From contig OZ237735.1 of NCBI GenBank assembly GCA_965178125.1, positions 1,302,001 to 1,366,000 on the forward strand: a stretch of 64,000 nucleotides of DNA, written 5' to 3'. A model generated the notes under the pieces. The model did not search any database, was not told the origin of the DNA, and saw only the letters and a list, made by a program, of their open reading frames with translations. Shown in pieces: positions 1-64,000 of the stretch. The DNA comes from Bilabrum cf. latius. Lineage: Eukaryota. The position numbers and the translations under genes were made by a program. The first letter of the stretch is position 1; every line of letters begins with the position of its first letter.

Positions 1-1
1 C

Positions 2-2566
2 CTAAGTCATCAAGGAGGCTTTATTGAACGGGTTCTATCGGACGTCCATGTTGCCCAGCCCCTGCTAGAGGCTGAGGCTTCCAATGAGACGTCTCAATCT
101 GGCCCCTCGTCAGGTGCAGAGGTGCCAGCAGTTGAGAAACCGCATCCGTTCGAAGTTGCAGTTGGACATCTTAGCCAAGCACTTGCAAATACTGGGTCCG
201 CGTTGCAGATGCTGGACGGCAGCCTGTCTTCAGTAGATCGCAAGCTACGAATCCAAAGTCGAAACCAGGCCCCGCCTCTTTTCGTTCCACTCCCATGCGT
301 ATCAGATGGCGCAAGCGATGTCACTTCTGTGTAGCTTGAGATGAGCTTGCGCTCTCGACAGAAGGCGCTGCAAGAAGCAGCTGTGGCCCTGGCACACACC
401 CACGCCGGAGCGGTTGCGTCCATAGCTCGTGGCCGCCGCCGACATGCGGCTGTAAGCGCTGCAATAAATGTAATCGCGAAAAGCTTCTGTCAATATGCTA
501 GCAATGCTGGCGATCAAGCGGCTCTCAGCTGCCTGTAGGTCCCGTCGGTTAGCCGCCCGTCGTCCGGTTCGATGGACCGAGCGGTCGAAGCCAGGGCAGC
601 GGCTCTCGGGCTGTGGCTGCTGCGGGCGGATGCACGTCTGCAAGCAGCTCTATGTGCGGCAAGTGTGAGCTAGTTTAGCTTGCTCGCGTTCGAAGGCACC
701 GAAAGCGGCGAGGAGAGGCCGAGGAAGAAGCACCGATAGGGCGAGCACGGAGCAGGTGCGCGCGATGCTACGTCCCCAGGCAGCGACAGCACGAGCCTTG
801 GTGATGTCGGCGCATCAAAGGAAGACAATGCCATGCAAGAGTGGGAAGAGCATCTGCAGTGGCCCCCTCCCATAGCATCGTTTGGCATAGGCGGCAGCAA
901 GAGCGCGGTGTCAGCGACACCATCCCGGGGGGGGGCAGTGGAACCGTCCCAGGTGGGTGCAAACACCGCGGTGGTGTGTGCTGGATTCCTGCAGGATTAG
1001 TCTGCATCGAGGTCAGGCACGCACCCGTAGCTGGTACACCCTGCTGCCTCCACTGTGTTCGTGTTGCCGGATGCAGATGCTAGCAGCGAAGGCCCTGGCC
1101 GTGGGGCGGGGGCGGGGGCGGAGGCGAAGGCGGAGGCGAAGGCTGCTGGTAGTGAAGCAGGCGCTGCCCTGAGAAGCAGCAGCAGCTCAAGTTCCAGCTC
1201 CGGCTCGGCTTCCGTTGCTGCCGCCGCTGATTCAGCGCAAGTCGTGGGGTTCGGACCACTGGGTTCTCTGGGCTGCTCGCAGGCGCCTCTCGTGTTTAGC
1301 GCCACAGTGCTCGTGCGGGATGATGCTGCTGCCTCCAACGGGTGGCTCACGGGAGGAGGGCCCGGGGTTCCAAGTCGTGCTGCGCTGCAGGAAGCCATGC
1401 GAGTGAGACGACCTGCGGGGTGGCGAGTGGCAGCACGGGCAGAGTGGCGCGCGGGCAATTGCTTCGGGACTGAAGCGCCCGGTACAACTGCAGCCTCTGT
1501 GTCTGCGCAGGCAGGCAACATCATGTGTTCCCTGAATGCGCTATGGGGCTGGGTCCGCGTGCTGGCCTATGTCTCAACTCTGGAAGCTGAGTAGAACAAG
1601 GACAGTCCAGGGGGCATCGAGTAGGGCCAGGCCGCGATGGATGGCGTTGATGGATCCGAGGGTGGTGCATCACTTCGAGCTGCCGCTGCACTGGTCCGTG
1701 TTTCTGGCTCGGCGCCTCTAGGGGTTGAGCACGCATTGGCTGTGCTTGGGAGCGCAGCCTCTGCGCCTGGCGAGACAGGACGCGGCACCGCCGCCCTCGA
1801 GCGAGCATTGCTAGTCGATGCATTGAGTGGATGCCTGGACGACGTAGCAGTGACACGGCTGCGGGCTGCCGCAGCTGCCGCGTCCAAGGTGGGCAAAGGG
1901 GCTAGCTCGACACCAGACGACCTGGGCATCAGGGCCATTGCGGCCGTGCGGCGACTGTGCGAATGGAGATTCTTGACCATCCCGGCAGTCACGGACGGGT
2001 CCGTGACAGTTGTAGTCGGTATGGAGCCATCGCTTGGCAAGGTAGACACAAGCAGAGCGACCCCGGCGGTCCTGCACTCGGTGGGTGGGGCTGCCTCCTC
2101 GCTCGCTTAGGCTGCTCTGGAGGCGTGCAGACAGGCTGCTGGTGGGGCGGCTCCTGTCAGTGGCGGACGGAAGGCTGTATTGAATCCAGCCTCTTTGTTC
2201 TCTGGTGTTCGAAAATCGGCCATTCGTGGCATGCTTGCCGCCGCACAGCGTGCTGCCGGACGACCCGATATCCCACCAGGAAACATCGCGGACTGCAAGC
2301 CCGGCAGCAGCATCGCGCTGCCTGGTAAGGAGGGACAGCAAGCAGCGCGAGTCGAGATCGCAGGGGCGACTAGCAGCAGCAGCAGTGGTGGTGGTGGCGG
2401 TGGTGACGGCGCGGCTGGAACAAGTACGGGAGGGATTCGGATGGACAGCGCGTGCATCCTTCATGGTGGGCCAGCCAGGCCGTGCACCCAGCGACACGGT
2501 GCCTCGAGGCGCGACGCACCAACCTCTAGGATCGAGTACGAAGAGCTTGTCGCGAGGCTGAAATGA
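2..2566 (+). CDS. Hypothetical Ala/Ser/Gly-rich protein, 5'-partial, with about 9 in-frame TAG (Gln) codons
   Basis: ORFs 122..334, 341..538, 1055..1594, 1637..2110 and 2180..2566 share one frame and are separated only by TAG. The frame is open from base 2 and ends ...EYEELVARLK-TGA (2564-2566). No family recognised. Confidence 0.7.
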
Positions 2567-2598
2567 CAGGTAGTAAAATTAAATCGTTAGCATTGCAT

Positions 2599-5294
2599 TC
2601 AGTACGCCGTGCCTTCTCCCCCAACAGCGAGCCCAGCTCTGCTACCACCCACAGCTGTCTGTGCCCTTGACCCCATCGAGCTACTGCCCATCCCCATCCT
2701 CGAGGGGCCGCTGCGGTAGCTGCTCCGTGTGCCTAGCCTGCCGCGCTGGGACGCACTCAGCAGGCGGCTCTCGCGAACTCTCTGCCTCGCCTCCTCGTTC
2801 ACCACAGTGATGTTGAACGACTTTCGCAGCCAGCCCGTGGAGGGGGCGTACTCGCCCGGCCCAGGCCCCTGGCCCTGGCCGTTTCGCTTGCTCGAGCTGG
2901 TGCCTCCCATGCTGGGGTCCGTGAAGCGCGAGCCCGTCCCACCGAGCTGAGACCTGGCCTAGGTGACTCGGCGGGCCCGCTCGAACCCGCTCTTGATCTC
3001 GTATTGGCCCACGCCAGGCTGCCTCACGCCACGCTGCCGCCCCCCTGAGCCCAGAGTGTCCATCGGCCCGCCCTGGAATCGATCCCGGGGCCCACTGCCG
3101 AGGAGACCGCCCCTGCTCGCACCGCCTGCACGCTGCTTGCCCGCATCCGCAGCCAGCCTGGGCACCCCGTACTCGCCCGGCCCAACAGCCGCACCGCCGC
3201 CGCCAGACAGCATCTGCCTCGCCACCAAGTCACCGAACCGATCCGTGCCCGAGCTAAAGGCCGCATTGGGCGCGCGCTGCCGAAACTCAGTCATCTCGGA
3301 CGGGTGCACGTGCGGGTCGTACTACCCAGGGCCCGGCTGACGGACCCTCCTCCTGGAAGGCCGCCCAGTGCCAGCTTTGGCTAGGCTAGACTTGCCAAGG
3401 TCACCAAGCATCGCGCTGGCACCCGCACCCAGCTGTGCCGGTGGCTGCGCCCTGCCGTCGTCCACCGCTCCATCATCATCCTCCTCGCGAGGCATGTCTG
3501 GGATCGCAGATTGCGGGCCAAACCTAGCGTCGGAGCAGCCGAAAGGGGGCGGCCTGACCACGCCCCTGGGGGCCGTCTTTCTCGCCATGTCGTCTGCCAT
3601 TGTCGGGAGGTTGTACGCAGTCGGATCGGGGCTGCCATGACGGCTGCCTGCCATCCCACCCCTAGCCTATCGAGACCCGAATGGGGCTGTGCGGCGCGGA
3701 AGCACCGCAGCAGTGGGTCCGCCTCCCCCCACGGCAGGGCGGTATGACCCAGTCAGAGCGCCCTTTTGTCCTGCATCGTCTGCATGCATGGCAGCCATCT
3801 CCGCTGCAATCACCGCTGCCTCCATAGACGGAGGCATCATCTTAAACCCACCCTATCCCGTTGGAGACCCCGTTCGTGCAGCGGCAGCCGCCCGTATCGG
3901 CGACGTGGGCAGGTCGTACGTGCCCGGGCCCGGCGTGTCAACCGAACTGGACAGCGGTGCTCGCCCGCTGCGACCGCCAAAACCGGGGCGACCGGCCCGC
4001 GGCGGCGCAAACATTGCAGAACCTCCTTGGTCTGGGCTTCCTCCTTGCATGGGAGAGCCCTTGGGGCCCTGGTAGGACACAGGACGCCCCGCCATGGCCA
4101 TGCCGTTGAACGCAGGCGAGTCGTTGTCGTAGTGCGCACCGGGGCCAGGCACGCACTGCATGTTCCTAGGCACCTCCAGGGCGCCGCCGCGCCTGGTTCC
4201 GCTGGCAAACACCGAGGTGGGTCTCTTGGGGGGGACGAACACCCTCCGTTTTTGCCTGGGCGCCACCGACCCATACTTTGCCAGGTGCGGGCCCTGCCCC
4301 ACCGGCACGGTGATGCCATGACCGGAGTCCCCTTGCGGGCCCCCTTGCCCCACGAGCTGCCTATCAAGGCCAGCAGTACTAAAGTCTGTCCGCTGTCCAG
4401 TGTCGGCACCGAAGGTAGCGCCCCCAGGACCCGTCCTCTGACCCCCGGCCAGCTTGCGGCTTCCTTGCCCCCTCTCCATGGCACGCATGGATCCCACGGG
4501 ATCGTATACGCCAGGGCCGGGGCCCGCCCCACCGTGGGGGTCGGCCCGGGGAGGCAGTTGCTACAGAGTTCCATCGGGCATTTCCTTGAAGCCCCTGTGG
4601 CCCCGGCCAGGCACGGAGGTGGCAGGGCCGTGCGCCCCGCCCCCGAGGTGCCGCTACTGTGGCGAACCGCCGGCTCGGCCGCGCGACACGCTCGCGGTGG
4701 TTCTGGGTCGTCGAGGATCACCCTATCGACGATAGGAAGGCTACACTTCCCTACCCTTGTCGCGGATCCGAATTGCTCCGGGGAGCTTGTAGCTTCCCGG
4801 GCCTGGTGTCACGTTGGCCGGATGCTGCTGCGACATGGCGCCGCCCATCCCGAACCTTGGGGCTTCGCTCATGAAGGCTGACTCTAAAGCTGCATTTGTC
4901 TTAATTTTAATGGGCTGGTGCGAGCGGCTCGGGCCCGGTGTCTCAGAAAAGCCCTCCTAGGCGCGCTTCGGCCTTGATGAGGAGCCGACGAATGGCGTGG
5001 GAGCCCCTAGCATGGGACGATTCGACGTGCCTCCAAATGGAGCAGAGCTAGGTTTGAATTGATATACAGTACCACCAGAGTGATACGCTCCTGCAATGCC
5101 AGGGAAGGAAACTAGAGCAGCGACAAAGCATGGGGATCCAATGCCGATATGCAACGGATTACTCTTCGAGCTAATCCGAAGACAAACCAGCCACATACTC
5201 GCCAACAGTACTAACCTGGACCTGGAGATTCATTTCCTGGCAACACGAGCCCAACCTTGTTCTGGTCACGCGAAGTTCTACCGGTGAAGGCCAT
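2599..5294 (-). CDS. SHIPPO/PG-rich repeat protein (STPG2/ODF3-like axonemal protein), ~856 aa, 2 exons (5294-5216, 5090-2599)
   Basis: Many PGPG(A/S/T/E)Y repeats with F-x-S-x-x-x-R spacers. ORFs 2599, 2959, 3322, 3853 and 4957 are in one frame joined by TAG. Exon 1 MAFTGRTSRD...SPGPG splices to AYHSG, restoring a PGPGAY repeat. Ends in TGA. Confidence 0.85.
5091..5215 (-). other. Spliceosomal intron (125 nt, GTTAGT...TTGCAG)
   Basis: Canonical ends; removal rebuilds the PGPG|AY repeat in frame. Confidence 0.85.
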
Positions 5295-5543
5295 CGTTTC
5301 CGTTCACCGAGCGACAACCCAAAATTTCTTGGCGTGTTTCCAAGCTACGAAAGCAGTCCCAGACAATCGGATATATAGAACCACAAAAGCTATACTTTTC
5401 GCTGTGTGAGCGACAGATGCAAATTCTATCGCCTGCAATAAGACCATTCCGGCAAAAAATGCGGCGCCGCGCACCACACCCCGATACGGTTCCGCAGTTG
5501 ATCCATCCATCAAATTGAATAGCCGCTTTCCTGATATGCACCC

Positions 5544-8500
5544 ATGAGCGGAAAGCACAGTCTCCCAGTCGTTCGTTTGGAAACACTTTCCAGCTCGGGC
5601 GCAAAATGCTTGTTATGGAGCACCTACGCTACCGTTGCTGGAGCGATCCTGCTCACTGCAATCTTGCAACTCGGTTTCGGGACTAGGAATTCAATGGCGC
5701 CGGTAGATAGGTGCAGTACTAGGGCTGACTGGGGATTTGGGCGAGTTTGCGGAGAAGACGGAATCCTTTCTGACCCATTGCCTGCTGTGAATGCCAGCGC
5801 AATGATTCTTGCATGGCACGGGATGGACCCGCGCGACGGCATTCCTGAGGCGTCGTTGTTCTTGAATACGCCTCCAGGCCTCAAAAATAGCCTGCTTGCG
5901 CCCCCAGAACTTGTTTATTCCGCGGCGATGTGGGGTAGCCTGTCGAGGATTGGCTCCACGGTTGAAGGCTCCGACTGGAACCTGATGTTTGCAGTTCGTA
6001 ACCTATCGGTAGCTCTGCCTTGCGATCCGGCTAAGATGGTTTGCAGTGAGCTTCCCATCCTTCCTGCTGCGCCCGGGGCATTGGATGGCATGGGGCAGCG
6101 GATCCCGGCAAGCAACTCGAGATACTCGAGCGGCCGCGGCGGATACTCGAGCTATCTATTGGCCGTGGCGGCAGGTGTTGGGCAGTTGCAGGCGCTGCCA
6201 ACTCCCAGCCCTACTCCAACACCTACACCATCAGTATCACCCACCCCATCTGGCTCACCTAGCCCCAATGCAACGCACGGGGCCGCCATCAGCGGCACAC
6301 CCACACCCACACCCACTGCCGCTGCCCCAGTCGACAGTGGCCAGGACTACCAGGTGGGCGCATCGCCCGCACCCCCTGCCGGTGGCACCCGGTCGTTCAT
6401 GTCTCTCCTGGACTTTGCCCTGGGACCAAAGGGCACAAGTGGTCCTGAACAGTTTTTGCCTGAAGACACCCCCGGGATTCCCATTGCGCGTCTCGGAACC
6501 GAACGACAAAGACCCCCGGCGGCAGATCCCAGCCCAACGCCCAGCCCAACGCCCCAGCCAAGCCCGACGCCCTCGCCATTGCCGCAGCTCCGGCCTCAGG
6601 TCCGCATAAGGCAGAACCGAGCATTTTTCAGGCTCATCGATGCGTACGGCAGGCTTGTTCTCTCAGGGATCACGCTCCTTGCCATGGTCTTCTGGACCAT
6701 CAGCGTCTGCACAGCGGTGGATCCGAGCAGCTTGCGCGGGAGAAACGGATCAAGGAACTCAAAGCGAAAGTCATCAACCAAGGCGGATGGGAAGGAAGAT
6801 GAGGGGGGTGACGAGACCAGCAATCAGCTGCTGATCGAGGAGAGCGAGGTGGAGGTCTTCGGCGGCTGCAACCAGCGCGACTGGCCCATGCAGCGGAGAT
6901 GGGTCCTGTACCTTCAGCTCGCGCTCATCATGTGGCAGAACCCCCTGCTTGCGGCGGTTGAGCTGTCATCGGGTGAAGCCAACAGGAGCGGGAAAGCATC
7001 CGGCCTAGCGGTTGCTAGCCAGCTGATGGCCTCTGCTGGACTCGTTGGCCTGCTCGTGCTTTGGCTTGCGCTCGCTGACAGCCTCCGCTTCTTCGAACGA
7101 AGGTTGAGGTGCTGCGGATTCTATGTGCCAAAGATAGCCTTTGCGGTGTGCATGCTGTCAGCCACGGCTATGGTGAATCTGCTGCAGGCCCCTGGTATCC
7201 TAGCGCCAGCCTCCGCTGCCTCGTCGCTCCCGCCCGCTGGCAGCTTGCCCGGCCCTAGTAACTGGAAGCAAAATATAACAGCTGGTGTACTGAACGGGAT
7301 CGAGCCGATCGGCTCCCAAGACGGTGTGAGCTCAACCCACCTTGAGGTTGTGGGGGACTCGTGGCATGCAGCAGTGCTGCGGACCCTGCTGCATCCTCTG
7401 ACCACGGGAAACGCTGCGAGCGCGCCATCAGCGAGCGGGGACACGTACCTCGGCGGTGGTGATAGCGGCAGCCCCGGCGCGCTGAACAGCAAAGTTGTCA
7501 TTCGCCTCGCACTTGGGTTTGGGTCCGTGTACGCGATATGCTTGTTGGGGTGGGTTGTGTGGCTAGGGATTGCGCTGGTGCTCACCAATCGCGTCTTGGA
7601 GAAGAAACCATATGCGGAGACCCGTGCCAGGCAGCTGCTGTTCCGCTTCTATTCGTACATCATGGTGGTAGTTGTTCTATTTTTGGCCGCTGTGAACTGC
7701 GTGAAGCTTGGCTAGTTCTTGATCGAAGCAACCAGCAGGGCCATTCAGTCGAAGGACGCATCGTCTGCCGCGCCAGGTCAGGGCGAAACTGCAGCAAACC
7801 AGGCGCTGCAGCTCATCAGCATGCTTGCGTCCGGTTACTCTGGGATGGGAGAGGCACTGCTGGTCAGCGTGTTCTGCTACATCCTGGCGTTCGTGTGGCT
7901 TCCGCCGTACTCCGAAGACATTGGCGACCTGCTGGCATTGGCACAAGGCGCCGGCAGGGGGGTTTCGACTGGGCTAGGCAAGAGGAGCACGGCGCGGTCC
8001 CGTGGGCTCTCCGGGATGTCATCGGGTGCGGAGGACGAGGAAGAGCAGGGAGGAGCTGTTCACACGACGTTTGGGTCCACGGCGCTGGGCGTGTTTGGCA
8101 TGCTGGGAGCTCGAACTGGACTCATGTCTGACATTGACGCAGGCCCGTGCTTCTCGCTGGTTGTATGCAGCTGGCTCTTTGACATGGCATGGGCGGCTTA
8201 CTACGACCCCGTGCCCGCCAAGGAGCAGGTAAGGGTAGCGATCGAGGCTGCTCATCGACGCTTCGAGAAGGAATTAGACGAGAAGCGGAAGCAAGACGGC
8301 ACGCAGGACCAGCCCCGGCCTCCCAACCCGTACGAGTTCAATCCTGCTACAAAGAGAGGACCCTGGACGCAGTCCGCCTTCGGTGTCCTCCCTGAGATTC
8401 CCCACGGCTTTCAGCTCGATCGCTTCGTGTTCGGAGCGTGGACAGACACGGTGGCACTCGTTATGCGGAGAGGCACTCGAGTGGTGGTTGCCTTCAGGGG

Positions 8501-11036
8501 CACTGCGAGCCGAAGGAACGTCACCACGGACCTGAATGTGTCGCAGGAGCCTGCGCGATTGGGACACGCGCACAACGCTGCCGGGGGCCCGAGCGGCGGT
8601 GAGACAAGCAGCGGGCCGCGCGACTCGGACACAGCATCCGCGGGACGGCCGGCTGGAAGTGCCCCGCATCGAACAAGCTCAGGACGCGGCGATGGCACCG
8701 GTGGCCATTCCGATGCATAGGGTGTGGCCTCTCGCGCGATGGAAGGAGTAGAGGCTGCCACTGCCGACCTGCCGATCTTCCGGCAGATCCTGCCGCTGGC
8801 TCACTCGGGGTTCCTAGAAGCGTACAACGAGATCAGACACGAGCTTCAAGACGCAGTGCAGTCTGCACTGCTGGAGGCGGGTCCCAAGGCAAGGCTCTAC
8901 CTAACTGGGCACAGCCTCGGTGGTGCTCTCGCCACGCTCGCCGCCCTGGATCTCCACCTGAGCGTGGCGCAGGCTCGCGCCGCTCTCGCGGCCACGAGGG
9001 GCTTTGGAACTAGGGCCACCCGCGGGGGCATCTGGGGCAGACCGTCTCAGTCGGGTGCAGGCACCGGCAGTCTTCAGGCTCCGCTGCTTCGCGACGCGCC
9101 ATCGCCATCGAGCCACTCAGAGAAGACGTTCACCAGCCACAACCGAGGGGCGTCGACATTTGCAGTGGTGCAGAGTGACGGAGCCGGACTCTCGCCGGGA
9201 CAGGTGCACCAGCGCTCCGCCTCACAACCGCTCGAGCGCGACGCAACCCACGAAGCCTACTTGCAGGCGCTCGACGAGCTCGGTATTATAAGAGAGGAAA
9301 GCGACAGCATGGATGCACTGCTGACTGGCCATCCTGCCGGTGGTAGCAGCAGCTACGGATAGCTGGTCAGGCCGCGGATCGGCACTGATTCGTCCTCAGG
9401 TGATGATGACAGGAGATCCGACAGCGGCTCTGGGCGGCACGCCGCCGATATGGGCGCATCAAGCGCGGGGCATCTGAGCCCAATCGTAGACGAGGGTGTG
9501 CAAGAGGCCGCAGCAAAGCATGCGGCTTCTGGAGCTATCTCAAGCGACGCTGTACCTGTTGGCCGGACTGCCGACCCAGAGCAGAAGCCAGGACCAGCAG
9601 CGGACGAGTTGCTGCTTCGGCTGCACACTGGCACGGCAGCTCTGGGTAACTCGCAGTGGATGTTCATGCGGCGCGAGGCAGAGCAAGAGCAGCAAGCTCA
9701 GGCGTCAACGGGAAGCCAAGACGCGCCCGGCGATTCGAGCAGCGCCTCAATCGCAGCAAGCGGTGGTCAAGCATCGAAGCCGCGGAGCAGAGGACGGCGT
9801 GAAGTGGCTCGCGGTCGGGTTGTGGACCCCTTCAGGGCCTCTGGCCTCCTGCCGCCCATCCCCCCCACCGAGTTTCCTGAGGCCCTGAAAGCCCTCCGAG
9901 ATCGGCTGCGCGGTGCTGGATCGCTGCATCGTGGTAGCACAGTTAGCAGAGATGACCTGGTGGCCACAGCAGCCGGCGGCGAGGCTCACAGAGCGGCTAG
10001 TGGGAGGGCAAGCGGTAGGCGAGCTGGGAGTGCATCTTACGGCACCATGGATATGCTTGGGTTTACGGGGAGCAGTGGAAGTGGCAGCGGGGATAGTCCT
10101 GATGCTGGCAAAGGCACTGGTACTGCTGCGGGTGGAGCGGGTGCCTCGGCCACGCCATTGGTTGAATTGACGCCCTAGACGCAGTCTGCCAGCCGACTGC
10201 TTGCTCGTGCGCGCCAGCTCGCCGAGCTGCCTGAGGCTCTGATCCCTCTCGTGGTAGAGGAGGAGATCGAGTCATCTTCGCTGAGCTTGGTTGGTCGGTG
10301 TCCGGAGCGTGTTGAAAATCCCATGGTGGCGCTTACGCAGGGCTTCCGAAACGACGGTGGCGCTGGGCCTGGACCTGGTGGCAGGGCTTGGGACCGCGAG
10401 CAGGACGATGCTGATTCTGATGCTAAACCATAGCAATAGACAGGCTCGACTAGTCGAGGCCAAGTATGGGCAGACAATGCTAGGCGGTACGGCAACCAAT
10501 CGAGGTACGCCCCGGGGTCTGTATCTGGCGAGAGTCACGAAGACGACATCTGGTCCAGGAGCGGGGCGCTCACAAGCACGCAGGCGCTGCTGCTGCCAAC
10601 CGACCTGCAGCTGTACACCTTTGGGACGCCGAGGGTCGGGAACCACGCGTTTGCGATCCGTCTCAACGCGGTCGTCCCTCTTCATTTCCGGGTTGTGGTG
10701 GACGGGGACGCGATCGCAAGCGTGCCCAAGTTCTGCTGGCTGTACAAGCACGCTGGCATCAAGGTGGACCTCGACCGGCAGGGGAATTGCGTGGTGGACC
10801 CAAGCTTCCTCGAGTGGCAGCTGCGTGCTAGCACAGCCTCCTCTATCTCCTCCCACATGATGAGTTCCTATCGCCGTGCACTGCTTCGAGCCAGAGCTCT
10901 GGAAGGTCTGAGGCCGCCGCCGGATCTGGTGCTCACAAGGAGAGTGATTGGAGAGTGGATCCAGAAGCACATGGCGTCCGAAGACGGCGGTCCAGATGGT
11001 GTAGCTGTGCCAGTCCAGGAGTCAGATGCCTTGTAA
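5544..11036 (+). CDS. TMEM181/Wntless-like multipass membrane domain fused to a class-3 (alpha/beta hydrolase) lipase, ~1830 aa
   Basis: ORFs 5544, 7719, 8724, 9450, 10251 and 10695 are in one frame joined by TAG. Lipase_3 motifs: VVAFRGT, AHSGF, LTGHSLGGALA (Ser at 8913), YTFGTPRVGN (10614), RVVVDGD..VP, YKHAG, SHMMSSY. N-terminal hydrophobic segments (QNRAF, DW..QRRW...WQNP, FYVPK, PY) recall TMEM181. Ends in TAA. Confidence 0.85.
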
Positions 11037-11149
11037 GTTTGAAAATTGACCCAGCAATAATTTTGAGTGCCCGAACCGGAACACTCGAGCCCCAACGAAC
11101 CTTCGAATCTCGGCCAAGTCGCAACTTGAAAATTACAACGTGTATCGCA

Positions 11150-14100
11150 ATGCTCGGACTACAACAGTCTAATGATGGTAGTGGGATTGATATTGGAATA
11201 GCTGTCTGCTATGCCGCTGCGTTTGCGTCGATCATCCCGCATGTCTGGGGACTATTTGGCGAGGATGGTGTGCTGCCGTATTCAAGATACTTTGGCCAAG
11301 AGTCGACCCATCAAGCCCCATCTGTCGAACTAATTCAAAGGATTCCTTCATTCTTGTGGTTTGCTGGCGATTTGGGCTTGCCGTATGAGGTTATGGCGCA
11401 CGCATTTGCTGTGTTAGGTTTCACACTGTCAGTTGCTGCTGCATTGCAACCATCTTCCTTGCTACTCTTATCGATATGGTTGCTCCACTTAGGCCTTGTA
11501 GTATCTGGACAGACATTTCTATCATTCCAGTGGGATTCGCTTCTGTAGGAAGCCGGTTTCGTTGCCATTTTGCACGCACCTGTTTTGCCGGAGTGGACCT
11601 GGGCCCTTGTTTCGGGCCGTAAACACGCCTTGTCCCGCCCACCACCGGCACGCTGGGCGTTCAGGTTCCTGTTATTTAAGTTGATGCTGCTGAGCGGGTA
11701 TGTCAAGCTGTAGTCTCGGTGTGATACGTGGATGAACCTTACAGCTACAGAGTACCACTTCGCGACGTAGCCACTCCCGACCGCAGCAGCCTGGTTACTG
11801 CACCAGACGCCCCCGGTACTTCACAAAGTTGCGGTAGCGGTCACGATGTGGGCTGAAGGTCCGGGCGCATTCCTGCTGATTGTGCCTCACCACGGGATTG
11901 CCAGGTTCGCAGCATACATGCAGCTGCTTCTGCAAATGATGATTTCGATCAGCGGAAGCTACACATACTTTAATTTGCTAACCATGGTACTTTGTACTGC
12001 TGTGCTGTAGACGAGCGTAGTACCGGGCATTCCTGGCGAGATTGGTGCCTCGGCGAGCGAGCAGCAGGGTGCTGCAGTTCCCAATCACATAGACCAGCGA
12101 AAAGGCAGTGACAGTGGCACAGCGGTTCGCGGCCGTGCCAGCGGTGGCAGCAAACACAGCTCCACTTTGAGGTCGGCCAATCCTGCCGGAGAGGATGTGG
12201 ACAATCAGGCTGAAGAGGACGAAGGCAATGTGGCAAGGCACATTGCTCGTGGCTGCAGGGGTCTCGCAGACACCGCATACAGCGAAGGCTTCTTGCTGGC
12301 AGCCAGGAAACTGTGGGCCTGGTTCGAGGGTAGCATCACCGGAAGTGTCCTGACTGCGCTGGGCATGGTCTGGTTTGTGCAAGCATCGTGCGCATAGATG
12401 TTCAGCCTGTACAGTGTCGTGCCCCCTGGCTCTGAAGGCGGCGAGTCCACCAGTTCTGATCTGCACAGGGCTCAGCTGGTTCCAGTGCACGGTCTGGGTG
12501 GCTTTATTGCAAATTTCATGGATGAAGCAACCCCTCTCTGGCGAAAATTCGATCTGAAGATGCGAATGGGAGTAGAGGAAGCAGACGAGTGGATCCAGCT
12601 GCTGGTGCCGGTCGCTCTGTGGGGCTTCGCTATAGTATGGACGGGGGCGTGCCTTCTGTTCCTTGCAGACCAAGCCAGCTGCAGCATTCTAGGGTGCATG
12701 AGCTGTTGTTACGTGGCCGACAATTGCCAATGCTGTGCTGGAACATCTGGGGGTTGGGCTAGGCCCGATGGGCGATCTCCGGGGAGCGAAAACACGACCG
12801 TAGAGTTGCCGGTTGATACTGCCAAACTGCAGGGAGATCCGAGTGATTCTGGTGTTGATAATACCTCGGAAGCCTAGGCCACGGCGCAGCTCCGTCGGCG
12901 CGGTCCTGCTCGGGCACAAACTGGTGCTGCATCAGATACGCCCGCTGGTGGCCCAGCCTGGGAGCAGCCACAAGACAATGGATCGTCAGATACAGATGCT
13001 ACCCGCGAAATCGGGAACCTACCCTAGGTAGAGCAGCGGCATGTTTGCAGTGCCACTGCTAGTTTAGCGCTGTATGGCGTGGGTGCTTCTATCTGGAGAT
13101 TGGTGGCGTCGCTTCTGATGCTGTCGCACGCTGTCTTCATCTGCTGCTGCCTTGCCCTGTGGCTCTGCTGCTCTGCTTGGCCGCTGCTGCACTCTCTTGG
13201 GCTCGCACAGCAGCAGCTACAGAATGGCGCACCGCCATTCGTGCACAGTGTAGCATCCAAACTTGGCAACTGGCGCGTCGCAAGCTACTACGGTCTGTTT
13301 CGGTCCATGACGGGGGTTGGCCAGTCGGCCGTGGACGACTGGGGGTTGCCGGTTTCGGTCCCCGCTCGCCCCGAGCTCATTGTTGAAGGCTCGCGATTGC
13401 CTGCTGGGGTTACAGAGGGTAGCATATCTGCTGATGATCTCCACTGGGAGGAGCTGCCCTTCAGGCACAAGCCTGGGGACCTGGCAGGCGAGCCAACGTC
13501 AGTCGTGCCGTTCTAGCCTAGGTTCGATTGGCAGATGTGGTTTGCAGCCCTTGGCTAGCACTAGCACGCTCCATGGCTGTTGTCTGCCGTGGATAAGGTA
13601 CTGGATGGCAGTCCGGACGTGATCGAGCTGTTCGATGCCGATAAGTGGCCTTTCGTCCCTGAGTCCGGCGGCAACGCCAGCAGCGCAAGTGCTGGTCGCC
13701 CAGCGCGGGACGAGGACATCGTCACGCTGTATGGAGGAAAGGAGGTGCTGCGTCCAGACGCCATCAGGATTCAAAAGTACTTGTATGATTTCACCAGGCT
13801 AGACACCCCTTGGGCCAGACGATTGCCTATTGAACGGAGAGCCGAGGCAGTGCTGCCTTGGGGATCCTTCGCGGCCGGAAACAGGAGCGTAGGCACAAAA
13901 GGGGCAATACAAAGGCACTTGCTTCTTCTCGCCGGCCACTTGCTTGGCTCTGAAGCTGCCAGCACCGCCCTGAGTGCAGATGGACCGGCCAAAGAGGGCT
14001 ACGAGCAAGACCAGTCGTTGCAAGGAGGTCACGCAGGACCACGCCCCCAGGCCGGGACGGACCTGCCCTGGTACTACAGAGAGCGGGAGGGGGGAGACTG

Positions 14101-14815
14101 GCTGTTCCCTGTTGTGAAGGGGCAGATATCGCCGAGTCTTCAGAGGCACGGGTGGTCCTCCGTGTCGCAGCGAGAAAGGCGGCGCATCCGCGCTGCAAGG
14201 AAGCAGTGCCTCTTCAGCGGTGGTAGCTTGGACGTGGGGTCTGTGCCTGACGGCGCCCTGGTGGGCCTTAGGCTACGAATGCAGCGGAAGACTCGTGGTC
14301 ATGGAATCAAAGAGCCTGCAAGCCTTTCTGTTGAGTTGCTAGCCGCGTGGGATGCCTTGCTCTAGTCAGTCCGAGAGCTGTGCTCTGCCGCGACAGAGGC
14401 GCTTCCTTCGTTCATCCTGTGGGGCGCCTAGCCACCCGAGAGGGTCCTGCAGCTAGTGGGTCTGAATCGCACGGGGAGTGCCCCGCCAAGCGGTCGGTTT
14501 CTAGGAGCCTTGTTCCAAGTGCTGGACGATGCCGGGGGCTTGGCGGGGACAGCTGCTATCGGTAGTCTGGGCAGTAGCAGCGGCATGCGGTTCCTCAGGC
14601 AGCTGGGCAGTCTCAGCTGTGAGGTGTCCAGGCATGCCTCGGAATTGATGGATAGACACAAAGATTCAGGGGGGTTTCCATCAGGCTTGTGGGCGGGTTG
14701 CATCGCGGCTGCGATTGGGGTCCGGCTACTGATGCTGTGGGTATGGAGCTTCGCCCGGTGCGGGGGCGGCAGCGTGTAGAAGCGCCACTAGGAGCTGAAA
14801 TCGAAGGTAGACTGA
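11150..14815 (+). CDS. LMF2: Lipase maturation factor family ER membrane protein (LMF2-like), ~1221 aa, about 14 in-frame TAG
   Basis: Motifs GQTFLSFQWDSLL*EAGF, FKLMLLSGYVKL*SRC, YHFAT*PLPT, YGLFRSMTG, RPELIVEGS, F*PRFDWQMWFAALG (* = TAG). Ends KSKVD-TGA, a KxKxx ER-retrieval-type signal. Start ATG 11150 is the most plausible. Confidence 0.92.
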
Positions 14816-14970
14816 TACGAATGCGCATTTTGATTAAGCTTGCGTCGCCTGGCCTCTGGCCCAAGCCGCTCAGCCCTAGGCTGGGTGCGCTGAAGTAGCG
14901 TGTGAAACCACCAAATACAACTAGAGACTCGGAATTCTGTCGGCCTCGAATCAGTCACACGAGCATTACC

Positions 14971-17058
14971 ATGGACACACTCGCCCAGTATGGCTCCGAC
15001 TCCGACGACAGTGATGTAGGTAAAGCATCTGGCGCAGCCAATGCGCAGCGGGGTGGCGAATCAAGTGGACCACCGCGCAGTACCGAGCTGCTTGCAGTCG
15101 CCATCGACAGCACCCCAGCTTTGGCCCAGTCAGCGTCAAGCTCGTCTGCGACGCGTCGTGCTGGAATGTCACATACGATACCATCGAGTGTCGCCGCAGT
15201 CGCAGCCTCCGGGGGCTAGGTCGTTGGATCTGGCAGAGTGCAGGTGAGCTAATCGAAACTGCACCTGTTCCTGTCTAACCCCACAGATAACGTGTGTGTC
15301 GTCTTATCGTTGAAATTGGGTTTACTTTCATTATTGCAGGAAGCTCATATCGATGCCTGGGACTTCAAGAGATAGTTCAACATGTTTTAGGGCCACGGCG
15401 TGGCCTTGGCCCCTGGCAGCGAGACTGGAGGAACGCTGGTCACGGAAAAACTTGGAATGGACAGAAAATTTAAAGGTCTGCCAAAAGATGATGGCGATGA
15501 TTCCGAGCAAGTGACAGAGGCGGAGCGGCAGGCTGAGAGAGAGGCCGAGCAGGCTGCAGACCGAGCAGCGGCGGCACAGCAGCTATAGTCAATGGAAACG
15601 GCAGCAGAGGTAGTATAGGGCGGCAAGCGATCACGCAGGCAGATGCGCGAAGCAATGCGGGAGCGCCGAGCCGTGCTGGGCAAGTATTTGCGGGACCAGT
15701 CCCGGACGGTGACGGCTGTGGAGGCTGGCACGCTCACCCCGCTGCAGCGCCGCTCCAGGATCGAGATGGGCCTGCCCATGGAGGAGCTCCACGAGAGTGA
15801 GCGCGGGATCGGGACATCCACTGCACCCGCAGCAGGGGCTGGAGCCGGCGCGGCGGCAGACGGGACCGAGGGACCCGGCCGCAAGCGACGAAGGGTTGAG
15901 GGCGCAGGGGGGGGCAAGACGCTCGAGCAGTGCGAGTTCGTGCTGCACGCCAAGGAGGCCACGGACTACCAGGGCCGGGCATGGACGGCGCCCCCCTCCG
16001 GACTGCGAGTGCCCGACGAGCCTCCGAAGGGTGGCGCCCCTCGGCGCCTGCTGCACCGCTACACTGGTCACAGCAAGGGGGTCAACTGGGTGGAGTTCCT
16101 GCCGGGGACAGGGCATCTCCTCCTCACTGCGGGACTGGAGGGCAACTGCAAGATCTGGTCCACCACTGGGGAAAGAAAAGTGCTCGCTACTTACAAGGGG
16201 CACACGGCCGGGACTCGGCAGGCGCGCTTCGCCCCCGACGGCGAGTCGTTCTACAGTGCGAGCTACGATGGCTACGTCAAGGTCTGGGACGTCACCACCG
16301 GGAAGGCAATCGCTTCGCTGGGCGACGGAAGCAGCACCCCTGTGTGCGCCACGCCGTATCCCCAAGACGGCCGGGTCGTGCTGGTGGGCATGCACGACAA
16401 GCGCATCCTCCAGTACGACTCGCGGGCCCCCAGCGAGCCCGTGCAGGTGTACGACTACCACCTCTCCTCCGTGAACTCTATCACGTTTTGCGATGAGAAC
16501 AGGCGCTTCGTGAGCACGAGCGACGATAAGAAGATCCTCGCGTGGGACTACGACGTGCCCGTGCCCATCAAGTACATCTCGGACCCGACCATGCAGGCCA
16601 TCCCATCGGCTGCCCTGCATCCCTCGGGAGAGTTCGTGGTGGGCCAGTCGATGGACAACACCATCGTCTGCTACGCGGTGATGGGCTTCAGGCTTAACCG
16701 GAAGAAGGTGTACCGGGGCCACATCAGCGCCGGCTTCGCGTGCCAGCCCTGTTTCAGCCCGGCCGGGGACTTGATTGCATCGGGGGACAGCAAGGGGCGG
16801 CTGTTCGTGTGGGACTGGAAGAGGAGGAGAATCGTCACGACGATTCAGGCGCACGAGAGGCAGCCTTGCATCGGCGCGGCTTGGCACCCAGCAGACGGCA
16901 ATATAATGGCTACGAGTGGGTGGGATGGAGAAGCTCGCCTGTGGGGCGTGGACGGCGGGAGGCCAGCTAAGCGAGCGGAGCGGGATGATGACCAACGGGG
17001 GGCTGCGAAAGGTGGGGCAGGGAGTAGCGCTGCTGCAATGGGTGGCGCAGAGTCTTGA
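14971..17058 (+). CDS. CDC40: Pre-mRNA splicing factor CDC40/PRP17 (WD40), ~663 aa, 2 exons (14971-15243, 15340-17058)
   Basis: N-terminus MDTLAQYGSDSD, then EAHID..F.R*F..F*.HG.A, DYQGRAW, PVQVYDYHLSSVNSITF.DENRRFVSTSDDK, VPIKYISDPTM, GQSMDN, GHISAGFACQPCFSP. Five TAG codons, all before 15643. Ends in TGA. Confidence 0.93.
15244..15339 (+). other. Spliceosomal intron (96 nt, GTGAGC...TTGCAG)
   Basis: Canonical ends, AT-richer, contains an in-frame TAA; removal joins GRVQ|EAHID. Confidence 0.85.
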
Positions 17059-17150
17059 AAAGGTATCCAACTGGAAGTTGATTCTACTTCTGAACTGCGT
17101 GAGCCACACGACCAAACACTTGACTGCATTCTCAATCATCTTGGTATCGT

Positions 17151-17435
17151 TCACATCGCCGTGAAGTAAATGATCAGAGCCACAACCACCACGCCAACTA
17201 CTGCTGCTGCGATGACCACAGGAGTGTTATCTGCGGCTGGTTTGTTCGCAAAGCCTGCGATACATCAGATACGAAGCTAGTAGCAACTAGAGTGCGTTGG
17301 CCGAAATCAAGGCATGCGACGGAAGATTCCGCAGCAGAATCTGCAGGTATCACCTTTTCTATTCGACTGGATGTCATTGGCTCGCCTAAGCTCTGAAGCA
17401 GACATTGAATCGGTCGGAACGTTGCGCTGCCTCAT
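17151..17435 (-). CDS. Small tail-anchored membrane protein, 61 aa, 2 exons (17435-17354, 17254-17151)
   Basis: Spliced product MRQRNVPTDSMSASELRRANDIQSNRKG FANKPAADNTPVVIAAAVVGVVVVALIIYFTAM-TGA. The 99-nt GT..AG intron 17255-17353 contains an in-frame TGA. A single strong C-terminal TM helix. Confidence 0.65.
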
Positions 17436-17636
17436 TCCACCTTGGTCTGCGCTGGCCGGACTTGGATAGGTAGACAACTTTTGGTATGCAGTGCCCAGAC
17501 AATATGAATTCCATCACTTAACGGACATCTTACCTATTTTATGCTCGCGTAAAGTTGATGAGAGGCATCTTTTTCGTGGTATCAGCAACGATCGTCACAT
17601 GAGCAGAACCTTGTCTGCGCCGATCCCGCCACGTGT

Positions 17637-19233
17637 ATGAAATATATTGGAATGAGAAGGCTCGCCGTATCATTATCGAAGTTGCCCCGTTCGTCTGAGT
17701 CTGCAATTGGAGTTGTTAAGGCAGCAATCAACCTAGGATGCGATGTTTTGTTGCAGCCCTCCCACTGTAAGTCTCCTCTTGCATAGCACGCAAGCAAAGC
17801 ATTTTCGTAGCGTTGGATCGCCACCCTGTTTGCTCTTTGTATTCTCAATTGCGGCGGCAGGTGACGGACATGCTGCTAGGATATTGGGGGATTCAATTCG
17901 CCAGGCTGGCGGGATGCAGCCAGGCAGGTCAGTGTTCGTGTCCATCGGCGTCGTGGAGGGCGACAGAAAAGCTGAGCTCATCGCCAGATACGGCAAGAAT
18001 GCATCCAAAGGATTAAGCCTCCCCGCAGTGGCTTCCATCGATGAGCACAGCGCGAACTGCATGGAACCAGATTGCCTGGAGGAGGAGCTAACGTCAGCAC
18101 GATCGGCTCTGCCAGACGACTGCCCGGTCGTTGCGCTCCTGCAGAATCCAGAGGATCACTCCGTGGCACATTTGAACAGCTTCTCCGCTACCCAGCGACA
18201 GCAACTGGAGGCCGATGGCTAGAAGGTGTCACCGGGCGGCGTGCTGCTTCCCACCGCTGGAGCAGCTGCCAGCGCCTCGGCTGGTGTGCCTGGGCAGGCC
18301 GAGGCGCAGAAACCATCGCTCGTTGAAACCATCCGGGCTGAAGCGTACCGCATCCAGCCGGAGTTGCAAGACAAGGTGCGCGTGGCATTCGGCGCACTCG
18401 AGAGCCTTCGCCTGGCAGGCTCCTGCTCCGGGTACGGCGTGCTGTCGGAGGGGTTTGGCGACCCCGAAGCAATGTCGGGGTTCTCGCACGAGAGTCTCTT
18501 CGGCCTGGCCAAGCAAGCGGCGGTGGATGCAGGCGGGGCAGCGGAGTCTGGCCTTCATGCTCTCGCCATGCCGGGCAACCCAGTGGAGCGTGCGGCGCTC
18601 CGGTCCGCTGGAGCAGATGCTCTGAGCCGCGGGCTGTCCGTGCTCGTCACACGGCCGCACGCAGGCAGGGATAGGTCCGGAGCCCCTGTCCCCTTGCTGC
18701 CTGCCCCTGACGCCAGCGACTACGGTGCGGTGCTCGCGCAGACCATGGAGCACTTCACGGCGCCCAGCAAGGAAGAGGCTCATGCCGCTGGTCTGACGGA
18801 CGAGGAGCTGGCCGAGGTGGACCAGGCCTGCCAGTGGATCAGGGGCTACTTCGAGAGTATGGAGGGACAGCGGAAGAACTACACGTCCCCGTCGCACTTC
18901 GAGTACGACTTAGCTACGTAGGTGGCGCCCACCCTGCGGGATAAGGTGCACAGCATGGACGACGAGAGCGCGGCTGCCATCGCCCGCTTCATCGAGGCGT
19001 ACGGCAGGCGGGTCGCGGCCGACTCGGAAGACCGCGTTCGGGGATATTTCGAAGAAAAAAAGAACAGCGAGAGCGTGGCTGCGATCCGACCGGGAGAGGC
19101 CCTCGACCTCTACAGCCTTCGATGGCTGCAAGAGTTCGGGGCGTAGCAGTCGGGACGGCAGGACCGCCAGGATGCAGCTGTACCCGTGGTGGAGCCCATG
19201 GCAATTGAGGACATTGAAAGGTGGGTCAATTGA
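17637..19233 (+). CDS. Degenerate aldo-keto reductase-fold protein, ~500 aa, 2 exons (17637-17766, 17861-19233); start uncertain
   Basis: AKR-like blocks in the expected order: VVKAAINLGCDVL..DGHAARILG, RSVFVS.G, CMEPDCLEEELTSARSAL..VALLQNPE, AFGALESLRLAG...YGV, AMPGNPVE, GLSVLVTRP. Intron 17767-17860 GTAAGT..GCAG. TAG at 18220, 18919 and 19144; ends in TGA 19231-19233. Confidence 0.7.
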
Positions 19234-19413
19234 GCTGCGACAAACAGCTGCCCATTCGGTTGGGAATGATCACTCGCTCTCAATACGGTACATGCAGTTT
19301 CGTATGCAGCAGCAGTTTCGTATGCAGCAGTAGTGCTTCGCAGCTCTCGTCAATGCTTCCATGGACGGTTTGCGACGTTGGATGTCGTATGTCAGCACCG
19401 AAGGAGTGCTCAG

Positions 19414-21825
19414 TCAGTCGTTGCCTTCTGCTTTTGCCATCTCTTTCCCAAGTGCTGCCTGTGCAGCTCCGCTCGTTGTCGGTGCTGCAGGCTGTGCCCC
19501 TGCAAGAGTTGGCACTGCAGGCAATACTGCTTGGATGTTGGCTGGGTGCGTGAGCGTGCCGGTAGGGGCAAGCACGGGCCCAACGCCGCTGGCGGCATGC
19601 ATGTTGCCTCCAGGAACTGGCATGAAGCCAGGCGCGCGACCCATTGCAGCCAAACCCATCGGTGCGGGCACCGCGGAATAACTCTGAGGGGGAACTGGCC
19701 CGAGGATGCTCATCGGACTCGACATCATCACCTGGGTATTGCCGCCGATGAAGGGCGCAGGAAATCCTTGCAGCTGCCCGCCCGGTCCTGCGAACGGATG
19801 CATGCCTCCCTGGAGGAGCGGGGCGACCTGAGCAGCATGCATTTGGGGGGCCATCCCGCCATGGTACTGCTGCTGGGTAGCGGCTGCAGCGGGGGCATGC
19901 CTCCCTGCAGGAAACCTCGGTCCGGAGCCTGTCCGTCTCACTGCGTGTCCGCCAGCAGCTGCGCTGCCGCCCCGATCTTTGGCCGCCTTGATATCCTTGA
20001 TTGGCATGCCGGCGATGATCCGTGGCGATGTTCGAATGCAGCGCTCAACCTCCTCGGCTGTCCGCATGGTGACGAAGCAGAAGTCCCTGCGGAATTGGGT
20101 GCGGTAACTGCCGCCCTTCGTCTGCAGATGGCCCGTCTCGGATCGATAGTATACGGGTCTGTACACGTCCTGTACCTCCCCAAATTGGGAAAAGTGCATC
20201 TCGATAGTTTCATCTTCGATTGCGGTAGGCACGCCGCTCACGTACAGGCGGTGCTGCCCGCTAATGCCTCGCTACCGCGGCGGCCTAGGCTGTCCCTGCG
20301 CAACTGCGTGGAGCAAACCCTCTGGCTGCGCCCCATGAGCATGGTATTCCTGAGGCATCCAAGCCATGGGAGCGCCCTAGGCCTGCCCGGCTCCTTGAAT
20401 TGTCGGCTGCATGGGCATGCTCGCTGCCACCTGAGGCTGCGGGCCGCTGCTAGCTGCATCCCGTGCGTGTGCCATGCCCTCGGCCTGCGTCGCAACCTGT
20501 AGCACGCCTGCTGATAGTGTGGCTGCCGTTGCTTTCGTCCGTCCAGGTGCGCTCGCTGCTGTCTGTTCCACGGCGGCTGGTCCCTCGGGCGAAGATTCAG
20601 GCATCCTGACACCCGGTCGCCTGCTCAAATGTGATGGGGGGCGCGTTGATGCCGCCGTCCTAGCAAATTGTGGACCTGTTGTCATGCTTTGCTTGGACTT
20701 TATAGCTGAGCCGCGTATTGTGTTTCCGAGCGGCTGTAGTTTCTGCATGTGCAGACTTGGAGACCGGCCGGCCGAGCCTCGATACACGTGCTCAGTGTCG
20801 CTGAACCTCCGAAACCCCGCGTCATGGATCCGCAGCTATCGCTTGGCATCGTCAGATGGGAGCGCAGCCATTGACTACGACTACTGAGCGGACCTAAGCT
20901 CACGGAGCATGGGTGGCCGGGCGGGCCACTCTGCCTCGGGGCGGCGGTGGAAATTGCCTTCGCTAGTTGGCATGCTTCCCGAAGTCGACTCTCCCTAGGG
21001 AACGCTTCTCGTCTCTGCAGCTGCACTTGATGAGTCTGAGCCACTTGGCACTGCTGTGCTAGGTGGGGGGCTGGACGTACCTCTGCGAGATCGGCTCGAG
21101 ATGAGACCATGCTTTTGAGCTCCAAACAGCATCGATCTGTCTTGCTCGTTCATTTCTGAGCCTGTACTCCATGCTAGTGGTCCATCGTGAGGGCCGGCCG
21201 TCAAGCTATCGGCCAGGCCTCCCTAGCCCTGGCTCTTCGGTGCAAGGATGGGATCTGCCTCTGAGGATCTCTCCGCCACGTCTCGGCTTGAACTGCTCGA
21301 TGACGTACCACCGAACAACGAAGACAAAAACCGAAAACCTCTCGGTACTGGAGGTGCTGATCTGGTTGTAAGGCGATCTGAGGAGTCCTCCGATGGTACA
21401 GTTGCTGCTGGGACACTGTAGGATGACTTGTGAGGCATAAGTTCCGGTGAAACACGCTGCTTGCTGCGTACACCACTACTCTCGCTATCTGCCGAATGGG
21501 ACATGTGCTCAGAAATGTGCTATACCGCTGAGCTTGCAGTGGGTCCGCCTGAGGTAACTATCTCCACGATACACAGGACAAGATCCCTGTCCACTTCGAA
21601 TGCGCTGCCATCGAGCCTTTGGCACTCTTCAACCACATTTTCCCCCACTAAGATTACATCAATTGGCCCATCTCTCCCGGCTGCCGCCCACTGCCTTGTG
21701 TCGACGTGCAGGACTCGCCCACTACCTCGTGTAAGAGTTGACTGAAGGAATTTTCTGGCTAATGCATCGACCTCCCGCTCTGCAATCGGAGGGAATCCAA
21801 GGATTCTAATCTTACAAGATTGCAT
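19414..21825 (-). CDS. RRM-domain RNA-binding protein with low-complexity linkers, ~803 aa (alternative in-frame ATG at 21867)
   Basis: ORFs 19414, 20377, 20995, 21223 and 21520 are in one frame joined by TAG. RRM: RLYVSGVP (RNP2), HFSQFGEVQDVY, RDFCFVTM (RNP1). Gln/Pro/Gly/Met-rich tail. Ends in TGA. Confidence 0.8.
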
Positions 21826-22001
21826 CTATCGTATTTCGACTCTCCCATGCCCGCTTACTTGTGCCATTCCACGTTTACTGTGCCTGCTTCATCCAGTCGG
21901 TAGTGCTCGCACCGCTGATAGTATGCTCGCAACAAAATGGATTAAATCAGATCACGACTGCCATACACGAGCAACACTTTCGAGGTGGTATCAAGCAAGA
22001 A

Positions 22002-23779
22002 ATGCCTGTGCCTGCAGTTGCAACCCACAAATCTGTTGCTGAAGCAGCAAAGTATGATGCATTGGTGGTAGTAGGGTCATCCCCCGATAAATGCTCAACT
22101 GGAGTGTCCGACATTGACGGTGCGATCGCGGCAATGGCAGGATCCGACAAAACCGTGTCAAAGGAGGGCACTGTCAGCGCAGCCTACGGTCCTGCGTTCC
22201 CTGGTGGGAAGGCTTTCTACAGCTGTGCTGGTCCACTCAACAGAGACTACGGTAAGTTGCAGAATCGCCGCACGGCCGAAGATCCGAGTTATGCTTCACA
22301 TTTGTTCATCCACCACGCGCCCGCTTCAGACGCAAGATTCAACGGTCTTTCGCAGACGATGCTCGCATGATCGGAGATGCTGCGAAGGCCGGAGTCGCCA
22401 GGGCCAAGGCGGCGGGCTCGATCCAGCCACTCGTTGTTTTCTCAGGCGACGTCAGCGCGAAGGGAGAGCAGTTCGACCAAGCCTGCTGTGTAGGAGTGCT
22501 CGGTGCCTTGGAGGCCACGTACTGCCATATTCAGCACAGGGAGCACGTGGGTGAGTCAGCCGCCGAGCCAGTGATCGCCGTCGGCGTGTGCTGGCTGGGC
22601 CAGTGCCCCGGGGACGACCCCGCGGCCTACTGCAAGGCCCAGTCGGAGCTCGCCGCAGCTTTGGAGCAGGGCCGTCGCGTGGCCCGCGACATCTGCGGCG
22701 GAGACCCCGAGCGCATGGCCCCCCCTCGCGTGGCGGAGTACTGCGAGGAGGCCTTCAAGGGAGCCAAGGGCGTGAAGGTGTCGGTGGAGGCGGACCAGGC
22801 CAAGATTGCCAAGGAGTACCCTTTGCTGGATGCCGTGAACAGGTGTTCGGTGGAGAGGCACCGGGCTCGCATCGTGGAGCTCGAGTACACGGGTGAGGGT
22901 CCCATCGAGAGGACCGTGTACGTGGTGGGCAAGGGGGTCACGTACGACACGGGAGGCGCGGACATCAAGTACGGTGGGATCATGGCGGGGATGAGCAGGG
23001 ACAAAGGCGGTGCCGCGGCGGCGGCCGGACTCATCATGTCCCTGTCGCACCTGCAGCCCAAGGGCATCCGGGTGGTGAGCCTGCTGGGCATGGTGAGGAA
23101 CTCGGTGGGAGCCGAGTGCTACGTGGCTGACGAGGTCATCACGGGCCACTCGGGCAAGCGGATCCTCGTCGTGAACACCGACGCCGAGGGCCGCATGGTC
23201 AAGGCGGATCTGCTCTCTCTTGCCCGCACCCGCGTGCTTGAGGAGAGCAAGGGCGAGGCCCCCGCCCCTGGCTCTGTGATCGTGCACTCAGTCGCCACGC
23301 TCACCGGCCACGCCGTCGTGGCGTACGGAAACTATACCTCCGTCAACGGGAACGGCCCCGCCGTTCGCCTGGGCCTGCCCTCCGGCATCCAGGCGGCGGG
23401 CCAGGCCTTCGGTGACTGCTGCGAGGTGTCCACGCTCCGTCGTGAGGACTACAGGTTCGTGGCGCCGAGGCGGGCCCACTACGACGTGCTCCAGTGCAAC
23501 AGCGCGCCCTCGTCCCGGACTCCCCGCGGGCACCAGTTCCCGATGGCTTTCCTGTCCTGTGCGTCTGGCCTGGTCGACCACGGAGTGGACTCCAAGGTGC
23601 CCATTCCCTACTGCCACCTGGACATCGCCGGGTCTGCCAACGTCGGGGACGTTGCCACCGGTTACGAGACGGGCGCCGCTGTCGTCGCGCTGACTGCGCA
23701 CTACGCGGGGCTCGCGTCTGGCGTTGCATCGAGCGGGGCGAGCGCTAGCGGTGCCGCGACTGGCGGCGCCGGCCGGTGA
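22002..23779 (+). CDS. M17 family (leucyl/cytosol) aminopeptidase, 557 aa, 2 exons (22002-22251, 22356-23779)
   Basis: Metal-ligand motifs GKGVTYDTGG, MSRDKGGAA, NTDAEGR, ATLTG, HLDIAG. Intron 22252-22355 (GTAAGT..CGCAG) restores GPLNRDY|DDAR. No in-frame TAG. Ends in TGA. Confidence 0.95.
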
Positions 23780-23918
23780 GGTCTTGTCTAGTCGGATCGC
23801 GAGGCTGCTCAAAGAGGGGTACTAGTCATCTTGTTTTGTAAGTGACGGTCCAAACATTAGTGACTGATGGTATGCTCACAAAATAATCTTGAATCTTTAA
23901 GTCACTAACTCTCACCGT

Positions 23919-26900
23919 TCACCCGAATCCCACCACGCCCACAGTGCCATCAGAAAGGCCGAGCACTAGCGTCCGCGTATTTGGTGCGATCACAGCACTC
24001 ATGATGTAGCGCTGCGGCTTGCCGGCCTCGTCCAGGCGGCCATCTGCGAGGAGAACCCGCTCCGTCTCCATCGACCCGGCCTTGACCAGAAGCGCTGCTC
24101 GGGATGTGACGGCCAGCACCGAAGTACCAAGCGCCTCCAGAGCCACGATTGGGTCACCAAGAGATCGCGTTGAGTTGCACCCACCGTTGATGGACAGGCA
24201 AGCAATGGCGCTTCCACTGGCAGCGTATACGCTGCCAAAGAAGTCCATGCCGCTGATGCACTGCACGGGCATCGACCCTACCTTGAGAGCCACATCGGGC
24301 ACGAGCGTGCCGCCATCCGTGCAGCATGTGACGGCCACGCATCCCTACTTGTCACCAGACACAAACAACCCTATCGTATCGATGCATCTTGCAGCTGTGA
24401 TCTCAGCCACGTGGTGTGCAATTTCGGCGATGGGGCTCTGCGGGACTACCTCTTTTGCAATCCCAGCAAGCTGCCTCGTTCTGCGAAGCCGTACAGCTTG
24501 CCGGTCTGGCCCGGGCTCGGCTGGAACACCTGCAGATGAAGATGCCTTGGAGTCGCCTGACGTTTTATGTACGCCAGCACCAGCACCAGCACCAGCACCA
24601 GCACCAGCACCAGCACCAGCACCAGCACCAGCCGTTTTGAGCTCCGTGGTTGTACCTCCGGCGAGGTTAGGACAAGATTCCACAAAGGCCCAGGCCCCGC
24701 TCGGGTACAGGAACGTGGGAGGCCCACCCACCGGATGCAGCCGCGCCCCTAACTCTGCAAGCCCAAGGGCGCCGCCTCCATGGGACAGCGAACCGCCAAA
24801 CGTTGGTAGCGGTCCATTCTCAAAGCGGCACTCCAGCGAGGGTGTGGCGGGACGGCAGATCCCTGCAAGGGCGGCAGCATCACTGTCCACTAGCGGTGCC
24901 ACACCCGGTCGCCCTCGAGCGGAGGAGCCACCGAGGAGCAGGATGCCATCGGCAGCCTCGACCGTAGTGTTGACAGCGAGCTGCTTCAAGTTGCGGACTC
25001 CTAGCGAGGGCAAGTAGGAAGCTACCCGGTTGCCCTACCTTACTTGAACTGGAGCTGTTGCTGCCAAACCAAGCAAGGCAGCTGCAGGGATTCCCCTTGC
25101 GCTCCCAGCGGTAGACACATCCGACCACCCCTGGACTCCAGCACCTCCGTCGTTGGAATCAGGTACGTTGAACAAAGGGACCGAATCGATCACCACCTGT
25201 TGCGCTCTATGGCAGGCGCTGTACACTCGACGAGACAGTTCTGCTGGGGCCAATTCTCCCTGTTTCATGGCTAGGTCACGGCGAATGGAACCCAGCAACT
25301 CAGTTGGCACCGCTGATCCAAACGCTGCCAACTCGAGGACGCAAGCTCCTGGTGGAGCAAGTGCTTGCCTCTGCCATGACACAAGCGTTGGAGCGCGGCG
25401 ATCTGTTGCTGCGAGCTACACGGTAGAGTCGTAGCCACCCTTGGCCTCGACAATAGACAGCGACCGCTGCGCGTACATGGCAAGCCGCGTACCCAGCTCC
25501 AACCGAGGAGCTCGAAGCACTCGCCGCTGTGCTGAAGCTTGTGCATACAGAAATAGCACAGCTGCTGGGTCTGCTGGATCAGCACCCGGCCGCCCGGCTG
25601 CTGCCCTGGCCCTTCGCCAATCCTCTGTGAACGTTCTTAGCTGATGGCCAGCGTACCGCTCTGCGTTCTCCACCAGCCACGAGGATCCATCGGACGCCTG
25701 CGAAGAGCTGGCGAAGCCGAGCCCCATGAGAGCATCGCCGTGACCCTCCAGCTCAGATGCATGCGCCGCGGCTCGCATGCCGCCGCCGACATGCCTTCCA
25801 GGGGAAGAAGTCGCGGACACTACGAGGCTGTAGATTGCCGAAGCGTACGAAGGACCGGTGGCGGTGGCAAAATCTGCATCCTGCCGCAGCGCGGTGATTC
25901 CCAAGTTGTCAGGATCGGCGGCATTCGACCGCCTTGGCTAGCTGGCAGCATGCCCATGTGTCTGTCGGAGCACAGCCGCTACTGACTTCTTCTTGCTCGT
26001 AGATTCTGCAGTGGCGCTGGCCTTTGGAGACGTAAATCCGAACCCCGGCTGCTGCTGTGGGTCAGCGCTCTCACTGACGAGACTGCCGCAAGCCGAGCTG
26101 ACTGCAAGCACGTCAATGCACCCGTTGGCATATCCGGCAAAGACTCGCGTACCGTTCATACCCAAGCACAGCGACGTCACAGGAACGCCGGGATGAAACG
26201 CAGGGATCCTCCATACTGGGATAGCATGCGTGGATTCAGCGGCATTCTGGCCGATGAAGGACCCCAGCGCTTTCGGCGAGGCTGCATAGGAAGCCATGCT
26301 ATGCTGAGGTTTTGATGGCGCAGAGCCGCGAATGGAAAACCCGAAGAGGCATCCGGTCGGGTCTCCACCAACCAGCAGCGTGTCGTCATCTGGCAGCAGC
26401 AGCAGGGGAACTGCCGCAGACTTGGCAGCTCTGTACCCCGGCCCGGCCTGCGCAAACGAAGCCTCAGACCCCCGGGGCAAACCCTAGCAAGGAAAACCGA
26501 GCGGGTCGTCTATGGCCGAATCGCTGAACCGCTCTGGGATCAGACTACCATTTGAAGCTGCTGTTGGGCTTGGAAGCGAAATGCTACCCACCCGAGCATG
26601 GGATGCCTTGCGAAGCAGCTTTGGAGATGTCGGAGTGCTCGCTGTCCGAGCGGGCGCTCGCAGCGGAGCAGTGCATATCGCAGCCCCGCGTTGCGACGGC
26701 AGCACGATCCGAGGGGCATCTACATCGCTGGTCCACACGCAGGGCATGCCCCCGCGCTCCACCGAGTGGGACAGCACGTGCGAGCAGAGCCCACCTCTTG
26801 TGTCGATCGTAGCCACACGAGTAGTGCCAAATGGGAGCAAGATGGCGTGAACCGGTGCCCGATGCGTCGTGTTCACAACAGAAAACCGCGCTGAGCTAGC

Positions 26901-29900
26901 TGTACTCAGCTTGGCACTCGCGATGGCAGAAGCCCAGCTGAGGTTCAGCGACTCTGCTGCTGACAGCCGTGCAATATGGGGCTTCGTGAAGAGCTGTTGA
27001 GGCGTTTGCCCGAACGACATGATCTGTGACACGCGCGATCGTTTCTCAACAGGGTCCTATATCTCGGACAGGTTCACCGCCCCCTCGTAGGTGAGCCAGT
27101 AGAACTCGTTGTCTGCCTTCACCGCTTCCTCTCCCCGCTGCTTGAAACCGAAAATGAGATCCACCCAGTGATTAAGTTTCTATGAAACGTGCTCGCTCTC
27201 CAAAGCCTCGCGCATTGTACGGACGAAGCGATCCGGCGAGCCATGCGCCCAAGGAGGGAGCACAACGTCATTCAACTCTATGCCGTCCTGTCGCGTTCCG
27301 AGCGGGAGACTCTGCTGGTTTCGAAGGAAGTCGGGCGTACAGTAGAATTCCGGGATGAGCTCCTTCACGTCGGATGGATTCTGCAGCACATTGCTCCAGG
27401 CCTCTTGGATCGAGTGAAACAGCCTGTCTGCGTGATCGAACTTTCCAGACTAGAGCTCCATAGCAAGGGAGCTGAACGGCTCCATTCGAACCAAGTAGTA
27501 CAGCACCGCACCCATCGAGCTGTAGTGAGACCCATACAGGAACTTGGGGGCACCGACATCCTCGAACGCCAGCCTCCTCTCCTGCAGCCTCTTCAGCCTG
27601 ACTGGGTTCAACGCCCCGACTGGCTTCGTGAGGTCACGGAACGTGGAAGTTGTTGGTCGCTCGAGATCCAGCGTATCGCTCTCGAAGTCAGCGATGACCC
27701 AGGGGAAGACAGGGTACTGTGACATGTCAGACGTGGTCCGCCCTGCCGCTTGGTTGAGGTGCATGAGGTAGTCAAAGTTGCTGATGGCCCTCAGTCTCCA
27801 GGCCGCTGTCCACCTCATCGTCTCTACCAGTGCAGGTCCGTCAAGGACACCAGTGGGGTCTGCACGCGGCCTCGCGGCGGTCGAAAACTCTCCACTCTGT
27901 GGCAGCGAAGCGCCTCCTTGGACCGAAGGCAAGGCTACACGGCTGCCAGGCGGAAATTGCACTGGCCGAAGGCGTTGCGATGCAGGTACCGAAAGGCCAG
28001 CTGGTCTGCCAGAGCTGCTTCGTAACAACGCGTCGGCCTGCGTTTTAACCGCAGAAGCAGCCACCTTATGCAACCTATCTACGAATTCAGTCTTGGCCTT
28101 CGCGTGCCCGAAGGCCAGAAACAAAGGTGACTGCCACGATGAAAACATCACCTCGATGGCAGTGGGTTGAAGCAGGTACCGCCTAGAATACACGTAAGAA
28201 ATGTCGCGCAGCTACCACGACCTCGGCTACATGCAGCGCAATTTCCCTGCGAATAGCGCATCTTGGACGGCCTGCTCGGACCCGGTCAGGTTTCGCCTCA
28301 GCCTGCTCCTGCTGGACCGCATCTTCTTTGGCGATCCCGCCGAGGAGGGCGGGACCATCTCGTTTGCACCGGACATGCGCTCCGTGTCAATGCGGTCCGC
28401 GCAGCGGTCGCATACGCGGACGGGCTCCTTGTAGCCGAGTAGAGGAATGGGTCTCCGCTCATTGGAACAGCTCTGACAGACCACACTGCCGCACTTTCTG
28501 CAGTGGTGCTTGCCGCTCGAGAGCATGCTGGACACGAACGGGTCGCCACAAACCATGCAATCCTACGCCTCGCTGTCTGGAATCCATTCGGGTCGACTGC
28601 CAATCATGGCTTTGGTGAGCGACTCGCCTGCCGTGGCAGCATCCCCTGCTGCGCTCGGGGCGGGGCTATGCAGCCCCAGCAGCGCACTCATTCCCACTGC
28701 TTCGGCCGACCCATCGTCGTACTCCATCTGGAACACGTCAGCTGCACTGACCCACTGACACTCCCCGGTGCCACCGACGTCCTCCACGCTGCCCTGACAC
28801 ACTAGGGCCTCTGGAAAGAAAAGAAGGCGAGTCGGGGTGAGCTCCACACGACCTGCTACGCTCACTCCCGGCATTACTAGCACGCAGTGGGAGGCATACA
28901 GTGCGGCTCCGTAGTCGAAGTTGCCGTGAGCTAGCTTCACAACCTGCCATTGGCTGTCATCCGCAGGCACTTCGCTAGCATCCACAGACAGATCCCGCGG
29001 TTGTCCTGGGGTAGGTAACGGCGTGATTGGGTCTGCTCCAGCACCAGATGCTGGTGGAGGACGTGCGAGGGTGCCTTCAGTGGCAGGCGTGACAGCCGCA
29101 AGTGCCTCGGATACTGGCTCCTCGCCAGGGAACTTTGCCCCCTTTATAGGGGTATGAAACGAGTCCTTTGGCACATTGCGCTTACCTGCACTGCCAATGG
29201 CAGCATCTTCACCAAGAACCGCGGGTTCAGCCCCACCTGGTCGGATGGGCCCGACCCACCCAATGTCCTTGGGAGTGCCGGCATTCTGCCGGCGAGGCAG
29301 CAGCCAAGACACAGCAGGCACTCCTGCTTGCATGACTGCCCTGGAGACGCGCAATTGACCAGGTACCTCCATCGCAGACCAAACCATGGTAGAGGGAGGT
29401 CGGCTGCCAGCCACGGACGGTCGGCTCTGCGTCGAGCTTGCCCAAATTGGCAGGCGCCCCAGAAATCTGATCTCGGCGGCAGTCAATCTATCTCCCACAG
29501 CATCGCTCCAACTTCCACCATCAATAAATGCTGCCATTTGCCGCTTCTAATTGTCATACATATTGGCATCCCGCTGCAGCTTGGCGGCGTGCAGGCTCTT
29601 GGCCCAATCGCTGAGACCTCGCTGCACGTACTGGCTAAGGCGCAGTGTGTGGGACCGCCATCTCCGGTCCCGTAGAGCCGCAATTGGTCGAATTGAGCCA
29701 TGTAATGCAATCTAGGACAAAGAAGCTTCCAGAGCGCTGGTTGGAAACACCACCGGTTTGGAAATCGCGCCTCCTCCTGCCCCGGGGGATGTTGCAGTCG
29801 GCGTGCTCATGTGCTCGTGGATAGGTGGAACGGCATCTACAAGCCCTACAGCCCCGAGAATATCCACTGCTGCTGTCCACAAGCTCTCTACAATGGACAA

Positions 29901-32900
29901 TACGGACCTCACAAGCTAGGAAGCAGCCGCAACGTCGCTTGCAGCACTATCGCCCCTCTCAATAACGGAGTTTGCGATACCCCGCACAGTGCACGCACTC
30001 TCTGCAAGAACCAAGGCGGTGTGAATAGACACCTTTCGGCTAGCGCTCTATCCGGTGGAGTCTTGCTACCCCGTCTGAAACATTTTCGATCTTGTCAGGG
30101 CGGTGCTCAAGCGGCCGAACAAGAGACGAGCCCTCACTGAGCCTTTCTCGACATGCTAGCCCTGGCTCGACGAAATCTCTGACACGGCCGATTCTATGCC
30201 ACAGCACAGCAATTGGATCTGGATGGATCTCAACGATAGCGACGAGCACGGCTGCATTAGAGTCTGCGGTGACTTGACTCGCCTGTCCTAGTCCTGGCTG
30301 GAGCCCCTGCGATGGTGCCCGCCCAGCAGTCGGGCAGAGGCCACGTGCCTCCGAGATGGAAGCTGGGTCGCGGCATTGGCATCCACTGCCCACTCGAGGG
30401 GCACAATTTGTTCCAGCAGCTTGAGGTCTCTGCTCCTGTCAGAGGCGGAAGCTCCGCGCTGCTTGAGACTATTCCCAGCACCGGCTACTGTCACGTCAGC
30501 GGATCTGCCTCGGAGGATACGGGCTGCCGCTGCAATGCTTTGCGCAGCTTCGCGCGCCTTGTCAATTTTACTGCGCTCTTCCGCCTTGAACCGACGAACG
30601 AATCGCCTACGGCTGCCAATTGCACTGCCGGCGTTAGCACGTCCTGCCAAGCCACCGGGGCCCACCGTTGCCTACTCAGATAAAGGCTTAAGGGGGCTGC
30701 CTGCAGAATGGACCTTGTATTGGCGTGGCGGGCTTCCCAGAGGTCCACGATCAATGCCGGTTAGAGTCCCATCGGTGCTGAGTGTTCTTGACGACATGCC
30801 ATCTGAAGCGAACGAAGACCTCGACAGAGCTCTCCTCTTCTCATCAAGACCACCCCCGAGCCCCGGCAGACTCGAGGATCTTGGACGAAAGCTTTCATCT
30901 ACTGATGCTATGACATCCTCCATCTCATCTCGACTCGTTGACACGGATGGATTTGCGTTTGGAATAGACATTGAAGCTGTAGAATCGCCAAGAACGGCGG
31001 TAGACCTACCGGGCGATTCCTTGAGTGCGGCGGATTGTACCCCTGTAGGAGACCCTGGCACCATCACCCACGATGTATCCTCTTCGATTGAAGACGAGCC
31101 GGCTGCTGCGGTATCAATGTGAGCTGGAGCACGCTTCATAGCCTTGCGCGCGCCTGGGCGCTTCGCCTTTAGCCCTGCGCTTGCAAATCTCGAGTCAATT
31201 GCAGCTTCATTGCCGGCGTGCCACGCAGATTCTAGGTCAGACCAGCCATCGTCGGTGATATCAGGACACACGGTCAGTAGCATGTCAAGCACCAGCTAGC
31301 AGGAGTCTTCAAGCCGGCGCTTGAGCATGTGAATTGATGAAATCTCTAGAAAGAGACTTTGAGCCTTGTCACCCGGGTTCATCGGGCTCGTCTCGCCAGC
31401 AGCAGGTTGATTGACACCGTCTGCATCTGATGCACCTGACTGCACTGCTTGTAGGCAATCGAACGCCAGTCTCACCGCATAGACGGATGCTTTCCACTGT
31501 GGATGCGACTTTGGAGGCGGCGAGTCCGGCTCGACGCCCTCGAGCAGAAGCTTTAGCGAGGTGCAGTGGCTCCTTAGAACTCCATCGAGCACAGCCATCC
31601 AGATGCGAAGACCACCTTGGGACACCGATAATCCAGCTGTGCTATGCTGCTTGACCTGTAAGCCGATGACTTTTGAGACTTGAGGGCGCAGCACCTCGCT
31701 CGCGTCTTCAACTCTAGGGCACACCTAGTGCAGCCAGCCAAGAACACTTGCTAATCCGTGTACCTTCTTTGATGCAAGGCGGACTACGACACGAACTAGC
31801 AGCCACCAAGATACAATGTCGTGGGTCTCAGGAAAGTCAATCGCCAGATCCCTGAGGCAATGTGACAGCAGCAAGTCGTCGCCGCTGGTCTGTCCAGCTA
31901 CCACGGCCAGTAGACAGGACATAGCAATCTGTGCCACCTGGGCTACTGGGCTACCCGCCCCGAGTGTAGTAAGCGAACCCGCTGCCTACAATTTGTCTCG
32001 ATCTTTCGAATCCTGTGACATAACAGTGCTTGCAAAATGCCTCGCATGCTCCACTTGCTGCTCCGCAACTCGCTTGAGATCGTCAGCTTCGGTTGTTGAT
32101 GCACCCTCTCTCGGGTCTAGCTGGGTCGTCGAAGCGTTCGCTTGGTCGAATAATATACTTCTTTCTGATGTGCTAGCAACCAGCAGCAACCAATACGGCC
32201 AGCTTGCCTTGGACACAACCAATTGCCTATTCGTTGCGGCATGCCGAGCGGAGTCCTCGGGTCTCGACGACGTCGAACTTCCCAGCAGCAGGCTGTGCAA
32301 ATCGCGACAAATCAATGCCCGGGTATCCGGGCTGGACCTGGTACTGCAGTCCAGGATAAGATCCAGGAATCGCGGGCTCTAGATTGGCAGGCACCGGATC
32401 ACTTTTGGAAACGACATGGGTTTGGTGCCACCGCTCGAGTTGCTCCGGCTCAGCTCGCGTGAATAGGCTTGCGACAGCAAAACCTGCGCGCTTGGATCTG
32501 TGCTCAGCAAGATTCCCTCCAGAATCCGTACCGTGGCTACAGACACATTCTTTCCTTGCAGCAGTCGTCTAGCCAGCAGAGCCTGCTCATCTTGTGGAAA
32601 GTGCCGCAAGTCGGCTGCCTGTGATCCACCAGCCGCTGCAATCGAGCAGCACTACAATCTACTCACAAGTAGCAACGCGAGCTACTGCAACGGTTCCGAT
32701 TCGGCACGAAGGAGCTACCACACAACAGCGGCCTCTCCAAGAAGCAACAATCGCCTGCCGAGCTCGTCATCGCATGCCTTCGGGCACGGAATACTTCGCA
32801 GCACCGACAGAAAGCTGCCATGCAACTCTTCTTGGCCTGTGCTCAAGCCTTCAATGACAGGCGCGAGAACAAGCTACCAGTGAAGTGGCATGTCAGTCTC

Positions 32901-35900
32901 ATTCACATCGTCTCCAATGGAAGAGGACTCAGATGGTAGCGGCAGCAGATCTAACAACATCGCAACGACGGCCTCCTTAACTGCATCAGGGCTGTCAGAC
33001 GCTAGAACTGACAAGTACGGCCCGACAAGCGCCTAGTATGCCGCGGGACGGTCGTGGCGAAGTCTATAGGTATGACCAAGACGCGATTCTGCAGAAATCC
33101 GTCGAGTCTCATACTCTCGCAACGATACTCTCCGAATGCCAAGAACATCGGATAACTCGTCTTCTTGGCCTACTGCATGCTGAATTAGGAGTCTTGCTAG
33201 CAGCGTCAGCCGGATCCTGCTCTGTGTCATTCCAGCTTCCTGCGTTGCAGATTCGTCAATACTTGCAGCGCTTTCAATGTCGCTAAGGCTGGTCAGTGCC
33301 CCGGCAATGCGGGTTTGAGGGACAAAAAGAGCCACCATGCGCGTGTTTGCAGCAGCAAACACCAGCATGTCATCCAAGACTCCGCTTGCATCTGCGCACT
33401 CGGGAGCCGTCCACAGATCGAACCTGTAAAGCAGCAGCTGGAGGGCATCTCTCGCCGCAGAAGCACCGAATGGAGGGACCCCACTAGGCCCTACAGCTTG
33501 AATAATACCATCTTGCGGGGCATCGAACAGTGGTTGATAGCCACCGATACAGCTGGCAACCAAGCGAGCGCAGGCGCGCCACAGGCCACGCGATCTGTGT
33601 TTGGCCGGGTGCATGGCAAGCATGCGAGCCATGATAGAGGGTCCCTTGCAGCCAATGAAGGATCGGGCCAGGTCTGCCGATGCCGCTGCCATCGATGCCA
33701 TGCAAGAGACCACTTGCTTCAAGCCCATGCAGTCGAGGGGGCTCGCCAGCAAAGGTTGCACTGGTACGCTAGACCCGCCAGACTGCAGGGGTAGCAGCTG
33801 CAGCATGACTGCAGGGCCACCAACATCGCTTGATTCAGATGGGCGGATCACAACTTGAGCTGGACTGGAATCCAAGATAGGGTCCCCACTGAGTTTTGCA
33901 GTGCGGAGCTGCACCCCATGGGCGTGCTGTGGTGACGACTTTGAGGCGCCGTCTGCCTTCGGAGCCGCGTCGCTGTCACCACCAACCGCCGCTATAGCCG
34001 CGCATTCAGCAGTAGGTGAACTGTACGATTCAGCCTGGTCTGCCTTCGCCAGCAGACTTTTGATTTCATTCCATTGATCTGCAGTCAGACCATCGTTGAG
34101 CCTATCAGCTAGCTATTCGGCTGCCGACCATGACGGGACAGCGGTCAGCGCAGGTGGTGCGAGGAGTGGCAACAAGCTGATCGCGCCCCCAAATGGACGC
34201 ACCGTTTCGCCTATATCCTATCGTACAACAAGGCGCGATCCACCTCGAGAAAATTGGATGCTGCCGGGCCCTGACCAGTCAAGCCTGGAGCCCAACAAAA
34301 CGGCGTGGCATCCACATGCAGACTGGTCCAACACAGCAAGCACGGAGGAATTCTTGCTCGATGATGCGGTCCGATGCATTCCAATAGCTTGAGCAGCATG
34401 GGCAGAATCAGGACCAGCGACACAGCAGCGCTTTGCGTCGAGACAGGCAACGCAGTCTTCCCACCAAGACACCGGCAAGGCAGACGCACCAACAGCGCAC
34501 TCTCGACGCCGGGGAGCGCAGTTGTCAAGAAATACCGCGGTGCGCGGAGTAACCTGCTCTATAAACGCAGCAGTTGCTTCTGCGCTAGACACCTTGCCCT
34601 CCAGTATCCTCGATACTTCGCGGAACGACCGTTGGGTCGATACCTTGCGGCTTCTTCGCACTCGGCGGCCCTATCCCGCAGCCTACGAATCGGTGCTACC
34701 AGAAACTGCTTCTTCGGTGTCTAGCTTCCTAGCAGATTTGCTCTCCATGGCTTGAGCAAACATGTCTGGTCGGTCTATATGAAGCGCAGGCAGGCTGTCC
34801 AGACCAGGCACCGCGGGCTCAAGCACAACCGTGGGCTTGCTGGATACCCCCGGGGCTGGGAGCTGCACGAGCGGTGCCATGGATCGCGATGGGGGGAGCA
34901 AATCCATGTTTGGAGAGGGCTGCGCCGCGAAGATAGCGTTGGCGCCTTGGTCGTCGATGCCTCGCGCAAGCACGATCGCGCTGGCGAGCTGGCCGTGGAA
35001 TCTGCGGGAGAGGTTGAGACGCGCGTCTGGGGGCATACAGTTGCTATCGTCGCAGATCAAGCGGTCAAGGCTCAAACGGAAGCATTGCGTGTACTATTGC
35101 TCAATCAGTCGACCTCGTGATATCTCACCCCCCAATGTACGACTCTTGCAGCCTGGACTCGGCCGGTTTCGGGTAGTGAATGGACCCTTCGGCTACCTTG
35201 ACGCCATCGATCCACACCAAGCCATACTGGAAGAGACCCATCATGCTTGTCTTGTAGGTCGCAATGATTCTGTGCCACCGGCCAACGGCTAGCTTGCCAG
35301 CGCCCGATGCCCCAGTAAGCTCGTCCAGAACTCTGCCCCTCTCCCCGGTGACGCGTGACACCACTTGGCCACCGCTCCTGACGGCGAGCTCAACCCCGAC
35401 CCCATTGACTGCTCTAAATCGGAACAACAGCTCCTCTCCGGGCAGCGGGATACCGACTCCACGGGCGGCCGCATCGACCGTGCTGCCGACTGTCCCAGGC
35501 TCTGGCCAAGCGTCCAAACGAGCCCATATCGCAACTGTGAAGCCGCTATCGCCCGGCCACCGCATTAGCCTGGGTAACAACAAACCATATCCTTGCAAGT
35601 CTAACGAAGCAGAACATTCCAATCTCGAGCTTGTGCAGGCCGACTCGATGGCTCGCAAGACCGGCAACACTGCCGCCGGATGGCTGCGAGCATCGAGTGA
35701 CACACTGGCTCCTGCTCTGTCCGAACAAGACGTGTCAACACTACAATGTACATATCGGCGGCACAATGATCGCATGCAATTGAATAGAGTGCGTGGACTG
35801 GAACGTACTCTCAACTGCTACGACAATACATCAGCCCAGATTTGCGGGCCTCCTGTTTCATCGGCTCGTACCGAATCGACAATGGAGGCAGCAACCGACT

Positions 35901-36045
35901 TTTCGTGATTTGAGTTCGATGCTTCAGCAGCTGCAGCAATCGACTCATTCATCCCTACAATAAGCGCCTTGACAGCTGCATCCGTCGACTTCGCTTCGGA
36001 AGCATCAACGAGCGATAGAACGGAAGGCTTTGGCAAAGAACTCAT
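23919..36045 (-). CDS. BEACH-domain protein (ConA/LamG-like - helical - PH with inserted FYVE - BEACH - WD40), ~3999 aa, 2 exons (36045-35129, 35001-23919)
   Basis: About 20 ORF fragments from 23919 to 34683 share one frame with TAG junctions. BEACH motifs: [80 protein letters not shown]. LamG-like [11 protein letters not shown]. Ends in TGA. Not every gap was read base by base. Confidence 0.9.
24574..24632. repeat. (CCAGCA)x~10 coding microsatellite, encoding Gly-Ala repeats in the BEACH protein
   Basis: Perfect hexamer tandem array, 9 full units plus a partial unit. Confidence 0.95.
35002..35128 (-). other. Spliceosomal intron (127 nt, GTGAGA...CTCAACCTCTCCCGCAG)
   Basis: Explains the only frame change in the BEACH gene; joins SYIG-G|FHGQLAS. 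Branch-like CTCAAC plus pyrimidine tract. Confidence 0.8.
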
Positions 36046-36435
36046 GGAAAACGGGCTGCTTAGACTAGCGTGTGGTGGACGCACCGGTGATCGAGCAGGT
36101 TTCAATGCGATTGTTTACGCACTTCTCTTTTCTTTTCATTGCCCATTTCAAATGAGGCATTCAATTATAGATCGGAGCACAGCGCGATCGGGGCAACAGT
36201 TCTATTCTTGTTTGCAATGGATCTTGGCGTTTCGGTAGGAGATATTGTAGAGCATTCCTTGAAAACAACTTCTGTTTCGGCTCGTCCTCCCCATGCTGTC
36301 TAGACTGCGTCGAAGTTGGCATTTCCCAGACCTGTGCTGTTGACTGGTACCGGAAGTGACGGAATTTCAGATAGGTTGAGGAACGCACGTCGTAAACGAC
36401 TGTAGAACGTGACTAGCAGTGCAGGTAACCATTCA

Positions 36436-39400
36436 ATGCAGGCAGAGCTTGCGCAACCAGTATCCTCTTTTCGTGTTCTACAGTCCAGCAGCGCACCAGC
36501 AATCAGTGATACATCTTACATCGAATCGAATGCGTCAATGATCAGAGGGATGGACCCCAAGGAGCTGGAGGACAGTATTGAACAGGCTCTTGACTTCATT
36601 CCAGCTGATCTTTTGAGTAAGCTACGGGATGCACGGGCTAGAAAGGGCGAAGCTGTCGTCGAGGCGCCTGTGCCAACAGCGGGAACTAGCGGCGCCAGTG
36701 CGTCTACCTCTACAGAATAGTACACCACAGGCACTGCAGGTGAGCGTACATCCCCACTATAGCGGGGTCGCGAGCTGGCTAGAGACCCATCTCGGATTCA
36801 GACAGAGGAGGACTTGATCGCCGCTGTGGCCACGCTGCCGCAAGAGCAGCAGGACAAGCTGCAGTGGACTGGCATGGCCACCCGCGCGAATTCATCCATG
36901 AAGTCTGATCAAAAATCCTAGATTAGTGCGAAGCCAAAGATGACCGGGATAGGCAGCGGGCTGGGGCCGCAGGGGCAGGCCATCCGCGATGCACTCCAGG
37001 CTAGGTTGGGCAAGTCGGTCGGGTTAGAGAGGCTGGATGCAGAGCACACGCTAGAAGGGCGGGTGTTGGAGCCAGGGGCAGCACCGTCTTCGCTGCTGCC
37101 CGATGATGATGGCGCTCGCTTCGATTTGGAGGGCAATCACGTGCGTCGAGGGGGTCGCGATGCATCCGCTGGGGAGGCGCCAGCGATGGGTCCAGCGAGG
37201 GGTGCAGGGGCAGAGCCAGCGACCCTGCTGCATCACGGTAACATCGGGGCAGGAGAAGCCGAGGAACTAAATGATCACCACGACAGTAAGCACAGCTCGC
37301 CCGCCGATGGTGCGGCTCCCGCCATGATCGGCGATCCGAGTGCTAGCAAGTCCTCAAAGGCATCGGTCGACTCCGTGGTCCCTGGGTATACCCTCACAGA
37401 CCTGGTTACGCTCGCTCGCAGCCGGGTCGTTGGGTAGCGAATCATCGCTCTTCAATGCCTTGCCAAGCTGCTGCACCGTCGCAGACAGCTCGTGACTGAT
37501 CGAATCCGGAGGGACCTGGGATCGGCAGGGGCGCGGGGAGCGGGGCCTCGAGGCGTCATCAGACCGGCTCGGCTGCCACGGATGCTTCCGGTTGCGATTC
37601 GAATGGCGACGTCTGAGGACAATGTTGCAGCTCTTGCAGCCGGGTTTGCAGCCGCTGTGGCGCTGGTTGGCACGGACGATGACGACGGCGACCTGTACGC
37701 TGGATCTGCAGACCAAGCTCGCCCTTCTACAGACGATGGGCTCATGTCCATGGGAGGGCGGTTCTACTGCGAGTGCATCTCAAGCAGGGCGCCAGTGCTA
37801 GTCCCTTCGATGCGCGCCCGCTAGATGTTTCCAAAAGGCTATTCAGAGGGCTGGCTCGCTGAAGGAGGCAGAGAAGGGGCTCCGGCTCATGAGATCACTG
37901 CGGCCCTGAGCCACTGGCCCGTGCCGCAGGTGGGCCTTCGCGCAAACAGAAGGCTTCAAATGGAAGCAGGGCTGCTGAATGATGACCCCACGGCTCAAGC
38001 GCCTGCCTAGACAGATGAGCCGAAGATGACTCCCGATGACTTGACCTGGAAAGCGCTCACTGACGACTGGGAGGCGGCGAGCACGGGCAGCCTCGACTTT
38101 GAGGACCGATTCGATTGCTTGCAGACCGAAGCTGGGACAGGGACTGCCACTAGCGCGCACACTCCTCTGTTTTCCAGCGCCGCGGAGGAAGGGTCGGCCG
38201 CACTGACGGATCCACTGGCGGCTTGGGCTGCCGGCGGGTACATCGAGCACCTGGCTGCGGTGCTGCACCCCAAGGGCGCGGGCATGGTTTTGGCAGAGTC
38301 GAACCCTGGGGCCCTTGCAGATGCGATCCGTGTCGTCATTGCGCTCGCGAGACGGTCGCTCTCGATTGCAGCCTCGATTGCAGGAGTCCGCACGAAAGTA
38401 TCCGGGACGTCCACGAAGAAATCGTTGCTTGCATCTATCGTGGAGCTGACGCTCCAGCAATCTGCACCCGTTGCAGCGGCGTGCACGCCTGCCACCAGCC
38501 CGAGGGTGCAGGCCATTCGCCTCTTGCGGGTAATATGCTGCTCGGGCCAAGCCCTAGCCCGTACATGCGCGTCGTAGTGGATGCTTGGGGCAGCCAAGCG
38601 ACCCATTCTTGAGTGGATAGGAGGTAAGGGGGGCGACGAGGTATGTGCGGCGGCTGCCGAGTCATTGGCTCTTTGGCAAGCATGCATCGGGTATGGCCTC
38701 GACGTGTCAGCTTGGGTCGACCTGTCGAGAGGCATCAAAGGAAGGGCGTCAGCTGCCGTGTCCAAGGGTGGGATAGAGGCAGTAGCTGCGTGCATGTCGT
38801 GGAAAGTTGCTGGGGCTGTGGTGGAGGCAGCCGTGCGAGGGGTGGAGTCCTCTCGATAGCGCGTCGTGAAGCGCCGCGAGAAGTCTGCCAAAAGCGGGGG
38901 ATTGATAGACAGCGATTCGGAGGCGGAGGACGACGAAGATGCTAGCGGCAGCCGAGTTGCCGAACTTGAGCGCTTGGAGGGCTTGGAGACAACAAAAGGA
39001 GCTAGCGCTACTCCGGATGGCGATGACCTGCCACGACGCGGGCTCGGTGGTCTCTCTGGCTCCGCTGCTCGGCTTGCCGGTGTGGTCGGGCCAGCACTGC
39101 GAAGCAGCGTGCATACCCTGCTCAAGCTGACCCTCAGTCTGCCGTCCGATTCGAGCGCCCTCAGCACTGCCACATTGCTCCACGCGACCAGCCTCCTTGG
39201 GGTGCTCGCCAACCACCTCAAGATACTCGACTTCAACCCGGGTGCCTCGCCGCCCTCATCCGCGTCACCGTTTGCCGCGGGTGGAACCAAGGGCGCCCAG
39301 GCGCCATTCGCGTGGCCCGCCACGCAGATTTGCATGAGCTCTGCCAACCGGTCTGCCGCAGCACGCTCCGCATGCCAGGACGTTCTAGAGGCGCTGGCAG

Positions 39401-41175
39401 CCTCGCCACTGCTGAAGGCTTGCGCTGCCGCAGCGACTGGATCGACCGGGATGCGATCTGCCGCGGCGTCCGACTTGCTTGGAACCGTCGCTGCCGTTGC
39501 GCAGCGCTGTGTCATGGTGGATCCCTCGCTGGAGCGAGCCGGCACGACGATCGGATCGATCATGCGGTGCTGCGCAGATGCCCTCTCTGGAGCCGTGGAA
39601 ATTAATGCGGAGGCGCTACCTAGAGCGTTGCCGTGGATGCCGGCGCACGTGAATCTACTGCAGAGGAACCGGGTCATGCTGGCGTGGTCGGCCACAAAGC
39701 TGTACCTGTCGTTGTCTGCAGCGACCGCCGGTGTGGAGCTGCACCGGCTGATGCGCCGTATAGCTTGGTCAGATCTACAGCTGTGCATGCCGGGCGATGA
39801 AGGTTACGCGGCGGCCCTCGTTGCGCAGGGGGTGCTGCTCCCTGTGCACATTGCTGCCGCCCTCCGCGACTCTGGCGCCGTCAAAGCAGAGCAGGTGGAA
39901 GCCACGGCCATGGCGGTGAGGCGAGACCTCATCGGGGTCTCCCTGTCCATGGTGGGCTCCACCGGGGCGAGGAACCGAGCTTCGCTCCAGTTGGCGAGGC
40001 GGGGGTGCGGAGACGTGCCAACTTTCCGCACGCCGTTGCCCCGGCGCGTTGCTCGTCCCATGATGCGACACATCATGTCAAGCTCGGTGATCATGCCGGA
40101 CTACAGGGCAAACACGCGGGGACTTCCGATGCCTTCAGGCTGGCACCTTTGGGCCATGAGGAGGGGGGCGGAGGCCACGGCCCTGCAAGCCAAAGCAGCG
40201 CCAGCCCAGGCTGGGTCTGCCCGGAACCCCATCGCATTGCTGTCATCCAGTGCATGGCTGCATGCAGTTGCAGTTGAGAGCCGTGGCGCGGCAGGCGATG
40301 CGCTGAAGCGAGCCGCGGCTTGGCATGCTTTCCGTTGCAGCGAAGCGGAGCCTACAGTGCTCCGCCATAGTCAAGTCGACAATCTCTTGTGCGAGATGCT
40401 GGCGACTGCTGGGGTGGGCCGAGATGGTCTCAACGACGCGCTCACGGGCGGCACTGGAGGCAAGGAGTAGGCCATGTTTGCGGTCGGGAGCGCGTGCAAG
40501 GCAGTGGCGGGCATGGGGGAGTCTGCGCCTGCGCTGTGCCACATGGTCTTGCTGCTGTGCATGGGAGCGGGGGCGCCTGCCTCCCTGCAAACCATCGCGC
40601 TGGCAGAGCTGAGGCGAACCAATGCGATCATGGCTCTTAGTTTTGAATCAGCCACAAGGCACGTCGGGGAAGAGGCTCGCAGGCAGCTCTGGCTCGAGTG
40701 CCTCGGGGCACGCAGCTCGGGTGGGCACGCGATCGGATCTGCCGAGCAGCTTGCCGCCGTCGGCAAGCAGGCCACCAGCTTGCTGAGCACCGAGCGAGTG
40801 TCTGACTAGGACCCTAGTCACGAGGGGGAAGGAGCGTGCGCATCTCTGGCGTTCGTTCGGCTTGTGTAGGCATCTGCTACGCACATTGTACAGCTAATGG
40901 GTGGGCACGCACATGATGCCGGTGGCACTGGACAGCGCGGGCCCTTGCTGTCAGTTGCCGAGGCGATGCATGCGCTTGATGGCAGAGCCAGCAGTGCAAT
41001 GGCCGTTCCTCTATCTGCAAGGAGTGCACTCCGCGTCTTGCAGGATGGTGGCCGGCCAGCGGCTTTGAGAGGGGTGTTGGCTTGGAAAGACGGGCAGCAG
41101 AGCGCGCTGCAGGGCTGGCTCCCTGCAGTGGATGCTACCACAAATCAGGCATTAGATCGCTTGAACAGACTATGA
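36436..41175 (+). CDS. RPAP1: RNA polymerase II-associated protein 1 (RPAP1/Rba50/IYO)-like, ~1579 aa
   Basis: Nine ORF fragments in one frame joined by TAG. RPAP1_N-like IESNASMIRGMDPKELEDSIEQAL..IPADLLSKLR, then DKLQWT and RFDLEG, then RPAP1_C-like LHHG...GYTLTDLVTLARSRVVG*RIIAL. Ends in TGA. Confidence 0.85.
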
Positions 41176-41868
41176 GTGGCTACTTTAATTGCTGCCACTG
41201 GCTGTGGTCCAGGTAAAGGCCGACGTCTCCATTCGCAGCATGCTTGCAGGGCTGAGTGCGCTCAGGTGTTGGCATTGTTTTGTCCACTGACCCAACACCG
41301 TTGTAACGCCTCTGGTTTGCCGGCAGAAAGGGGCCCCGCTTACCAGGGTGCGGAAACCGCTTCGTCATATACCCCCTGCGATGGATCGAAATGGAAGGAA
41401 GGAAGGAAGGAATTCTGGTTTAAGATGGCGTGAAGACGTTTGGCAGGGTTGAGTTGTGGTCGTACGCGGCGGTCGCAACTGGCGGTCGTGCAGGCAAACT
41501 AACTTGCGACCAACTGGGGTCCACAGTCCAAATTTCGGGGTGCCAGCACAATTCTTGTCCAGTTTTCGGTTCATGTGAGAATGATACGCGGTTGTCTATA
41601 CGTGCCCTTGTATTTTTACTTTAGCACATGTCATAGTTTCGTTGTTGGTTATGTCAGATATTCATAACGACGGTTTCAAAGCCCTAAATGGTTTAGGGAG
41701 GCCAGAAGGCACGCGCCGGAGATCTTGCCCTACTTTGTGCCTGACCAAGGCCAACAGCGCAATCACGGAGCCGTGTGGATACGTGATATGGTATGAACTT
41801 TTACACAAAGTGACTATTACCATGATCTCTTAGCCTACCTTGATGTTTGCGGTTGTTCGCAGACCGAG

Positions 41869-44800
41869 ATGGGCTTGAGGGCAATCTCACTCATTTTCGC
41901 TCTGATTGGAGCGTATCTCTTACCCCAAGCCAGCGGAAATTGTTCTGGCACTCGTCATTACCACCTTCGAGCGTCTGGATCTTAGTGGTGAGGCTACTTG
42001 TTGCCATAAAGCGGCACGCAACGCATGGCGCACCCACCTTGTGAGTGTTCGTTGTTTATGGCATTCGCAGGATCGCGGATGGAACCGGGCGGGGCACGAA
42101 CTATCGGTAAGATACATCAATAATGACCTTTTCTCAGTCTGAGGTATCTTATTGACGATGAGTCTGTTTCCTGCGCTTCCTCTAATTTCTAGCAGATCCT
42201 CGTTGAGTTGCTATTGGTGTGAGGGCGTACTAGTGCGCTTCAGCTGGCCCTCTAACTATTGATGTTATCGCTGCCATCAATAGTCTGATCTAAAGATACT
42301 CTAGCGCAACAGGATCGACACCTATCGCCCTATCGCAGACGCCTACTCTCCGTCCGGTGCCTTGACCTGGTACACTTGGAGCTATTTCGAGCTGACGTGG
42401 TCATCGTCGTGCACGAATGACTACATTCGCTTGCGCACGAGCCGCTCCTTCAGCTCCAGGCGCTACTGTGGCACAGCTAGATCGTATCCTAGCTCCCGCG
42501 CGCCGTCGAGCACGTTCTGGGGTTCAACCTTCGGGATCCACTTCAGGACTGGAACGCACCGACGCTGTTATTCATCGTGGTGGTGGTAAGGCGCATTGTA
42601 TTGCCATGATATCATGAGCTCTGGCTAGATTACCTACTGGCATGCTTCGCTCTCATTCTGCCTTCTAGTTCTGCAGGACTTACTGCTCCGGGCCGTACCC
42701 CTCGCAAGGATGTGAGACCTCGCGACTGGCCACAGGCAGCAGTTGCCGTGTAAATACAGCATCCAAAGATATCTTCAAGGGCATGGCTTCCCACATGTGA
42801 TACTGTAGATCTGTTGTGTTTTCGGGGTTTTCGTGTTTCTGTTTGGTTCCGACCGCCGCTAGCGACCACCGCTAGCGACCACAACTCAACCTCTTCCAAT
42901 CTTCTCAACAACCATTGCAATTCTTCGCAGGGGGAATCACTGTTTACTGGAATTGTCCAAGCGGTCGCTATCACCACTACAATGCGAACTCGTGTTACGA
43001 CTGCGGTGTTGGGCACTACCGGTCCGGTTGGTCTCGATCTCGCGGTTGCTCCCGCTGCTCCACGGGGTACTACCAGCCCAGCAACCGGCAGTCGAGCTGC
43101 CGTGCGTCGGGAACTGGCCATTACGTCGGCTCCACTGGATCGAGGTACCGTTACGCGTGTCCCGCGGGCCGGTACGGCAGCTCTAATGTCCAGCGATCGT
43201 CCTCGTGCACGGGGGCGTGTGCTGCAGGCTACTACTGCCCCTCCGGGTCCACGACCAACCGGCCCTCGGGGAGGCTCTGTCGACCAGGCAGGTACTCATC
43301 CGGTGGATCGGGTTCTGCAACGTGCCCCGGGGCCGTGGCGCGCGGTTACTGCAGCAACAACGGAGCTACAAGAAGCACCGGGCATGCCAGGTGCGGGCCC
43401 GGGCGGTACTGCCCGAACCTTGGCACCTCATGCTCCTCGCAGTCCGTCCCGCCCACAGGACGCTACACAACTCCGGATACTTCCTCGACTACCCCGCGAA
43501 CAGGCGTAGCCGTGTGCCGCGCCGGCCAGTACTGCTCGGGCGGCTTGAGCTACAACTGCCCAGCAGGCCGCTGGCGCTCGAGCACTGGCGCGTCATCGTC
43601 GAGCCACTGCACTGGGCAGTGCCAGGCGGGGTGCTACTGCCCCGCAGGCTCGACGGCATCCTGCCCTCGGGCGTGCGGAGATCAGAAGTACTACTGCCCC
43701 GCAGGTCGGGGCAGCCCGATCACCGTGCCAGACGGCAAGTACAGCTGCATCCCCGGGCAGGAGCCCACGTTCGCCAATGCCGACAGGCGCACGCACGCGT
43801 GTGACTGCCCGCCCGCTTACTCCTGCTCTGGCGGCGTCCGCACACCCCTGTTCGTGTGGACGGACAACGTGTGCAGCGCCAGCGGATCTCGCAAGGCTGC
43901 CGTCAACGAGAACGCCCGGAGCGCCGTGGCAGTGCAGGTGAACCTGGACGGTCTCACTGGTGGTTCGTACAGGATCACGGCTCAGACCAAGTTTGAGGAT
44001 GCCAGTGGGTGCCAGCACTCCACACCGTTCGAAGTGCTGAGCGACGGTCGCGTGCGTCTCAAGAGCACCCTCACCGCTGGTCTCTCTGCCGAGGAGTGCA
44101 CAGGGTACAAGGTGACCGTTGCCTACCGGTGGAGGGGTGACGACGTCACCACTTGCGCCATGGACATCGAAACGACCGACGTGAACGAGAGGCCCACGTT
44201 CGGGTCTTCTTCGTACTCGAGGGAGGTGGAGGAGGACGAGCCCGAGGACACCCAGGTGGGCGAGCCCATCACAGCCACGGATCCCGATAGGGGCCAGGAG
44301 CTGCTGTACTCGATCGTATCAGGAAATACGGGGGATGCGTTCCGCATCGGGTCTTGTTCCGGCCAGATCTACACGATGAAGCCGCTCGACCACGAGGGCA
44401 TCGGCTCCTACACCCTTCGCATCCGGGCGGCGGACACTGGCACCCCTCAATTCACCGTTGATACCACGGTGCGTGTCTCTGTGACCAACAAAAACGAGGA
44501 GCCCACGTTCCCCGAGGACGGAGACTACACATTCGAGGTGAACGAGGACGCAGGCGTGGGCGGCGCGTTCAGCCCGTCCTCTGCGGGGGCTCAGGATCCC
44601 GACGGTGACACCCTGGCCTACTCGCTCATCGGCAACGACCAGGCCGCCGTTGCCATCAACTCACAGACCGGTGCTCTCACCATCGCCAAGACCTAGCATT
44701 TCAACTACGAGCTGCCAGCCCAGCAGGTGCGCTCGTTCCGGATCAAGGCGTGCGATGCCGAGTTCTGTGCCGAGCAAGACGTCACGGTGACAACGATCAA

Positions 44801-47800
44801 CAGGAACGACCAGCCGGAGGTAACTTCGGGCCAGGAGTTCTTCATCTCAGAAGGGGCTAGCGCTGGGGATGCAGCGGGCACCGTGCAGGCTACCGATGAG
44901 GATGCAGGCAGCACGCTGGCATACTCGATCGTGTCAGGCAATGTTGGCTCTGTGTTCGGCATCAACAGTGGGACCGGCGCTATCACGCTTGCGAGTGGCA
45001 AGACCCTCGACCACGAGACCAGGGAATTGTACAGCCTGGTCGTGCGGGCCACCGACAGCGGCATCACGGGGCACACGACCGCCAAGAGCGGGGAGGCCAC
45101 GGTGACGGTGAGGGTGGACGACGTCAACGAGGCCCCCGTCCTGAGCGACATGAGCGCCTCCGTGGACGAGAACGACGCGGACGCAGAGATCACGCCGTTA
45201 CTATCCTCTGGCCTATCTGACCCCGACGGGATCCAGGGACAGACTTTCTTCTACACCATCGAAGGCGGCAACGACGACGGTCTCTTCTCCGTCACCGCGG
45301 CTGGCAAGCTGTCGCTGGCCTCGGCTCTGGACCATGAGGCCGCTGCGAGCCACGCGCTCACGGTCAAGGTGACGGATGGCGGTGGTCTCTCTGATACCGC
45401 CACCTACACAGTCAACGTGAATGACTTGGCCGAGCCGCCCCTCATCATGGAGTCGCAGTCGTTCAGCGTGGAGGAGAACTCGGCTGCTTCTGCCGGGAGC
45501 ATCGGTACCGTGCAGGTGACGGATGAGGATTCCACGACCGCCCAGCTTACCTTCAGCTTGGTCAGCTCTAGCGCCGCCGATAATTTCCGCATCTCGGGAG
45601 CGGGAGCCCTAACGCTGGCACCTGGGTTCTCTCCCGATTTCGAGTCTGCCAGCCAGTTCGTGTTCGAGGTCAAGGTGACGGACCAGAGCTCGCTCAGCAA
45701 TACCCAGTCCGTGACCGTGCTGGTGACCAACGTGAACGAGAGGCCGTCGATCTCGTCCCAGGAGCTCGCCATTGCGGAGCAGTATGGCACTGGCACTGAG
45801 GTTGGCACGCTCATTGCTTCGGATCCCGATGGTGATGCTCTTGTGTATGAGTGGACCTACTCCGGAGATGTGTTCCTTATGACTGAGAACGGTCTGGTGA
45901 ACCTCAACCAGCAGCCTTCCGGCCCTGGCACCACTCGCGCGACCGTCACTGTTAGTGATGGCGGCAGCCTGTCGGCCTCAGCCACGGTGACGCTTCGAGT
46001 CACGGACTCCAACTTCAAGCCGTCATGCGACCCTGGGAGGTTTACGATGGCCGAGAACTCGCCTGTGGGAACTGCCACCACGCCGTCAACGGGCCTCACC
46101 GTGTCGGATCGCGACACAGATGACAAGCATCGGTGGTCCATCATTGGGGACAACGTGGACTCCACATTCCAGATCGGCGCGACCGACGGGAAGATCTCAC
46201 TTGCCAAGTCGGTGCTTGACCACGAGACTAGGGGTTTCTATAACATCACCATTCAGGTCGAAGATGATGGTGCCGGCAAGCTCAAGGGCAGGTGCTTCGC
46301 CGAGATTGAGGTAACGGACGTGAATGAGGCACCAGAGCTGGAGAACAACCTGGGAACGTTCGAGTTCTTCGAGAACGACGACGATGGCACGGACGGAGGC
46401 GCCGTGGAGGGCGCAGACGTGGACGATGGCGACACGCTGACGTACTCGATCACCGAGGGCGACAGTACCGGTGCTTTTGCAATCGACAGCCGGACCGGTA
46501 ACGTGTCTGTGGCAGACAACACCAAGCTGGACTACGAAGACACGAGCAGCTACCGCCTAACCATCCAGGTGGAGGACAGCGGAGGCCTTAAGGATACCGG
46601 CAGGCTCACTGTCCTTGTGAAGAACGGCAACGATGCACCCTTCGGAAAGGACGTATCTGCTGCGACAGATGAGAACGTGGTCAACGCGCAGGTCACAACC
46701 GCGGCAGCCATCGACGAAGACGTTGGCCAGGGGCATGCCTTTGCTCTGTCCAGGACCAACAAGTACTGCTGGGCGCACACGGTGACCAGCCAGGAGGTCA
46801 ACACTCTCGTGGCAGTACGTGGCGCTCGGCTCCCCGCGGGCTCTTCGCAGGCCGAGGTCACTGTCACGTTCCGGCTTGCATCCAGGGGTTCTTCTCTGCT
46901 CGCCATGCGAGTAGGAGGATCGGGTACCAACGCGGCAGCGAGGTACGAGTTCGAGGTTGGCTGCGGATCGAGCCGCAACCAGGCCTGCATCCGCAGGTGC
47001 GGATCCGACGGCTCGTGCATCGATCTGGTGACCAGCGCCATCGCCAACTCGGGCGCAGGCATCGCTTTGGTGGACGTGGTGACAGGCGAGACCGGCGAGA
47101 CCGGTACTTTGGCCAACCTGTGCGCCACTGCCAACCGGCAGACGGGCGCCCTGTCCATCGGGCTGCGAGCCGACAACGAGCCGGGGACTGCCTGCAGCAA
47201 GACCGTGGCCAGTGCCACTGACAGCTCGACCGCCAAGCTTGATGTGCGTGAGGTTTACATGGAGTCCGCATTCGCGGGCACTCGTTTCACTAGCGTGTGT
47301 TTCGAGCCGTCCGCCAGCACGGACGCCGTTGGTTCCCGTGTCGGGCTCGTGGGCAGCACTGGCGCGATCAGCATGTCGACTGCCGGCGACTACGAGACGC
47401 AGCAGTTCCTCGGCTTCGAGGTGAAGGTCACGGACAACAACGTGGGCGACCTCAACCCCAAGGGTCTCACTGATTTCGGCACCATCATGATCGCCTTCCG
47501 CGACAAGAACGAGAGGCCCGGATGGCCATCGACCGTAGAGTGCAGCAACGGTGCCAGTGGCATGGTCAGCTGCTTCACGATCAAGGAGAACTCGGCCGCT
47601 GATACGCTGGTTGGTACCCTGGCGGCTGCTGTCGATCCAGATGCCCTTGCCCAACAGACACTCGCGTACACTTTGGGCACGGCGAATAACCTGGCCGGGT
47701 CCTCTGAGCTCTTCGTGGTCGGCAAGACTGACAGGCAAGTGCGCTTGAAGACGACCGGGTACATTTCTTACGAGGACACCAAGTCCTACCAGATCACTGT

Positions 47801-50800
47801 GACGGTGTCCGACGACGGTGACCCGGCCATGACCCAGTCTGGGCAGTTTGTCGTGGTTGTCGAGGACGTGAACGAGAAGCCAACGGTGGAGCGCGGACAG
47901 GTCTTCACAGTGGAGGAGAACTCCAACACGGGCAGCCCGGTGGGCAATGGCGCTGCGTTCCGCGCCTCGGATCCGGACTCCGAGGTGCACCCCCAGGACT
48001 GGGGCACGCTGTCGTACGAGCTGGTCGGCCTATCGAACTTCCCCAACGCCACCACGATCTTCTCGATCAACAACGCGACTGGCGTGGTGACCGTAGCTGC
48101 GGATGGCATGCTGGACTTCGAGTTCAAGAACCAGTACGACGCCACTCTTCGGGTCACCGATGGAGGTGGTCTCAAGGACGAGACCAAGGTCACCTTCCGT
48201 GTGCTGGACCTCAACGAGCCGCCCGTCATCTGGGATCAGGTGCGCGAGGTCAGGGAGGACGCTAACTTCCCCGACGCTGTGGGAGCAGAGATCCCCGCCT
48301 GGGATCCCGATTTTGGCCAGGATCTGATCTTCACGATCGTGGGAGGCTCTGCGCAGGGGCTGTTCACCATCAACAGGTGCAGTGGGCAGATCCAGGTTGC
48401 CACTGGCACCGCCCTCGATTTCGAAACCACGCGTAACTACACGGCCCGCATCTAGGTGTGCGATACCGGCCGCCCCGTGCTGTGCTCGCAGGCCACGACT
48501 GAGATTGAGATTCTAGATGTCAACGACCGCCCCTCGCTAACCGGTTCCACGGTGGAGGTGGTGGAAAACTCCCCCGTGGGAGAGCCCGTGGGGTCCCCTC
48601 TGCAGGGCTACGACGAGGATATCATCGGCAAGACCGTGGCTGGCTGGTATAACCTCACGTACTCGATCGTTGCAGGCGACTCGCGCAAGGTCTTCATGAT
48701 CGAGCCGCTCACCGGGCAGGTGCGCGTGGCTCGCGGAGAGCGTGGCCTGCTCAACTACGAGTCCAGTGATGCCAACCGGTTCGAGCTGGTCGTGCGTGTC
48801 AGCGATCAGGGTGGTCGCGGCGAGCCTGCTCTGCACGCGGAGGCCAAGGTGATTGTCAGTGTGACGAACATCAACGAGCCTCCAATTGCCGAGGACTAGA
48901 CTCTCACCATCGCTGAGAACGCGCCACGCACGCCGCGCCAGGCCGACGAGCAAGTCGGCGAATCGCTCAAGGCCGAGGACGAGGATGCAGGTGACGAGGG
49001 CAAGGTGTTTTGGGCCATCGAGAACGGAGATCCGGACGATCTGTTCAAGCTGGTGGGCGAAGGAGAGACCGGGGCCACCATCCAGCTCACGCAAGCAGGC
49101 GCCAGTGCCCTTGATTACGAGACCAAACCGGAGCACGTGTTGCTGGTGCGGGCGTACGATGGAGGTGATCCTAGCCTGAGTGCCTACGTCAACATCACGA
49201 TCAAGCTGCTCGACACGAACGAGAAGCCCAACCTTTGGTCGTCCCAGGAGCTCCGCATCGGCGAGCTGGCGTCTCTGCGCGCTCCCTTGCTAGGAGGCGC
49301 ACTCAACGCGACTGACCCGGAGGACGGCACCACGGCCGATGGCAAGCTTCAGTTTGAAATCCTCGGTGGAGACTCCAGGGGTGCTTTCGATATCAACACA
49401 GGTTCCGGCCAGATCTTCGTCGCGGATCCCAGCAAGCTCAACCACGAGGAAGTGGACGAGGTCAACTTGCTGGTGCGCGTGCGCGACTCGGGAGCCACGG
49501 CGGATGGCATCGAGGACCGCTTGATGCATCAGGAGACTGTCAAGCTGCACATTCTGGATGAGAACGAGGCGCCGTGGTGCATGGACGCCGTGTTCGATCT
49601 GGCAGAGAACTCTCCTTTGGGTCAGGAAGTGGGCACCATGAGCGGGGATGACGTGGATGACGGCGATGTGCTCTCGTGGAGCATTGCTGAGTAGCCGGCC
49701 ACAGCCGCTGGGGATACCGCGCCATTCGCCATATCTTCATTGACCGGATTGATCGAGGTGTCGGCGGATTCGCTGGATCTCGAGACGAAGGGCAGCTACG
49801 ACGTGACCATCAACATCACGGACGCTGGCGGTCTTGTCGGCCAGTGCAACGCCCGCGTCAATCTGCTCAACCGGAACGAGCGCCCCTGGATCACCGCAGT
49901 GCCCAGGCTATTCGTTCCGGCCAAGACTACGACCCAGGTGGGGCCCCCGCTTGCGCAGGAGTACCTCCGGGACCAGGATCTTATGGCACCTGGCGTGCGC
50001 GAGGCCCACACGTGGCAGCTCGTGTCCAGCACAAATCCTGACGACACGTTCACGATCGATATCGCTTCTGGGCAGATCGCTGTCGTGGACAATTCTACAA
50101 GTGCGCTAGTGTACCCGCAGGGTGGCCCTGGCCCCATCCACACCGTGAATGTGTCCGTTACGGACGCCGGCATTGACGGTCAGAAGCTCACGTTCGTGGC
50201 TCAGGTTGAGATCGAGGTGGTTGATAGGAATTTCCCGCCGCGTATCACCGGCCCCTTCGCTTTTTCGTTGGATGAGAACGTTAACTTGGACACGCAGGTT
50301 GGCATCGTCATGGGTACCGACGCCGACGGGCCACAGGGCCAGAAGTTGACGTACACCCTGCGCCCTGGCGGGCCCAACGTGAACAGGCCCTTCCCGTTCA
50401 AGATCGAGACCGTGGAAGACACTGGTCCTGATGGCGTGGGCACGGCCCGCATCTCTGTTGCCGACGCTGAGGGCGGCGTTGACTTTGAGGGCCCGAGAAA
50501 GGGCCGTTTCAACCTGTACGAGGCCATTGTGACCGCCACAGACGACCACGGCGAGTCGCCCCTGTCTGCCTCGCGTACCGTCCGCATCAGCATCAACGAC
50601 ATGCAGGAGGACCCTGTGTTCCCTATGGGAGATTCGGCTGCCGATGAGTACGTCCTCCGCGTGGTGGAGGGCGAGATGGCAGGCACCCTGGTGCGCGGCT
50701 CGGAGGAGGGCGCCCTGCGGGCCACGGATGAGGATTCCGCCGATCTCTACGGTGACGGTCTCTCGTATTCGTGGGGAGGATCCTCAGGGACGACCGCATA

Positions 50801-53800
50801 GTCCATGCTGCGGTTCGAGCCTTCCGAGGTGAACCACGCGAACATCACGCTGCGCATGGCCCTTGACCACGAGGCTCAGGCTGAGTACGAGCTACAGCTG
50901 GTTGCAACCGACTCTGCGGACAACACGGATGTCGCGATGGTGCGCCTGATCGTCGAGGACAAGAACGAGCCGAGCGTCTTCCGGAGGGTCGAGCGTCCCG
51001 ACGGCACCACGCTGACTGCAGGTGAGGCCTTGCAGGTGCGCGAGCTGGCGACTGGAGGCACCCACGTCGGCCGCGTTGTTGCGACCGATGAGGATAGCGG
51101 CGCTTGGGGTCGCATGCAGTTCTCGCTTGATCCCGATGCCCCATCTTCTTCATTTTTCACCATCGACGACAGCGGCAACCTCAGGCTTGCCTCAGGGGCT
51201 CGTCTGGACTGGGAGGATCAGGCGGGCTTTGACGTGGTAGTCGTAGTGCGGGACTCTGACCTGGAGGCGCCCCCGATCGTGGTGAACACGACTATCAGGG
51301 TGGAGGTGCTCAACGATAACGACGTCGCCATCACCTCGATCCACGTGACCGAGTCCTCTCAGGACGGCGGTCTAGGTGCTGAAGTGGGCGTCTCGGCTGC
51401 GGGCAGCGAGGGCCGCGCCATGTACGGTCAGAGTCACGGAGAGCTCGATTCACTCTTTGCCACGCGAGGAGGGGGCGTGGTGGAGATCTGGGGGGCTTCC
51501 TTTGGCAAAACGGCGCGCCGGCTCGCGGCAGAGGGTGAGTCCAGCGCCCTGGGCCGCAACCCCACGAGCGTGTCTGCAACCTTCGGACCCAGCGGCACTG
51601 AATTCGCCGCAAATGGCTGCCTGGTTGTGGAGGCCAACACGAGGATCTAGTGCACGATACCCGAGGGATACGGCCGGGACCACTTCTGGATCGTGACGGT
51701 GAACGGCGATCAGGTGGCAAACTCGATACAGAATGTGTCATCTCGCATCTTGGCCGGCAGTGCGGACGCAAGCACCGCAGAGAGGAACCCTGAGACTGGT
51801 GCGCTGATGCCGCTGCAAAGGCTGCGCATGTCGGGTTACTTCCCGCCCGTCATCACCGCGGCTGCCTCCAGCTTTGGGGCCGCTGATGGGTCTGTGGACG
51901 GCGTGCTTCCGACTTCGGGCGGCTCCGTCAGCACTGCGGGCGACTACTCCATCGTGCTCACCGGCACGGATCTCGGACCTATCGGCAGCGAATTGCCTAA
52001 AGCCGCCCGCGACGCCATGCCTACGCAGCGCCTGCGGTACGGCGCACAGAGTGCCATGATGTCTCGCCCCGATGGTGCTGCTACCCTCAACCTGGAGACC
52101 ACCGGGTGCCAGGTATCCGTGGCGCATACCGAGATCAGGTGCGATGTGGTGCCGGGCGCAGGCCACAGCTTCGTGCTGACCGTGGATGTGGGCTAGCAGC
52201 GCTCCATGGAGTTCTCCAACACGACTCTGAGGTACATGCGGCCATCCATCACCAGGGTGTTGATGCCGCTCAAGAACGCCAGCATGCCCGAGCAGGGTGT
52301 GCAGCCCATCAACACTCGTGGCGGTGCCGAAGCAGGCCTGATCGCGATCGAGGGTACCAACCTGGGACCCGCGAGCCTTGGCCCGCAGTACGTGCTGGCC
52401 TTCTACTCGGCCAACTATGCTGAGGGCGACACGGCTGGGGTAGAGGCTGAGGCTGCCGCACCCCGCTCCCTGGACCTGCTCGCTGCTCAGCGAGAGCAGA
52501 TCGTGGACAACGACGGTTTCGTGTACCAGGCCCTTGTGTGCAGGGTGCCTGTCGAGTTTGAGCATACTGGAATGCTGTGCGAGCCCTCAGCTGGTACCGG
52601 CAGGGACCATCGATGGAAGGTGGCTGTGGCTGGACTGGCCAGCGCTGCCAGCACGGACACCACCAGGTATAGCGCCCCTGTGCTTAAGAGCGTGAGCGGG
52701 CCTGGCGCCGTGAACGCACCTACTGTTGGTGACGTTGCCATCCTGCTAAACGGCGATTTCTTCGGCCCTGTGACGCCTGTCAACGACGAGGGCGAAATCC
52801 AGGGCACCGCGGCGACCCTGCCGAGCGCCGACTACGGTCGCGTGAACGATACACATGGTCGGACGTGGCCCTACTTCGCCGGTGTGAGCTGCCGCGTGGT
52901 TGTGGCGCACGTCCAGATCGAGTGTAAGGTGGCCGAGGGCAGCGGAGACAAGCTGGTGTGGTCTGCATCGGTCGGTGGCCAGACCTCCGGGCCGCAGGAA
53001 ACCGCAATGTCCAGCTACCATCCCCCGGTTATCTCTCTGTACAAGGGACCCGGCTCTCGCCTCGCCTACACGAACGGCTCCCAGATTGTGGACATCGAGG
53101 GCAGGAACTTTGGGCCGGTCGGAACTCCTGTGGATCGTGCTCTGTATGGCAGCGAAGAGCTCGACGTGCAGTTCGACGCAACCAACTGCTACGTGCTTGA
53201 GGCACACGAAATCGTGCGATGCCTCACCGCTGTGGGTGCCGGTGAGGGCCTCCGCTGGAAGTTGACGGTGGACGTGCAGGAGAGCGTGAGCCCCACGACG
53301 TCCTACTCGCCTCCCCTCATCACCAGTTTCGAGAGCGACGCCGGCAGCTTGCCTGTGCATGAGCTCAGCACGGATGGTGGCGACTGGGTCTTGATCCGTG
53401 GGCAGAACTTTTCAGTGGCAGAGCACCTGGAGGAGGTGACCTACGGGCCTGCTGGTACCGGGTTCACCGCGCTGAACTGCTCCATCTACGAGGACCACTT
53501 CACACTGCGGTGCCTCACTGTGCCTGGCCCTCCGGGATAGGCCATGAAGTGGATCGTGCGCGTGGGTGGGCAGGCAAGCCAGCCGTCCGTTGCAGTAACC
53601 CGCTACGCGCCTCCGCGCGTGCTCAGCGTCAACCCGATCTCCGGCCAGACGAACGGTGGGCAGACAGTGGTGGTCACAGGTACCAACCTTGGGCTGGCCT
53701 GGGACACCGCAGCCGTGGGCGTCCGCTTCAACGCTGCCGGCGAGATGGACGATGAAGCGTCTCGTTCCCTGCAGGTGCTGGACTTGTCGGCGTTGCCGTC

Positions 53801-56800
53801 TGGATTCCGTGATGGCATCCCTGACGACATGCGCAGGTACCTCACTCTCTCGCGACTTGGAGGTCCGGATGGTGCCCGCCTCATGCGGGGCATCGCGCTG
53901 GCTCAGCCGGCTGGCTTCCCCTTTGATGCCGCTGACTATGATGACTCCCAGGAAGCCGCTGATGCCGCGATGGCCGCTGCCATGCTGAGGCTGCGCGAGT
54001 GGGTCGCTGGCTTGGAGCGCGTGCGCGTGAGCGACGAGCGGATCCTGCAGCACCGCGGACTGCACCAGGTTGAGTTCGAACTGCCCGAGGGCTTCGGCAC
54101 GGACCGCGAGGTGTTCCTTAGCATCGGCACGAACGAGGCTCTGTCCAACGTGGGTCTGTTTGACTTCCTGAGGCCAGCAATCGACAACATCGCCCCCGAT
54201 CGCATCCTGACCGACTTCGGCATCGACCCTGAGAGCCTCGAGGCGCAGACATCGCTGCGTGTGATCATCGAGGGTGAAAACTTCTGCAACGGCAAGGATG
54301 GCTGCGGTTCCGTGCGGATTGATGGGCTGCCCGTCGACACGTGGAGCTGGAACCACAACGAGATCGTGCTGCTGTACCGCAAGGACCCAGCAGAGTCGGC
54401 CACCAAGGAGCACACGGTGCAGGTGATCGTGGGCGGGCAGGTATCGGAGGAGGCCACCTTTGCCGAGCCCATCCCTTCCTTCGATGGCAGAAACCAGCCC
54501 AACGACTACGAGAACGTGCCTACGGATGCCGTTGATCCTGCCACCGGCAACCGTATCGTGTTCGAGATCTTCGGCGTTGCAGACCTGAACCGCGTGCCCC
54601 TGGACCAGCTCAATGTCACCATTGGCGGGCGCCAGTGCGAGCAGGTCGCAGTGAACCCGTGCCAGGAGCCGACGGACGGCCGCACGTGCTCCAGTGGATC
54701 GTGCTGCCCTGACAATACCCAGGCCACCACGTACTCGACCCTCAGCTGCCTCATGCCTCAGGGAACAGGGGCCGGAAACATCGTGCTGATCGCAGTAACC
54801 GGAGCTACCAGCCGAGAAGACAGCGGGCTCACTGTGTCCTACGGCAAGCCGCAGGTGGCTCGCGTGATCACTCTGGAGGACTACCCCGGCCTGCCCGCCG
54901 GCAGCGACCTCCTTGCCCCCGACCGCTTCTTCGACTCGGAGGCGCACCAGCAGGCGTGGCTCGACTTCGAGGCGGATGGCTCCACGGGCACACCACCAGC
55001 TTTGCCCAGGCCCCGCCGTGGCATGCCCACGTTTGGCTGCCGCGTGCGCATCGAGGGCATCAACTTTGGCACACCAGCGCTTGCTACCCCGCTGGTGGCA
55101 CTGCCCGAGGTGGAAGTGGTCCACAATGCCAGCATGGGTCACTTGCACACTCACACTGCTATTGAGGCTATGATTGGCGCCGGATCTGGCGTCGTCCGTG
55201 CCCTTACTGTCGCAGTCACCGACCAATTCTCGAACGCCCGGCGCGGCCTGAGGTACGGACAGCCGATCGTGACTGCCGTGCAACCCGAGCTGTACGTCGC
55301 AACCGACCCCGCAGGTCCGGCTCCGACCTCCGGTGACGCTCTCGTGCGCATTTCCGGTCGCAACTTTGGCCCTGCCGGCCCCGCCGATCCTACCCTGTAG
55401 GTGCAGGTGGGTGGCAGGTCGTGCGTGGTTGACGCGGTCCGTGACCCGTGGGCAGCAAACTCCCAGCATTCTTCGATGCTTTGCCGTACCCCTGCAGGGC
55501 AGGGCAGGGACCTGCCGGTGCACGTCGAGCTGGCAGGATAGTCCAGCGACATCTCCGATGAGGCACCCGCCGGCGCGCTGGTTGACTCGTCTATGCAGTC
55601 GGATGAATCCTCTCCCATCGTGAGGTACGCCTACAACCGACCCGTGGTGCGCTCCCTGATGCCAAGGTCGGCACCAACTGGCGGCCGCCGCATTGAGTTG
55701 CCCTCCGTGAATGAGACCAGAGACAACCCGTACGCCATGTGGGAGATGTACTCGTGGCTGATCGACTCGGAGGAGGTGCGTCTGGAGGATCCTGGGTCGT
55801 TCAGCAGCGACGACGATGCCATCATCGCAACGGTAGAGGGCATGGACTTCGGTCTTCAGGGCAACGCGTGGGTGGAGTTCTACGTGCCGCCGTAGTAGGG
55901 AAGTGCCTCGCGCAGACTGCAGCAGTTCGCCGATTTCACTCGTGCGCCCACTGGGCCATCCCCCGGCTTCCCGCTGTCTGCTGATTCGCTGCTGGTGGCA
56001 CCCGCCGACATGCTGGTGCACAACCACACCCACATGCGCTTCCCTATCCCTCGGGGAAGTTTCACTCAGAGCGACATGGTCATCGTGGTCTGGGTCGGCG
56101 GGCAGTCATCCGCCAACTCGCCCGAGGAGGCCGACCCGAGGGTCAGCATGGTCTTCGACCCGCCTCGCGTACACGGGGTCAAGAACTTCGAGCGAGATCC
56201 GGAGGACTGCGAGGACGTGGATCGCTGCTTTAACACGTATGATGCTGCCACTGGGACGTACACGAGGCACTGCCGCAAGGCGCCCGCCGAGTGCTACGAC
56301 ACGATCGGACAGTTCTACCTAGAGCTGGTCGGCGAGTCGTTCGGTACCGACGGTGACGTGAACGTGCGTGTCGGCGAGTGGGACTGCCCGCTCGCCGCCG
56401 ACAACGAGATCCCTGGCCGTCTGGGCTCACACTCCCACTTCCGCCTGGTGTGCCGCGCCCCAGCTGGCTACGGTGACAACCTCCCTGTGACCGTTACTGT
56501 AAACGGCAGGTCCTCTTTGGATGACCGCGTCGAGTACGTGCCCGACAGGACTGAAGATACGGGCTCTCGCATGGTGGTGGTCGAGGAGGCACCGGAGCCT
56601 CCTATCTTCGCCTATGATCCCCCTATCGTCATGGCTGTGCAGAGCTCTGAGCCCAACGCTGACGGAGACGACGTGCGAATCCGTGGGAAGAACTTTGGCG
56701 GGGAGCCTACGCTTGTAGAGATCACCATCGGTGGCCTCGAGTGCCTGGAGCCCCAGTGGCTGAACGACGGGCTGCTGCAGTGTGATGCTCAGCGCGACAA

Positions 56801-59426
56801 GGTGGGTCTCAAGAACATGACTATTCTGGCCGCTAACCGCACCGAACCGTACGTCATCTTTGACTACGAAGAGCTGATCACGTTCCAGTGTGGAAAGGAC
56901 TTCTATGGTCTCGTAGGCGAGTACTGCGTGAACTGCGAGGAGGAGCGCATCGGTGCTGTGTGCCCCGGCGGCGAGACCTACGAGGACCTGGTCACGAGCG
57001 ACGAGGGATTCTGGAGGCTGGACTTCAACATCACCAGCGGCGAGTCGATCGACACTCGGTACTGCCACCAGAGCAGGAACGAGTTCCACGAGCTGTCGGT
57101 GCTCAGGGAGCAGCAGTGCATGTACACGGCACCGTGCGAGCCTACGTGGGCCTGTGTCGGGAACAACACCTGCGCCGAGGGATACACCGCAGAGAGGTGC
57201 TCGCAGTGCGTCAAGGGCACGCATTATCGGATCGGTGGTGAGTGCAGGAAGTGCCCTGACAGGCCATGGCTTATCTTCGTGGGGATGGGAATCGCTGCCA
57301 TGATGGCAGGGACCGCTGGTTACATCCTCAACAGGAAGGGTATCAAGAACGTGCTGATCATGATCTGCGCCGACACCTTCCAGGTGCTGGCCCTGTTCTC
57401 CAACGCACGCATCCGCTGGCCCCCGGTCCTGGAGCGCTTCTTCCAGCTCCTGTCCGCCTTCAACCTGAACGTGGAACTCGCTGCCCCGGAGTGTATCCAG
57501 CCCGATGTGACCTACGAGCAGAAGTTTGCAGCCACTGTGCTTTTGCCCGTCGTGGTGGTAATTCTGTTCTTCTCAGTGTATCTGGGACGCCTGCTGTACA
57601 AGATGTGCTGCATGAGCAAGGGCAAGGAGCACCTGCACGCCCATGCGCCGCAGCTGATCAGCTCGCTCATCATCCTGTCGCGCGTGTGCTACCTGTTCGT
57701 TACCCAGGCTGCTCTCAGCACCGTGAGCTGCCTGTAGACGACTCCTCCGGACCCACAGGGAGTGACGTACATGGATGGTCTACTTGACTACCCGTGCTGG
57801 CAGCCAGGCTCCAAGCAGCTGGTCCTGTTCCCGTTCGGCATGGCAGCATTCCTGGGATACAGCATCGTGCTGCCTCTGGCCATGTTCTGGTTCGTCCGCT
57901 CCAACAAGAATTCGATCAAGCACGACCAGATCCTGCGTGCGGCAGGCACCGGCAACGACAACAAGAGCAAGCTGTACCACTTCCGCAAGACGTGGCACCA
58001 GCTCTACTACCCATTCAAGCCCGGGAGCAGCGCTTGGATGATCATGGTCATCACCCGCAAGTTCGCCATCGCCACCATTGCTCTGGTGTTCCGTGTCTCC
58101 CCGACGTACCAGATGAGTGTGCTGATGCTTGCCCTGTTCGCTGCCTTCGTGCTGCAGATCCGCCACGAGCCCTTCATGTCTCGCGGTGACTAGGGCCGCG
58201 TGATCGCCGAGCATCGTGTCAAGGTGCTGACCAGCATCGAGCACGCCCGGATCGAGTCCGAGATCCAGGCTATGCTGGAGAAGAACTACAAGAGGACGCA
58301 AAAGGTCGACGTGCTGCTCGACTCGCGCCGCTCCTCCAACCATGTCGGCGAGCAGATCGTCAAGTACCTGCTGGACTACAACCAGGTTGAGTCCTTCCTA
58401 CTTGGCTGCGGCATTCTCGTGTGCCTTGCTGCCGTCATGCTGGCCTCGAGCCGATTTGATGACGACCAGATCGACTACTACCGCAACGAGTACGACGCCA
58501 TCACGTGGGCAACTGTGCTCATCCTCGTGGTTATCGTACTGTACGCGCTGATCGTGCTGGCCCTGGACATCTACTTCGGCGTCGCGCCCGAGCATGCAGC
58601 CGCCACGTTACAGTCGTGTGGTTGCTGCAAGTCTATTGCCGAACGCGCGAACGCTCACGACGTTGCCAAGCGTGGCAAGGGCGGCAAGAAGGGCGCCGAG
58701 ATGCTGCACGACGACGGCGAGGAGGACCTGCAGATGGCCAGCAACCCGCTGATGATGCAGGCCATGAACAACGCCAGCTCGTCATCCACCGGTGTGGAGA
58801 CCGGCATCTCGATCGAGAGGCTGCTCGCCATGGAGAACCCACCCCCCAAGGAATCGTGGGCAGGCGTTCGCCTTTGGATGCGCAGCCTGCACGGATCCGT
58901 GGAGCAGCTCAAGGAGCGGCTGCACGAGCAGCAGATCGAGGCTGCGAAGGGCACCGCTGCTTCGGACGGTGCCGCCGCCGTGGCCTCTGGTGGACGCCGC
59001 CGGAAGGGCGGTGCGATCACCAAGGCTGCCGCAGCATCGGGCGGCAGCAAGCGTCGCCGGTTCGGGCAGCAGGCTCCGCGCAGTGGCAACCTGAGTATGG
59101 GAACTGGCTCCGGGAAGAAGCAGCGTTCCATGCGCTCCCTACTGAGCACTGGTCGCAAGGGTGCTCGCCTGGCGGGAGTGTCTTCGCCTTCGTCCACCCG
59201 GAGCGAGGAGGAGCAGAAGGATGAGTCCATGATGATGAACCCTCTGCAGCAGCCGGTGACCGGCGATTCCACACCACTCGCTTCCGCTGAAGCAGAGAGC
59301 AAGCGCCAGGAGGATGTGGCCAGCGCCGGGGCCGCCTCTCCTTCTGCCGCCGCGTCATCTGCTGCTGACGCTCTCGAGGAGGGCGTCAACCCGATGGCTA
59401 GGCGCATCGCCGGAAAGTCGGAGTGA
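41869..59426 (+). CDS. Giant cell-surface receptor, ~5650 aa: signal peptide - CUB - Cys-rich (GCC2/GCC3-like) repeats - ~21 cadherin repeats - IPT/TIG repeats - Cys-rich - ~9 TM helices - cytoplasmic tail. Exons 41869-41987, 42071-42106, 42196-42218, 42339-42585, 42677-42711, 42931-59426
   Basis: Thirteen ORF fragments from 42915 to 58200 share one frame, separated only by TAG (15 TAG in total). Cadherin Ca-binding motifs DxNExP, AxDxD, LD(H/Y/F)E. IPT motifs (GxNFG, VxVGGQxS). CPAGxYC repeats. CUB-like NY...CYW / FEL...C.NDY...RYCG. Signal MGLRAISLIFALIGAYLLPQASG. Ends in TGA. Confidence 0.9.
41988..42930 (+). other. Cluster of five GT-AG introns (41988-42070, 42107-42195, 42219-42338, 42586-42676, 42712-42930) with 36-, 23- and 35-nt microexons
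   Basis: All have GT(G/A)AG donors and GCAG acceptors. Phases chain consistently and yield a coherent CUB domain after a signal peptide. Confidence 0.75.
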
Positions 59427-60393
59427 GGCTGAGCCGTACTCTGGCTGATCCATTGTGCCTGAGCATGGGGCCTTTCAGAATTGTAGGGAGACTGTTCCCT
59501 CAACCATTGTGATAGTGAGGTAGGCGGGGTGCTGGGGACCGTTCTTGGCTAGGTGCTTTGTGTGAGCTCATGCCAAGGAGACGCCCAGTCCTTCGTGTGG
59601 TGGCAGCACGATTTCGCTTGCAAGTCGTGTTGTCGTCATTGGTGATTTCTGGTTTTATTGCCGCGCGCGGTTGGCTGTTCGAGTCAGTGCTGTCTGTGTG
59701 TTGTGGTAGGGTCGCTTGGATTCATAGACTCCAAGTCAGGCCCTGTCTGCGCCAGCAGTTGCGGCTGATCTGCCGGCCAGCGTTGGACCGTGGTATGTCG
59801 TGGTGTAGAAGCATGGTAAGCGAGTGAAAAGCGCTTTCTCGGAGCTGTTCACGTCGTGAACTTGGATTGCAGTTGGTGGTATTGCCGGTGAGGAGTTGCG
59901 TGCGGTTCGACTAGAGCTTAGGCGTTTGTGCCCGCTTTAGACCGGCACCCCACGTTCTTCATGGGCAATCACCCCCTCTGCAGCTGGGTTCGAAAAGCGA
60001 CTGGCTGCAACCGGTCTGCACTTTGACTTGCTGCTTGTGCTTCTTCGGCCGCGTCACCTCGGTAAATCCCCGCTTGCGACCTTGGTCGTGTAGCGTCCTG
60101 CTTCACTTTGCTAAATTGCTTGTGCTTTTACCATCTTTTCTGATAATAATCAATGTCCATAGACAGAGTCATTGTGTGGGGAAAAAATCAAATCAGTCAC
60201 TGTTGCTTTCTAATCATAACCCCATTGGCCTATGCGTCTAGTTTGGTTCCGCTGGCGGTCGCAACCGGGAATTGCGACCAAGCCAACGGATTGCTGACGC
60301 GCACACCCTCTCTGTGTTCAGGAGAGGGGCGGGGATTGGGAAAATTCAAAGCCTGCTGCAAAAGGCCTTCAGCAAACCTTGTTCTGAAACAGT

Positions 60394-63291
60394 TCAATTT
60401 AGCGCCAGCGGCACTCCTACGGCGTGCTTAGATGCAGACACCAGTACGCCATCTATATCTTCGTCTGACGATAGCGGGATCTCTAGCTCCGCACTGGACA
60501 GACCAGGTGAGCTTGCTGTCACGGTCACCGAAGTCGAAGCGGCCGGCAGCCCTCTTACGTCCCCGTTCACAGATGCGACCCGAACACCCCCTCCGAGCTC
60601 GGCAGAGCCTCCATTGATCTCAACAAGTCGCGTTCGGTGTGCCGCTGAGGTGGCAGATACCTCTGTCGATCGTAAAATGGCGCGCACCAGGCCATGGAAA
60701 GCAGAGCGGGACGAGCTCTTGGGCTACTCTAGCGAGGCTGGGTCCCCGTTGTCCACGCCGTACACCACCGCAGGTCCCGACTTGATTGCGAACGTGACAA
60801 CGTTAGATGCACCCCAGACCTGCACCCCGTTCGAGTCTACCACGGTGGCGCGCACCATGGCTGCATCCTTGCCGTCGCTCACCAGCTTACCGGTGCCAGT
60901 ACCAGTGCGTGGAACGGGTGCATCCAGCTGCAGCTCGATACGGTCTGGCTTGCCCGGCGTGATACGAGTATGTGTATCCACAGCGCTACCGCTGGCGTCC
61001 AGCCCTACGGCAGTCAGGTTGCCTGCCTCGAACGTGATCGGTCCGAAGGTCAGCTCCCCGGAGAACATGTCGCGACCAGCGGGCTTGCTGCCCACCTGCT
61101 TCCCATTCAGCAGCAGCTGCACCTAATCCACACCCTGCGCAATGACCTTTACGCTTCGAGTAGCATGCGTGCTGTTCTCTGGCCACTGGTCCGCGATGTG
61201 TACGGATGCCGTTTCGTACTGAAGAGGAGGCACACCGTGATCGACAGAGCCGTTCCGGTTTTGCAGCCACCATTGCCTGTAGAAGTACGCGTTGGACTTT
61301 GCAAATCCACTGAGATCGAACTGTCCGTAAGAACTGCTCGTCCGGGGAAACGTGTGGCCCTCGCCGTAGTAGCCGAACAGGGTCCAGGTGTAGCTGCCGG
61401 AAGTGAAGTCAAGACCGAGTGAGCTGTTCGTCTGGGATGCTGCACAGCCCGAGCTCTCGTCGCTGTAATGGTTTTTGTCCGGCCACATCTCATCCCTATC
61501 TTGCTGACAGGAGCAGCACTCGGAAGCGATGGTGGGCTTGTGGGTGAAGTTTTTGTGGAAGTCGATGAACGAAGAGGCGCCCTTGTGAGAGAAACCTTGC
61601 ACGTCGATGTCCTTCGTCTCCTCATCACCAAAGTTGCCGATCATGTTGGCAGTGGTCGTAACATGGGGCGCGTACTGCTGCATAAGCTGCTTCATCTGGT
61701 CCGCGATCGCCGGGTCAGAGCTGCATCCGTTTTCGTTGCAGAAACTCATTAGAACCACGCTCGCTCTAGCACGATCCCGCCTCAGCAAGTCGCGGAATGC
61801 GTTGTAATACTCATCACCGTCCCTGTAGTTGCGGTGCTCATCCATAACCATGATTCCTAAACGGTCTGCTACATCCAGAAGCACAGGCACGGGAGCGTTG
61901 TGTGACATGCGCCGCGCATTTCCGCCCACTGCGCGCAGCATCTGCATGCGATACAGATTGATTCTGGCAGGCACAGCCATGCCAACCCCGCCGAAGTTGT
62001 CGTGGTCACAGAACCCCCGGTGCTTGAAGCCCTATCCGTTCAATGAAAAGCCCTTAGCGGCGTCGAAGTGCACAGCCCGGATACCGAACGGCTGGTCCAC
62101 CTGGTCCACTGACTCGCCTGACGGCCCGCCGCGGAGTACCGTAGTTCGCAGTGTGTACAAGTAGGGGTCTTGGACGGACCACAGCCGCACCTGTGACACA
62201 CTCATGTTCCCAGCCACAGTGAGAACCTCGCCAGGACTCACAGACACAGCGGGATTGACTGCGAGCCCAACCGCAGAGCCCGACCCGGACGTGTCCAGCA
62301 GCTCCACCTTGAGCACGGCCTCCTGAGGCTGCGAGTAACCGGGCACGCTAGAGTTGGAGTCTAGCGTGACATCAATGGCAAATCCCACCGATGCGTCCGA
62401 TGCCCGAAGCACGGATCGCCCAGGTGTAGACCTCTCCTGGTCCAGACGAACACGCGACACATCCACCTCCGACCACGCATCCACGCCGTCAAAGTCCACG
62501 TGCAGCGGGGCCACAGCTACGAGGTTCACATCTGTGAATAGACCACCGCCCGTGTACCACCAGCTAGAAGTCTTGGTGGCATCAATGAACAGGGCCAGCA
62601 CGTTTTCATCCTCAGGGTCAGTGCCGTACTGCACACTGCTGTCGTTGTCCAGCCGGATTTGGAATGGGGTGTAGCCCTACAAGTGGTGGGCAGACTGATT
62701 TCCGTTCAAGAATGCGGTCGTGTCGTGAAACGCTCCCTCAAATCGCACGAATACGCTCTTGGTGCCTGCCAATGATCGTGGCAAAAAGAAGTGTTTTCTG
62801 TACCAAGACACATTTCGTGGGAGGAATGCATTCCCCTCAGAGTTGCTGGCGCTAAAGTTGGCGTTCTCGATCATGAAATCGTGGGGCGCGCTGACAGTGG
62901 ACCAAGCCCCGTCATTGAATCCCTTGCTGCCTGGCCAGTTCAGGTTGGGCTTGCCGGAGCTGTTCCTGCCCTGTCCGACCCACGGCGACTTGCTGTCGTA
63001 GCACTTGCTGGGCTGGCCGATCCAACAGCCACCGCCCTTGTACTTAATTGGATCGAGGTACTGCCAGACGAGACAGTCAGGGGCTGCGCAGCACGACTGC
63101 CTGCACTATTCGGCAGTGCTGGCTGCCGGCACGTCCCCTAGCCCGACGCACTACACGCCTGACCTATCAACTGGGAAGGCATCTGCAGGGCAAGAAGCGT
63201 TCATGTAGATGCCAGTGTACTGCTTCAGTCCAAAGTTGAACGCAATTATTTCGCGTGAAGCAGCGACCGTTGCAGTTGCAGTTGCGAGCAT
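60394..63291 (-). CDS. Glycoside hydrolase family 2 (beta-galactosidase-like), probably secreted, ~965 aa; start uncertain (63291, 63360, or a split ATG at 63401)
   Basis: ORFs 60394, 60724, 61123, 62032, 62677 and 63151 are in one frame joined by TAG. Motifs PHDF, WYRKHF, FEGA, GYTPF, WWYTGGGLF, LWSVQDPYLY, FGIR..FD..KGFSLNG, GGNARRMSHN, DRLGIMVMDE, CNE (acid/base), ASEC (nucleophile), GVDNGDP. Ends in TGA. Confidence 0.93.
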
Positions 63292-63700
63292 CAGCCCGAT
63301 CTTGGCGAGCCTGCGAATGAGGGCAAATTTGGATGTTGTTCTACCGCATGCTATCAACATAACATAACTATAAGTAACAGTTTAGCAAGAGAAGCTTACA
63401 TGATCCCCTGAATTGGTTTTGCGCTGTCGGAATATGACGCGCAGCCCTTCTGTGATATACATAATACGGCACGCTACTAACACTCTAGACGCGCTCCTCG
63501 CCATGGCGGCCGCCAACGTCAAGACATGGTTGAACCAGAATGGGCAGTATGACGGGGTGCCGGCAGGGGGCGCCGGATGGAACGCGAACGCTGACGCTCT
63601 CCAGGGGGAAGTGGGTCCCTCTTTCGAACAAAATATCACATCCCCCATGCACTCCAGCCGCAAGCAAATCCAGTGGATAATCCTCAAGCTGTGGATCTTA

Positions 63701-64000
63701 TCAGTCAGCCCACACGAGCTCGTCGCTATCCCCGTGGCCATCTCCGGCATCTACCGACGACAGGTCGGGGGGATCGCTCACTCCCACTCGGAACGGCTTG
63801 AATCCGAACGTGCGATGACGAACCAAGGACTGCGACAAATCTCCGGCAGTTCCAGTTCCGTCAATTGGCGGGGTACCGCTCCTCTGATTGCGCTGTTGCG
63901 TGATTTGGTTGTGCATCCCGCGCACGCGGCGGATTGCTGCAGCTACCGAGTCAGCGCCGACAGTTATGCCATTCCGATTCCGAGTCGATGCGACCCCGGA
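63701..64000 (-). CDS. 3' end of a hypothetical protein running off the window
   Basis: Frame open from 64000 to TGA at 63703-63701, immediately followed by TAA. No family recognised. Confidence 0.5.
   Translation of the reverse strand, partial: SGVASTRNRNGITVGADSVAAAIRRVRGMHNQITQQRNQRSGTPPIDGTGTAGDLSQSLVRHRTFGFKPFRVGVSDPPDLSSVDAGDGHGDSDELVWAD

Follow-up and report, generated by a model that had tools for sequence, protein, structure and literature searches.

UAG as a probable glutamine codon beside UGA and UAA stops in G+C-rich nuclear DNA of a unicellular eukaryote

The window, the whole 64-kb stretch analysed here (positions 1..64000), is gene-dense nuclear DNA of a eukaryote with ≈ 60% G+C, in which genes of up to 16.6 kb are nearly intron-free. 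At its left edge lies a plus-strand gene (2..2566; 5′ end outside the window) for an Ala/Ser-rich protein with nine in-frame TAG triplets and a TGA end, next to a minus-strand gene (2599..5229; nine in-frame TAG, TGA end) whose product carries repeated PGPG-x-Y motifs. The plus-strand gene at 5535..11036 joins a WLS-like transmembrane domain to a class-3 lipase, contains six in-frame TAG, and is the only gene to end in TAA. It precedes the gene of a lipase maturation factor with LMF1 and LMF1_C domains (11150..14815, plus strand; 14 in-frame TAG, TGA end). CDC40/PRP17 (14971..17058, plus strand, TGA end) has an intron at 15239-15334 (joint 15238/15335) and five in-frame TAG, at 15217, 15373, 15388, 15586 and 15616. 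A small minus-strand gene (17070..17460; intron 17254-17352, joint 17253/17353; TGA end) encodes a protein whose C-terminal part contains a hydrophobic segment, and the plus-strand gene at 17639..19233, with an intron at 17767-17860, holds three in-frame TAG, all 3′ of the intron, before a TGA end. No Pfam family matched the product of this latter gene, nor those of the first two genes of the window.

The right part of the window begins with a minus-strand gene for an RRM-domain protein (19414..21888; nine in-frame TAG, TGA end) and the plus-strand gene of an M17 leucyl aminopeptidase (22150..23779; intron 22251-22354; TGA end), which contains no TAG at all. The minus strand at 23919..35240 encodes a FYVE, PH_BEACH and BEACH protein of 3773 aa with 34 in-frame TAG and a TGA end; it is followed on the plus strand by an RPAP1-like gene (36091..41175; 13 in-frame TAG, TGA end) and by a giant transmembrane protein with cadherin and IPT/TIG domains (42801..59426; 15 in-frame TAG in a 5541-codon frame, TGA end). 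The last complete gene, on the minus strand at 60394..63381, combines PAN with glycoside hydrolase family 2 (GH2) and shows six in-frame TAG and a TGA end. Pfam matches spanning the TAG triplets include Beach (385 bits), LMF1, WD40/PRP17, Peptidase_M17, Cadherin (495 bits), GH2, RPAP1_C and Lipase_3.

Among the 13 gene ends examined, 12 are TGA and one is TAA. The sole TAA end, that of the lipase gene at 11034-11036, is followed one codon later by an in-frame TGA (11040-11042), such that the support for TAA as a stop consists of its absence in frame and of this one gene end with a TGA right behind it. The sequence-only reading of this DNA had counted 14 ends, 13 TGA and one TAA; the predominance of TGA, the single TAA and the lack of a TAG end stand, the numbers become 12 TGA in 13, and the fourteenth end of that count may belong to a partial ORF on the minus strand, with its TGA at 63701. 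No gene in the window requires TAG as terminator, keeping in mind that the ORFs themselves were delimited by TAA and TGA. Eleven genes carry TAG, and in ten of these at least 29 codons separate the last TAG from the terminal stop, with conserved domains after that TAG; the lipase maturation factor gene has two TAG within the last 13 codons before its TGA. The introns are about 95-105 nt long, and the four given above are bridged by spliced contigs; three read GT..AG, and the one in the small minus-strand gene reads CT..AC.

Across the window, ORF lists under alternative codes and frame counts agree that only TAG breaks the reading frames. With standard stops the longest ORF of the 64-kb window reaches 1252 aa; with TAG as a sense codon the top ORFs extend to 5541, 3773, 1833, 1694 and 1462 aa. 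Next to nothing changes if TAA alone is freed (top ORF still 1252 aa), and freeing TGA alone lengthens random frames, the two longest ORFs then measuring 1252 and 1190 aa, with none of giant size. When TAA is freed besides TAG, no major ORF is fused: the top ORFs are the same, 1833 aa becomes 1835 and 1462 aa becomes 1464. The frame counts, taken on the coding strand of 12 gene ORFs that together hold 19,113 codons after removal of their terminal stops, gave for TAG 122 triplets in frame 0, 147 in frame 1 and 139 in frame 2, for TAA 0, 45 and 62 (107 off-frame in total), and for TGA 0, 327 and 363 (690 off-frame in total). The claim that TAG is sense and that TAA and TGA are kept as stops is thus borne out by 122 versus 0 versus 0 in-frame triplets, and the earlier estimate of about a hundred in-frame TAG can be replaced by this count. 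An additional in-frame TAG, beyond the 122, is found at 15217 in CDC40 exon 1, and a looser gene set contains 123 TAG in 19,206 codons.

Across the genes, UAG behaves as a minor synonymous glutamine codon. Over the 12 genes its share of Gln codons rises with the share of CAA (Spearman 0.84, p 6e-4) and is negatively correlated with GC3 (Spearman -0.76), and the TAG-free aminopeptidase gene has the highest GC3 (0.85). The base 3′ of TAG (C 37, G 44, T 21, A 20) is distributed similarly to that after CAG.

The identity of the inserted residue was approached by column log-odds for all 20 residues in three queried regions, using the 12 of 24 TAG codons opposite which 30 or more homologue residues were aligned. 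Summed over these 12 columns, Gln reached +12.6, with Ser (-9.7) as runner-up, and with Glu at -10.3, Leu at -23.1 and Tyr at -35.4. As a control, the same script was applied to 49 other codons having eight or more columns each, and it returned the standard residue for every one of them. Gln is the plurality residue in 5 of the 12 TAG columns, compared with 16 of 30 CAG and 2 of 11 CAA columns. Several TAG had been assigned on inspection to family-conserved glutamines, and for three of them the alignments are near-invariant: 27450-27452 in the BEACH gene (minus strand) with Gln in 119/119 aligned residues, 11768 in LMF1 with 136/145, and 13514 in LMF1_C with 130/140. Two further sites in the lipase maturation factor gene, 11711 and 13562, carry Gln in 83/145 and 61/136 homologue residues, respectively. 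The site at 37435, within the RPAP1_C match, was likewise upheld as Gln, with 42.0 bits in Pfam versus 37.9 bits for Lys, the next best residue; in the case of RPAP1 no PDB relative was found. At 15373 in CDC40, the proposed Gln is the most frequent residue, but the four homologues aligned make the column weak (Gln 2, Glu 1, Asn 1), the TAG columns in the N-terminal part of this protein being covered by 4-9 homologues, too few to be informative; the three PDB Prp17 alignments listed all have Gln opposite this site, in aligned stretches that are non-significant.

The LMF, BEACH, GH2 and RPAP1 segments were furthermore translated with TAG as one of seven residues or as X and scored against Pfam. 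The bit sums follow the order Gln 1012.3, Lys 1004.7, Glu 1001.4, Ser 993.4, X 983.5, Tyr 975.9, Leu 970.9 and Trp 958.8, which puts Gln ahead of Lys by 7.6 bits and of Leu by 41 bits. Column log-odds, Pfam sums and the relatives described below all favor glutamine, as had been proposed from the DNA itself.

Close relatives of the window, ≈ 8% diverged in DNA, were represented by 11 ORF fragments with 81-96% amino acid identity. They carry Gln at 3/3 spanned TAG sites of the window, and seven of the 11 fragment ends fall exactly on a window TAG, two on a window CAG and one on a window TAC, with one unclear. Judged from these sequences, UAG exchanges with CAG and CAA among close relatives. Two sets of relative sequences (X8 and X10) gave 40 listed differences out of ≈ 1,630; of the 26 listed in the lipase gene at 10445-10937, all those checked for frame fall on third codon positions, a pattern of purifying selection. 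More distant is a metagenome contig, L001, with 77% DNA identity over 1394 aligned bases (≈ 23% diverged), whose M17 protein is 86% identical over 474 aligned residues (best tblastn segment 87%). In-frame TAG occurs in 3/3 syntenic genes of this contig, one of them, in M17, at the position of a window CAA. The same metagenome scan with M17 also gave a distant contig, L002 (49%), which was not used, and a scan of genome contigs with M17 found no relative. Two of the sequencing runs with relatives of the window are labeled as algae and protist metagenomes. The code is common to the relatives ≈ 8% diverged and to the metagenome contig 23% diverged; the trait would belong to a clade comprising three or more sequence lineages.

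The fate of the TAG triplets in RNA can be followed in assembled contigs from two studies (X5 and X6). Their records carry no RNA label; they were treated as transcript assemblies because GT..AG introns are spliced out in them and one contig continues into a stretch of A. Contigs of both X5 and X6 join the four introns, and one X5 contig continues into a run of 22 A following position 23900, 3′ of the aminopeptidase gene. The region 10400-30399 has 50 in-frame TAG, of which 47 lie within X5 pieces, with no other letter at any of these (14777, 14789 and 24347 fall outside the X5 pieces listed), and the X6 contigs show no differences from the window DNA. Editing or splicing-out, against which a check had been suggested, thus finds no sign in the spliced contigs of two studies at the 47/50 sites covered. 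Rare variants are lost in assembled contigs, and editing at a low level would therefore escape notice.

Taken together, the window is very probably nuclear DNA of a unicellular eukaryote in which UAG encodes glutamine and UGA, the main stop, and UAA terminate translation, a combination once listed as NCBI table 15. One alternative is the table 6 code, UAR = Gln, in which TAA would also be a glutamine codon and merely be rare in a G+C-rich genome. The base composition is compatible with this, the lone TAA end does not prove termination at TAA with a TGA one codon on, and UAR = Gln has been ascribed to several non-ciliates (PMC5304391 and PMC11687900). However, CAA still accounts for 24% of CAR codons (164 versus 522 CAG), and therefore, if TAA:TAG followed CAA:CAG, the 122 TAG should be accompanied by ≈ 38 in-frame TAA, whereas none is seen (P about 3e-15); furthermore, TAA is common off-frame, and freeing it fuses no major ORF. 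Table 6, which frequent in-frame TAA had been named as indicating, is very improbable on the zero count in this 64-kb window. A reading of TAG as sense for another residue, be it Lys, Glu, Leu, Ser or Tyr, carries just as little weight. It could draw on the TAG at 11546 in the lipase maturation factor gene, which falls in a column where Leu is strongly conserved (118/140), and on GH2, where the TAG at aa 235 faces Phe or Tyr in 4/4 PDB alignments listed and where the Pfam sums of Lys (235.3) and Glu (235.1) exceed that of Gln (233.8) by 1.3-1.5 bits, a difference too small to separate the three residues. Against it stand the three near-invariant Gln columns, log-odds of -9.7 or less for every residue other than Gln, the Pfam total, and the relatives, which have Gln at all three TAG sites and stops at two window CAG codons.

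An ambiguous code, with UAG as Gln inside genes and, depending on context, as terminator of some genes, is the least improbable of the alternatives, and still unlikely. A terminating TAG would go unnoticed in ORFs delimited by TAA and TGA, the two TAG close to the end of the lipase maturation factor gene could be viewed in this way, and precedents for other stop codons are reported in Condylostoma, karyorelicts and Blastocrithidia. On the other hand, no gene of the window needs a TAG end and nearly all ends are TGA, conserved sequence follows the last TAG in 10 of 11 genes, and the base after TAG resembles that after CAG. Hardly credible is the assumption of no code change, with the TAG triplets explained by pseudogenes, by a C-to-T sequencing or conversion artefact, or by U-to-C RNA editing that restores CAG. 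Each in-frame TAG is indeed one transition away from CAG, but C-to-T damage of CAA and CGA should have left in-frame TAA and TGA as well, and only TAG occurs; the same TAG are retained in relatives from other studies, the checked differences in the lipase gene lie on third codon positions, and the spliced contigs are identical to DNA at the TAG covered.

With UAG as a glutamine codon, it would probably be read by a cognate tRNA-Gln with anticodon CUA, and eRF1 would probably no longer recognize UAG while still recognizing UAA and UGA. ARAGORN found no tRNA gene in the 64-kb window, and there was no Rfam match either.

UAA and UAG nearly always change meaning jointly, as stated in PMC5304391 and PMC11687900, and the exceptions deserve comparison. 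The fornicate Iotanema spirale reads UAG alone as Gln and terminates at UAA and UGA (Panek et al. 2017, PMC5304391), which is the identical code table; its genes are given there as ending mostly in UAA, in contrast to the TGA-dominated ends of the window with its ≈ 60% G+C. The PRP17 tree discussed below had no fornicate or ciliate row and hence offers no direct placement test for Iotanema. Ciliate macronuclei typically have A+T-rich genomes on chromosomes that are compact or short and gene-sized, unlike the G+C-rich window with its long genes and introns of about 95-105 nt. Among ciliates, two phyllopharyngean lineages and Protocruzia tuzeti are described in McGowan et al. 2024 (PMC11687900) as independent origins of the same variant, with UAG, not UAA, as Gln. 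The aphelid Amoeboaphelidium protococcarum resembles the present case as a non-ciliate, algae-associated eukaryote reading a UAR codon as Gln; it differs in that both UAA and UAG are cited as Gln (PMC5304391 and PMC11687900), whereas TAA never occurs in frame in the window. Other changes of UAG alone, to Leu in the rhizarian exLh and to Ser in Scotinosphaera (same two sources), share the uncoupling of UAG from UAA in a nuclear genome and differ in the residue, Leu and Ser both being disfavored in the window log-odds. The same codon and residue are found in crAss-like phages using code 15, TAG = Gln (PMC9523058); these have bacterial hosts, whereas the window carries eukaryotic genes that show spliceosomal introns and a poly(A) run.

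As to the organism, a PRP17 tree was built from 29, then 28 rows, comprising named matches and unnamed sequences (P0122-P0135) no shorter than 480 aa; Kluyveromyces is absent from the careful tree. In this one-gene tree the window, whose branch is long (1.39), belongs to a group of unnamed sequences (86/96) that stands apart from an ochrophyte and oomycete cluster (98/96) and from an opisthokont and green cluster (100/99). Placement of the window with fungi and animals was rejected by the AU test (p 0.0017). The PRP17 sequence would therefore place the organism outside opisthokonts and thereby away from the aphelid Amoeboaphelidium; an aphelid origin was rejected on this test and on the cited aphelid code, which includes both UAA and UAG. 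Stramenopiles make up 12 of the 17 organism-named PRP17 matches. The BEACH and PRP17 homologue searches returned no near-identical NCBI-sourced protein; A. protococcarum proteins are present in GenBank (PMC10057920).

No matching published report was found in the literature searched, with subscription papers and supplements outside it, and an earlier description is possible. The type of code is already known, and the lineage seems new. An independent, possibly undescribed origin is plausible: PRP17 lies outside opisthokonts and so away from the aphelid, gene ends are mostly TGA where Iotanema has mostly UAA, and no matching paper came to light. The fuller scenario, to which we would give somewhat less than an even chance, is an independent and unpublished change of UAG alone to Gln in a G+C-rich clade of protists that are neither ciliates nor fornicates, maybe deep heterotrophic stramenopiles, shared to ≈ 23% DNA divergence, with TGA as near-sole terminator and with UAG as a low-usage Gln codon purged by selection from highly biased genes. 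To our knowledge no nuclear stop-codon reassignment is known in stramenopiles, and the lineage of the window, if a stramenopile, would be the first.

Each lineage that splits UAA from UAG tests the discrimination by eRF1 and the capture of UAG alone by a tRNA(CUA) (PMC5304391 and PMC11687900). The present case is tractable: the organism turns up in several public data sets of DNA and RNA, and with relatives ≈ 8% and ≈ 23% diverged one could date how TAG spread through a proteome. Gene callers using the standard code cut these genes at every TAG, and as long as code 15 is not applied, proteomes, BUSCO scores and phylogenomic matrices of the clade will be incorrect. Along these lines, the database protein fragments of the relatives begin and end at TAG.

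With standard stops, the longest open reading frame (ORF) in the window (G+C ≈ 60%) comprises 1252 amino acids; once TAG alone is read as sense, the top frames reach 5541, 3773, 1833, 1694 and 1462 amino acids. Reading TAA as sense changes nothing notable in ORF lengths, and TGA as sense lengthens random frames in DNA as G+C-rich as this but produces no giant ORFs. According to Pfam, the long TAG-sense frames represent ordinary eukaryotic genes: a WLS-like transmembrane plus class-3 lipase protein (5535-11036, + strand), a lipase maturation factor with LMF1 and LMF1_C (LMF; 11150-14815, +), CDC40/PRP17 (14971-17058, +), an RRM protein (19414-21888, −), an M17 aminopeptidase (22150-23779, +), a FYVE/PH_BEACH/BEACH protein of 3773 amino acids (23919-35240, −), an RPAP1-like protein (36091-41175, +), a cadherin plus IPT/TIG protein of 5541 codons (42801-59426, +) and a PAN plus GH2 glycosidase (60394-63381, −); three proteins among the long frames lack a Pfam family. 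Counted on the coding strand of 12 gene ORFs (19,113 codons, terminal stops excluded), TAG occurs 122, 147 and 139 times in frames 0, 1 and 2, TAA 0, 45 and 62 times, and TGA 0, 327 and 363 times; thus, in-frame avoidance of TAG is nil, and TAA and TGA are missing in frame. Each gene carries 3 to 34 in-frame TAGs except M17, which has none and whose codon usage is the most biased (GC3 0.85).

Homologues were searched with X at each TAG, to keep the query from biasing the alignment columns. In BEACH (best 120 of 1761 matches), the TAG at 27450-27452 faces glutamine in 119/119 aligned residues, and the remaining four well-filled TAG columns are variable. In LMF (best 150 of 4773 matches, minus 5 near-relative fragments), glutamine occupies 136/145 residues at 11768, 130/140 at 13514, 83/145 at 11711 and 61/136 at 13562 (all +); the four CDC40 columns, with just 4-9 aligned residues each, are too sparse to inform. 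Of the 24 TAG columns, 12 hold 30 or more residues; summed over these, the log-odds are +12.6 for Q, −9.7 for S, −10.3 for E and −23.1 for L, and the same script recovered the standard residue for 49/49 other codons. When four segments were translated with TAG as different residues, the summed Pfam bit scores were highest for Q (1012.3), followed by K (1004.7), E (1001.4), S (993.4), X (983.5), Y (975.9), L (970.9) and W (958.8). The assignment of TAG to glutamine proposed in the sequence-only reading is real and its interpretation correct. Its site at 37435 is supported by RPAP1_C alone (42.0 for Gln vs 37.9). The GH2 segment by itself cannot tell these residues apart (K 235.3, E 235.1, Q 233.8), and one of its TAGs aligns with F/Y in each of the four PDB alignments listed. 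The LMF1 TAG at 11546-11548 (+) falls on a conserved leucine column (L 118/140 among the best 150 of 4773 matches; motif QWDxLL-L-E), which reflects either a true Leu-to-Gln change in the lineage or a hint of non-uniform decoding.

That TAA and TGA are not sense codons, as likewise proposed, is upheld by their complete in-frame absence: with TAG's meaning assumed for TAA and usage as CAA:CAG = 164:522, ≈ 38 in-frame TAAs would be expected vs 0 observed (P ≈ 3e-15). Twelve of 13 gene ends are TGA. The single TAA end, at 11034, is followed by TGA one codon further on, so that the terminator role of TAA rests chiefly on its in-frame absence. The sole oddity among the gene ends is LMF, with two TAGs within the last 13 codons before TGA (14777-14815, +); a relative's LMF ORF fragment likewise stops at the first of the two, and the two may encode a glutamine tail or else point to TAG acting as terminator.

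Editing or splicing at TAG, which the sequence-only reading had named as speaking against it, was addressed with contigs from two runs (X5 and X6, from two studies), which are not on record as RNA. Both join the GT..AG introns at 15239-15334, 17767-17860, 22251-22354 and 17254-17352 (the last on the minus strand), and an X5 contig is extended at 23900, 121 nt past the M17 TGA, by a run of 22 A. The contig pieces listed break between genes, bar one X5 piece across two convergent genes (17639-21865). Between 10400 and 30399 lie 50 in-frame TAGs; X5 pieces include 47 of them, all unchanged and with no other letter, such that in-frame TAGs are neither edited nor spliced out in these contigs, in which rare edited molecules would be invisible. 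The convergent M17 and BEACH genes nearly touch at 23779-23921, the BEACH TGA (23919-23921) lying on the other strand and the A22 run at 23900. A small spliced gene (17070-17460, −; intron 17254-17352) between CDC40 and the gene at 17639-19233 (+) encodes ≈ 60 amino acids with a hydrophobic segment at the C-terminus; X5 contig depth over it is 81.6, and a 13-letter loose end is found at 17448, on the gene's 5' side.

Database ORF fragments 81-96% identical to the window exist for LMF (5) and BEACH (6). Where they span window TAG sites, they carry Q (3/3); 7 of the 11 end exactly on a window TAG, the others at a window CAG (2), a window TAC (1) or ambiguously (1). A PRP17 fragment of 471 amino acids, 98% identical, begins right after the window's last PRP17 TAG. 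Two DNA data sets hold the same locus, most contigs being 90-95% like the window; among 26 differences listed in the lipase gene (5535-11036), drawn from 40 of ≈ 1,630 window-relative differences, all those compared with the frame fall at the third codon position. A metagenome contig from a more distant relative (1-3814) shares the gene order RRM-M17-BEACH (C-terminus) and the place of the M17 intron. Over M17, DNA identity is 77% and protein identity 86% (tblastn best segment 87%), but the flanking genes reach just 33-51%; in-frame TAG occurs in 3/3 genes, once at a window CAA. These TAG-bearing relatives make the code a trait of a clade, beyond one assembly.

Of all Gln codons, 15% are TAG. 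Compared among 12 genes, the TAG fraction follows that of CAA (Spearman 0.84) and drops as GC3 rises (−0.76), and the base 3' of TAG resembles that 3' of CAG. Such behaviour agrees with a minor synonymous Gln codon that presumably arises from CAG through C-to-T change and is eliminated where codon usage is biased. Judging from cases already described, a tRNA-Gln(CUA) would read UAG and eRF1 would be limited to UAA and UGA; no tRNA gene or Rfam family was matched within the 64-kb window.

Stramenopiles make up 12 of 17 organism-named PRP17 matches. In a PRP17 tree of 28 rows, ciliates and fornicates being absent, the window clusters with unnamed sequences (86/96), separate from an ochrophyte plus oomycete cluster (98/96) and from an animal, fungal and green cluster (100/99). 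Constraining it into the opisthokonts, a group chosen after the quick tree had been seen, cost 36.5 lnL units with a p-AU of 0.0017, which is optimistic for that reason. Amoeboaphelidium, an aphelid cited as UAR=Gln in passages of PMC5304391 and PMC11687900, was considered as source; it is opposed by this p-AU and by the protein matches, in which no near-identical NCBI-sourced protein was found. PRP17, a single gene on a long branch, is insufficient to place the organism.

Passages of the same two papers record UAG=Gln, with stops UAA and UGA retained, in Iotanema spirale, Protocruzia tuzeti and two phyllopharyngean ciliate lineages, so the kind of code is already known, and the present lineage is a further case. 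It differs from the documented ones in G+C content, gene structure and stop usage (TGA rather than UAA). In the one-gene tree, whose rows included no ciliate or fornicate, it lies outside the opisthokonts. No published report of its code was found in the main texts of openly accessible papers.

As to further features, the class-3 lipase domain (5535-11036, +) is fused C-terminal to a Wntless-like transmembrane domain, and its gene lies immediately upstream of that for the lipase maturation factor. The 876-aa protein at 2599-5229 (−), with no Pfam family at E 0.001 or better, contains many P-G-P-G-x-Y repeats, which presumably resemble sperm-tail PG-rich repeats. The intronless 5541-codon frame (42801-59426, +) encodes an adhesion-type protein unusually large for a protist, in which 16 or more cadherin matches and IPT/TIG domains are combined with a C-terminus that crosses the membrane several times.

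Follow-up and report, generated by a model that had tools for sequence, protein, structure and literature searches.

The plus strand of the window (the whole 64,000-nucleotide stretch analysed, to which all coordinates refer) carries one transcribed gene, built of a 5'UTR exon and six coding exons and encoding a protein of 5651 residues, in which Cys-rich, cadherin and IPT/TIG parts precede a nine-helix membrane module and a cytoplasmic tail. The host, a GC-rich microbial eukaryote, reads TAG as sense. The protein fits the little-studied nine-pass nonagonal cadherins, as described in their title and in texts citing them, and does not represent a novel receptor type. Most likely it acts as a receptor for contact or adhesion that is stiffened by Ca2+, and a TRP-like module would transduce its signal. 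To the account as a whole, namely a transcribed TAG-as-sense gene for a receptor of the cadherin-IPT family that combines a rod with a TRP-like transducing module, we give a probability of about 0.6.

Read with table 11, the plus strand between 42.8 and 59.4 kb is fragmented, with many ORFs closing on TAG. Taking TAG as sense yields a single frame at 42816-59426 (5536 aa, 15 TAG, GC3 of 0.78), whose stop-to-stop span, 42801-59426, is free of TAA and TGA. The ATG at 41869 lies in a different frame and is connected to it through splicing. Contigs of X5, X6 and X7, three runs from two studies that we call RNA-like, their RNA nature being a guess, have the introns 41988-42070, 42107-42195, 42219-42338, 42586-42676 and 42712-42930 spliced out, each of them GT..AG, while contigs of the DNA-like run X1 continue unspliced across the same introns. 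Together with a 5'UTR intron (41575-41862, GTGAGA..GCAG), all six introns fit GTRAGR..GCAG. The 3' end of the 5'UTR exon was placed at 41560-41574 by loose ends of X5 and X6 contigs before 41863, which match the window exactly. The first coding exon (41863-41987; in-frame TAG at 41983; joint 41987/42071 in X5, X6 and X7) encodes a signal-peptide-like N-terminus of about 23 aa and the beginning of a CUB-like region. It is followed by micro-exons of 36 nt (42071-42106; in spliced contigs of X5, X6 and X7, not in X1) and 23 nt (42196-42218; spliced contigs of the same three runs), an exon at 42339-42585, a 35-nt micro-exon (42677-42711; joints 42585/42677 and 42711/42931) and a large last coding exon of 16496 nt (42931-59426), which ends in TGA at 59424-59426 and shows no internal GT..AG joint in the RNA-like runs. 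A probable 3'UTR at 59427-60153 is weakly hinted at by X5, X6 and X7 contigs that stop at 60149-60153, X1 reaching 60340. The spliced CDS spans 16956 nt, or 5651 aa plus TGA, with 15 in-frame TAG and no in-frame TAA or TGA. The initial annotation, which had given a length of about 5650 aa, was therefore exact, and its prediction that standard-code annotation would yield over 13 pieces was correct, the large exon alone holding 14 TAG; spliced contigs and domain searches likewise support its single gene with the claimed domain order. Both X5 and X6 cover 30/30 depth bins, and the X5 contigs do so with zero letter changes against the window, so the TAG codons are present in RNA-like contigs. The contigs are broken at repeats and none spans the whole gene, so that one mRNA of 17 kb is presumed rather than demonstrated.

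To characterize the ectodomain, we combined Pfam searches with HMMs built from the protein itself. Behind the signal peptide lies a small, putative CUB-like region, the bulk of which is encoded by the exon 42339-42585 and is suggested by its Cys/Trp/Tyr pattern; by itself this exon (81 aa) has no Pfam match at E<=1. Cys-rich repeats of the CxxC..G.Y type and a linker follow at 42931-44213. They appear ephrin-receptor-like or GCC2-GCC3-like (Ephrin_rec_like PF07699, E=3.4e-4, 20.8 bits, below the 23.1 cut-off), and the region is common to relatives such as P0166, P0008 and P0052. Cadherin repeats match PF00028 at E=3.3e-179 over 16 stretches, and the protein's own HMM resolves 20 repeats in two modules, the first with 8 EC repeats (44214-46640; repeats at residues 480-1262 of the ORF translation P0001) and the second with 11 full repeats and one partial (47286-51329). 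Both modules retain Ca2+-binding motifs: across the array we counted 17 linker motifs of the form D/N-x-N-D/E-x-P, 14 of the LDxE type and 16 matches to a DxD..LxY-type pattern, about 14 of them at the expected repeat position, in keeping with the earlier proposal of a Ca2+ role for the cadherin array. Between the modules sits a non-cadherin insert of about 215 aa (46641-47285) with no Pfam match and a single weak match among 310 relatives; its single-sequence AlphaFold model was unusable (pLDDT 33). The IPT/TIG array (51330-56852; PF01833, E=2.4e-41) comprises 12 repeats by its own HMM, arranged as 6 + 6 around an interruption of about 320 aa, the C-terminal ~180 aa of which are conserved in P0161, P0002, P0152 and P0163. 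A Cys-rich membrane-proximal stalk (56853-57260) completes the ectodomain and seems DUF7630-like (PF24633, E=1.1e-4, sub-threshold), with a DUF7630 match in 8 of 24 aligned family members.

Nine hydrophobic segments occupy 57270-58565, and the AlphaFold model of this module displays nine long helices in agreement with hydropathy (pLDDT 82.4, pTM 0.80), bearing out the nine helices first predicted. The family alignment reveals conserved extracellular cysteines, invariant residues in the cytosolic loops and a cytosolic YY.FKP....W....RK motif that precedes TM6. The cytoplasmic tail (58566-59423, ~286 aa) is of low complexity and rich in Lys/Arg and Ser in translation, and it is predicted to be disordered, with pLDDT <50 from module residue 474 on, as far as the model reaches. 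The LYYPFKP..W....RK motif had been said to recall the Flc/Pkd2-type domain, a claim that stands in part: PF06011 (TRP-like/Flc/Pkd2 type) does match there, always below threshold. The window's module scores E=4.2e-5 (23.0 bits against a cut-off of 28.5); matches at E<=0.1 were found in 8 of 24 aligned members and at E<=0.01 in 7 of 30 further ones, the latter always at profile positions ~228-344, and none of the 54 members scanned reached the gathering score. A language-model search with the TM part of a Cafeteria homologue returned 'TRP C-terminal domain-containing protein' as its best named cluster (0.92). Fold searches with the nine-TM module yielded no solved structural relative and no channel match, and we found no solved PF06011 structure. 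A remote likeness of the membrane module to the fungal TRP-like Flc/Pkd2 domain is thus partly supported by sequence similarity.

The protein belongs to what sequence searches identify as a large family with the same layout, spread over Cafeteria roenbergensis and many environmental eukaryotes. A TIG, stalk and TM query retrieved 2970 proteins at E<=1e-3, of which 453 reached E<=1e-30, the TM module being the most widely conserved part; many of the 2970 bear other ectodomains (Kelch, F5/8-C, LamG, Ephrin_rec_like). Both repeat types were found in 55 of 63 matches of at least 2500 aa, in 11 of 12 large matches scanned with Pfam, and in 26/26 giant relatives (3044-9688 aa) from a word search (PF00028 and PF01833). 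Among the last are at least five annotated paralogues of Cafeteria roenbergensis (FNF31_07613, FNF31_07112, FNF31_07794, FNF29_07834 and FNF29_05030, annotated 'hypothetical protein' or 'Cadherin domain-containing protein'), each combining 15-19 cadherin-like repeats with 10-11 TIG-like ones and a TM module at the C-terminus. They share the layout and show 35-40% identity across the 741-aa TIG, stalk and TM region, which is too low for the host to be closely related to C. roenbergensis. The 215-aa insert between EC modules was not found in them, and they are complete under the standard-code annotation of their sources. Word-index searches for relatives returned no oomycete, diatom or brown-algal proteins. 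In Cafeteria burkhardae, PMC7852580 reports a cadherin gene and IPT-domain genes upregulated in stationary phase. The idea of an architecture special to this genome is thus not supported, the layout being largely that of an already described, widespread family, with nonagonal cadherins in print since 2016.

In the usage of Fletcher and colleagues, 'nonagonal' reportedly denotes nine TM passes. The 'nonagonal cadherins' of stramenopiles (Fletcher, van West & Gachon 2016, Gene 593:64-75; as cited in PMC7409359, PMC8164589 and PMC11603286) likewise carry EC repeats on a nine-helix multi-pass membrane domain in a protist, with non-cadherin sequence between EC modules, and the nearest named relatives of the window protein, those from Cafeteria, are stramenopile as well. 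The window protein has two EC modules, whereas citing text describes an oomycete-specific subfamily as 'tri-modular', and its host reads TAG as sense. Among the PF06011 proteins of fission yeast (Pkd2, Trp663, Trp1322), Pkd2 has a comparable plan, in which an Ig-like ectodomain leads into nine TM helices and then a mostly disordered tail; weak matches from the window family fall consistently on one part of the PF06011 profile, with none of 54 members reaching the cut-off. Their ectodomain is a single lipid-binding domain of ~150 aa, in contrast to ~4800 residues of cadherin and IPT sequence here. S. pombe Pkd2 is described as beginning with a signal peptide and keeping its Ig-like domain outside the cell, ahead of the nine helices and the tail (bioRxiv 10.1101/2022.08.11.503631), and it is reported to show stretch-activated Ca2+ permeability (PMC9727806). 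With regard to the IPT part, the window protein resembles other large receptors in using tandem repeats as a membrane-proximal stalk. IPT/TIG arrays occur on the surface receptors fibrocystin/PKHD1, plexins and Dictyostelium Tgr proteins, which, unlike the window protein, have one TM helix and are not known to carry cadherin repeats.

We propose that Ca2+ would stiffen the cadherin rod, that rod and IPT array may extend some 0.1 micrometre beyond the cell, and that the projecting structure could bind a surface, prey or another cell. Load or binding might be relayed to the nine-TM module, which would respond with an ion (Ca2+) or other cytoplasmic signal, making the protein a putative sensor of contact, prey or surfaces. 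The most serious competitor, which we regard as appreciably less likely, is a purely structural adhesin whose rod attaches to surfaces, prey or kin and whose nine helices are a robust anchor or trafficking module that serves neither as a channel nor in signalling. All direct evidence consists of extracellular adhesion-type repeats, no channel family passes the Pfam cut-off and no channel was matched structurally; moreover, the nonagonal-family authors are quoted in PMC8164589 as proposing interaction with the host cell surface. Weighing against an anchor, no other part of the family is as widely conserved as the TM module, which many members combine with other ectodomains, and this breadth and the invariant cytosolic-loop residues point to conservation beyond an anchor's need. 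It is improbable that the nine-TM module is an Flc-like transporter or carrier (flavin- or haem-related) that the ectodomain merely targets or regulates: although its nearest Pfam family, PF06011, includes the yeast Flc proteins, the similarity is sub-threshold and confined to profile positions ~156-360, and what a carrier would do with an adhesion ectodomain of 5000 residues is not apparent.

The initial annotation had also likened the protein to Flamingo/CELSR or polycystins. With CELSR/Flamingo and the long cadherins of animals and choanoflagellates it shares long Ca2+-binding EC arrays on a multi-pass protein, together with the idea of adhesion coupled to signalling; Cadherin_CELSR2_9th matches at E=4.3e-20, though no single stretch passes, and NCBI gives a relative in a 90% cluster the name 'Celsr2, partial [Symbiodinium sp. 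KB8]'. CELSR/Flamingo, however, are 7TM adhesion GPCRs, whereas the window protein has nine TM helices of TRP-like character. Pfam scans turned up neither GAIN/GPS nor an EGF/LamG block nor a tail of the catenin-binding kind, and 7tm_2, GPS/GAIN, PKD_channel and REJ were absent from the C-terminal half at E<=0.01 and from the TM module at E<=0.1; fold searches gave no standout GPCR. With neither a CELSR-type 7TM/GPS nor a canonical polycystin channel domain found, homology to an adhesion GPCR of this type or to a canonical polycystin is highly improbable and the suggested likeness was not upheld. Equally hard to credit is an artefact, whether a chimeric assembly or a pseudogene or set of genes joined across genuine TAG stops. 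The standard code does break the frame 15 times, and an 83-nt joint (55650->55734) occurs in DNA-like and RNA-like contigs alike, but homology to relatives continues through the TAG sites, the Cafeteria proteins show the same domain order, DNA-like and RNA-like contigs from four runs match the window, and every long window ORF with homologues has in-frame TAG but neither TAA nor TGA.

In seven long ORFs of the window (a mis-framed GH2 row was left out), 83 in-frame TAG stand against 0 TAA, where about 23 TAA would be expected from the ORFs' own CAA:CAG ratio. An alignment of 120 LMF1 homologues gave Gln as the best reading of TAG (log10 likelihood -8.72; Thr -11.64, Leu -12.85), and one TAG pairs with a Gln of LRBA inside an 11-residue stretch. 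Against Gln, one TAG falls in an LMF1 column that is Leu in 107/120 homologues. The amino acid is most probably glutamine on these alignments. A code with TAG as Gln and with TAA and TGA still stops is more unusual than the receptor itself.

Under bacterial or standard stops, the plus strand between 42.8 and 59.4 kb appeared as a chain of ORFs, each closed by TAG (e.g., at 44696, 48455, 49694, 50801, 51650, 52196, 53540, 55400 and 57737), and with TAG read as sense we obtained a single frame of 5536 codons, 15 of them TAG, at 42816..59426. From stop to stop, the same frame of the giant cadherin-IPT gene covers 42801..59426, contains 0 TAA and 0 TGA, and has a GC3 of 0.78. The ATG at 41869 lies out of frame with this large ORF, so introns are required. 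Contigs of four public runs were aligned to window positions 41400-60400: X1, which is DNA-like, and X5, X6 and X7, which come from two studies and were taken as RNA by guess. Five introns, all GT..AG (41988-42070, 42107-42195, 42219-42338, 42586-42676 and 42712-42930), are absent from one contig each of X5, X6 and X7, and a single DNA-like contig runs unspliced across 41400-43233 with none of the five joints. Joined, the six coding exons make a CDS of 16956 nt (5651 codons and a TGA stop) in which TAG occurs in frame 15 times and TAA and TGA never. The initial annotation had placed the gene at 41869..59426 with about 5650 aa, and both the coordinates and the length proved exact against this spliced model. 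Upstream of 41863, contigs of X5 and X6 carry a loose end that matches window 41560-41574 and therefore represents a cis-spliced 5'UTR exon; a trans-spliced leader before 41863 is ruled out, as the loose end derives from this cis exon 290 nt upstream. All six introns of the gene (6/6) share a GTRAGR donor and a GCAG acceptor.

The spliced contigs of the RNA-like runs are the only sign that the gene is transcribed. Depth of X5 and X6 was present in 30/30 bins of 41400-60400, and contigs of X5 lack any listed difference from the window, so the TAG codons are present in them. Within the 16.5-kb last exon, no GT..AG joint was seen in the RNA-like runs. A joint at 55650->55734, found in X1, X6 and X7, drops 83 nt, a length not divisible by three, with GC..AC ends; its presence in the DNA-like run too rules out an intron, and it probably reflects a paralogue, an allele or an assembly path caused by repeats inside the IPT array. 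Every contig falls short of spanning the gene, the breaks lying where loose ends enter look-alike sequence, and a single continuous mRNA is likely. Contigs of all three RNA-like runs end at 60149-60153 and X1 extends beyond, which weakly suggests where the transcript ends. An open frame of 432 codons without a family match (59828-61126, +) shares sequence with both the cadherin gene's probable 3'UTR and the 3' end of the GH2-like gene that converges on it (60397-63381, -), and is probably not a gene. Summed contig depth in X5-X7 climbs steadily from 5' to 3' (in X5 from 1.7 to about 30) and is flat in the DNA-like run; 3'-biased cDNA from one long transcript would give such a rise, contig depth being a poor measure.

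TAG occurs in frame in all long ORFs of the window, and TAA and TGA do not. Seven of these ORFs (e.g., 23922-35240 -, 36091-41172 + and 10427-14812 +), a set from which the GH2-like gene is excluded, hold 83 in-frame TAG versus 0 TAA; had TAA been used alongside TAG in the ratio of CAA to CAG, about 23 would be expected. The frames of the window end mostly in TGA and a few in TAA. The lipase-maturation-factor (LMF1) gene, with X at each TAG, was aligned with 120 homologues, those with names being of mixed taxonomy, and gave seven usable TAG columns, two of which are near-invariant Gln (118/120 and 115/120), one is Leu in 107/120 (residue 129 of the queried stretch, window 11162-13756 +), and the remaining four are mixed. 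Over the seven columns Gln had the best log10 likelihood (-8.72), followed by Thr (-11.64), Asp (-12.54) and Leu (-12.85). The TAG in the Leu column speaks against the Gln reading and may mark either a genuine substitution or some ambiguity. A second comparison came from the neighbouring giant gene (23922-35240, -; 3773 codons, 34 in-frame TAG), which encodes FYVE, PH-BEACH and BEACH domains (E=2.3e-115): one TAG in its BEACH domain lies opposite a Gln of LRBA (Asn in neurobeachin), and three others fall in variable columns. Within the cadherin array itself, the TAG in '..ED-TAG-TLTIAEN' corresponds to Gln in three sister repeats ('GQVFTVEEN', 'SQSFSVEEN' and 'SQELAIAEQ'). Based on the LMF1 columns, the LRBA alignment and the sister cadherin repeats, TAG most likely encodes Gln, with TAA and TGA kept as stops. 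tRNA genes and Rfam families were sought across the window and none were found, and a literature search returned no stramenopile reported with a reassigned nuclear TAG. This code, with TAG as Gln and TAA and TGA as stops, is the more unusual feature of the locus, and it carries a lesson for annotation: in lineages that recode TAG, gene calling under the standard code breaks such genes into fragments. The neighbouring BEACH gene would likewise be broken up by standard-code annotation.

The ectodomain starts with a typical signal-peptide-like N-terminus encoded by exon 1, followed over exons 1-4 by about 120 residues with a CUB-like Cys/Trp/Tyr pattern by eye. This putative CUB region (PF00431, ~110 aa) is split over four exons, and exon 4 alone gave no Pfam match at E<=1. 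A Cys-rich part follows, in which CxxC..G.Y repeats extend over ~400 residues and Ephrin_rec_like scores below its threshold (E=3.4e-4; 20.8 bits, cut-off 23.1); this repeat region is common to several relatives. We number residues below in P0001, the window's translated protein, whose residue 1 lies at nt 42816 and whose first 38 residues are intronic. Pfam Cadherin (PF00028) matched 16 stretches with E=3.3e-179 and 582.4 bits (cut-off 28.8), accompanied by Cadherin_4, Big_9 and Cadherin_CELSR2_9th, and an HMM iterated on the protein itself resolved 20 cadherin repeats, eight of them at 480-1262 and, in a second module, a partial repeat (1500-1546) ahead of eleven more (1598-2818). The Ca2+-site linker D/N-x-N-D/E-x-P is found in 17 copies at a spacing of ~105 residues, together with 14 copies of the LDxE-type motif, 16 pattern matches of the DxD..LxY type (about 14 at the expected repeat position) and about 15 of the 18 listed matches of the xE[END] type. 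The tandem extracellular cadherin (EC) repeats with their Ca2+ linker motifs place the predicted protein in the cadherin superfamily, and the retained motifs predict Ca2+ binding. The two cadherin modules are split by an insert of ~215 residues without a family match, unconserved among the relatives (one weak match), for which a single-sequence AlphaFold model was useless (pLDDT 33). Next come the IPT repeats (Pfam TIG, E=2.4e-41), which the protein's own HMM resolved into 12, six at 2883-3588 and six at 3911-4671; of the interruption between the two blocks, the C-terminal ~180 residues are kept in Cafeteria and environmental relatives. A Cys-rich stalk with a sub-threshold DUF7630 match (E=1.1e-4) leads to the membrane.

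The membrane module (window 57270-58565) contains nine hydrophobic segments at residues 4819-5250. AlphaFold, supplied with A1, an alignment of this module with 23 relatives, returned nine long helices at the same positions (pLDDT 82.4, pTM 0.80). In this model a beta-hairpin connects helices 4 and 5, and helices 5 and 7 are each followed by a helical cytosolic insert. Nine passes with the ectodomain outside would put the tail in the cytoplasm; the module's three invariant cysteines (C90, C169 and C191 in A1) would then be extracellular, which fits this topology. The tail of ~286 residues (58566-59423) is of low complexity and was poorly modelled over the modelled part. It holds three short N-P-L/M motifs, a conserved 'NP' recurs in the tails of relatives in A1, and one relative has a WW domain in its tail; the NP motifs may serve in docking.

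An adhesion GPCR of the CELSR/Flamingo kind is very unlikely, with nine helices rather than seven and no match to 7tm_2 or GAIN/GPS in the C-terminal 2698 aa (E<=0.01) or in the membrane module (E<=0.1). The initial annotation had likened the membrane domain to the TRP-like (Flc/Pkd2) type on account of a LYYPFKP..W....RK motif (consensus RLYY.FKP....W.LVI..RKF), which lies on the cytosolic side immediately before helix 6. Searched alone, the module matched the fungal TRP-like family PF06011 ('TRP') with E=4.2e-5 and 23.0 bits, below the cut-off of 28.5, over module residues 103-338 (profile positions 156-360 of 426). The family matched at E<=0.1 in 8 of the 24 members of A1 and at E<=0.01 in 7 of 30 further members. 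These seven matches cover the conserved motif and helices 6-7, at profile positions ~274-344 in six proteins and 228-343 in P0078. The PF06011 gathering cut-off was reached by no protein in either set of 24 or 30. A protein-language-model search with the membrane part of a Cafeteria homologue (P0157) gave as its best named cluster 'TRP C-terminal domain-containing protein' (0.92), with PF06011 on 13% of the cluster's members, and the next clusters combined Ephrin_rec_like with PF06011. The proposed kinship is partly supported by these repeated sub-threshold matches at the motif, and we conclude that the module is probably a remote relative of the PF06011 type, not to be filed as a member. No solved structure was convincingly similar: Foldseek of the membrane model against PDB gave no match at E<=1e-3, and the A1 profile gave none against PDB sequences at E<=1. 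By the tests run here, the module does not resemble a 7TM adhesion GPCR and is probably not a canonical six-TM TRP/polycystin either.

The last IPT repeat, the stalk and the membrane module, 701 aa in all, served as HMMER query to a set of 1.84 billion cluster representatives. It matched 2970 proteins at E<=1e-3, of which 1371 reach E<=1e-10 and 453 reach E<=1e-30; many are 2000-7780 aa long and matched at the C-terminus. The closest relatives are ~40% identical to the window's protein. Pfam analysis of 12 large relatives detected Cadherin together with TIG in 11 (P0002 has TIG only), and some of the 12 additionally carry LamG-like, Kelch, F5/8-C, Sushi or Ephrin_rec_like domains. We scanned the best 150 of the 2970 matches, many of which are fragments, with HMMs of the window's own repeats: both repeat types were present in 55 of the 63 proteins of at least 2500 aa and in 56/150 overall, and TIG-like repeats in 105/150. 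A word-index search restricted to proteins of 3044-9688 aa found 26 at E<=1e-20, all of them (26/26) with PF00028 and PF01833. One of the 26 is a EukProt transcript and five are annotated Cafeteria roenbergensis proteins (FNF31_07613, FNF31_07112, FNF31_07794, FNF29_07834 and FNF29_05030), which are 35-40% identical to the window's protein over 741 aa and combine 15-19 cadherin-like repeats with 10-11 of the TIG-like type, ending in the membrane module; two shorter Cafeteria entries are also among the relatives. The idea that the architecture is special to this genome therefore fails, since the full layout is common among relatives, and at least one sequenced stramenopile (Cafeteria) has several copies of it. 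Among 28 environmental relatives looked up, the only public labels were 'cysteine-rich repeat protein', 'Celsr2, partial [Symbiodinium sp. KB8]' and 'hypothetical protein ... [archaeon]'. Among the labels traced for P0003 and P0302, a 1734-aa relative (44% identical) is filed under '[archaeon]' and a member of a 90% cluster under 'Celsr2, partial'. Such automatic names, 'Celsr2' and '[archaeon]', are misleading.

Among published families, the nearest in plan are the nonagonal cadherins of stramenopiles. The term, as used by Fletcher et al. 2016, reportedly denotes nine membrane passes, the trait that defines the family. Like them, the window's protein has nine predicted passes behind EC repeats; its nearest named relatives belong to the stramenopile Cafeteria roenbergensis. 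By its EC repeats and nine predicted passes, with stramenopile relatives, the window's protein fits the nonagonal cadherins, and our word-index searches for relatives returned no oomycete, diatom or brown-algal protein. It is probably a further member of a known, if obscure, kind. PMC8164589 and PMC11603286 cite the nonagonal-cadherin paper, the former relating that the family's authors suggested interaction with host cell surfaces, and PMC7409359 names the Phytophthora parasitica gene PPTG_11709 as a member. PMC10690189, as it now stands, does not contain the term 'cadherin'.

The best-supported reading of the window's protein, judged from its predicted domains, is a Ca2+-dependent contact or adhesion receptor, in which a long cadherin/IPT ectodomain would be borne on a conserved nine-TM module doing more than anchoring. 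Its main rival is a purely adhesive role, in which the module would serve as a membrane anchor. Against mere anchoring, the module is common to thousands of proteins with differing ectodomains and has invariant cytosolic residues, which argues that it may do more. What that might be is suggested by fission-yeast Pkd2, which belongs to the fungal TRP-like family and in which, according to bioRxiv 10.1101/2022.08.11.503631, a signal peptide and an extracellular Ig-like domain precede nine TM helices ('unlike most polycystins') and a tail that is disordered for the most part; similarly, the window's protein has an IPT repeat and the stalk directly before nine helices, followed by a low-confidence tail. 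The Ca2+ permeability of Pkd2 is reportedly activated by membrane stretch (PMC9727806). By analogy, the nine-TM module could be a stretch- or contact-gated cation pathway, to which we give roughly one chance in three among the functional readings. A more specific version, which we regard as unlikely, joins tether and channel in one polypeptide: a cadherin/IPT rod of about 0.1 micrometre, stiffened by Ca2+, would pull directly on a Pkd2/Flc-type nine-TM Ca2+-permeable channel, and prey or surface contact would be turned into a Ca2+ signal. If true, the protein would parallel, in a protist, the cadherin tip-link and transduction channel of animal hair cells, and the whole large protist superfamily of 'Cys-rich/IPT + TRP-like nine-TM' proteins would represent contact-gated channels.

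Heterotrophic flagellates are the main bacterial grazers, and to our knowledge their recognition of prey or surfaces is hardly known. The giant cadherin-IPT/nine-helix family is plentiful in environmental data (2970 representatives at 50% clustering) and multi-copy in the culturable Cafeteria, and its remote Pkd2/Flc link suggests a specific hypothesis, Ca2+ entry gated by contact or stretch, testable by the reconstitution methods already applied to fission-yeast Pkd2. A literature search on Cafeteria and cadherin found a single expression study (PMC7852580), an excerpt of which describes a cadherin gene and IPT-domain genes, not tied to the window's family, as up in Cafeteria burkhardae in stationary phase or starvation. 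This rise would fit a role in the search for food or surfaces.

Follow-up and report, generated by a model that had tools for sequence, protein, structure and literature searches.

In-frame TAG as a probable glutamine codon, with TAA and TGA as stops, at a GC-rich locus carrying a giant cadherin gene

The window, that is, the whole 64-kb stretch of DNA analysed, contains 12 gene models with 19,197 codons, among them a giant receptor-like gene on the forward strand. Its open frame (42816..59426, +) contains exactly 15 TAG codons and neither TAA nor TGA ahead of its terminal TGA. A putative first coding exon lies upstream at 41869..42106 (+); it begins with the ATG at 41869 and its product starts MGLRAISLIFALIGAYLL..., which resembles a signal peptide. 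Translation of this upstream stretch indicates that the first-exon frame joins the later exons only through at least one further splice. The inferred introns, all GT..AG and on the same strand, are intron 1 at 42107..42195 (89 nt, skipped by contigs from runs X1 and X2), intron 2 at 42219..42338 (120 nt, with a micro-exon of about 23 nt upstream of it), intron 3 at 42586..42676 (91 nt) and intron 4 at 42712..42930 (219 nt, skipped by contigs from two runs). Contigs from runs X4 and X7 are unspliced and continuous across 42000-43233. Downstream of intron 4, a single coding exon of 16.5 kb (42931..59426, +) runs to the stop codon TGA at 59424-59426, and no GT..AG joint within it was found among the run contigs. 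Since the TAG at 42873-42875 falls inside inferred intron 4, 14 in-frame TAGs remain in this exon. A preliminary description had counted 15 TAGs in one gene, which is right for the open frame and one too many for the exon; the individual TAGs that it named (48453, 48897, 55539 and 55893-55898) were all confirmed in the frame.

The product of the giant gene is predicted to be a surface protein with a signal peptide, with Cys-rich, cadherin and IPT/TIG repeats, and with a membrane domain of nine helices. Our own profile identified 20 cadherin repeats at aa 464-2836 of the 42816 frame (44205..51323, +), interrupted by about 240 aa of non-cadherin sequence (aa 1275-1513). The PF00028 score was 582 bits against a cut-off of 28.8 (E 3.3e-179, 16 stretches), and the repeats carry D.N[DE].P linkers. 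They are followed by the IPT/TIG region at aa 2883-4642 (51462..56741, +), where our own profile found 11 repeats past the inclusion threshold and 2 weak ones, and where PF01833 (TIG) scored 137 bits against a cut-off of 20.9 (E 1.9e-40). A hydropathy scan placed about nine hydrophobic helices at aa 4819-5259 (57270..58592, +), with a low-complexity tail downstream. The TRP family PF06011 (Flc-type) gave a sub-threshold match that amounts to resemblance only (22.5 bits where 28.5 is required; E 5.9e-5, with 205 of the 426 profile positions covered).

The C-terminal membrane end of the giant protein matches 3143 proteins at E ≤ 0.001. Over the C-terminal 1200 residues it is 40% identical (E 2e-182) to giant cadherin-domain proteins of Cafeteria roenbergensis/burkhardae (the P0366 cluster, e.g. 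KAA0150122.1). These are likewise very long and named as cadherin-domain proteins, one member being called 'TRP C-terminal domain-containing'; unlike the window gene, they are recorded as uninterrupted standard-code translations. The genes of the window are eukaryotic (BEACH/FYVE, RPAP1, Prp17, LMF1 and M17 peptidase), and their best named matches are in stramenopiles (Pythium, diatoms, Cafeteria). The source organism is apparently related to the bicosoecids.

Over the 12 gene models, TAG occurs in frame 122 times, and TAA and TGA 0 times each. TAG is present in 11 of the 12 models, conserved protein-coding genes included, at a frequency of 6.4 per 1000 in frame compared with 7.3-7.7 per 1000 out of frame. 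Judged by how often it occurs out of frame, TAA should have appeared in frame 55 times, and judged by the CAA:CAG ratio 38 times; for TGA the out-of-frame rate is 17-19 per 1000. When TAG was taken as sense in an ORF scan of the window, the summed length of frames of at least 400 codons rose from 9,120 to 25,008 codons. The same scan gave practically no gain in frame length with TAA as sense, and 0 gene frames were opened with TGA as sense. TAG accounts for about 15% of Gln codons, and its share correlates with the CAA share among genes (Spearman 0.72, p = 0.008). The base 3' of TAG has the same distribution as that 3' of CAG and CAA (p = 0.88) and hence there is no sign of a read-through context at TAG. 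The conclusion of the preliminary description that decoding is efficient rather than leaky very probably holds. In its behaviour TAG resembles CAA, both being non-preferred alternatives to CAG. In the window genes it is very probably an ordinary minor Gln codon, with TAA and TGA retained as stops.

The 3' ends of the genes are TGA in 11 of the 12 models, TAA in one and TAG in none. These ends were called by reading through TAG, so a terminating TAG near a gene end would escape detection. In LMF1, a lipase-maturation-factor gene, two TAGs lie 11 and 7 codons upstream of its TGA. Codes in which one codon is stop or sense according to context occur in Condylostoma and in karyorelict ciliates, and a similar dual TAG, read as Gln within genes but as a stop close to the genuine 3' end, could be proposed here, given that only 12 gene ends were seen, that terminal TAGs would be hidden by the way the ends were called and that LMF1 has its two TAGs just ahead of the TGA. 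We consider this unlikely. None of the 12 genes needs a TAG stop, all of them ending in TGA or TAA, and in the cadherin gene even the final TAG, at aa 5126, precedes membrane helices to which homologues align. In addition, the UAG-only codes described in the portion of the literature drawn on here, which keep dedicated stops, needed no dual meaning (PMC5304391).

The amino acid assigned to TAG was examined by comparison with homologues from outside the window, with TAG masked, and a column likelihood was computed over 16 TAG columns. Gln scored +7.5 and the runner-up, Ser, -16.1, a lead of 23.6 log units. As a control, the sense codons having at least 10 columns were put through the same procedure, and 52 of 52 came out with their standard meaning. 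The TAG at 27450..27452 (-), in the BEACH domain of a neighbouring 3773-codon gene, stands in a column that is Gln in 119/119 homologues. Two TAGs of LMF1 are similar, one at 11768..11770 (+; Gln in 120/120) and one in the C-terminal domain at 13514..13516 (+; Gln in 109/118). The chance of at least three of five highly conserved columns being Gln is P = 5e-4. Against the Gln reading are the LMF1 TAGs at 11546..11548 (+; Leu in 109/120 homologues) and, at the edge of the aligned domain, 12008..12010 (+; Asp in 73/79), as well as the giant-gene TAG for aa 4974 (57735..57737, +; a conserved column with Pro in 111/139). Altogether, Gln is the residue in four of the seven conserved TAG columns (at least 65% one residue) and Leu, Asp or Pro in the other three; CAG codons themselves stand opposite non-Gln in 5 of 20 equally conserved columns.

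Metagenome relatives provided a further comparison. Two of them, L001 and L002, have BEACH domains 82% identical to that of the window, and their frames extend over 812 and 921 codons on condition that TAG is sense, containing 9 and 5 TAGs, respectively. At the invariant Gln column of 27450 the window has TAG where both relatives have CAG. At a second invariant Gln column (27138..27140, -; Gln in 120/120) the window has CAG and the relatives have TAG. These genes show the predicted code to be common to the window and at least one related organism. It could still be argued that TAG is sense with another residue, such as the Leu of the rhizarian exLh, the Ser of Scotinosphaera or the Glu, Lys or Tyr that some ciliates use, on the strength of the Leu, Asp and Pro columns and of the internal repeats of the giant protein, which taken alone place Arg slightly above Gln. 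This seems very improbable, considering that the three non-Gln columns disagree with one another while four conserved columns are Gln, that Gln leads every alternative by at least 23 log units and that relatives exchange TAG and CAG at invariant Gln columns. The outside homologues settle the likely meaning of TAG as Gln.

The internal repeats had been put forward in the preliminary description as a database-free proof that TAG encodes Gln. We aligned the 20 cadherin and 11 IPT repeats using self-built profiles with TAG masked as X. The alignable columns hold 8 TAGs, of which only 2 have Gln as the most frequent residue among their sisters. The sister-repeat matches originally quoted all exist; they had been hand-picked from this wider set. 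The likelihood from internal repeats was -2.7 for R, -4.0 for Q and -4.2 for S, values that do not separate the three residues. The mean Gln fraction in sister columns was 0.110 for TAG, 0.105 for CAG/CAA and 0.032 for all other codons, and in a permutation test the TAG columns differed from those of other codons (p = 0.005) but not from those of CAG/CAA (p = 0.43). Since R ranks above Q and Gln is commonest in so few columns, the repeat argument is not a proof, and the conclusion it was meant to carry stands instead through the outside homologues, the orthologue with Gln at aa 4242 and the TAG/CAG exchanges with the relatives.

Among the individual TAGs, aa 2028 (48897..48899, +) has Gln as its commonest sister residue (6 of 18 repeats), as does aa 4242 (55539..55541, +; 4 of 9 sisters). 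At the latter position 47 of 69 outside homologues have Gln, as has the orthologue P0371, which is 73% identical. At aa 1880 (48453..48455, +) the 19 sisters include R6, K4, T3, Q2 and V2, so that Gln is possible and not indicated. The TAG at 50799 is opposite F in 17 of 18 sister repeats, in a doubtful alignment, and that at 52194 is opposite G in 7 of 9; the columns of 51648 and 53538 are R, D, L or E, and that of 44694 is mixed. The other TAGs of the giant gene are in inserts or unaligned stretches. These include the tandem TAG-TAG at 55893..55898 (+; aa 4360-4361), which had been cited as requiring efficient decoding. The pair lies in a variable, indel-prone loop and carries no information on the amino acid; in the close orthologue the residues there are E-V, next to a gap of 5 residues. 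The preliminary description had held that TAGs standing mostly opposite non-Gln residues would count against its reading. Such was the outcome of the alignment, but the test was badly framed because in the same repeats even canonical CAG is matched most often by Gln in only 18 of 82 columns. The internal repeats are a neat database-free check with little power at the present sample size.

The window stretch was found in runs from three studies, and their contigs agree at the TAG sites shown. Contigs of run X1 cover all 14 exon TAGs of the giant gene with 0 differences, and X1 also contains a spliced form. As the run types of X1 and X2 are not on record, the statement that RNA keeps TAG is conditional upon X1 being an RNA run. 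A reading in which TAG is still a stop, through pseudogenes, assembly errors, editing of UAG to CAG in RNA or leaky read-through, can appeal to these unrecorded run types, yet it is highly unlikely, since decay or error would also have spread TAA and TGA, each with 0 occurrences in 19,197 codons, since the contigs of three studies concur and X1, the source of spliced contigs, keeps every TAG, and since 34 and 14 TAGs per gene with no special context would presumably make full-length protein by leakage impossible.

The same three codon assignments, UAG as Gln with UAA and UGA as stops, have been described for the nuclear code of the fornicate Iotanema spirale, as far as the excerpted account goes (PMC5304391). 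Within that account UAG is never a terminator, compared with none of the 12 gene ends in the window, where ends were set by reading through TAG (PMC5304391). In both cases only some of the UAG columns are conserved Gln, a pattern also seen with canonical Gln codons (PMC5304391). The two differ in their stops, with UAA in 104 of 119 Iotanema genes in the excerpt (PMC5304391) and TGA in 11 of 12 window genes. The Iotanema data described there are from a transcriptome only, and in the GTS motif of its eRF1 the T is changed to G (PMC5304391). Iotanema is a metamonad, whereas the window is GC-rich with best matches in stramenopiles.

Reassignment of UAG alone to Gln is also listed for Protocruzia tuzeti and two phyllopharyngean ciliate lineages in the sections of PMC11687900 drawn on here. 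The window likewise reads UAG as Gln with UAA not reassigned; those lineages are ciliates, however, a group to which neither the genes of the window nor its GC content nor its best matches point. The UAR = Gln code (NCBI table 6) is attributed in the same sections to many ciliates, Hexamita, ulvophyte green algae, Streblomastix and Amoeboaphelidium (PMC11687900). TAG is Gln in that code and in the window, whereas TAA is sense in table 6 only. UAG is given as Leu in exLh and as Ser in Scotinosphaera in the parts of PMC5304391 and PMC11687900 concerned. Like the window, these are non-ciliate nuclei with UAG alone reassigned; unlike the window, their residues, Leu and Ser, lie at least 23 log units below Gln here. 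In recoded phages ('code 15') TAG is Gln and the suppressor tRNA is often encoded by the phage. The window, by contrast, belongs to a eukaryotic nucleus, with eukaryotic genes and introns of spliceosomal type.

We propose, with a probability of roughly 0.9, that the window comes from the nucleus of an intron-poor protist with a GC content of about 60%, in whose cytoplasmic translation UAG encodes Gln while UGA, mostly, and UAA are the terminators. By analogy with other UAG-only codes as outlined in part in PMC5304391, a dedicated tRNA-Gln with the anticodon CUA would decode UAG, and eRF1 would no longer recognise this codon (PMC5304391). UAA would be left unread by such a tRNA because a CUA anticodon is incapable of pairing with it. 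No tRNA genes and no Rfam matches were found in the 64-kb window, and eRF1 is not among its genes. The giant cadherin gene would be merely one long gene written in this code.

Nuclear codes that split UAG from UAA are few, those listed in the sections drawn on here being Iotanema, one rhizarian, Scotinosphaera, Protocruzia and a handful of ciliate lineages (PMC11687900, PMC5304391). We tentatively suggest, at slightly less than even odds, that the window represents a separate, hitherto unreported origin of UAG-only reassignment to Gln, shared by two or more species of heterotrophic stramenopiles near the bicosoecids that are GC-rich and end their genes in TGA. If true, this would be the first stop-codon reassignment in the nuclei of stramenopiles. 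UAG would moreover have been captured where base composition should favour it and leave UAA as the rare stop, which fits poorly with a simple codon-disappearance route. Public protein catalogues apply the standard code to this organism and cut its proteins at TAG, as in the entry P0242, which begins at the first Met downstream of a TAG; its giant genes are thus broken in databases. Being GC-rich and TGA-ending, unlike Iotanema, the window tests whether the route depends on base composition, and each new UAG-only lineage would be a natural experiment in how eRF1 and a tRNA with a CUA anticodon discriminate UAG from UAA.

Under the standard code, the plus strand from 42.8 to 59.4 kb is a string of open frames, each closed by a TAG. 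When TAG is read through, these merge into a single cadherin gene frame (42816..59426, 5536 codons), which contains 15 TAG, is free of TAA and closes with TGA. A check of this frame confirmed exactly the TAG positions named in the preliminary description, namely 48453, 48897, 55539 and the tandem pair at 55893-55898. Over the whole window, the summed length of frames of at least 400 codons rises from 9,120 to 25,008 codons with TAG as sense, while TAA as sense brings almost no gain and TGA as sense leaves the gene frames unopened. The 12 gene models (19,197 codons) contain 122 in-frame TAG and neither TAA nor TGA, and they end in TGA in 11 cases and in TAA in one. Out of frame, the same DNA has rates per 1000 of 7.3-7.7 for TAG, 2.5-3.3 for TAA and 17-19 for TGA. 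In-frame TAA would be expected 55 times from the out-of-frame rate or 38 times from the CAA:CAG ratio, as opposed to the zero observed. Comparison of the in-frame and out-of-frame rates thus indicates no in-frame selection against TAG, with TAA and TGA wholly excluded. The code change is limited to TAG.

TAG accounts for 15% of Gln codons, and across genes its share tracks the CAA share (Spearman 0.72, p = 0.008). The base that follows TAG is distributed like the base that follows CAG or CAA (p = 0.88), which argues that a read-through context is absent. TAG behaves as an ordinary minor codon. The BEACH gene has 34 TAG and the cadherin exon 14, numbers at which a full-length product would be out of reach for leaky read-through. 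Scans of the 64-kb window found no tRNA genes and no Rfam matches.

The preliminary description had taken the internal cadherin and IPT repeats as proof that TAG encodes Gln. This argument was examined with all TAG masked as X and with profiles built from the protein's own repeats, such that 20 cadherin and 11 IPT repeats were aligned. Eight TAGs fell in match columns; the others, including the tandem pair, sit in inserts. Among sister residues, Gln ranks first at aa 2028 (TAG 48897; 6/18) and aa 4242 (TAG 55539; 4/9), numbered from the start of the open frame. At aa 1880 (TAG 48453), which had been offered as another Gln example, the sister residues include only two Gln among 19 compared with six R, four K and three T, so that this column may fit Gln but does not point to it. 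The remaining five face columns of F, G, R/D, R/L/E or mixed residues, and the one facing F is probably a local misalignment. The likelihoods over the eight columns were -2.7 for R, -4.0 for Q and -4.2 for S, values so close that the repeats alone decide nothing. As a control from the same repeats, Gln is the commonest sister residue in 18 of 82 columns under canonical CAG and in about 1-4% of those under other codons. Sister columns have a mean Gln fraction of 0.110 for TAG, 0.105 for CAG/CAA and 0.032 for other codons; TAG differs from the other codons (p = 0.005) and not from CAG/CAA (p = 0.43). In the repeats, therefore, TAG resembles a Gln codon, but this falls short of proof, as Gln leads in only two of the eight columns. 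The resemblance first noticed was real, yet its examples had been picked from favorable cases and the conclusion, although right in light of outside homologues, was overstated as proof.

For a test from outside, three genes were aligned to database homologues with TAG masked. The TAG at 27450-27452 in the BEACH domain occupies a column where all 119 homologues have Gln, and those at 11768 and 13514 in LMF1 occupy columns with Gln in 120/120 and 109/118, respectively. In the giant cadherin gene, a full library search placed TAG 55539 at a column with Gln in 47 of 69 giant homologues, and an orthologue with 73% identity reads LAGQSS at this position. Three TAGs lie under conserved columns that are not Gln (Leu 109/120 and Asp 73/79 in LMF1, Pro 111/139 in the cadherin gene), each a different residue; CAG codons miss at a similar rate, with 5 of 20 conserved columns being non-Gln. 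A column likelihood over 16 TAG columns gave +7.5 for Gln and -16.1 for the runner-up Ser, and the same procedure recovered the standard meaning of all 52 sense codons with at least 10 columns. Among columns at least 90% conserved, Gln is found in 3 of 5 under TAG versus 11 of 295 under other codons (p = 5e-4). At the level of sequence comparison, the reading of TAG as Gln is settled by these outside homologues and not by the internal repeats. An alignment of the GH2 gene to PDB entries placed TAGs at variable positions only and so carries no information on their meaning. When the whole BEACH protein was compared pairwise to its five best homologues, the TAGs outside the domain were mostly unaligned or in badly matching stretches.

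Public sequencing runs from three studies contain 90-99% of sampled words of the stretch, and the window itself may derive from one of these runs. Contigs of runs X1 and X2 skip four plus-strand stretches with GT..AG ends (42107-42195, 42219-42338, 42586-42676 and 42712-42930), which those of X4 and X7 traverse continuously. We read the four as putative introns; with them removed, the cadherin frame stays open for about 120 more codons. The first TAG (42873) lies inside the fourth, so that the earlier count of 15 TAGs in one gene holds for the open frame, but the exon 42931-59426 has 14. Within this exon, no GT..AG joints were found in contigs of the public runs. Two micro-exons at the 5' end of the gene, 42196-42218 (about 23 nt) and 42677-42711 (about 35 nt) on the plus strand, contrast with the intron-free 16.5-kb exon that makes up the rest. 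The start codon is likely the ATG at 41869, followed by a sequence that resembles a signal peptide; at least one further splice would be needed to join it to the later exons. The X1 contigs span all 14 exon TAGs without a difference, and editing of TAG would be excluded if these contigs are RNA. They perhaps are, since the same run contains a spliced contig, although the types of X1 and X2 are guesses and none of the runs found to contain the stretch is listed as RNA. Between 42000 and 60000, runs X2, X4 and X7 also yield contigs 90-95% alike to some parts of the cadherin and IPT stretch beside identical ones. These give rise to 'joints' that are not GT..AG and are probably from paralogues or a second strain.

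Pfam searches of the giant protein detected repeats of the cadherin family (E 3.3e-179) and of the IPT/TIG family (E 1.9e-40). From the N-terminus, Cys-rich repeats (Ephrin_rec_like, below threshold) are followed by 20 cadherin repeats, with an insert of about 240 residues of no assigned family among them, and by 11 or more IPT/TIG repeats. Next come a Cys-rich neck with a below-threshold DUF7630 match, a set of about nine hydrophobic helices with a below-threshold match to the Pfam TRP family, and a low-complexity C-terminal tail. In the library, 3143 proteins match the last 1200 residues at E <= 0.001, many of them thousands of residues long. Among the ten best matches looked up by name, the single eukaryote-named one belongs to a Cafeteria roenbergensis/burkhardae cadherin-domain cluster. 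Its domains lead us to take the protein for a giant receptor with a putative role in adhesion or sensing in a heterotrophic flagellate. On the minus strand, antisense to the IPT region, an 897-codon frame (53412-56105) lacks stops of any type; it is most likely a by-product of the GC-rich coding sequence opposite and not a gene.

The other long frames are eukaryotic genes as well: a FYVE/BEACH protein (3773 codons), RPAP1, a Prp17-type WD40 splicing factor, a lipase maturation factor, a class-3 lipase, an M17 peptidase and a GH2 glycosidase. A frame of 1833 codons at 5535-11036 (+) combines a Wntless-like membrane domain with a class-3 lipase domain. It is the sole gene model in the window to end in TAA, and its end overlaps the non-coding upstream portion of the LMF1 frame. 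Two TAGs at 14777-14791 (+) precede the TGA that ends the LMF1 frame by 11 and 7 codons; they may both encode Gln, or the protein may end at one of the two. The GH2 gene (60397-63381, -) is beta-galactosidase-like with an N-terminal PAN domain, and among solved structures its best relatives are beta-galactosidases (4ypj, E 2.5e-64). Its six TAGs indicate that, irrespective of origin, this gene is translated with the host's code.

A search of metagenome contigs that used the BEACH domain as query returned 21 loci. Two short contigs (L001 and L002; 55-56% GC) are 82% identical to the window in this domain and are open end to end (812 and 921 codons) only with TAG as sense; they contain 9 and 5 TAG, respectively, and lack both TAA and TGA. 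At the invariant-Gln column the window has TAG and both contigs CAG; at a second such column (120/120) the window has CAG and both contigs TAG. In the well-aligned part, a TAG on one side is matched by TAG or CAG at 6 of 8 sites, the remaining two being Lys and Val. The code, as judged from these contigs, is common to the window and a second organism. Remoter loci (56% identity or less) have long standard-code frames without TAG, for example of 2158, 1126 and 735 codons. One metagenome contig of 30% GC (L006:9228-10049) has a BEACH match with seven TAA and two TAG in frame; its organism probably reads both as sense in a ciliate-type code.

Among matches that carry a name, the best come from Pythium oligandrum in the case of LMF1, from oomycetes and diatoms in that of Prp17, and from Cafeteria in that of the giant gene. 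A quick single-gene tree of Prp17 placed the window on a long branch (1.58) outside the clade of oomycetes plus diatoms. Its neighbors include a EukProt match with a GECG01 accession, whose sister prefix GECH01 is tied to Pharyngomonas kirbyi in one paper; GECG01 itself appeared in none of the papers searched. Support near the window was SH-aLRT 83-87 with no starred clade, and the placement is not firm. The study behind GECH01 reportedly also sequenced the bicosoecid Halocafeteria. Our best guess, at slightly better than even odds, is a stramenopile near bicosoecids.

UAG is read as Gln, with UAA and UGA as stops, in Iotanema spirale, which ends its genes mainly in UAA and for which a tRNA-Gln with anticodon CUA and an altered eRF1 are predicted (PMC5304391). 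Two further papers describe this change as restricted to the Iotanema lineage (PMC9161772) and report the same assignments in Protocruzia and two phyllopharyngean ciliate lineages (PMC11687900). Iotanema and the window share the code but differ in the main stop, which is TGA in 11 of 12 window models. Iotanema is an unlikely source, judged by its published stop usage and by the window's best matches. In the literature searched, mostly outside subscription journals, we found no UAG=Gln code reported for stramenopiles or for any other non-ciliate lineage rich in GC; the runs are from 2025, and a description could exist or be forthcoming. The window's code adds a further case to a class of genetic codes that is already known but rare. 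A 471-aa protein in a public catalogue (P0242) is 98% identical to the window's Prp17 (15253-17058, +) and starts at the first Met past the last TAG of that gene. Standard-code gene calling, as in this instance, cuts short the proteins of this organism.
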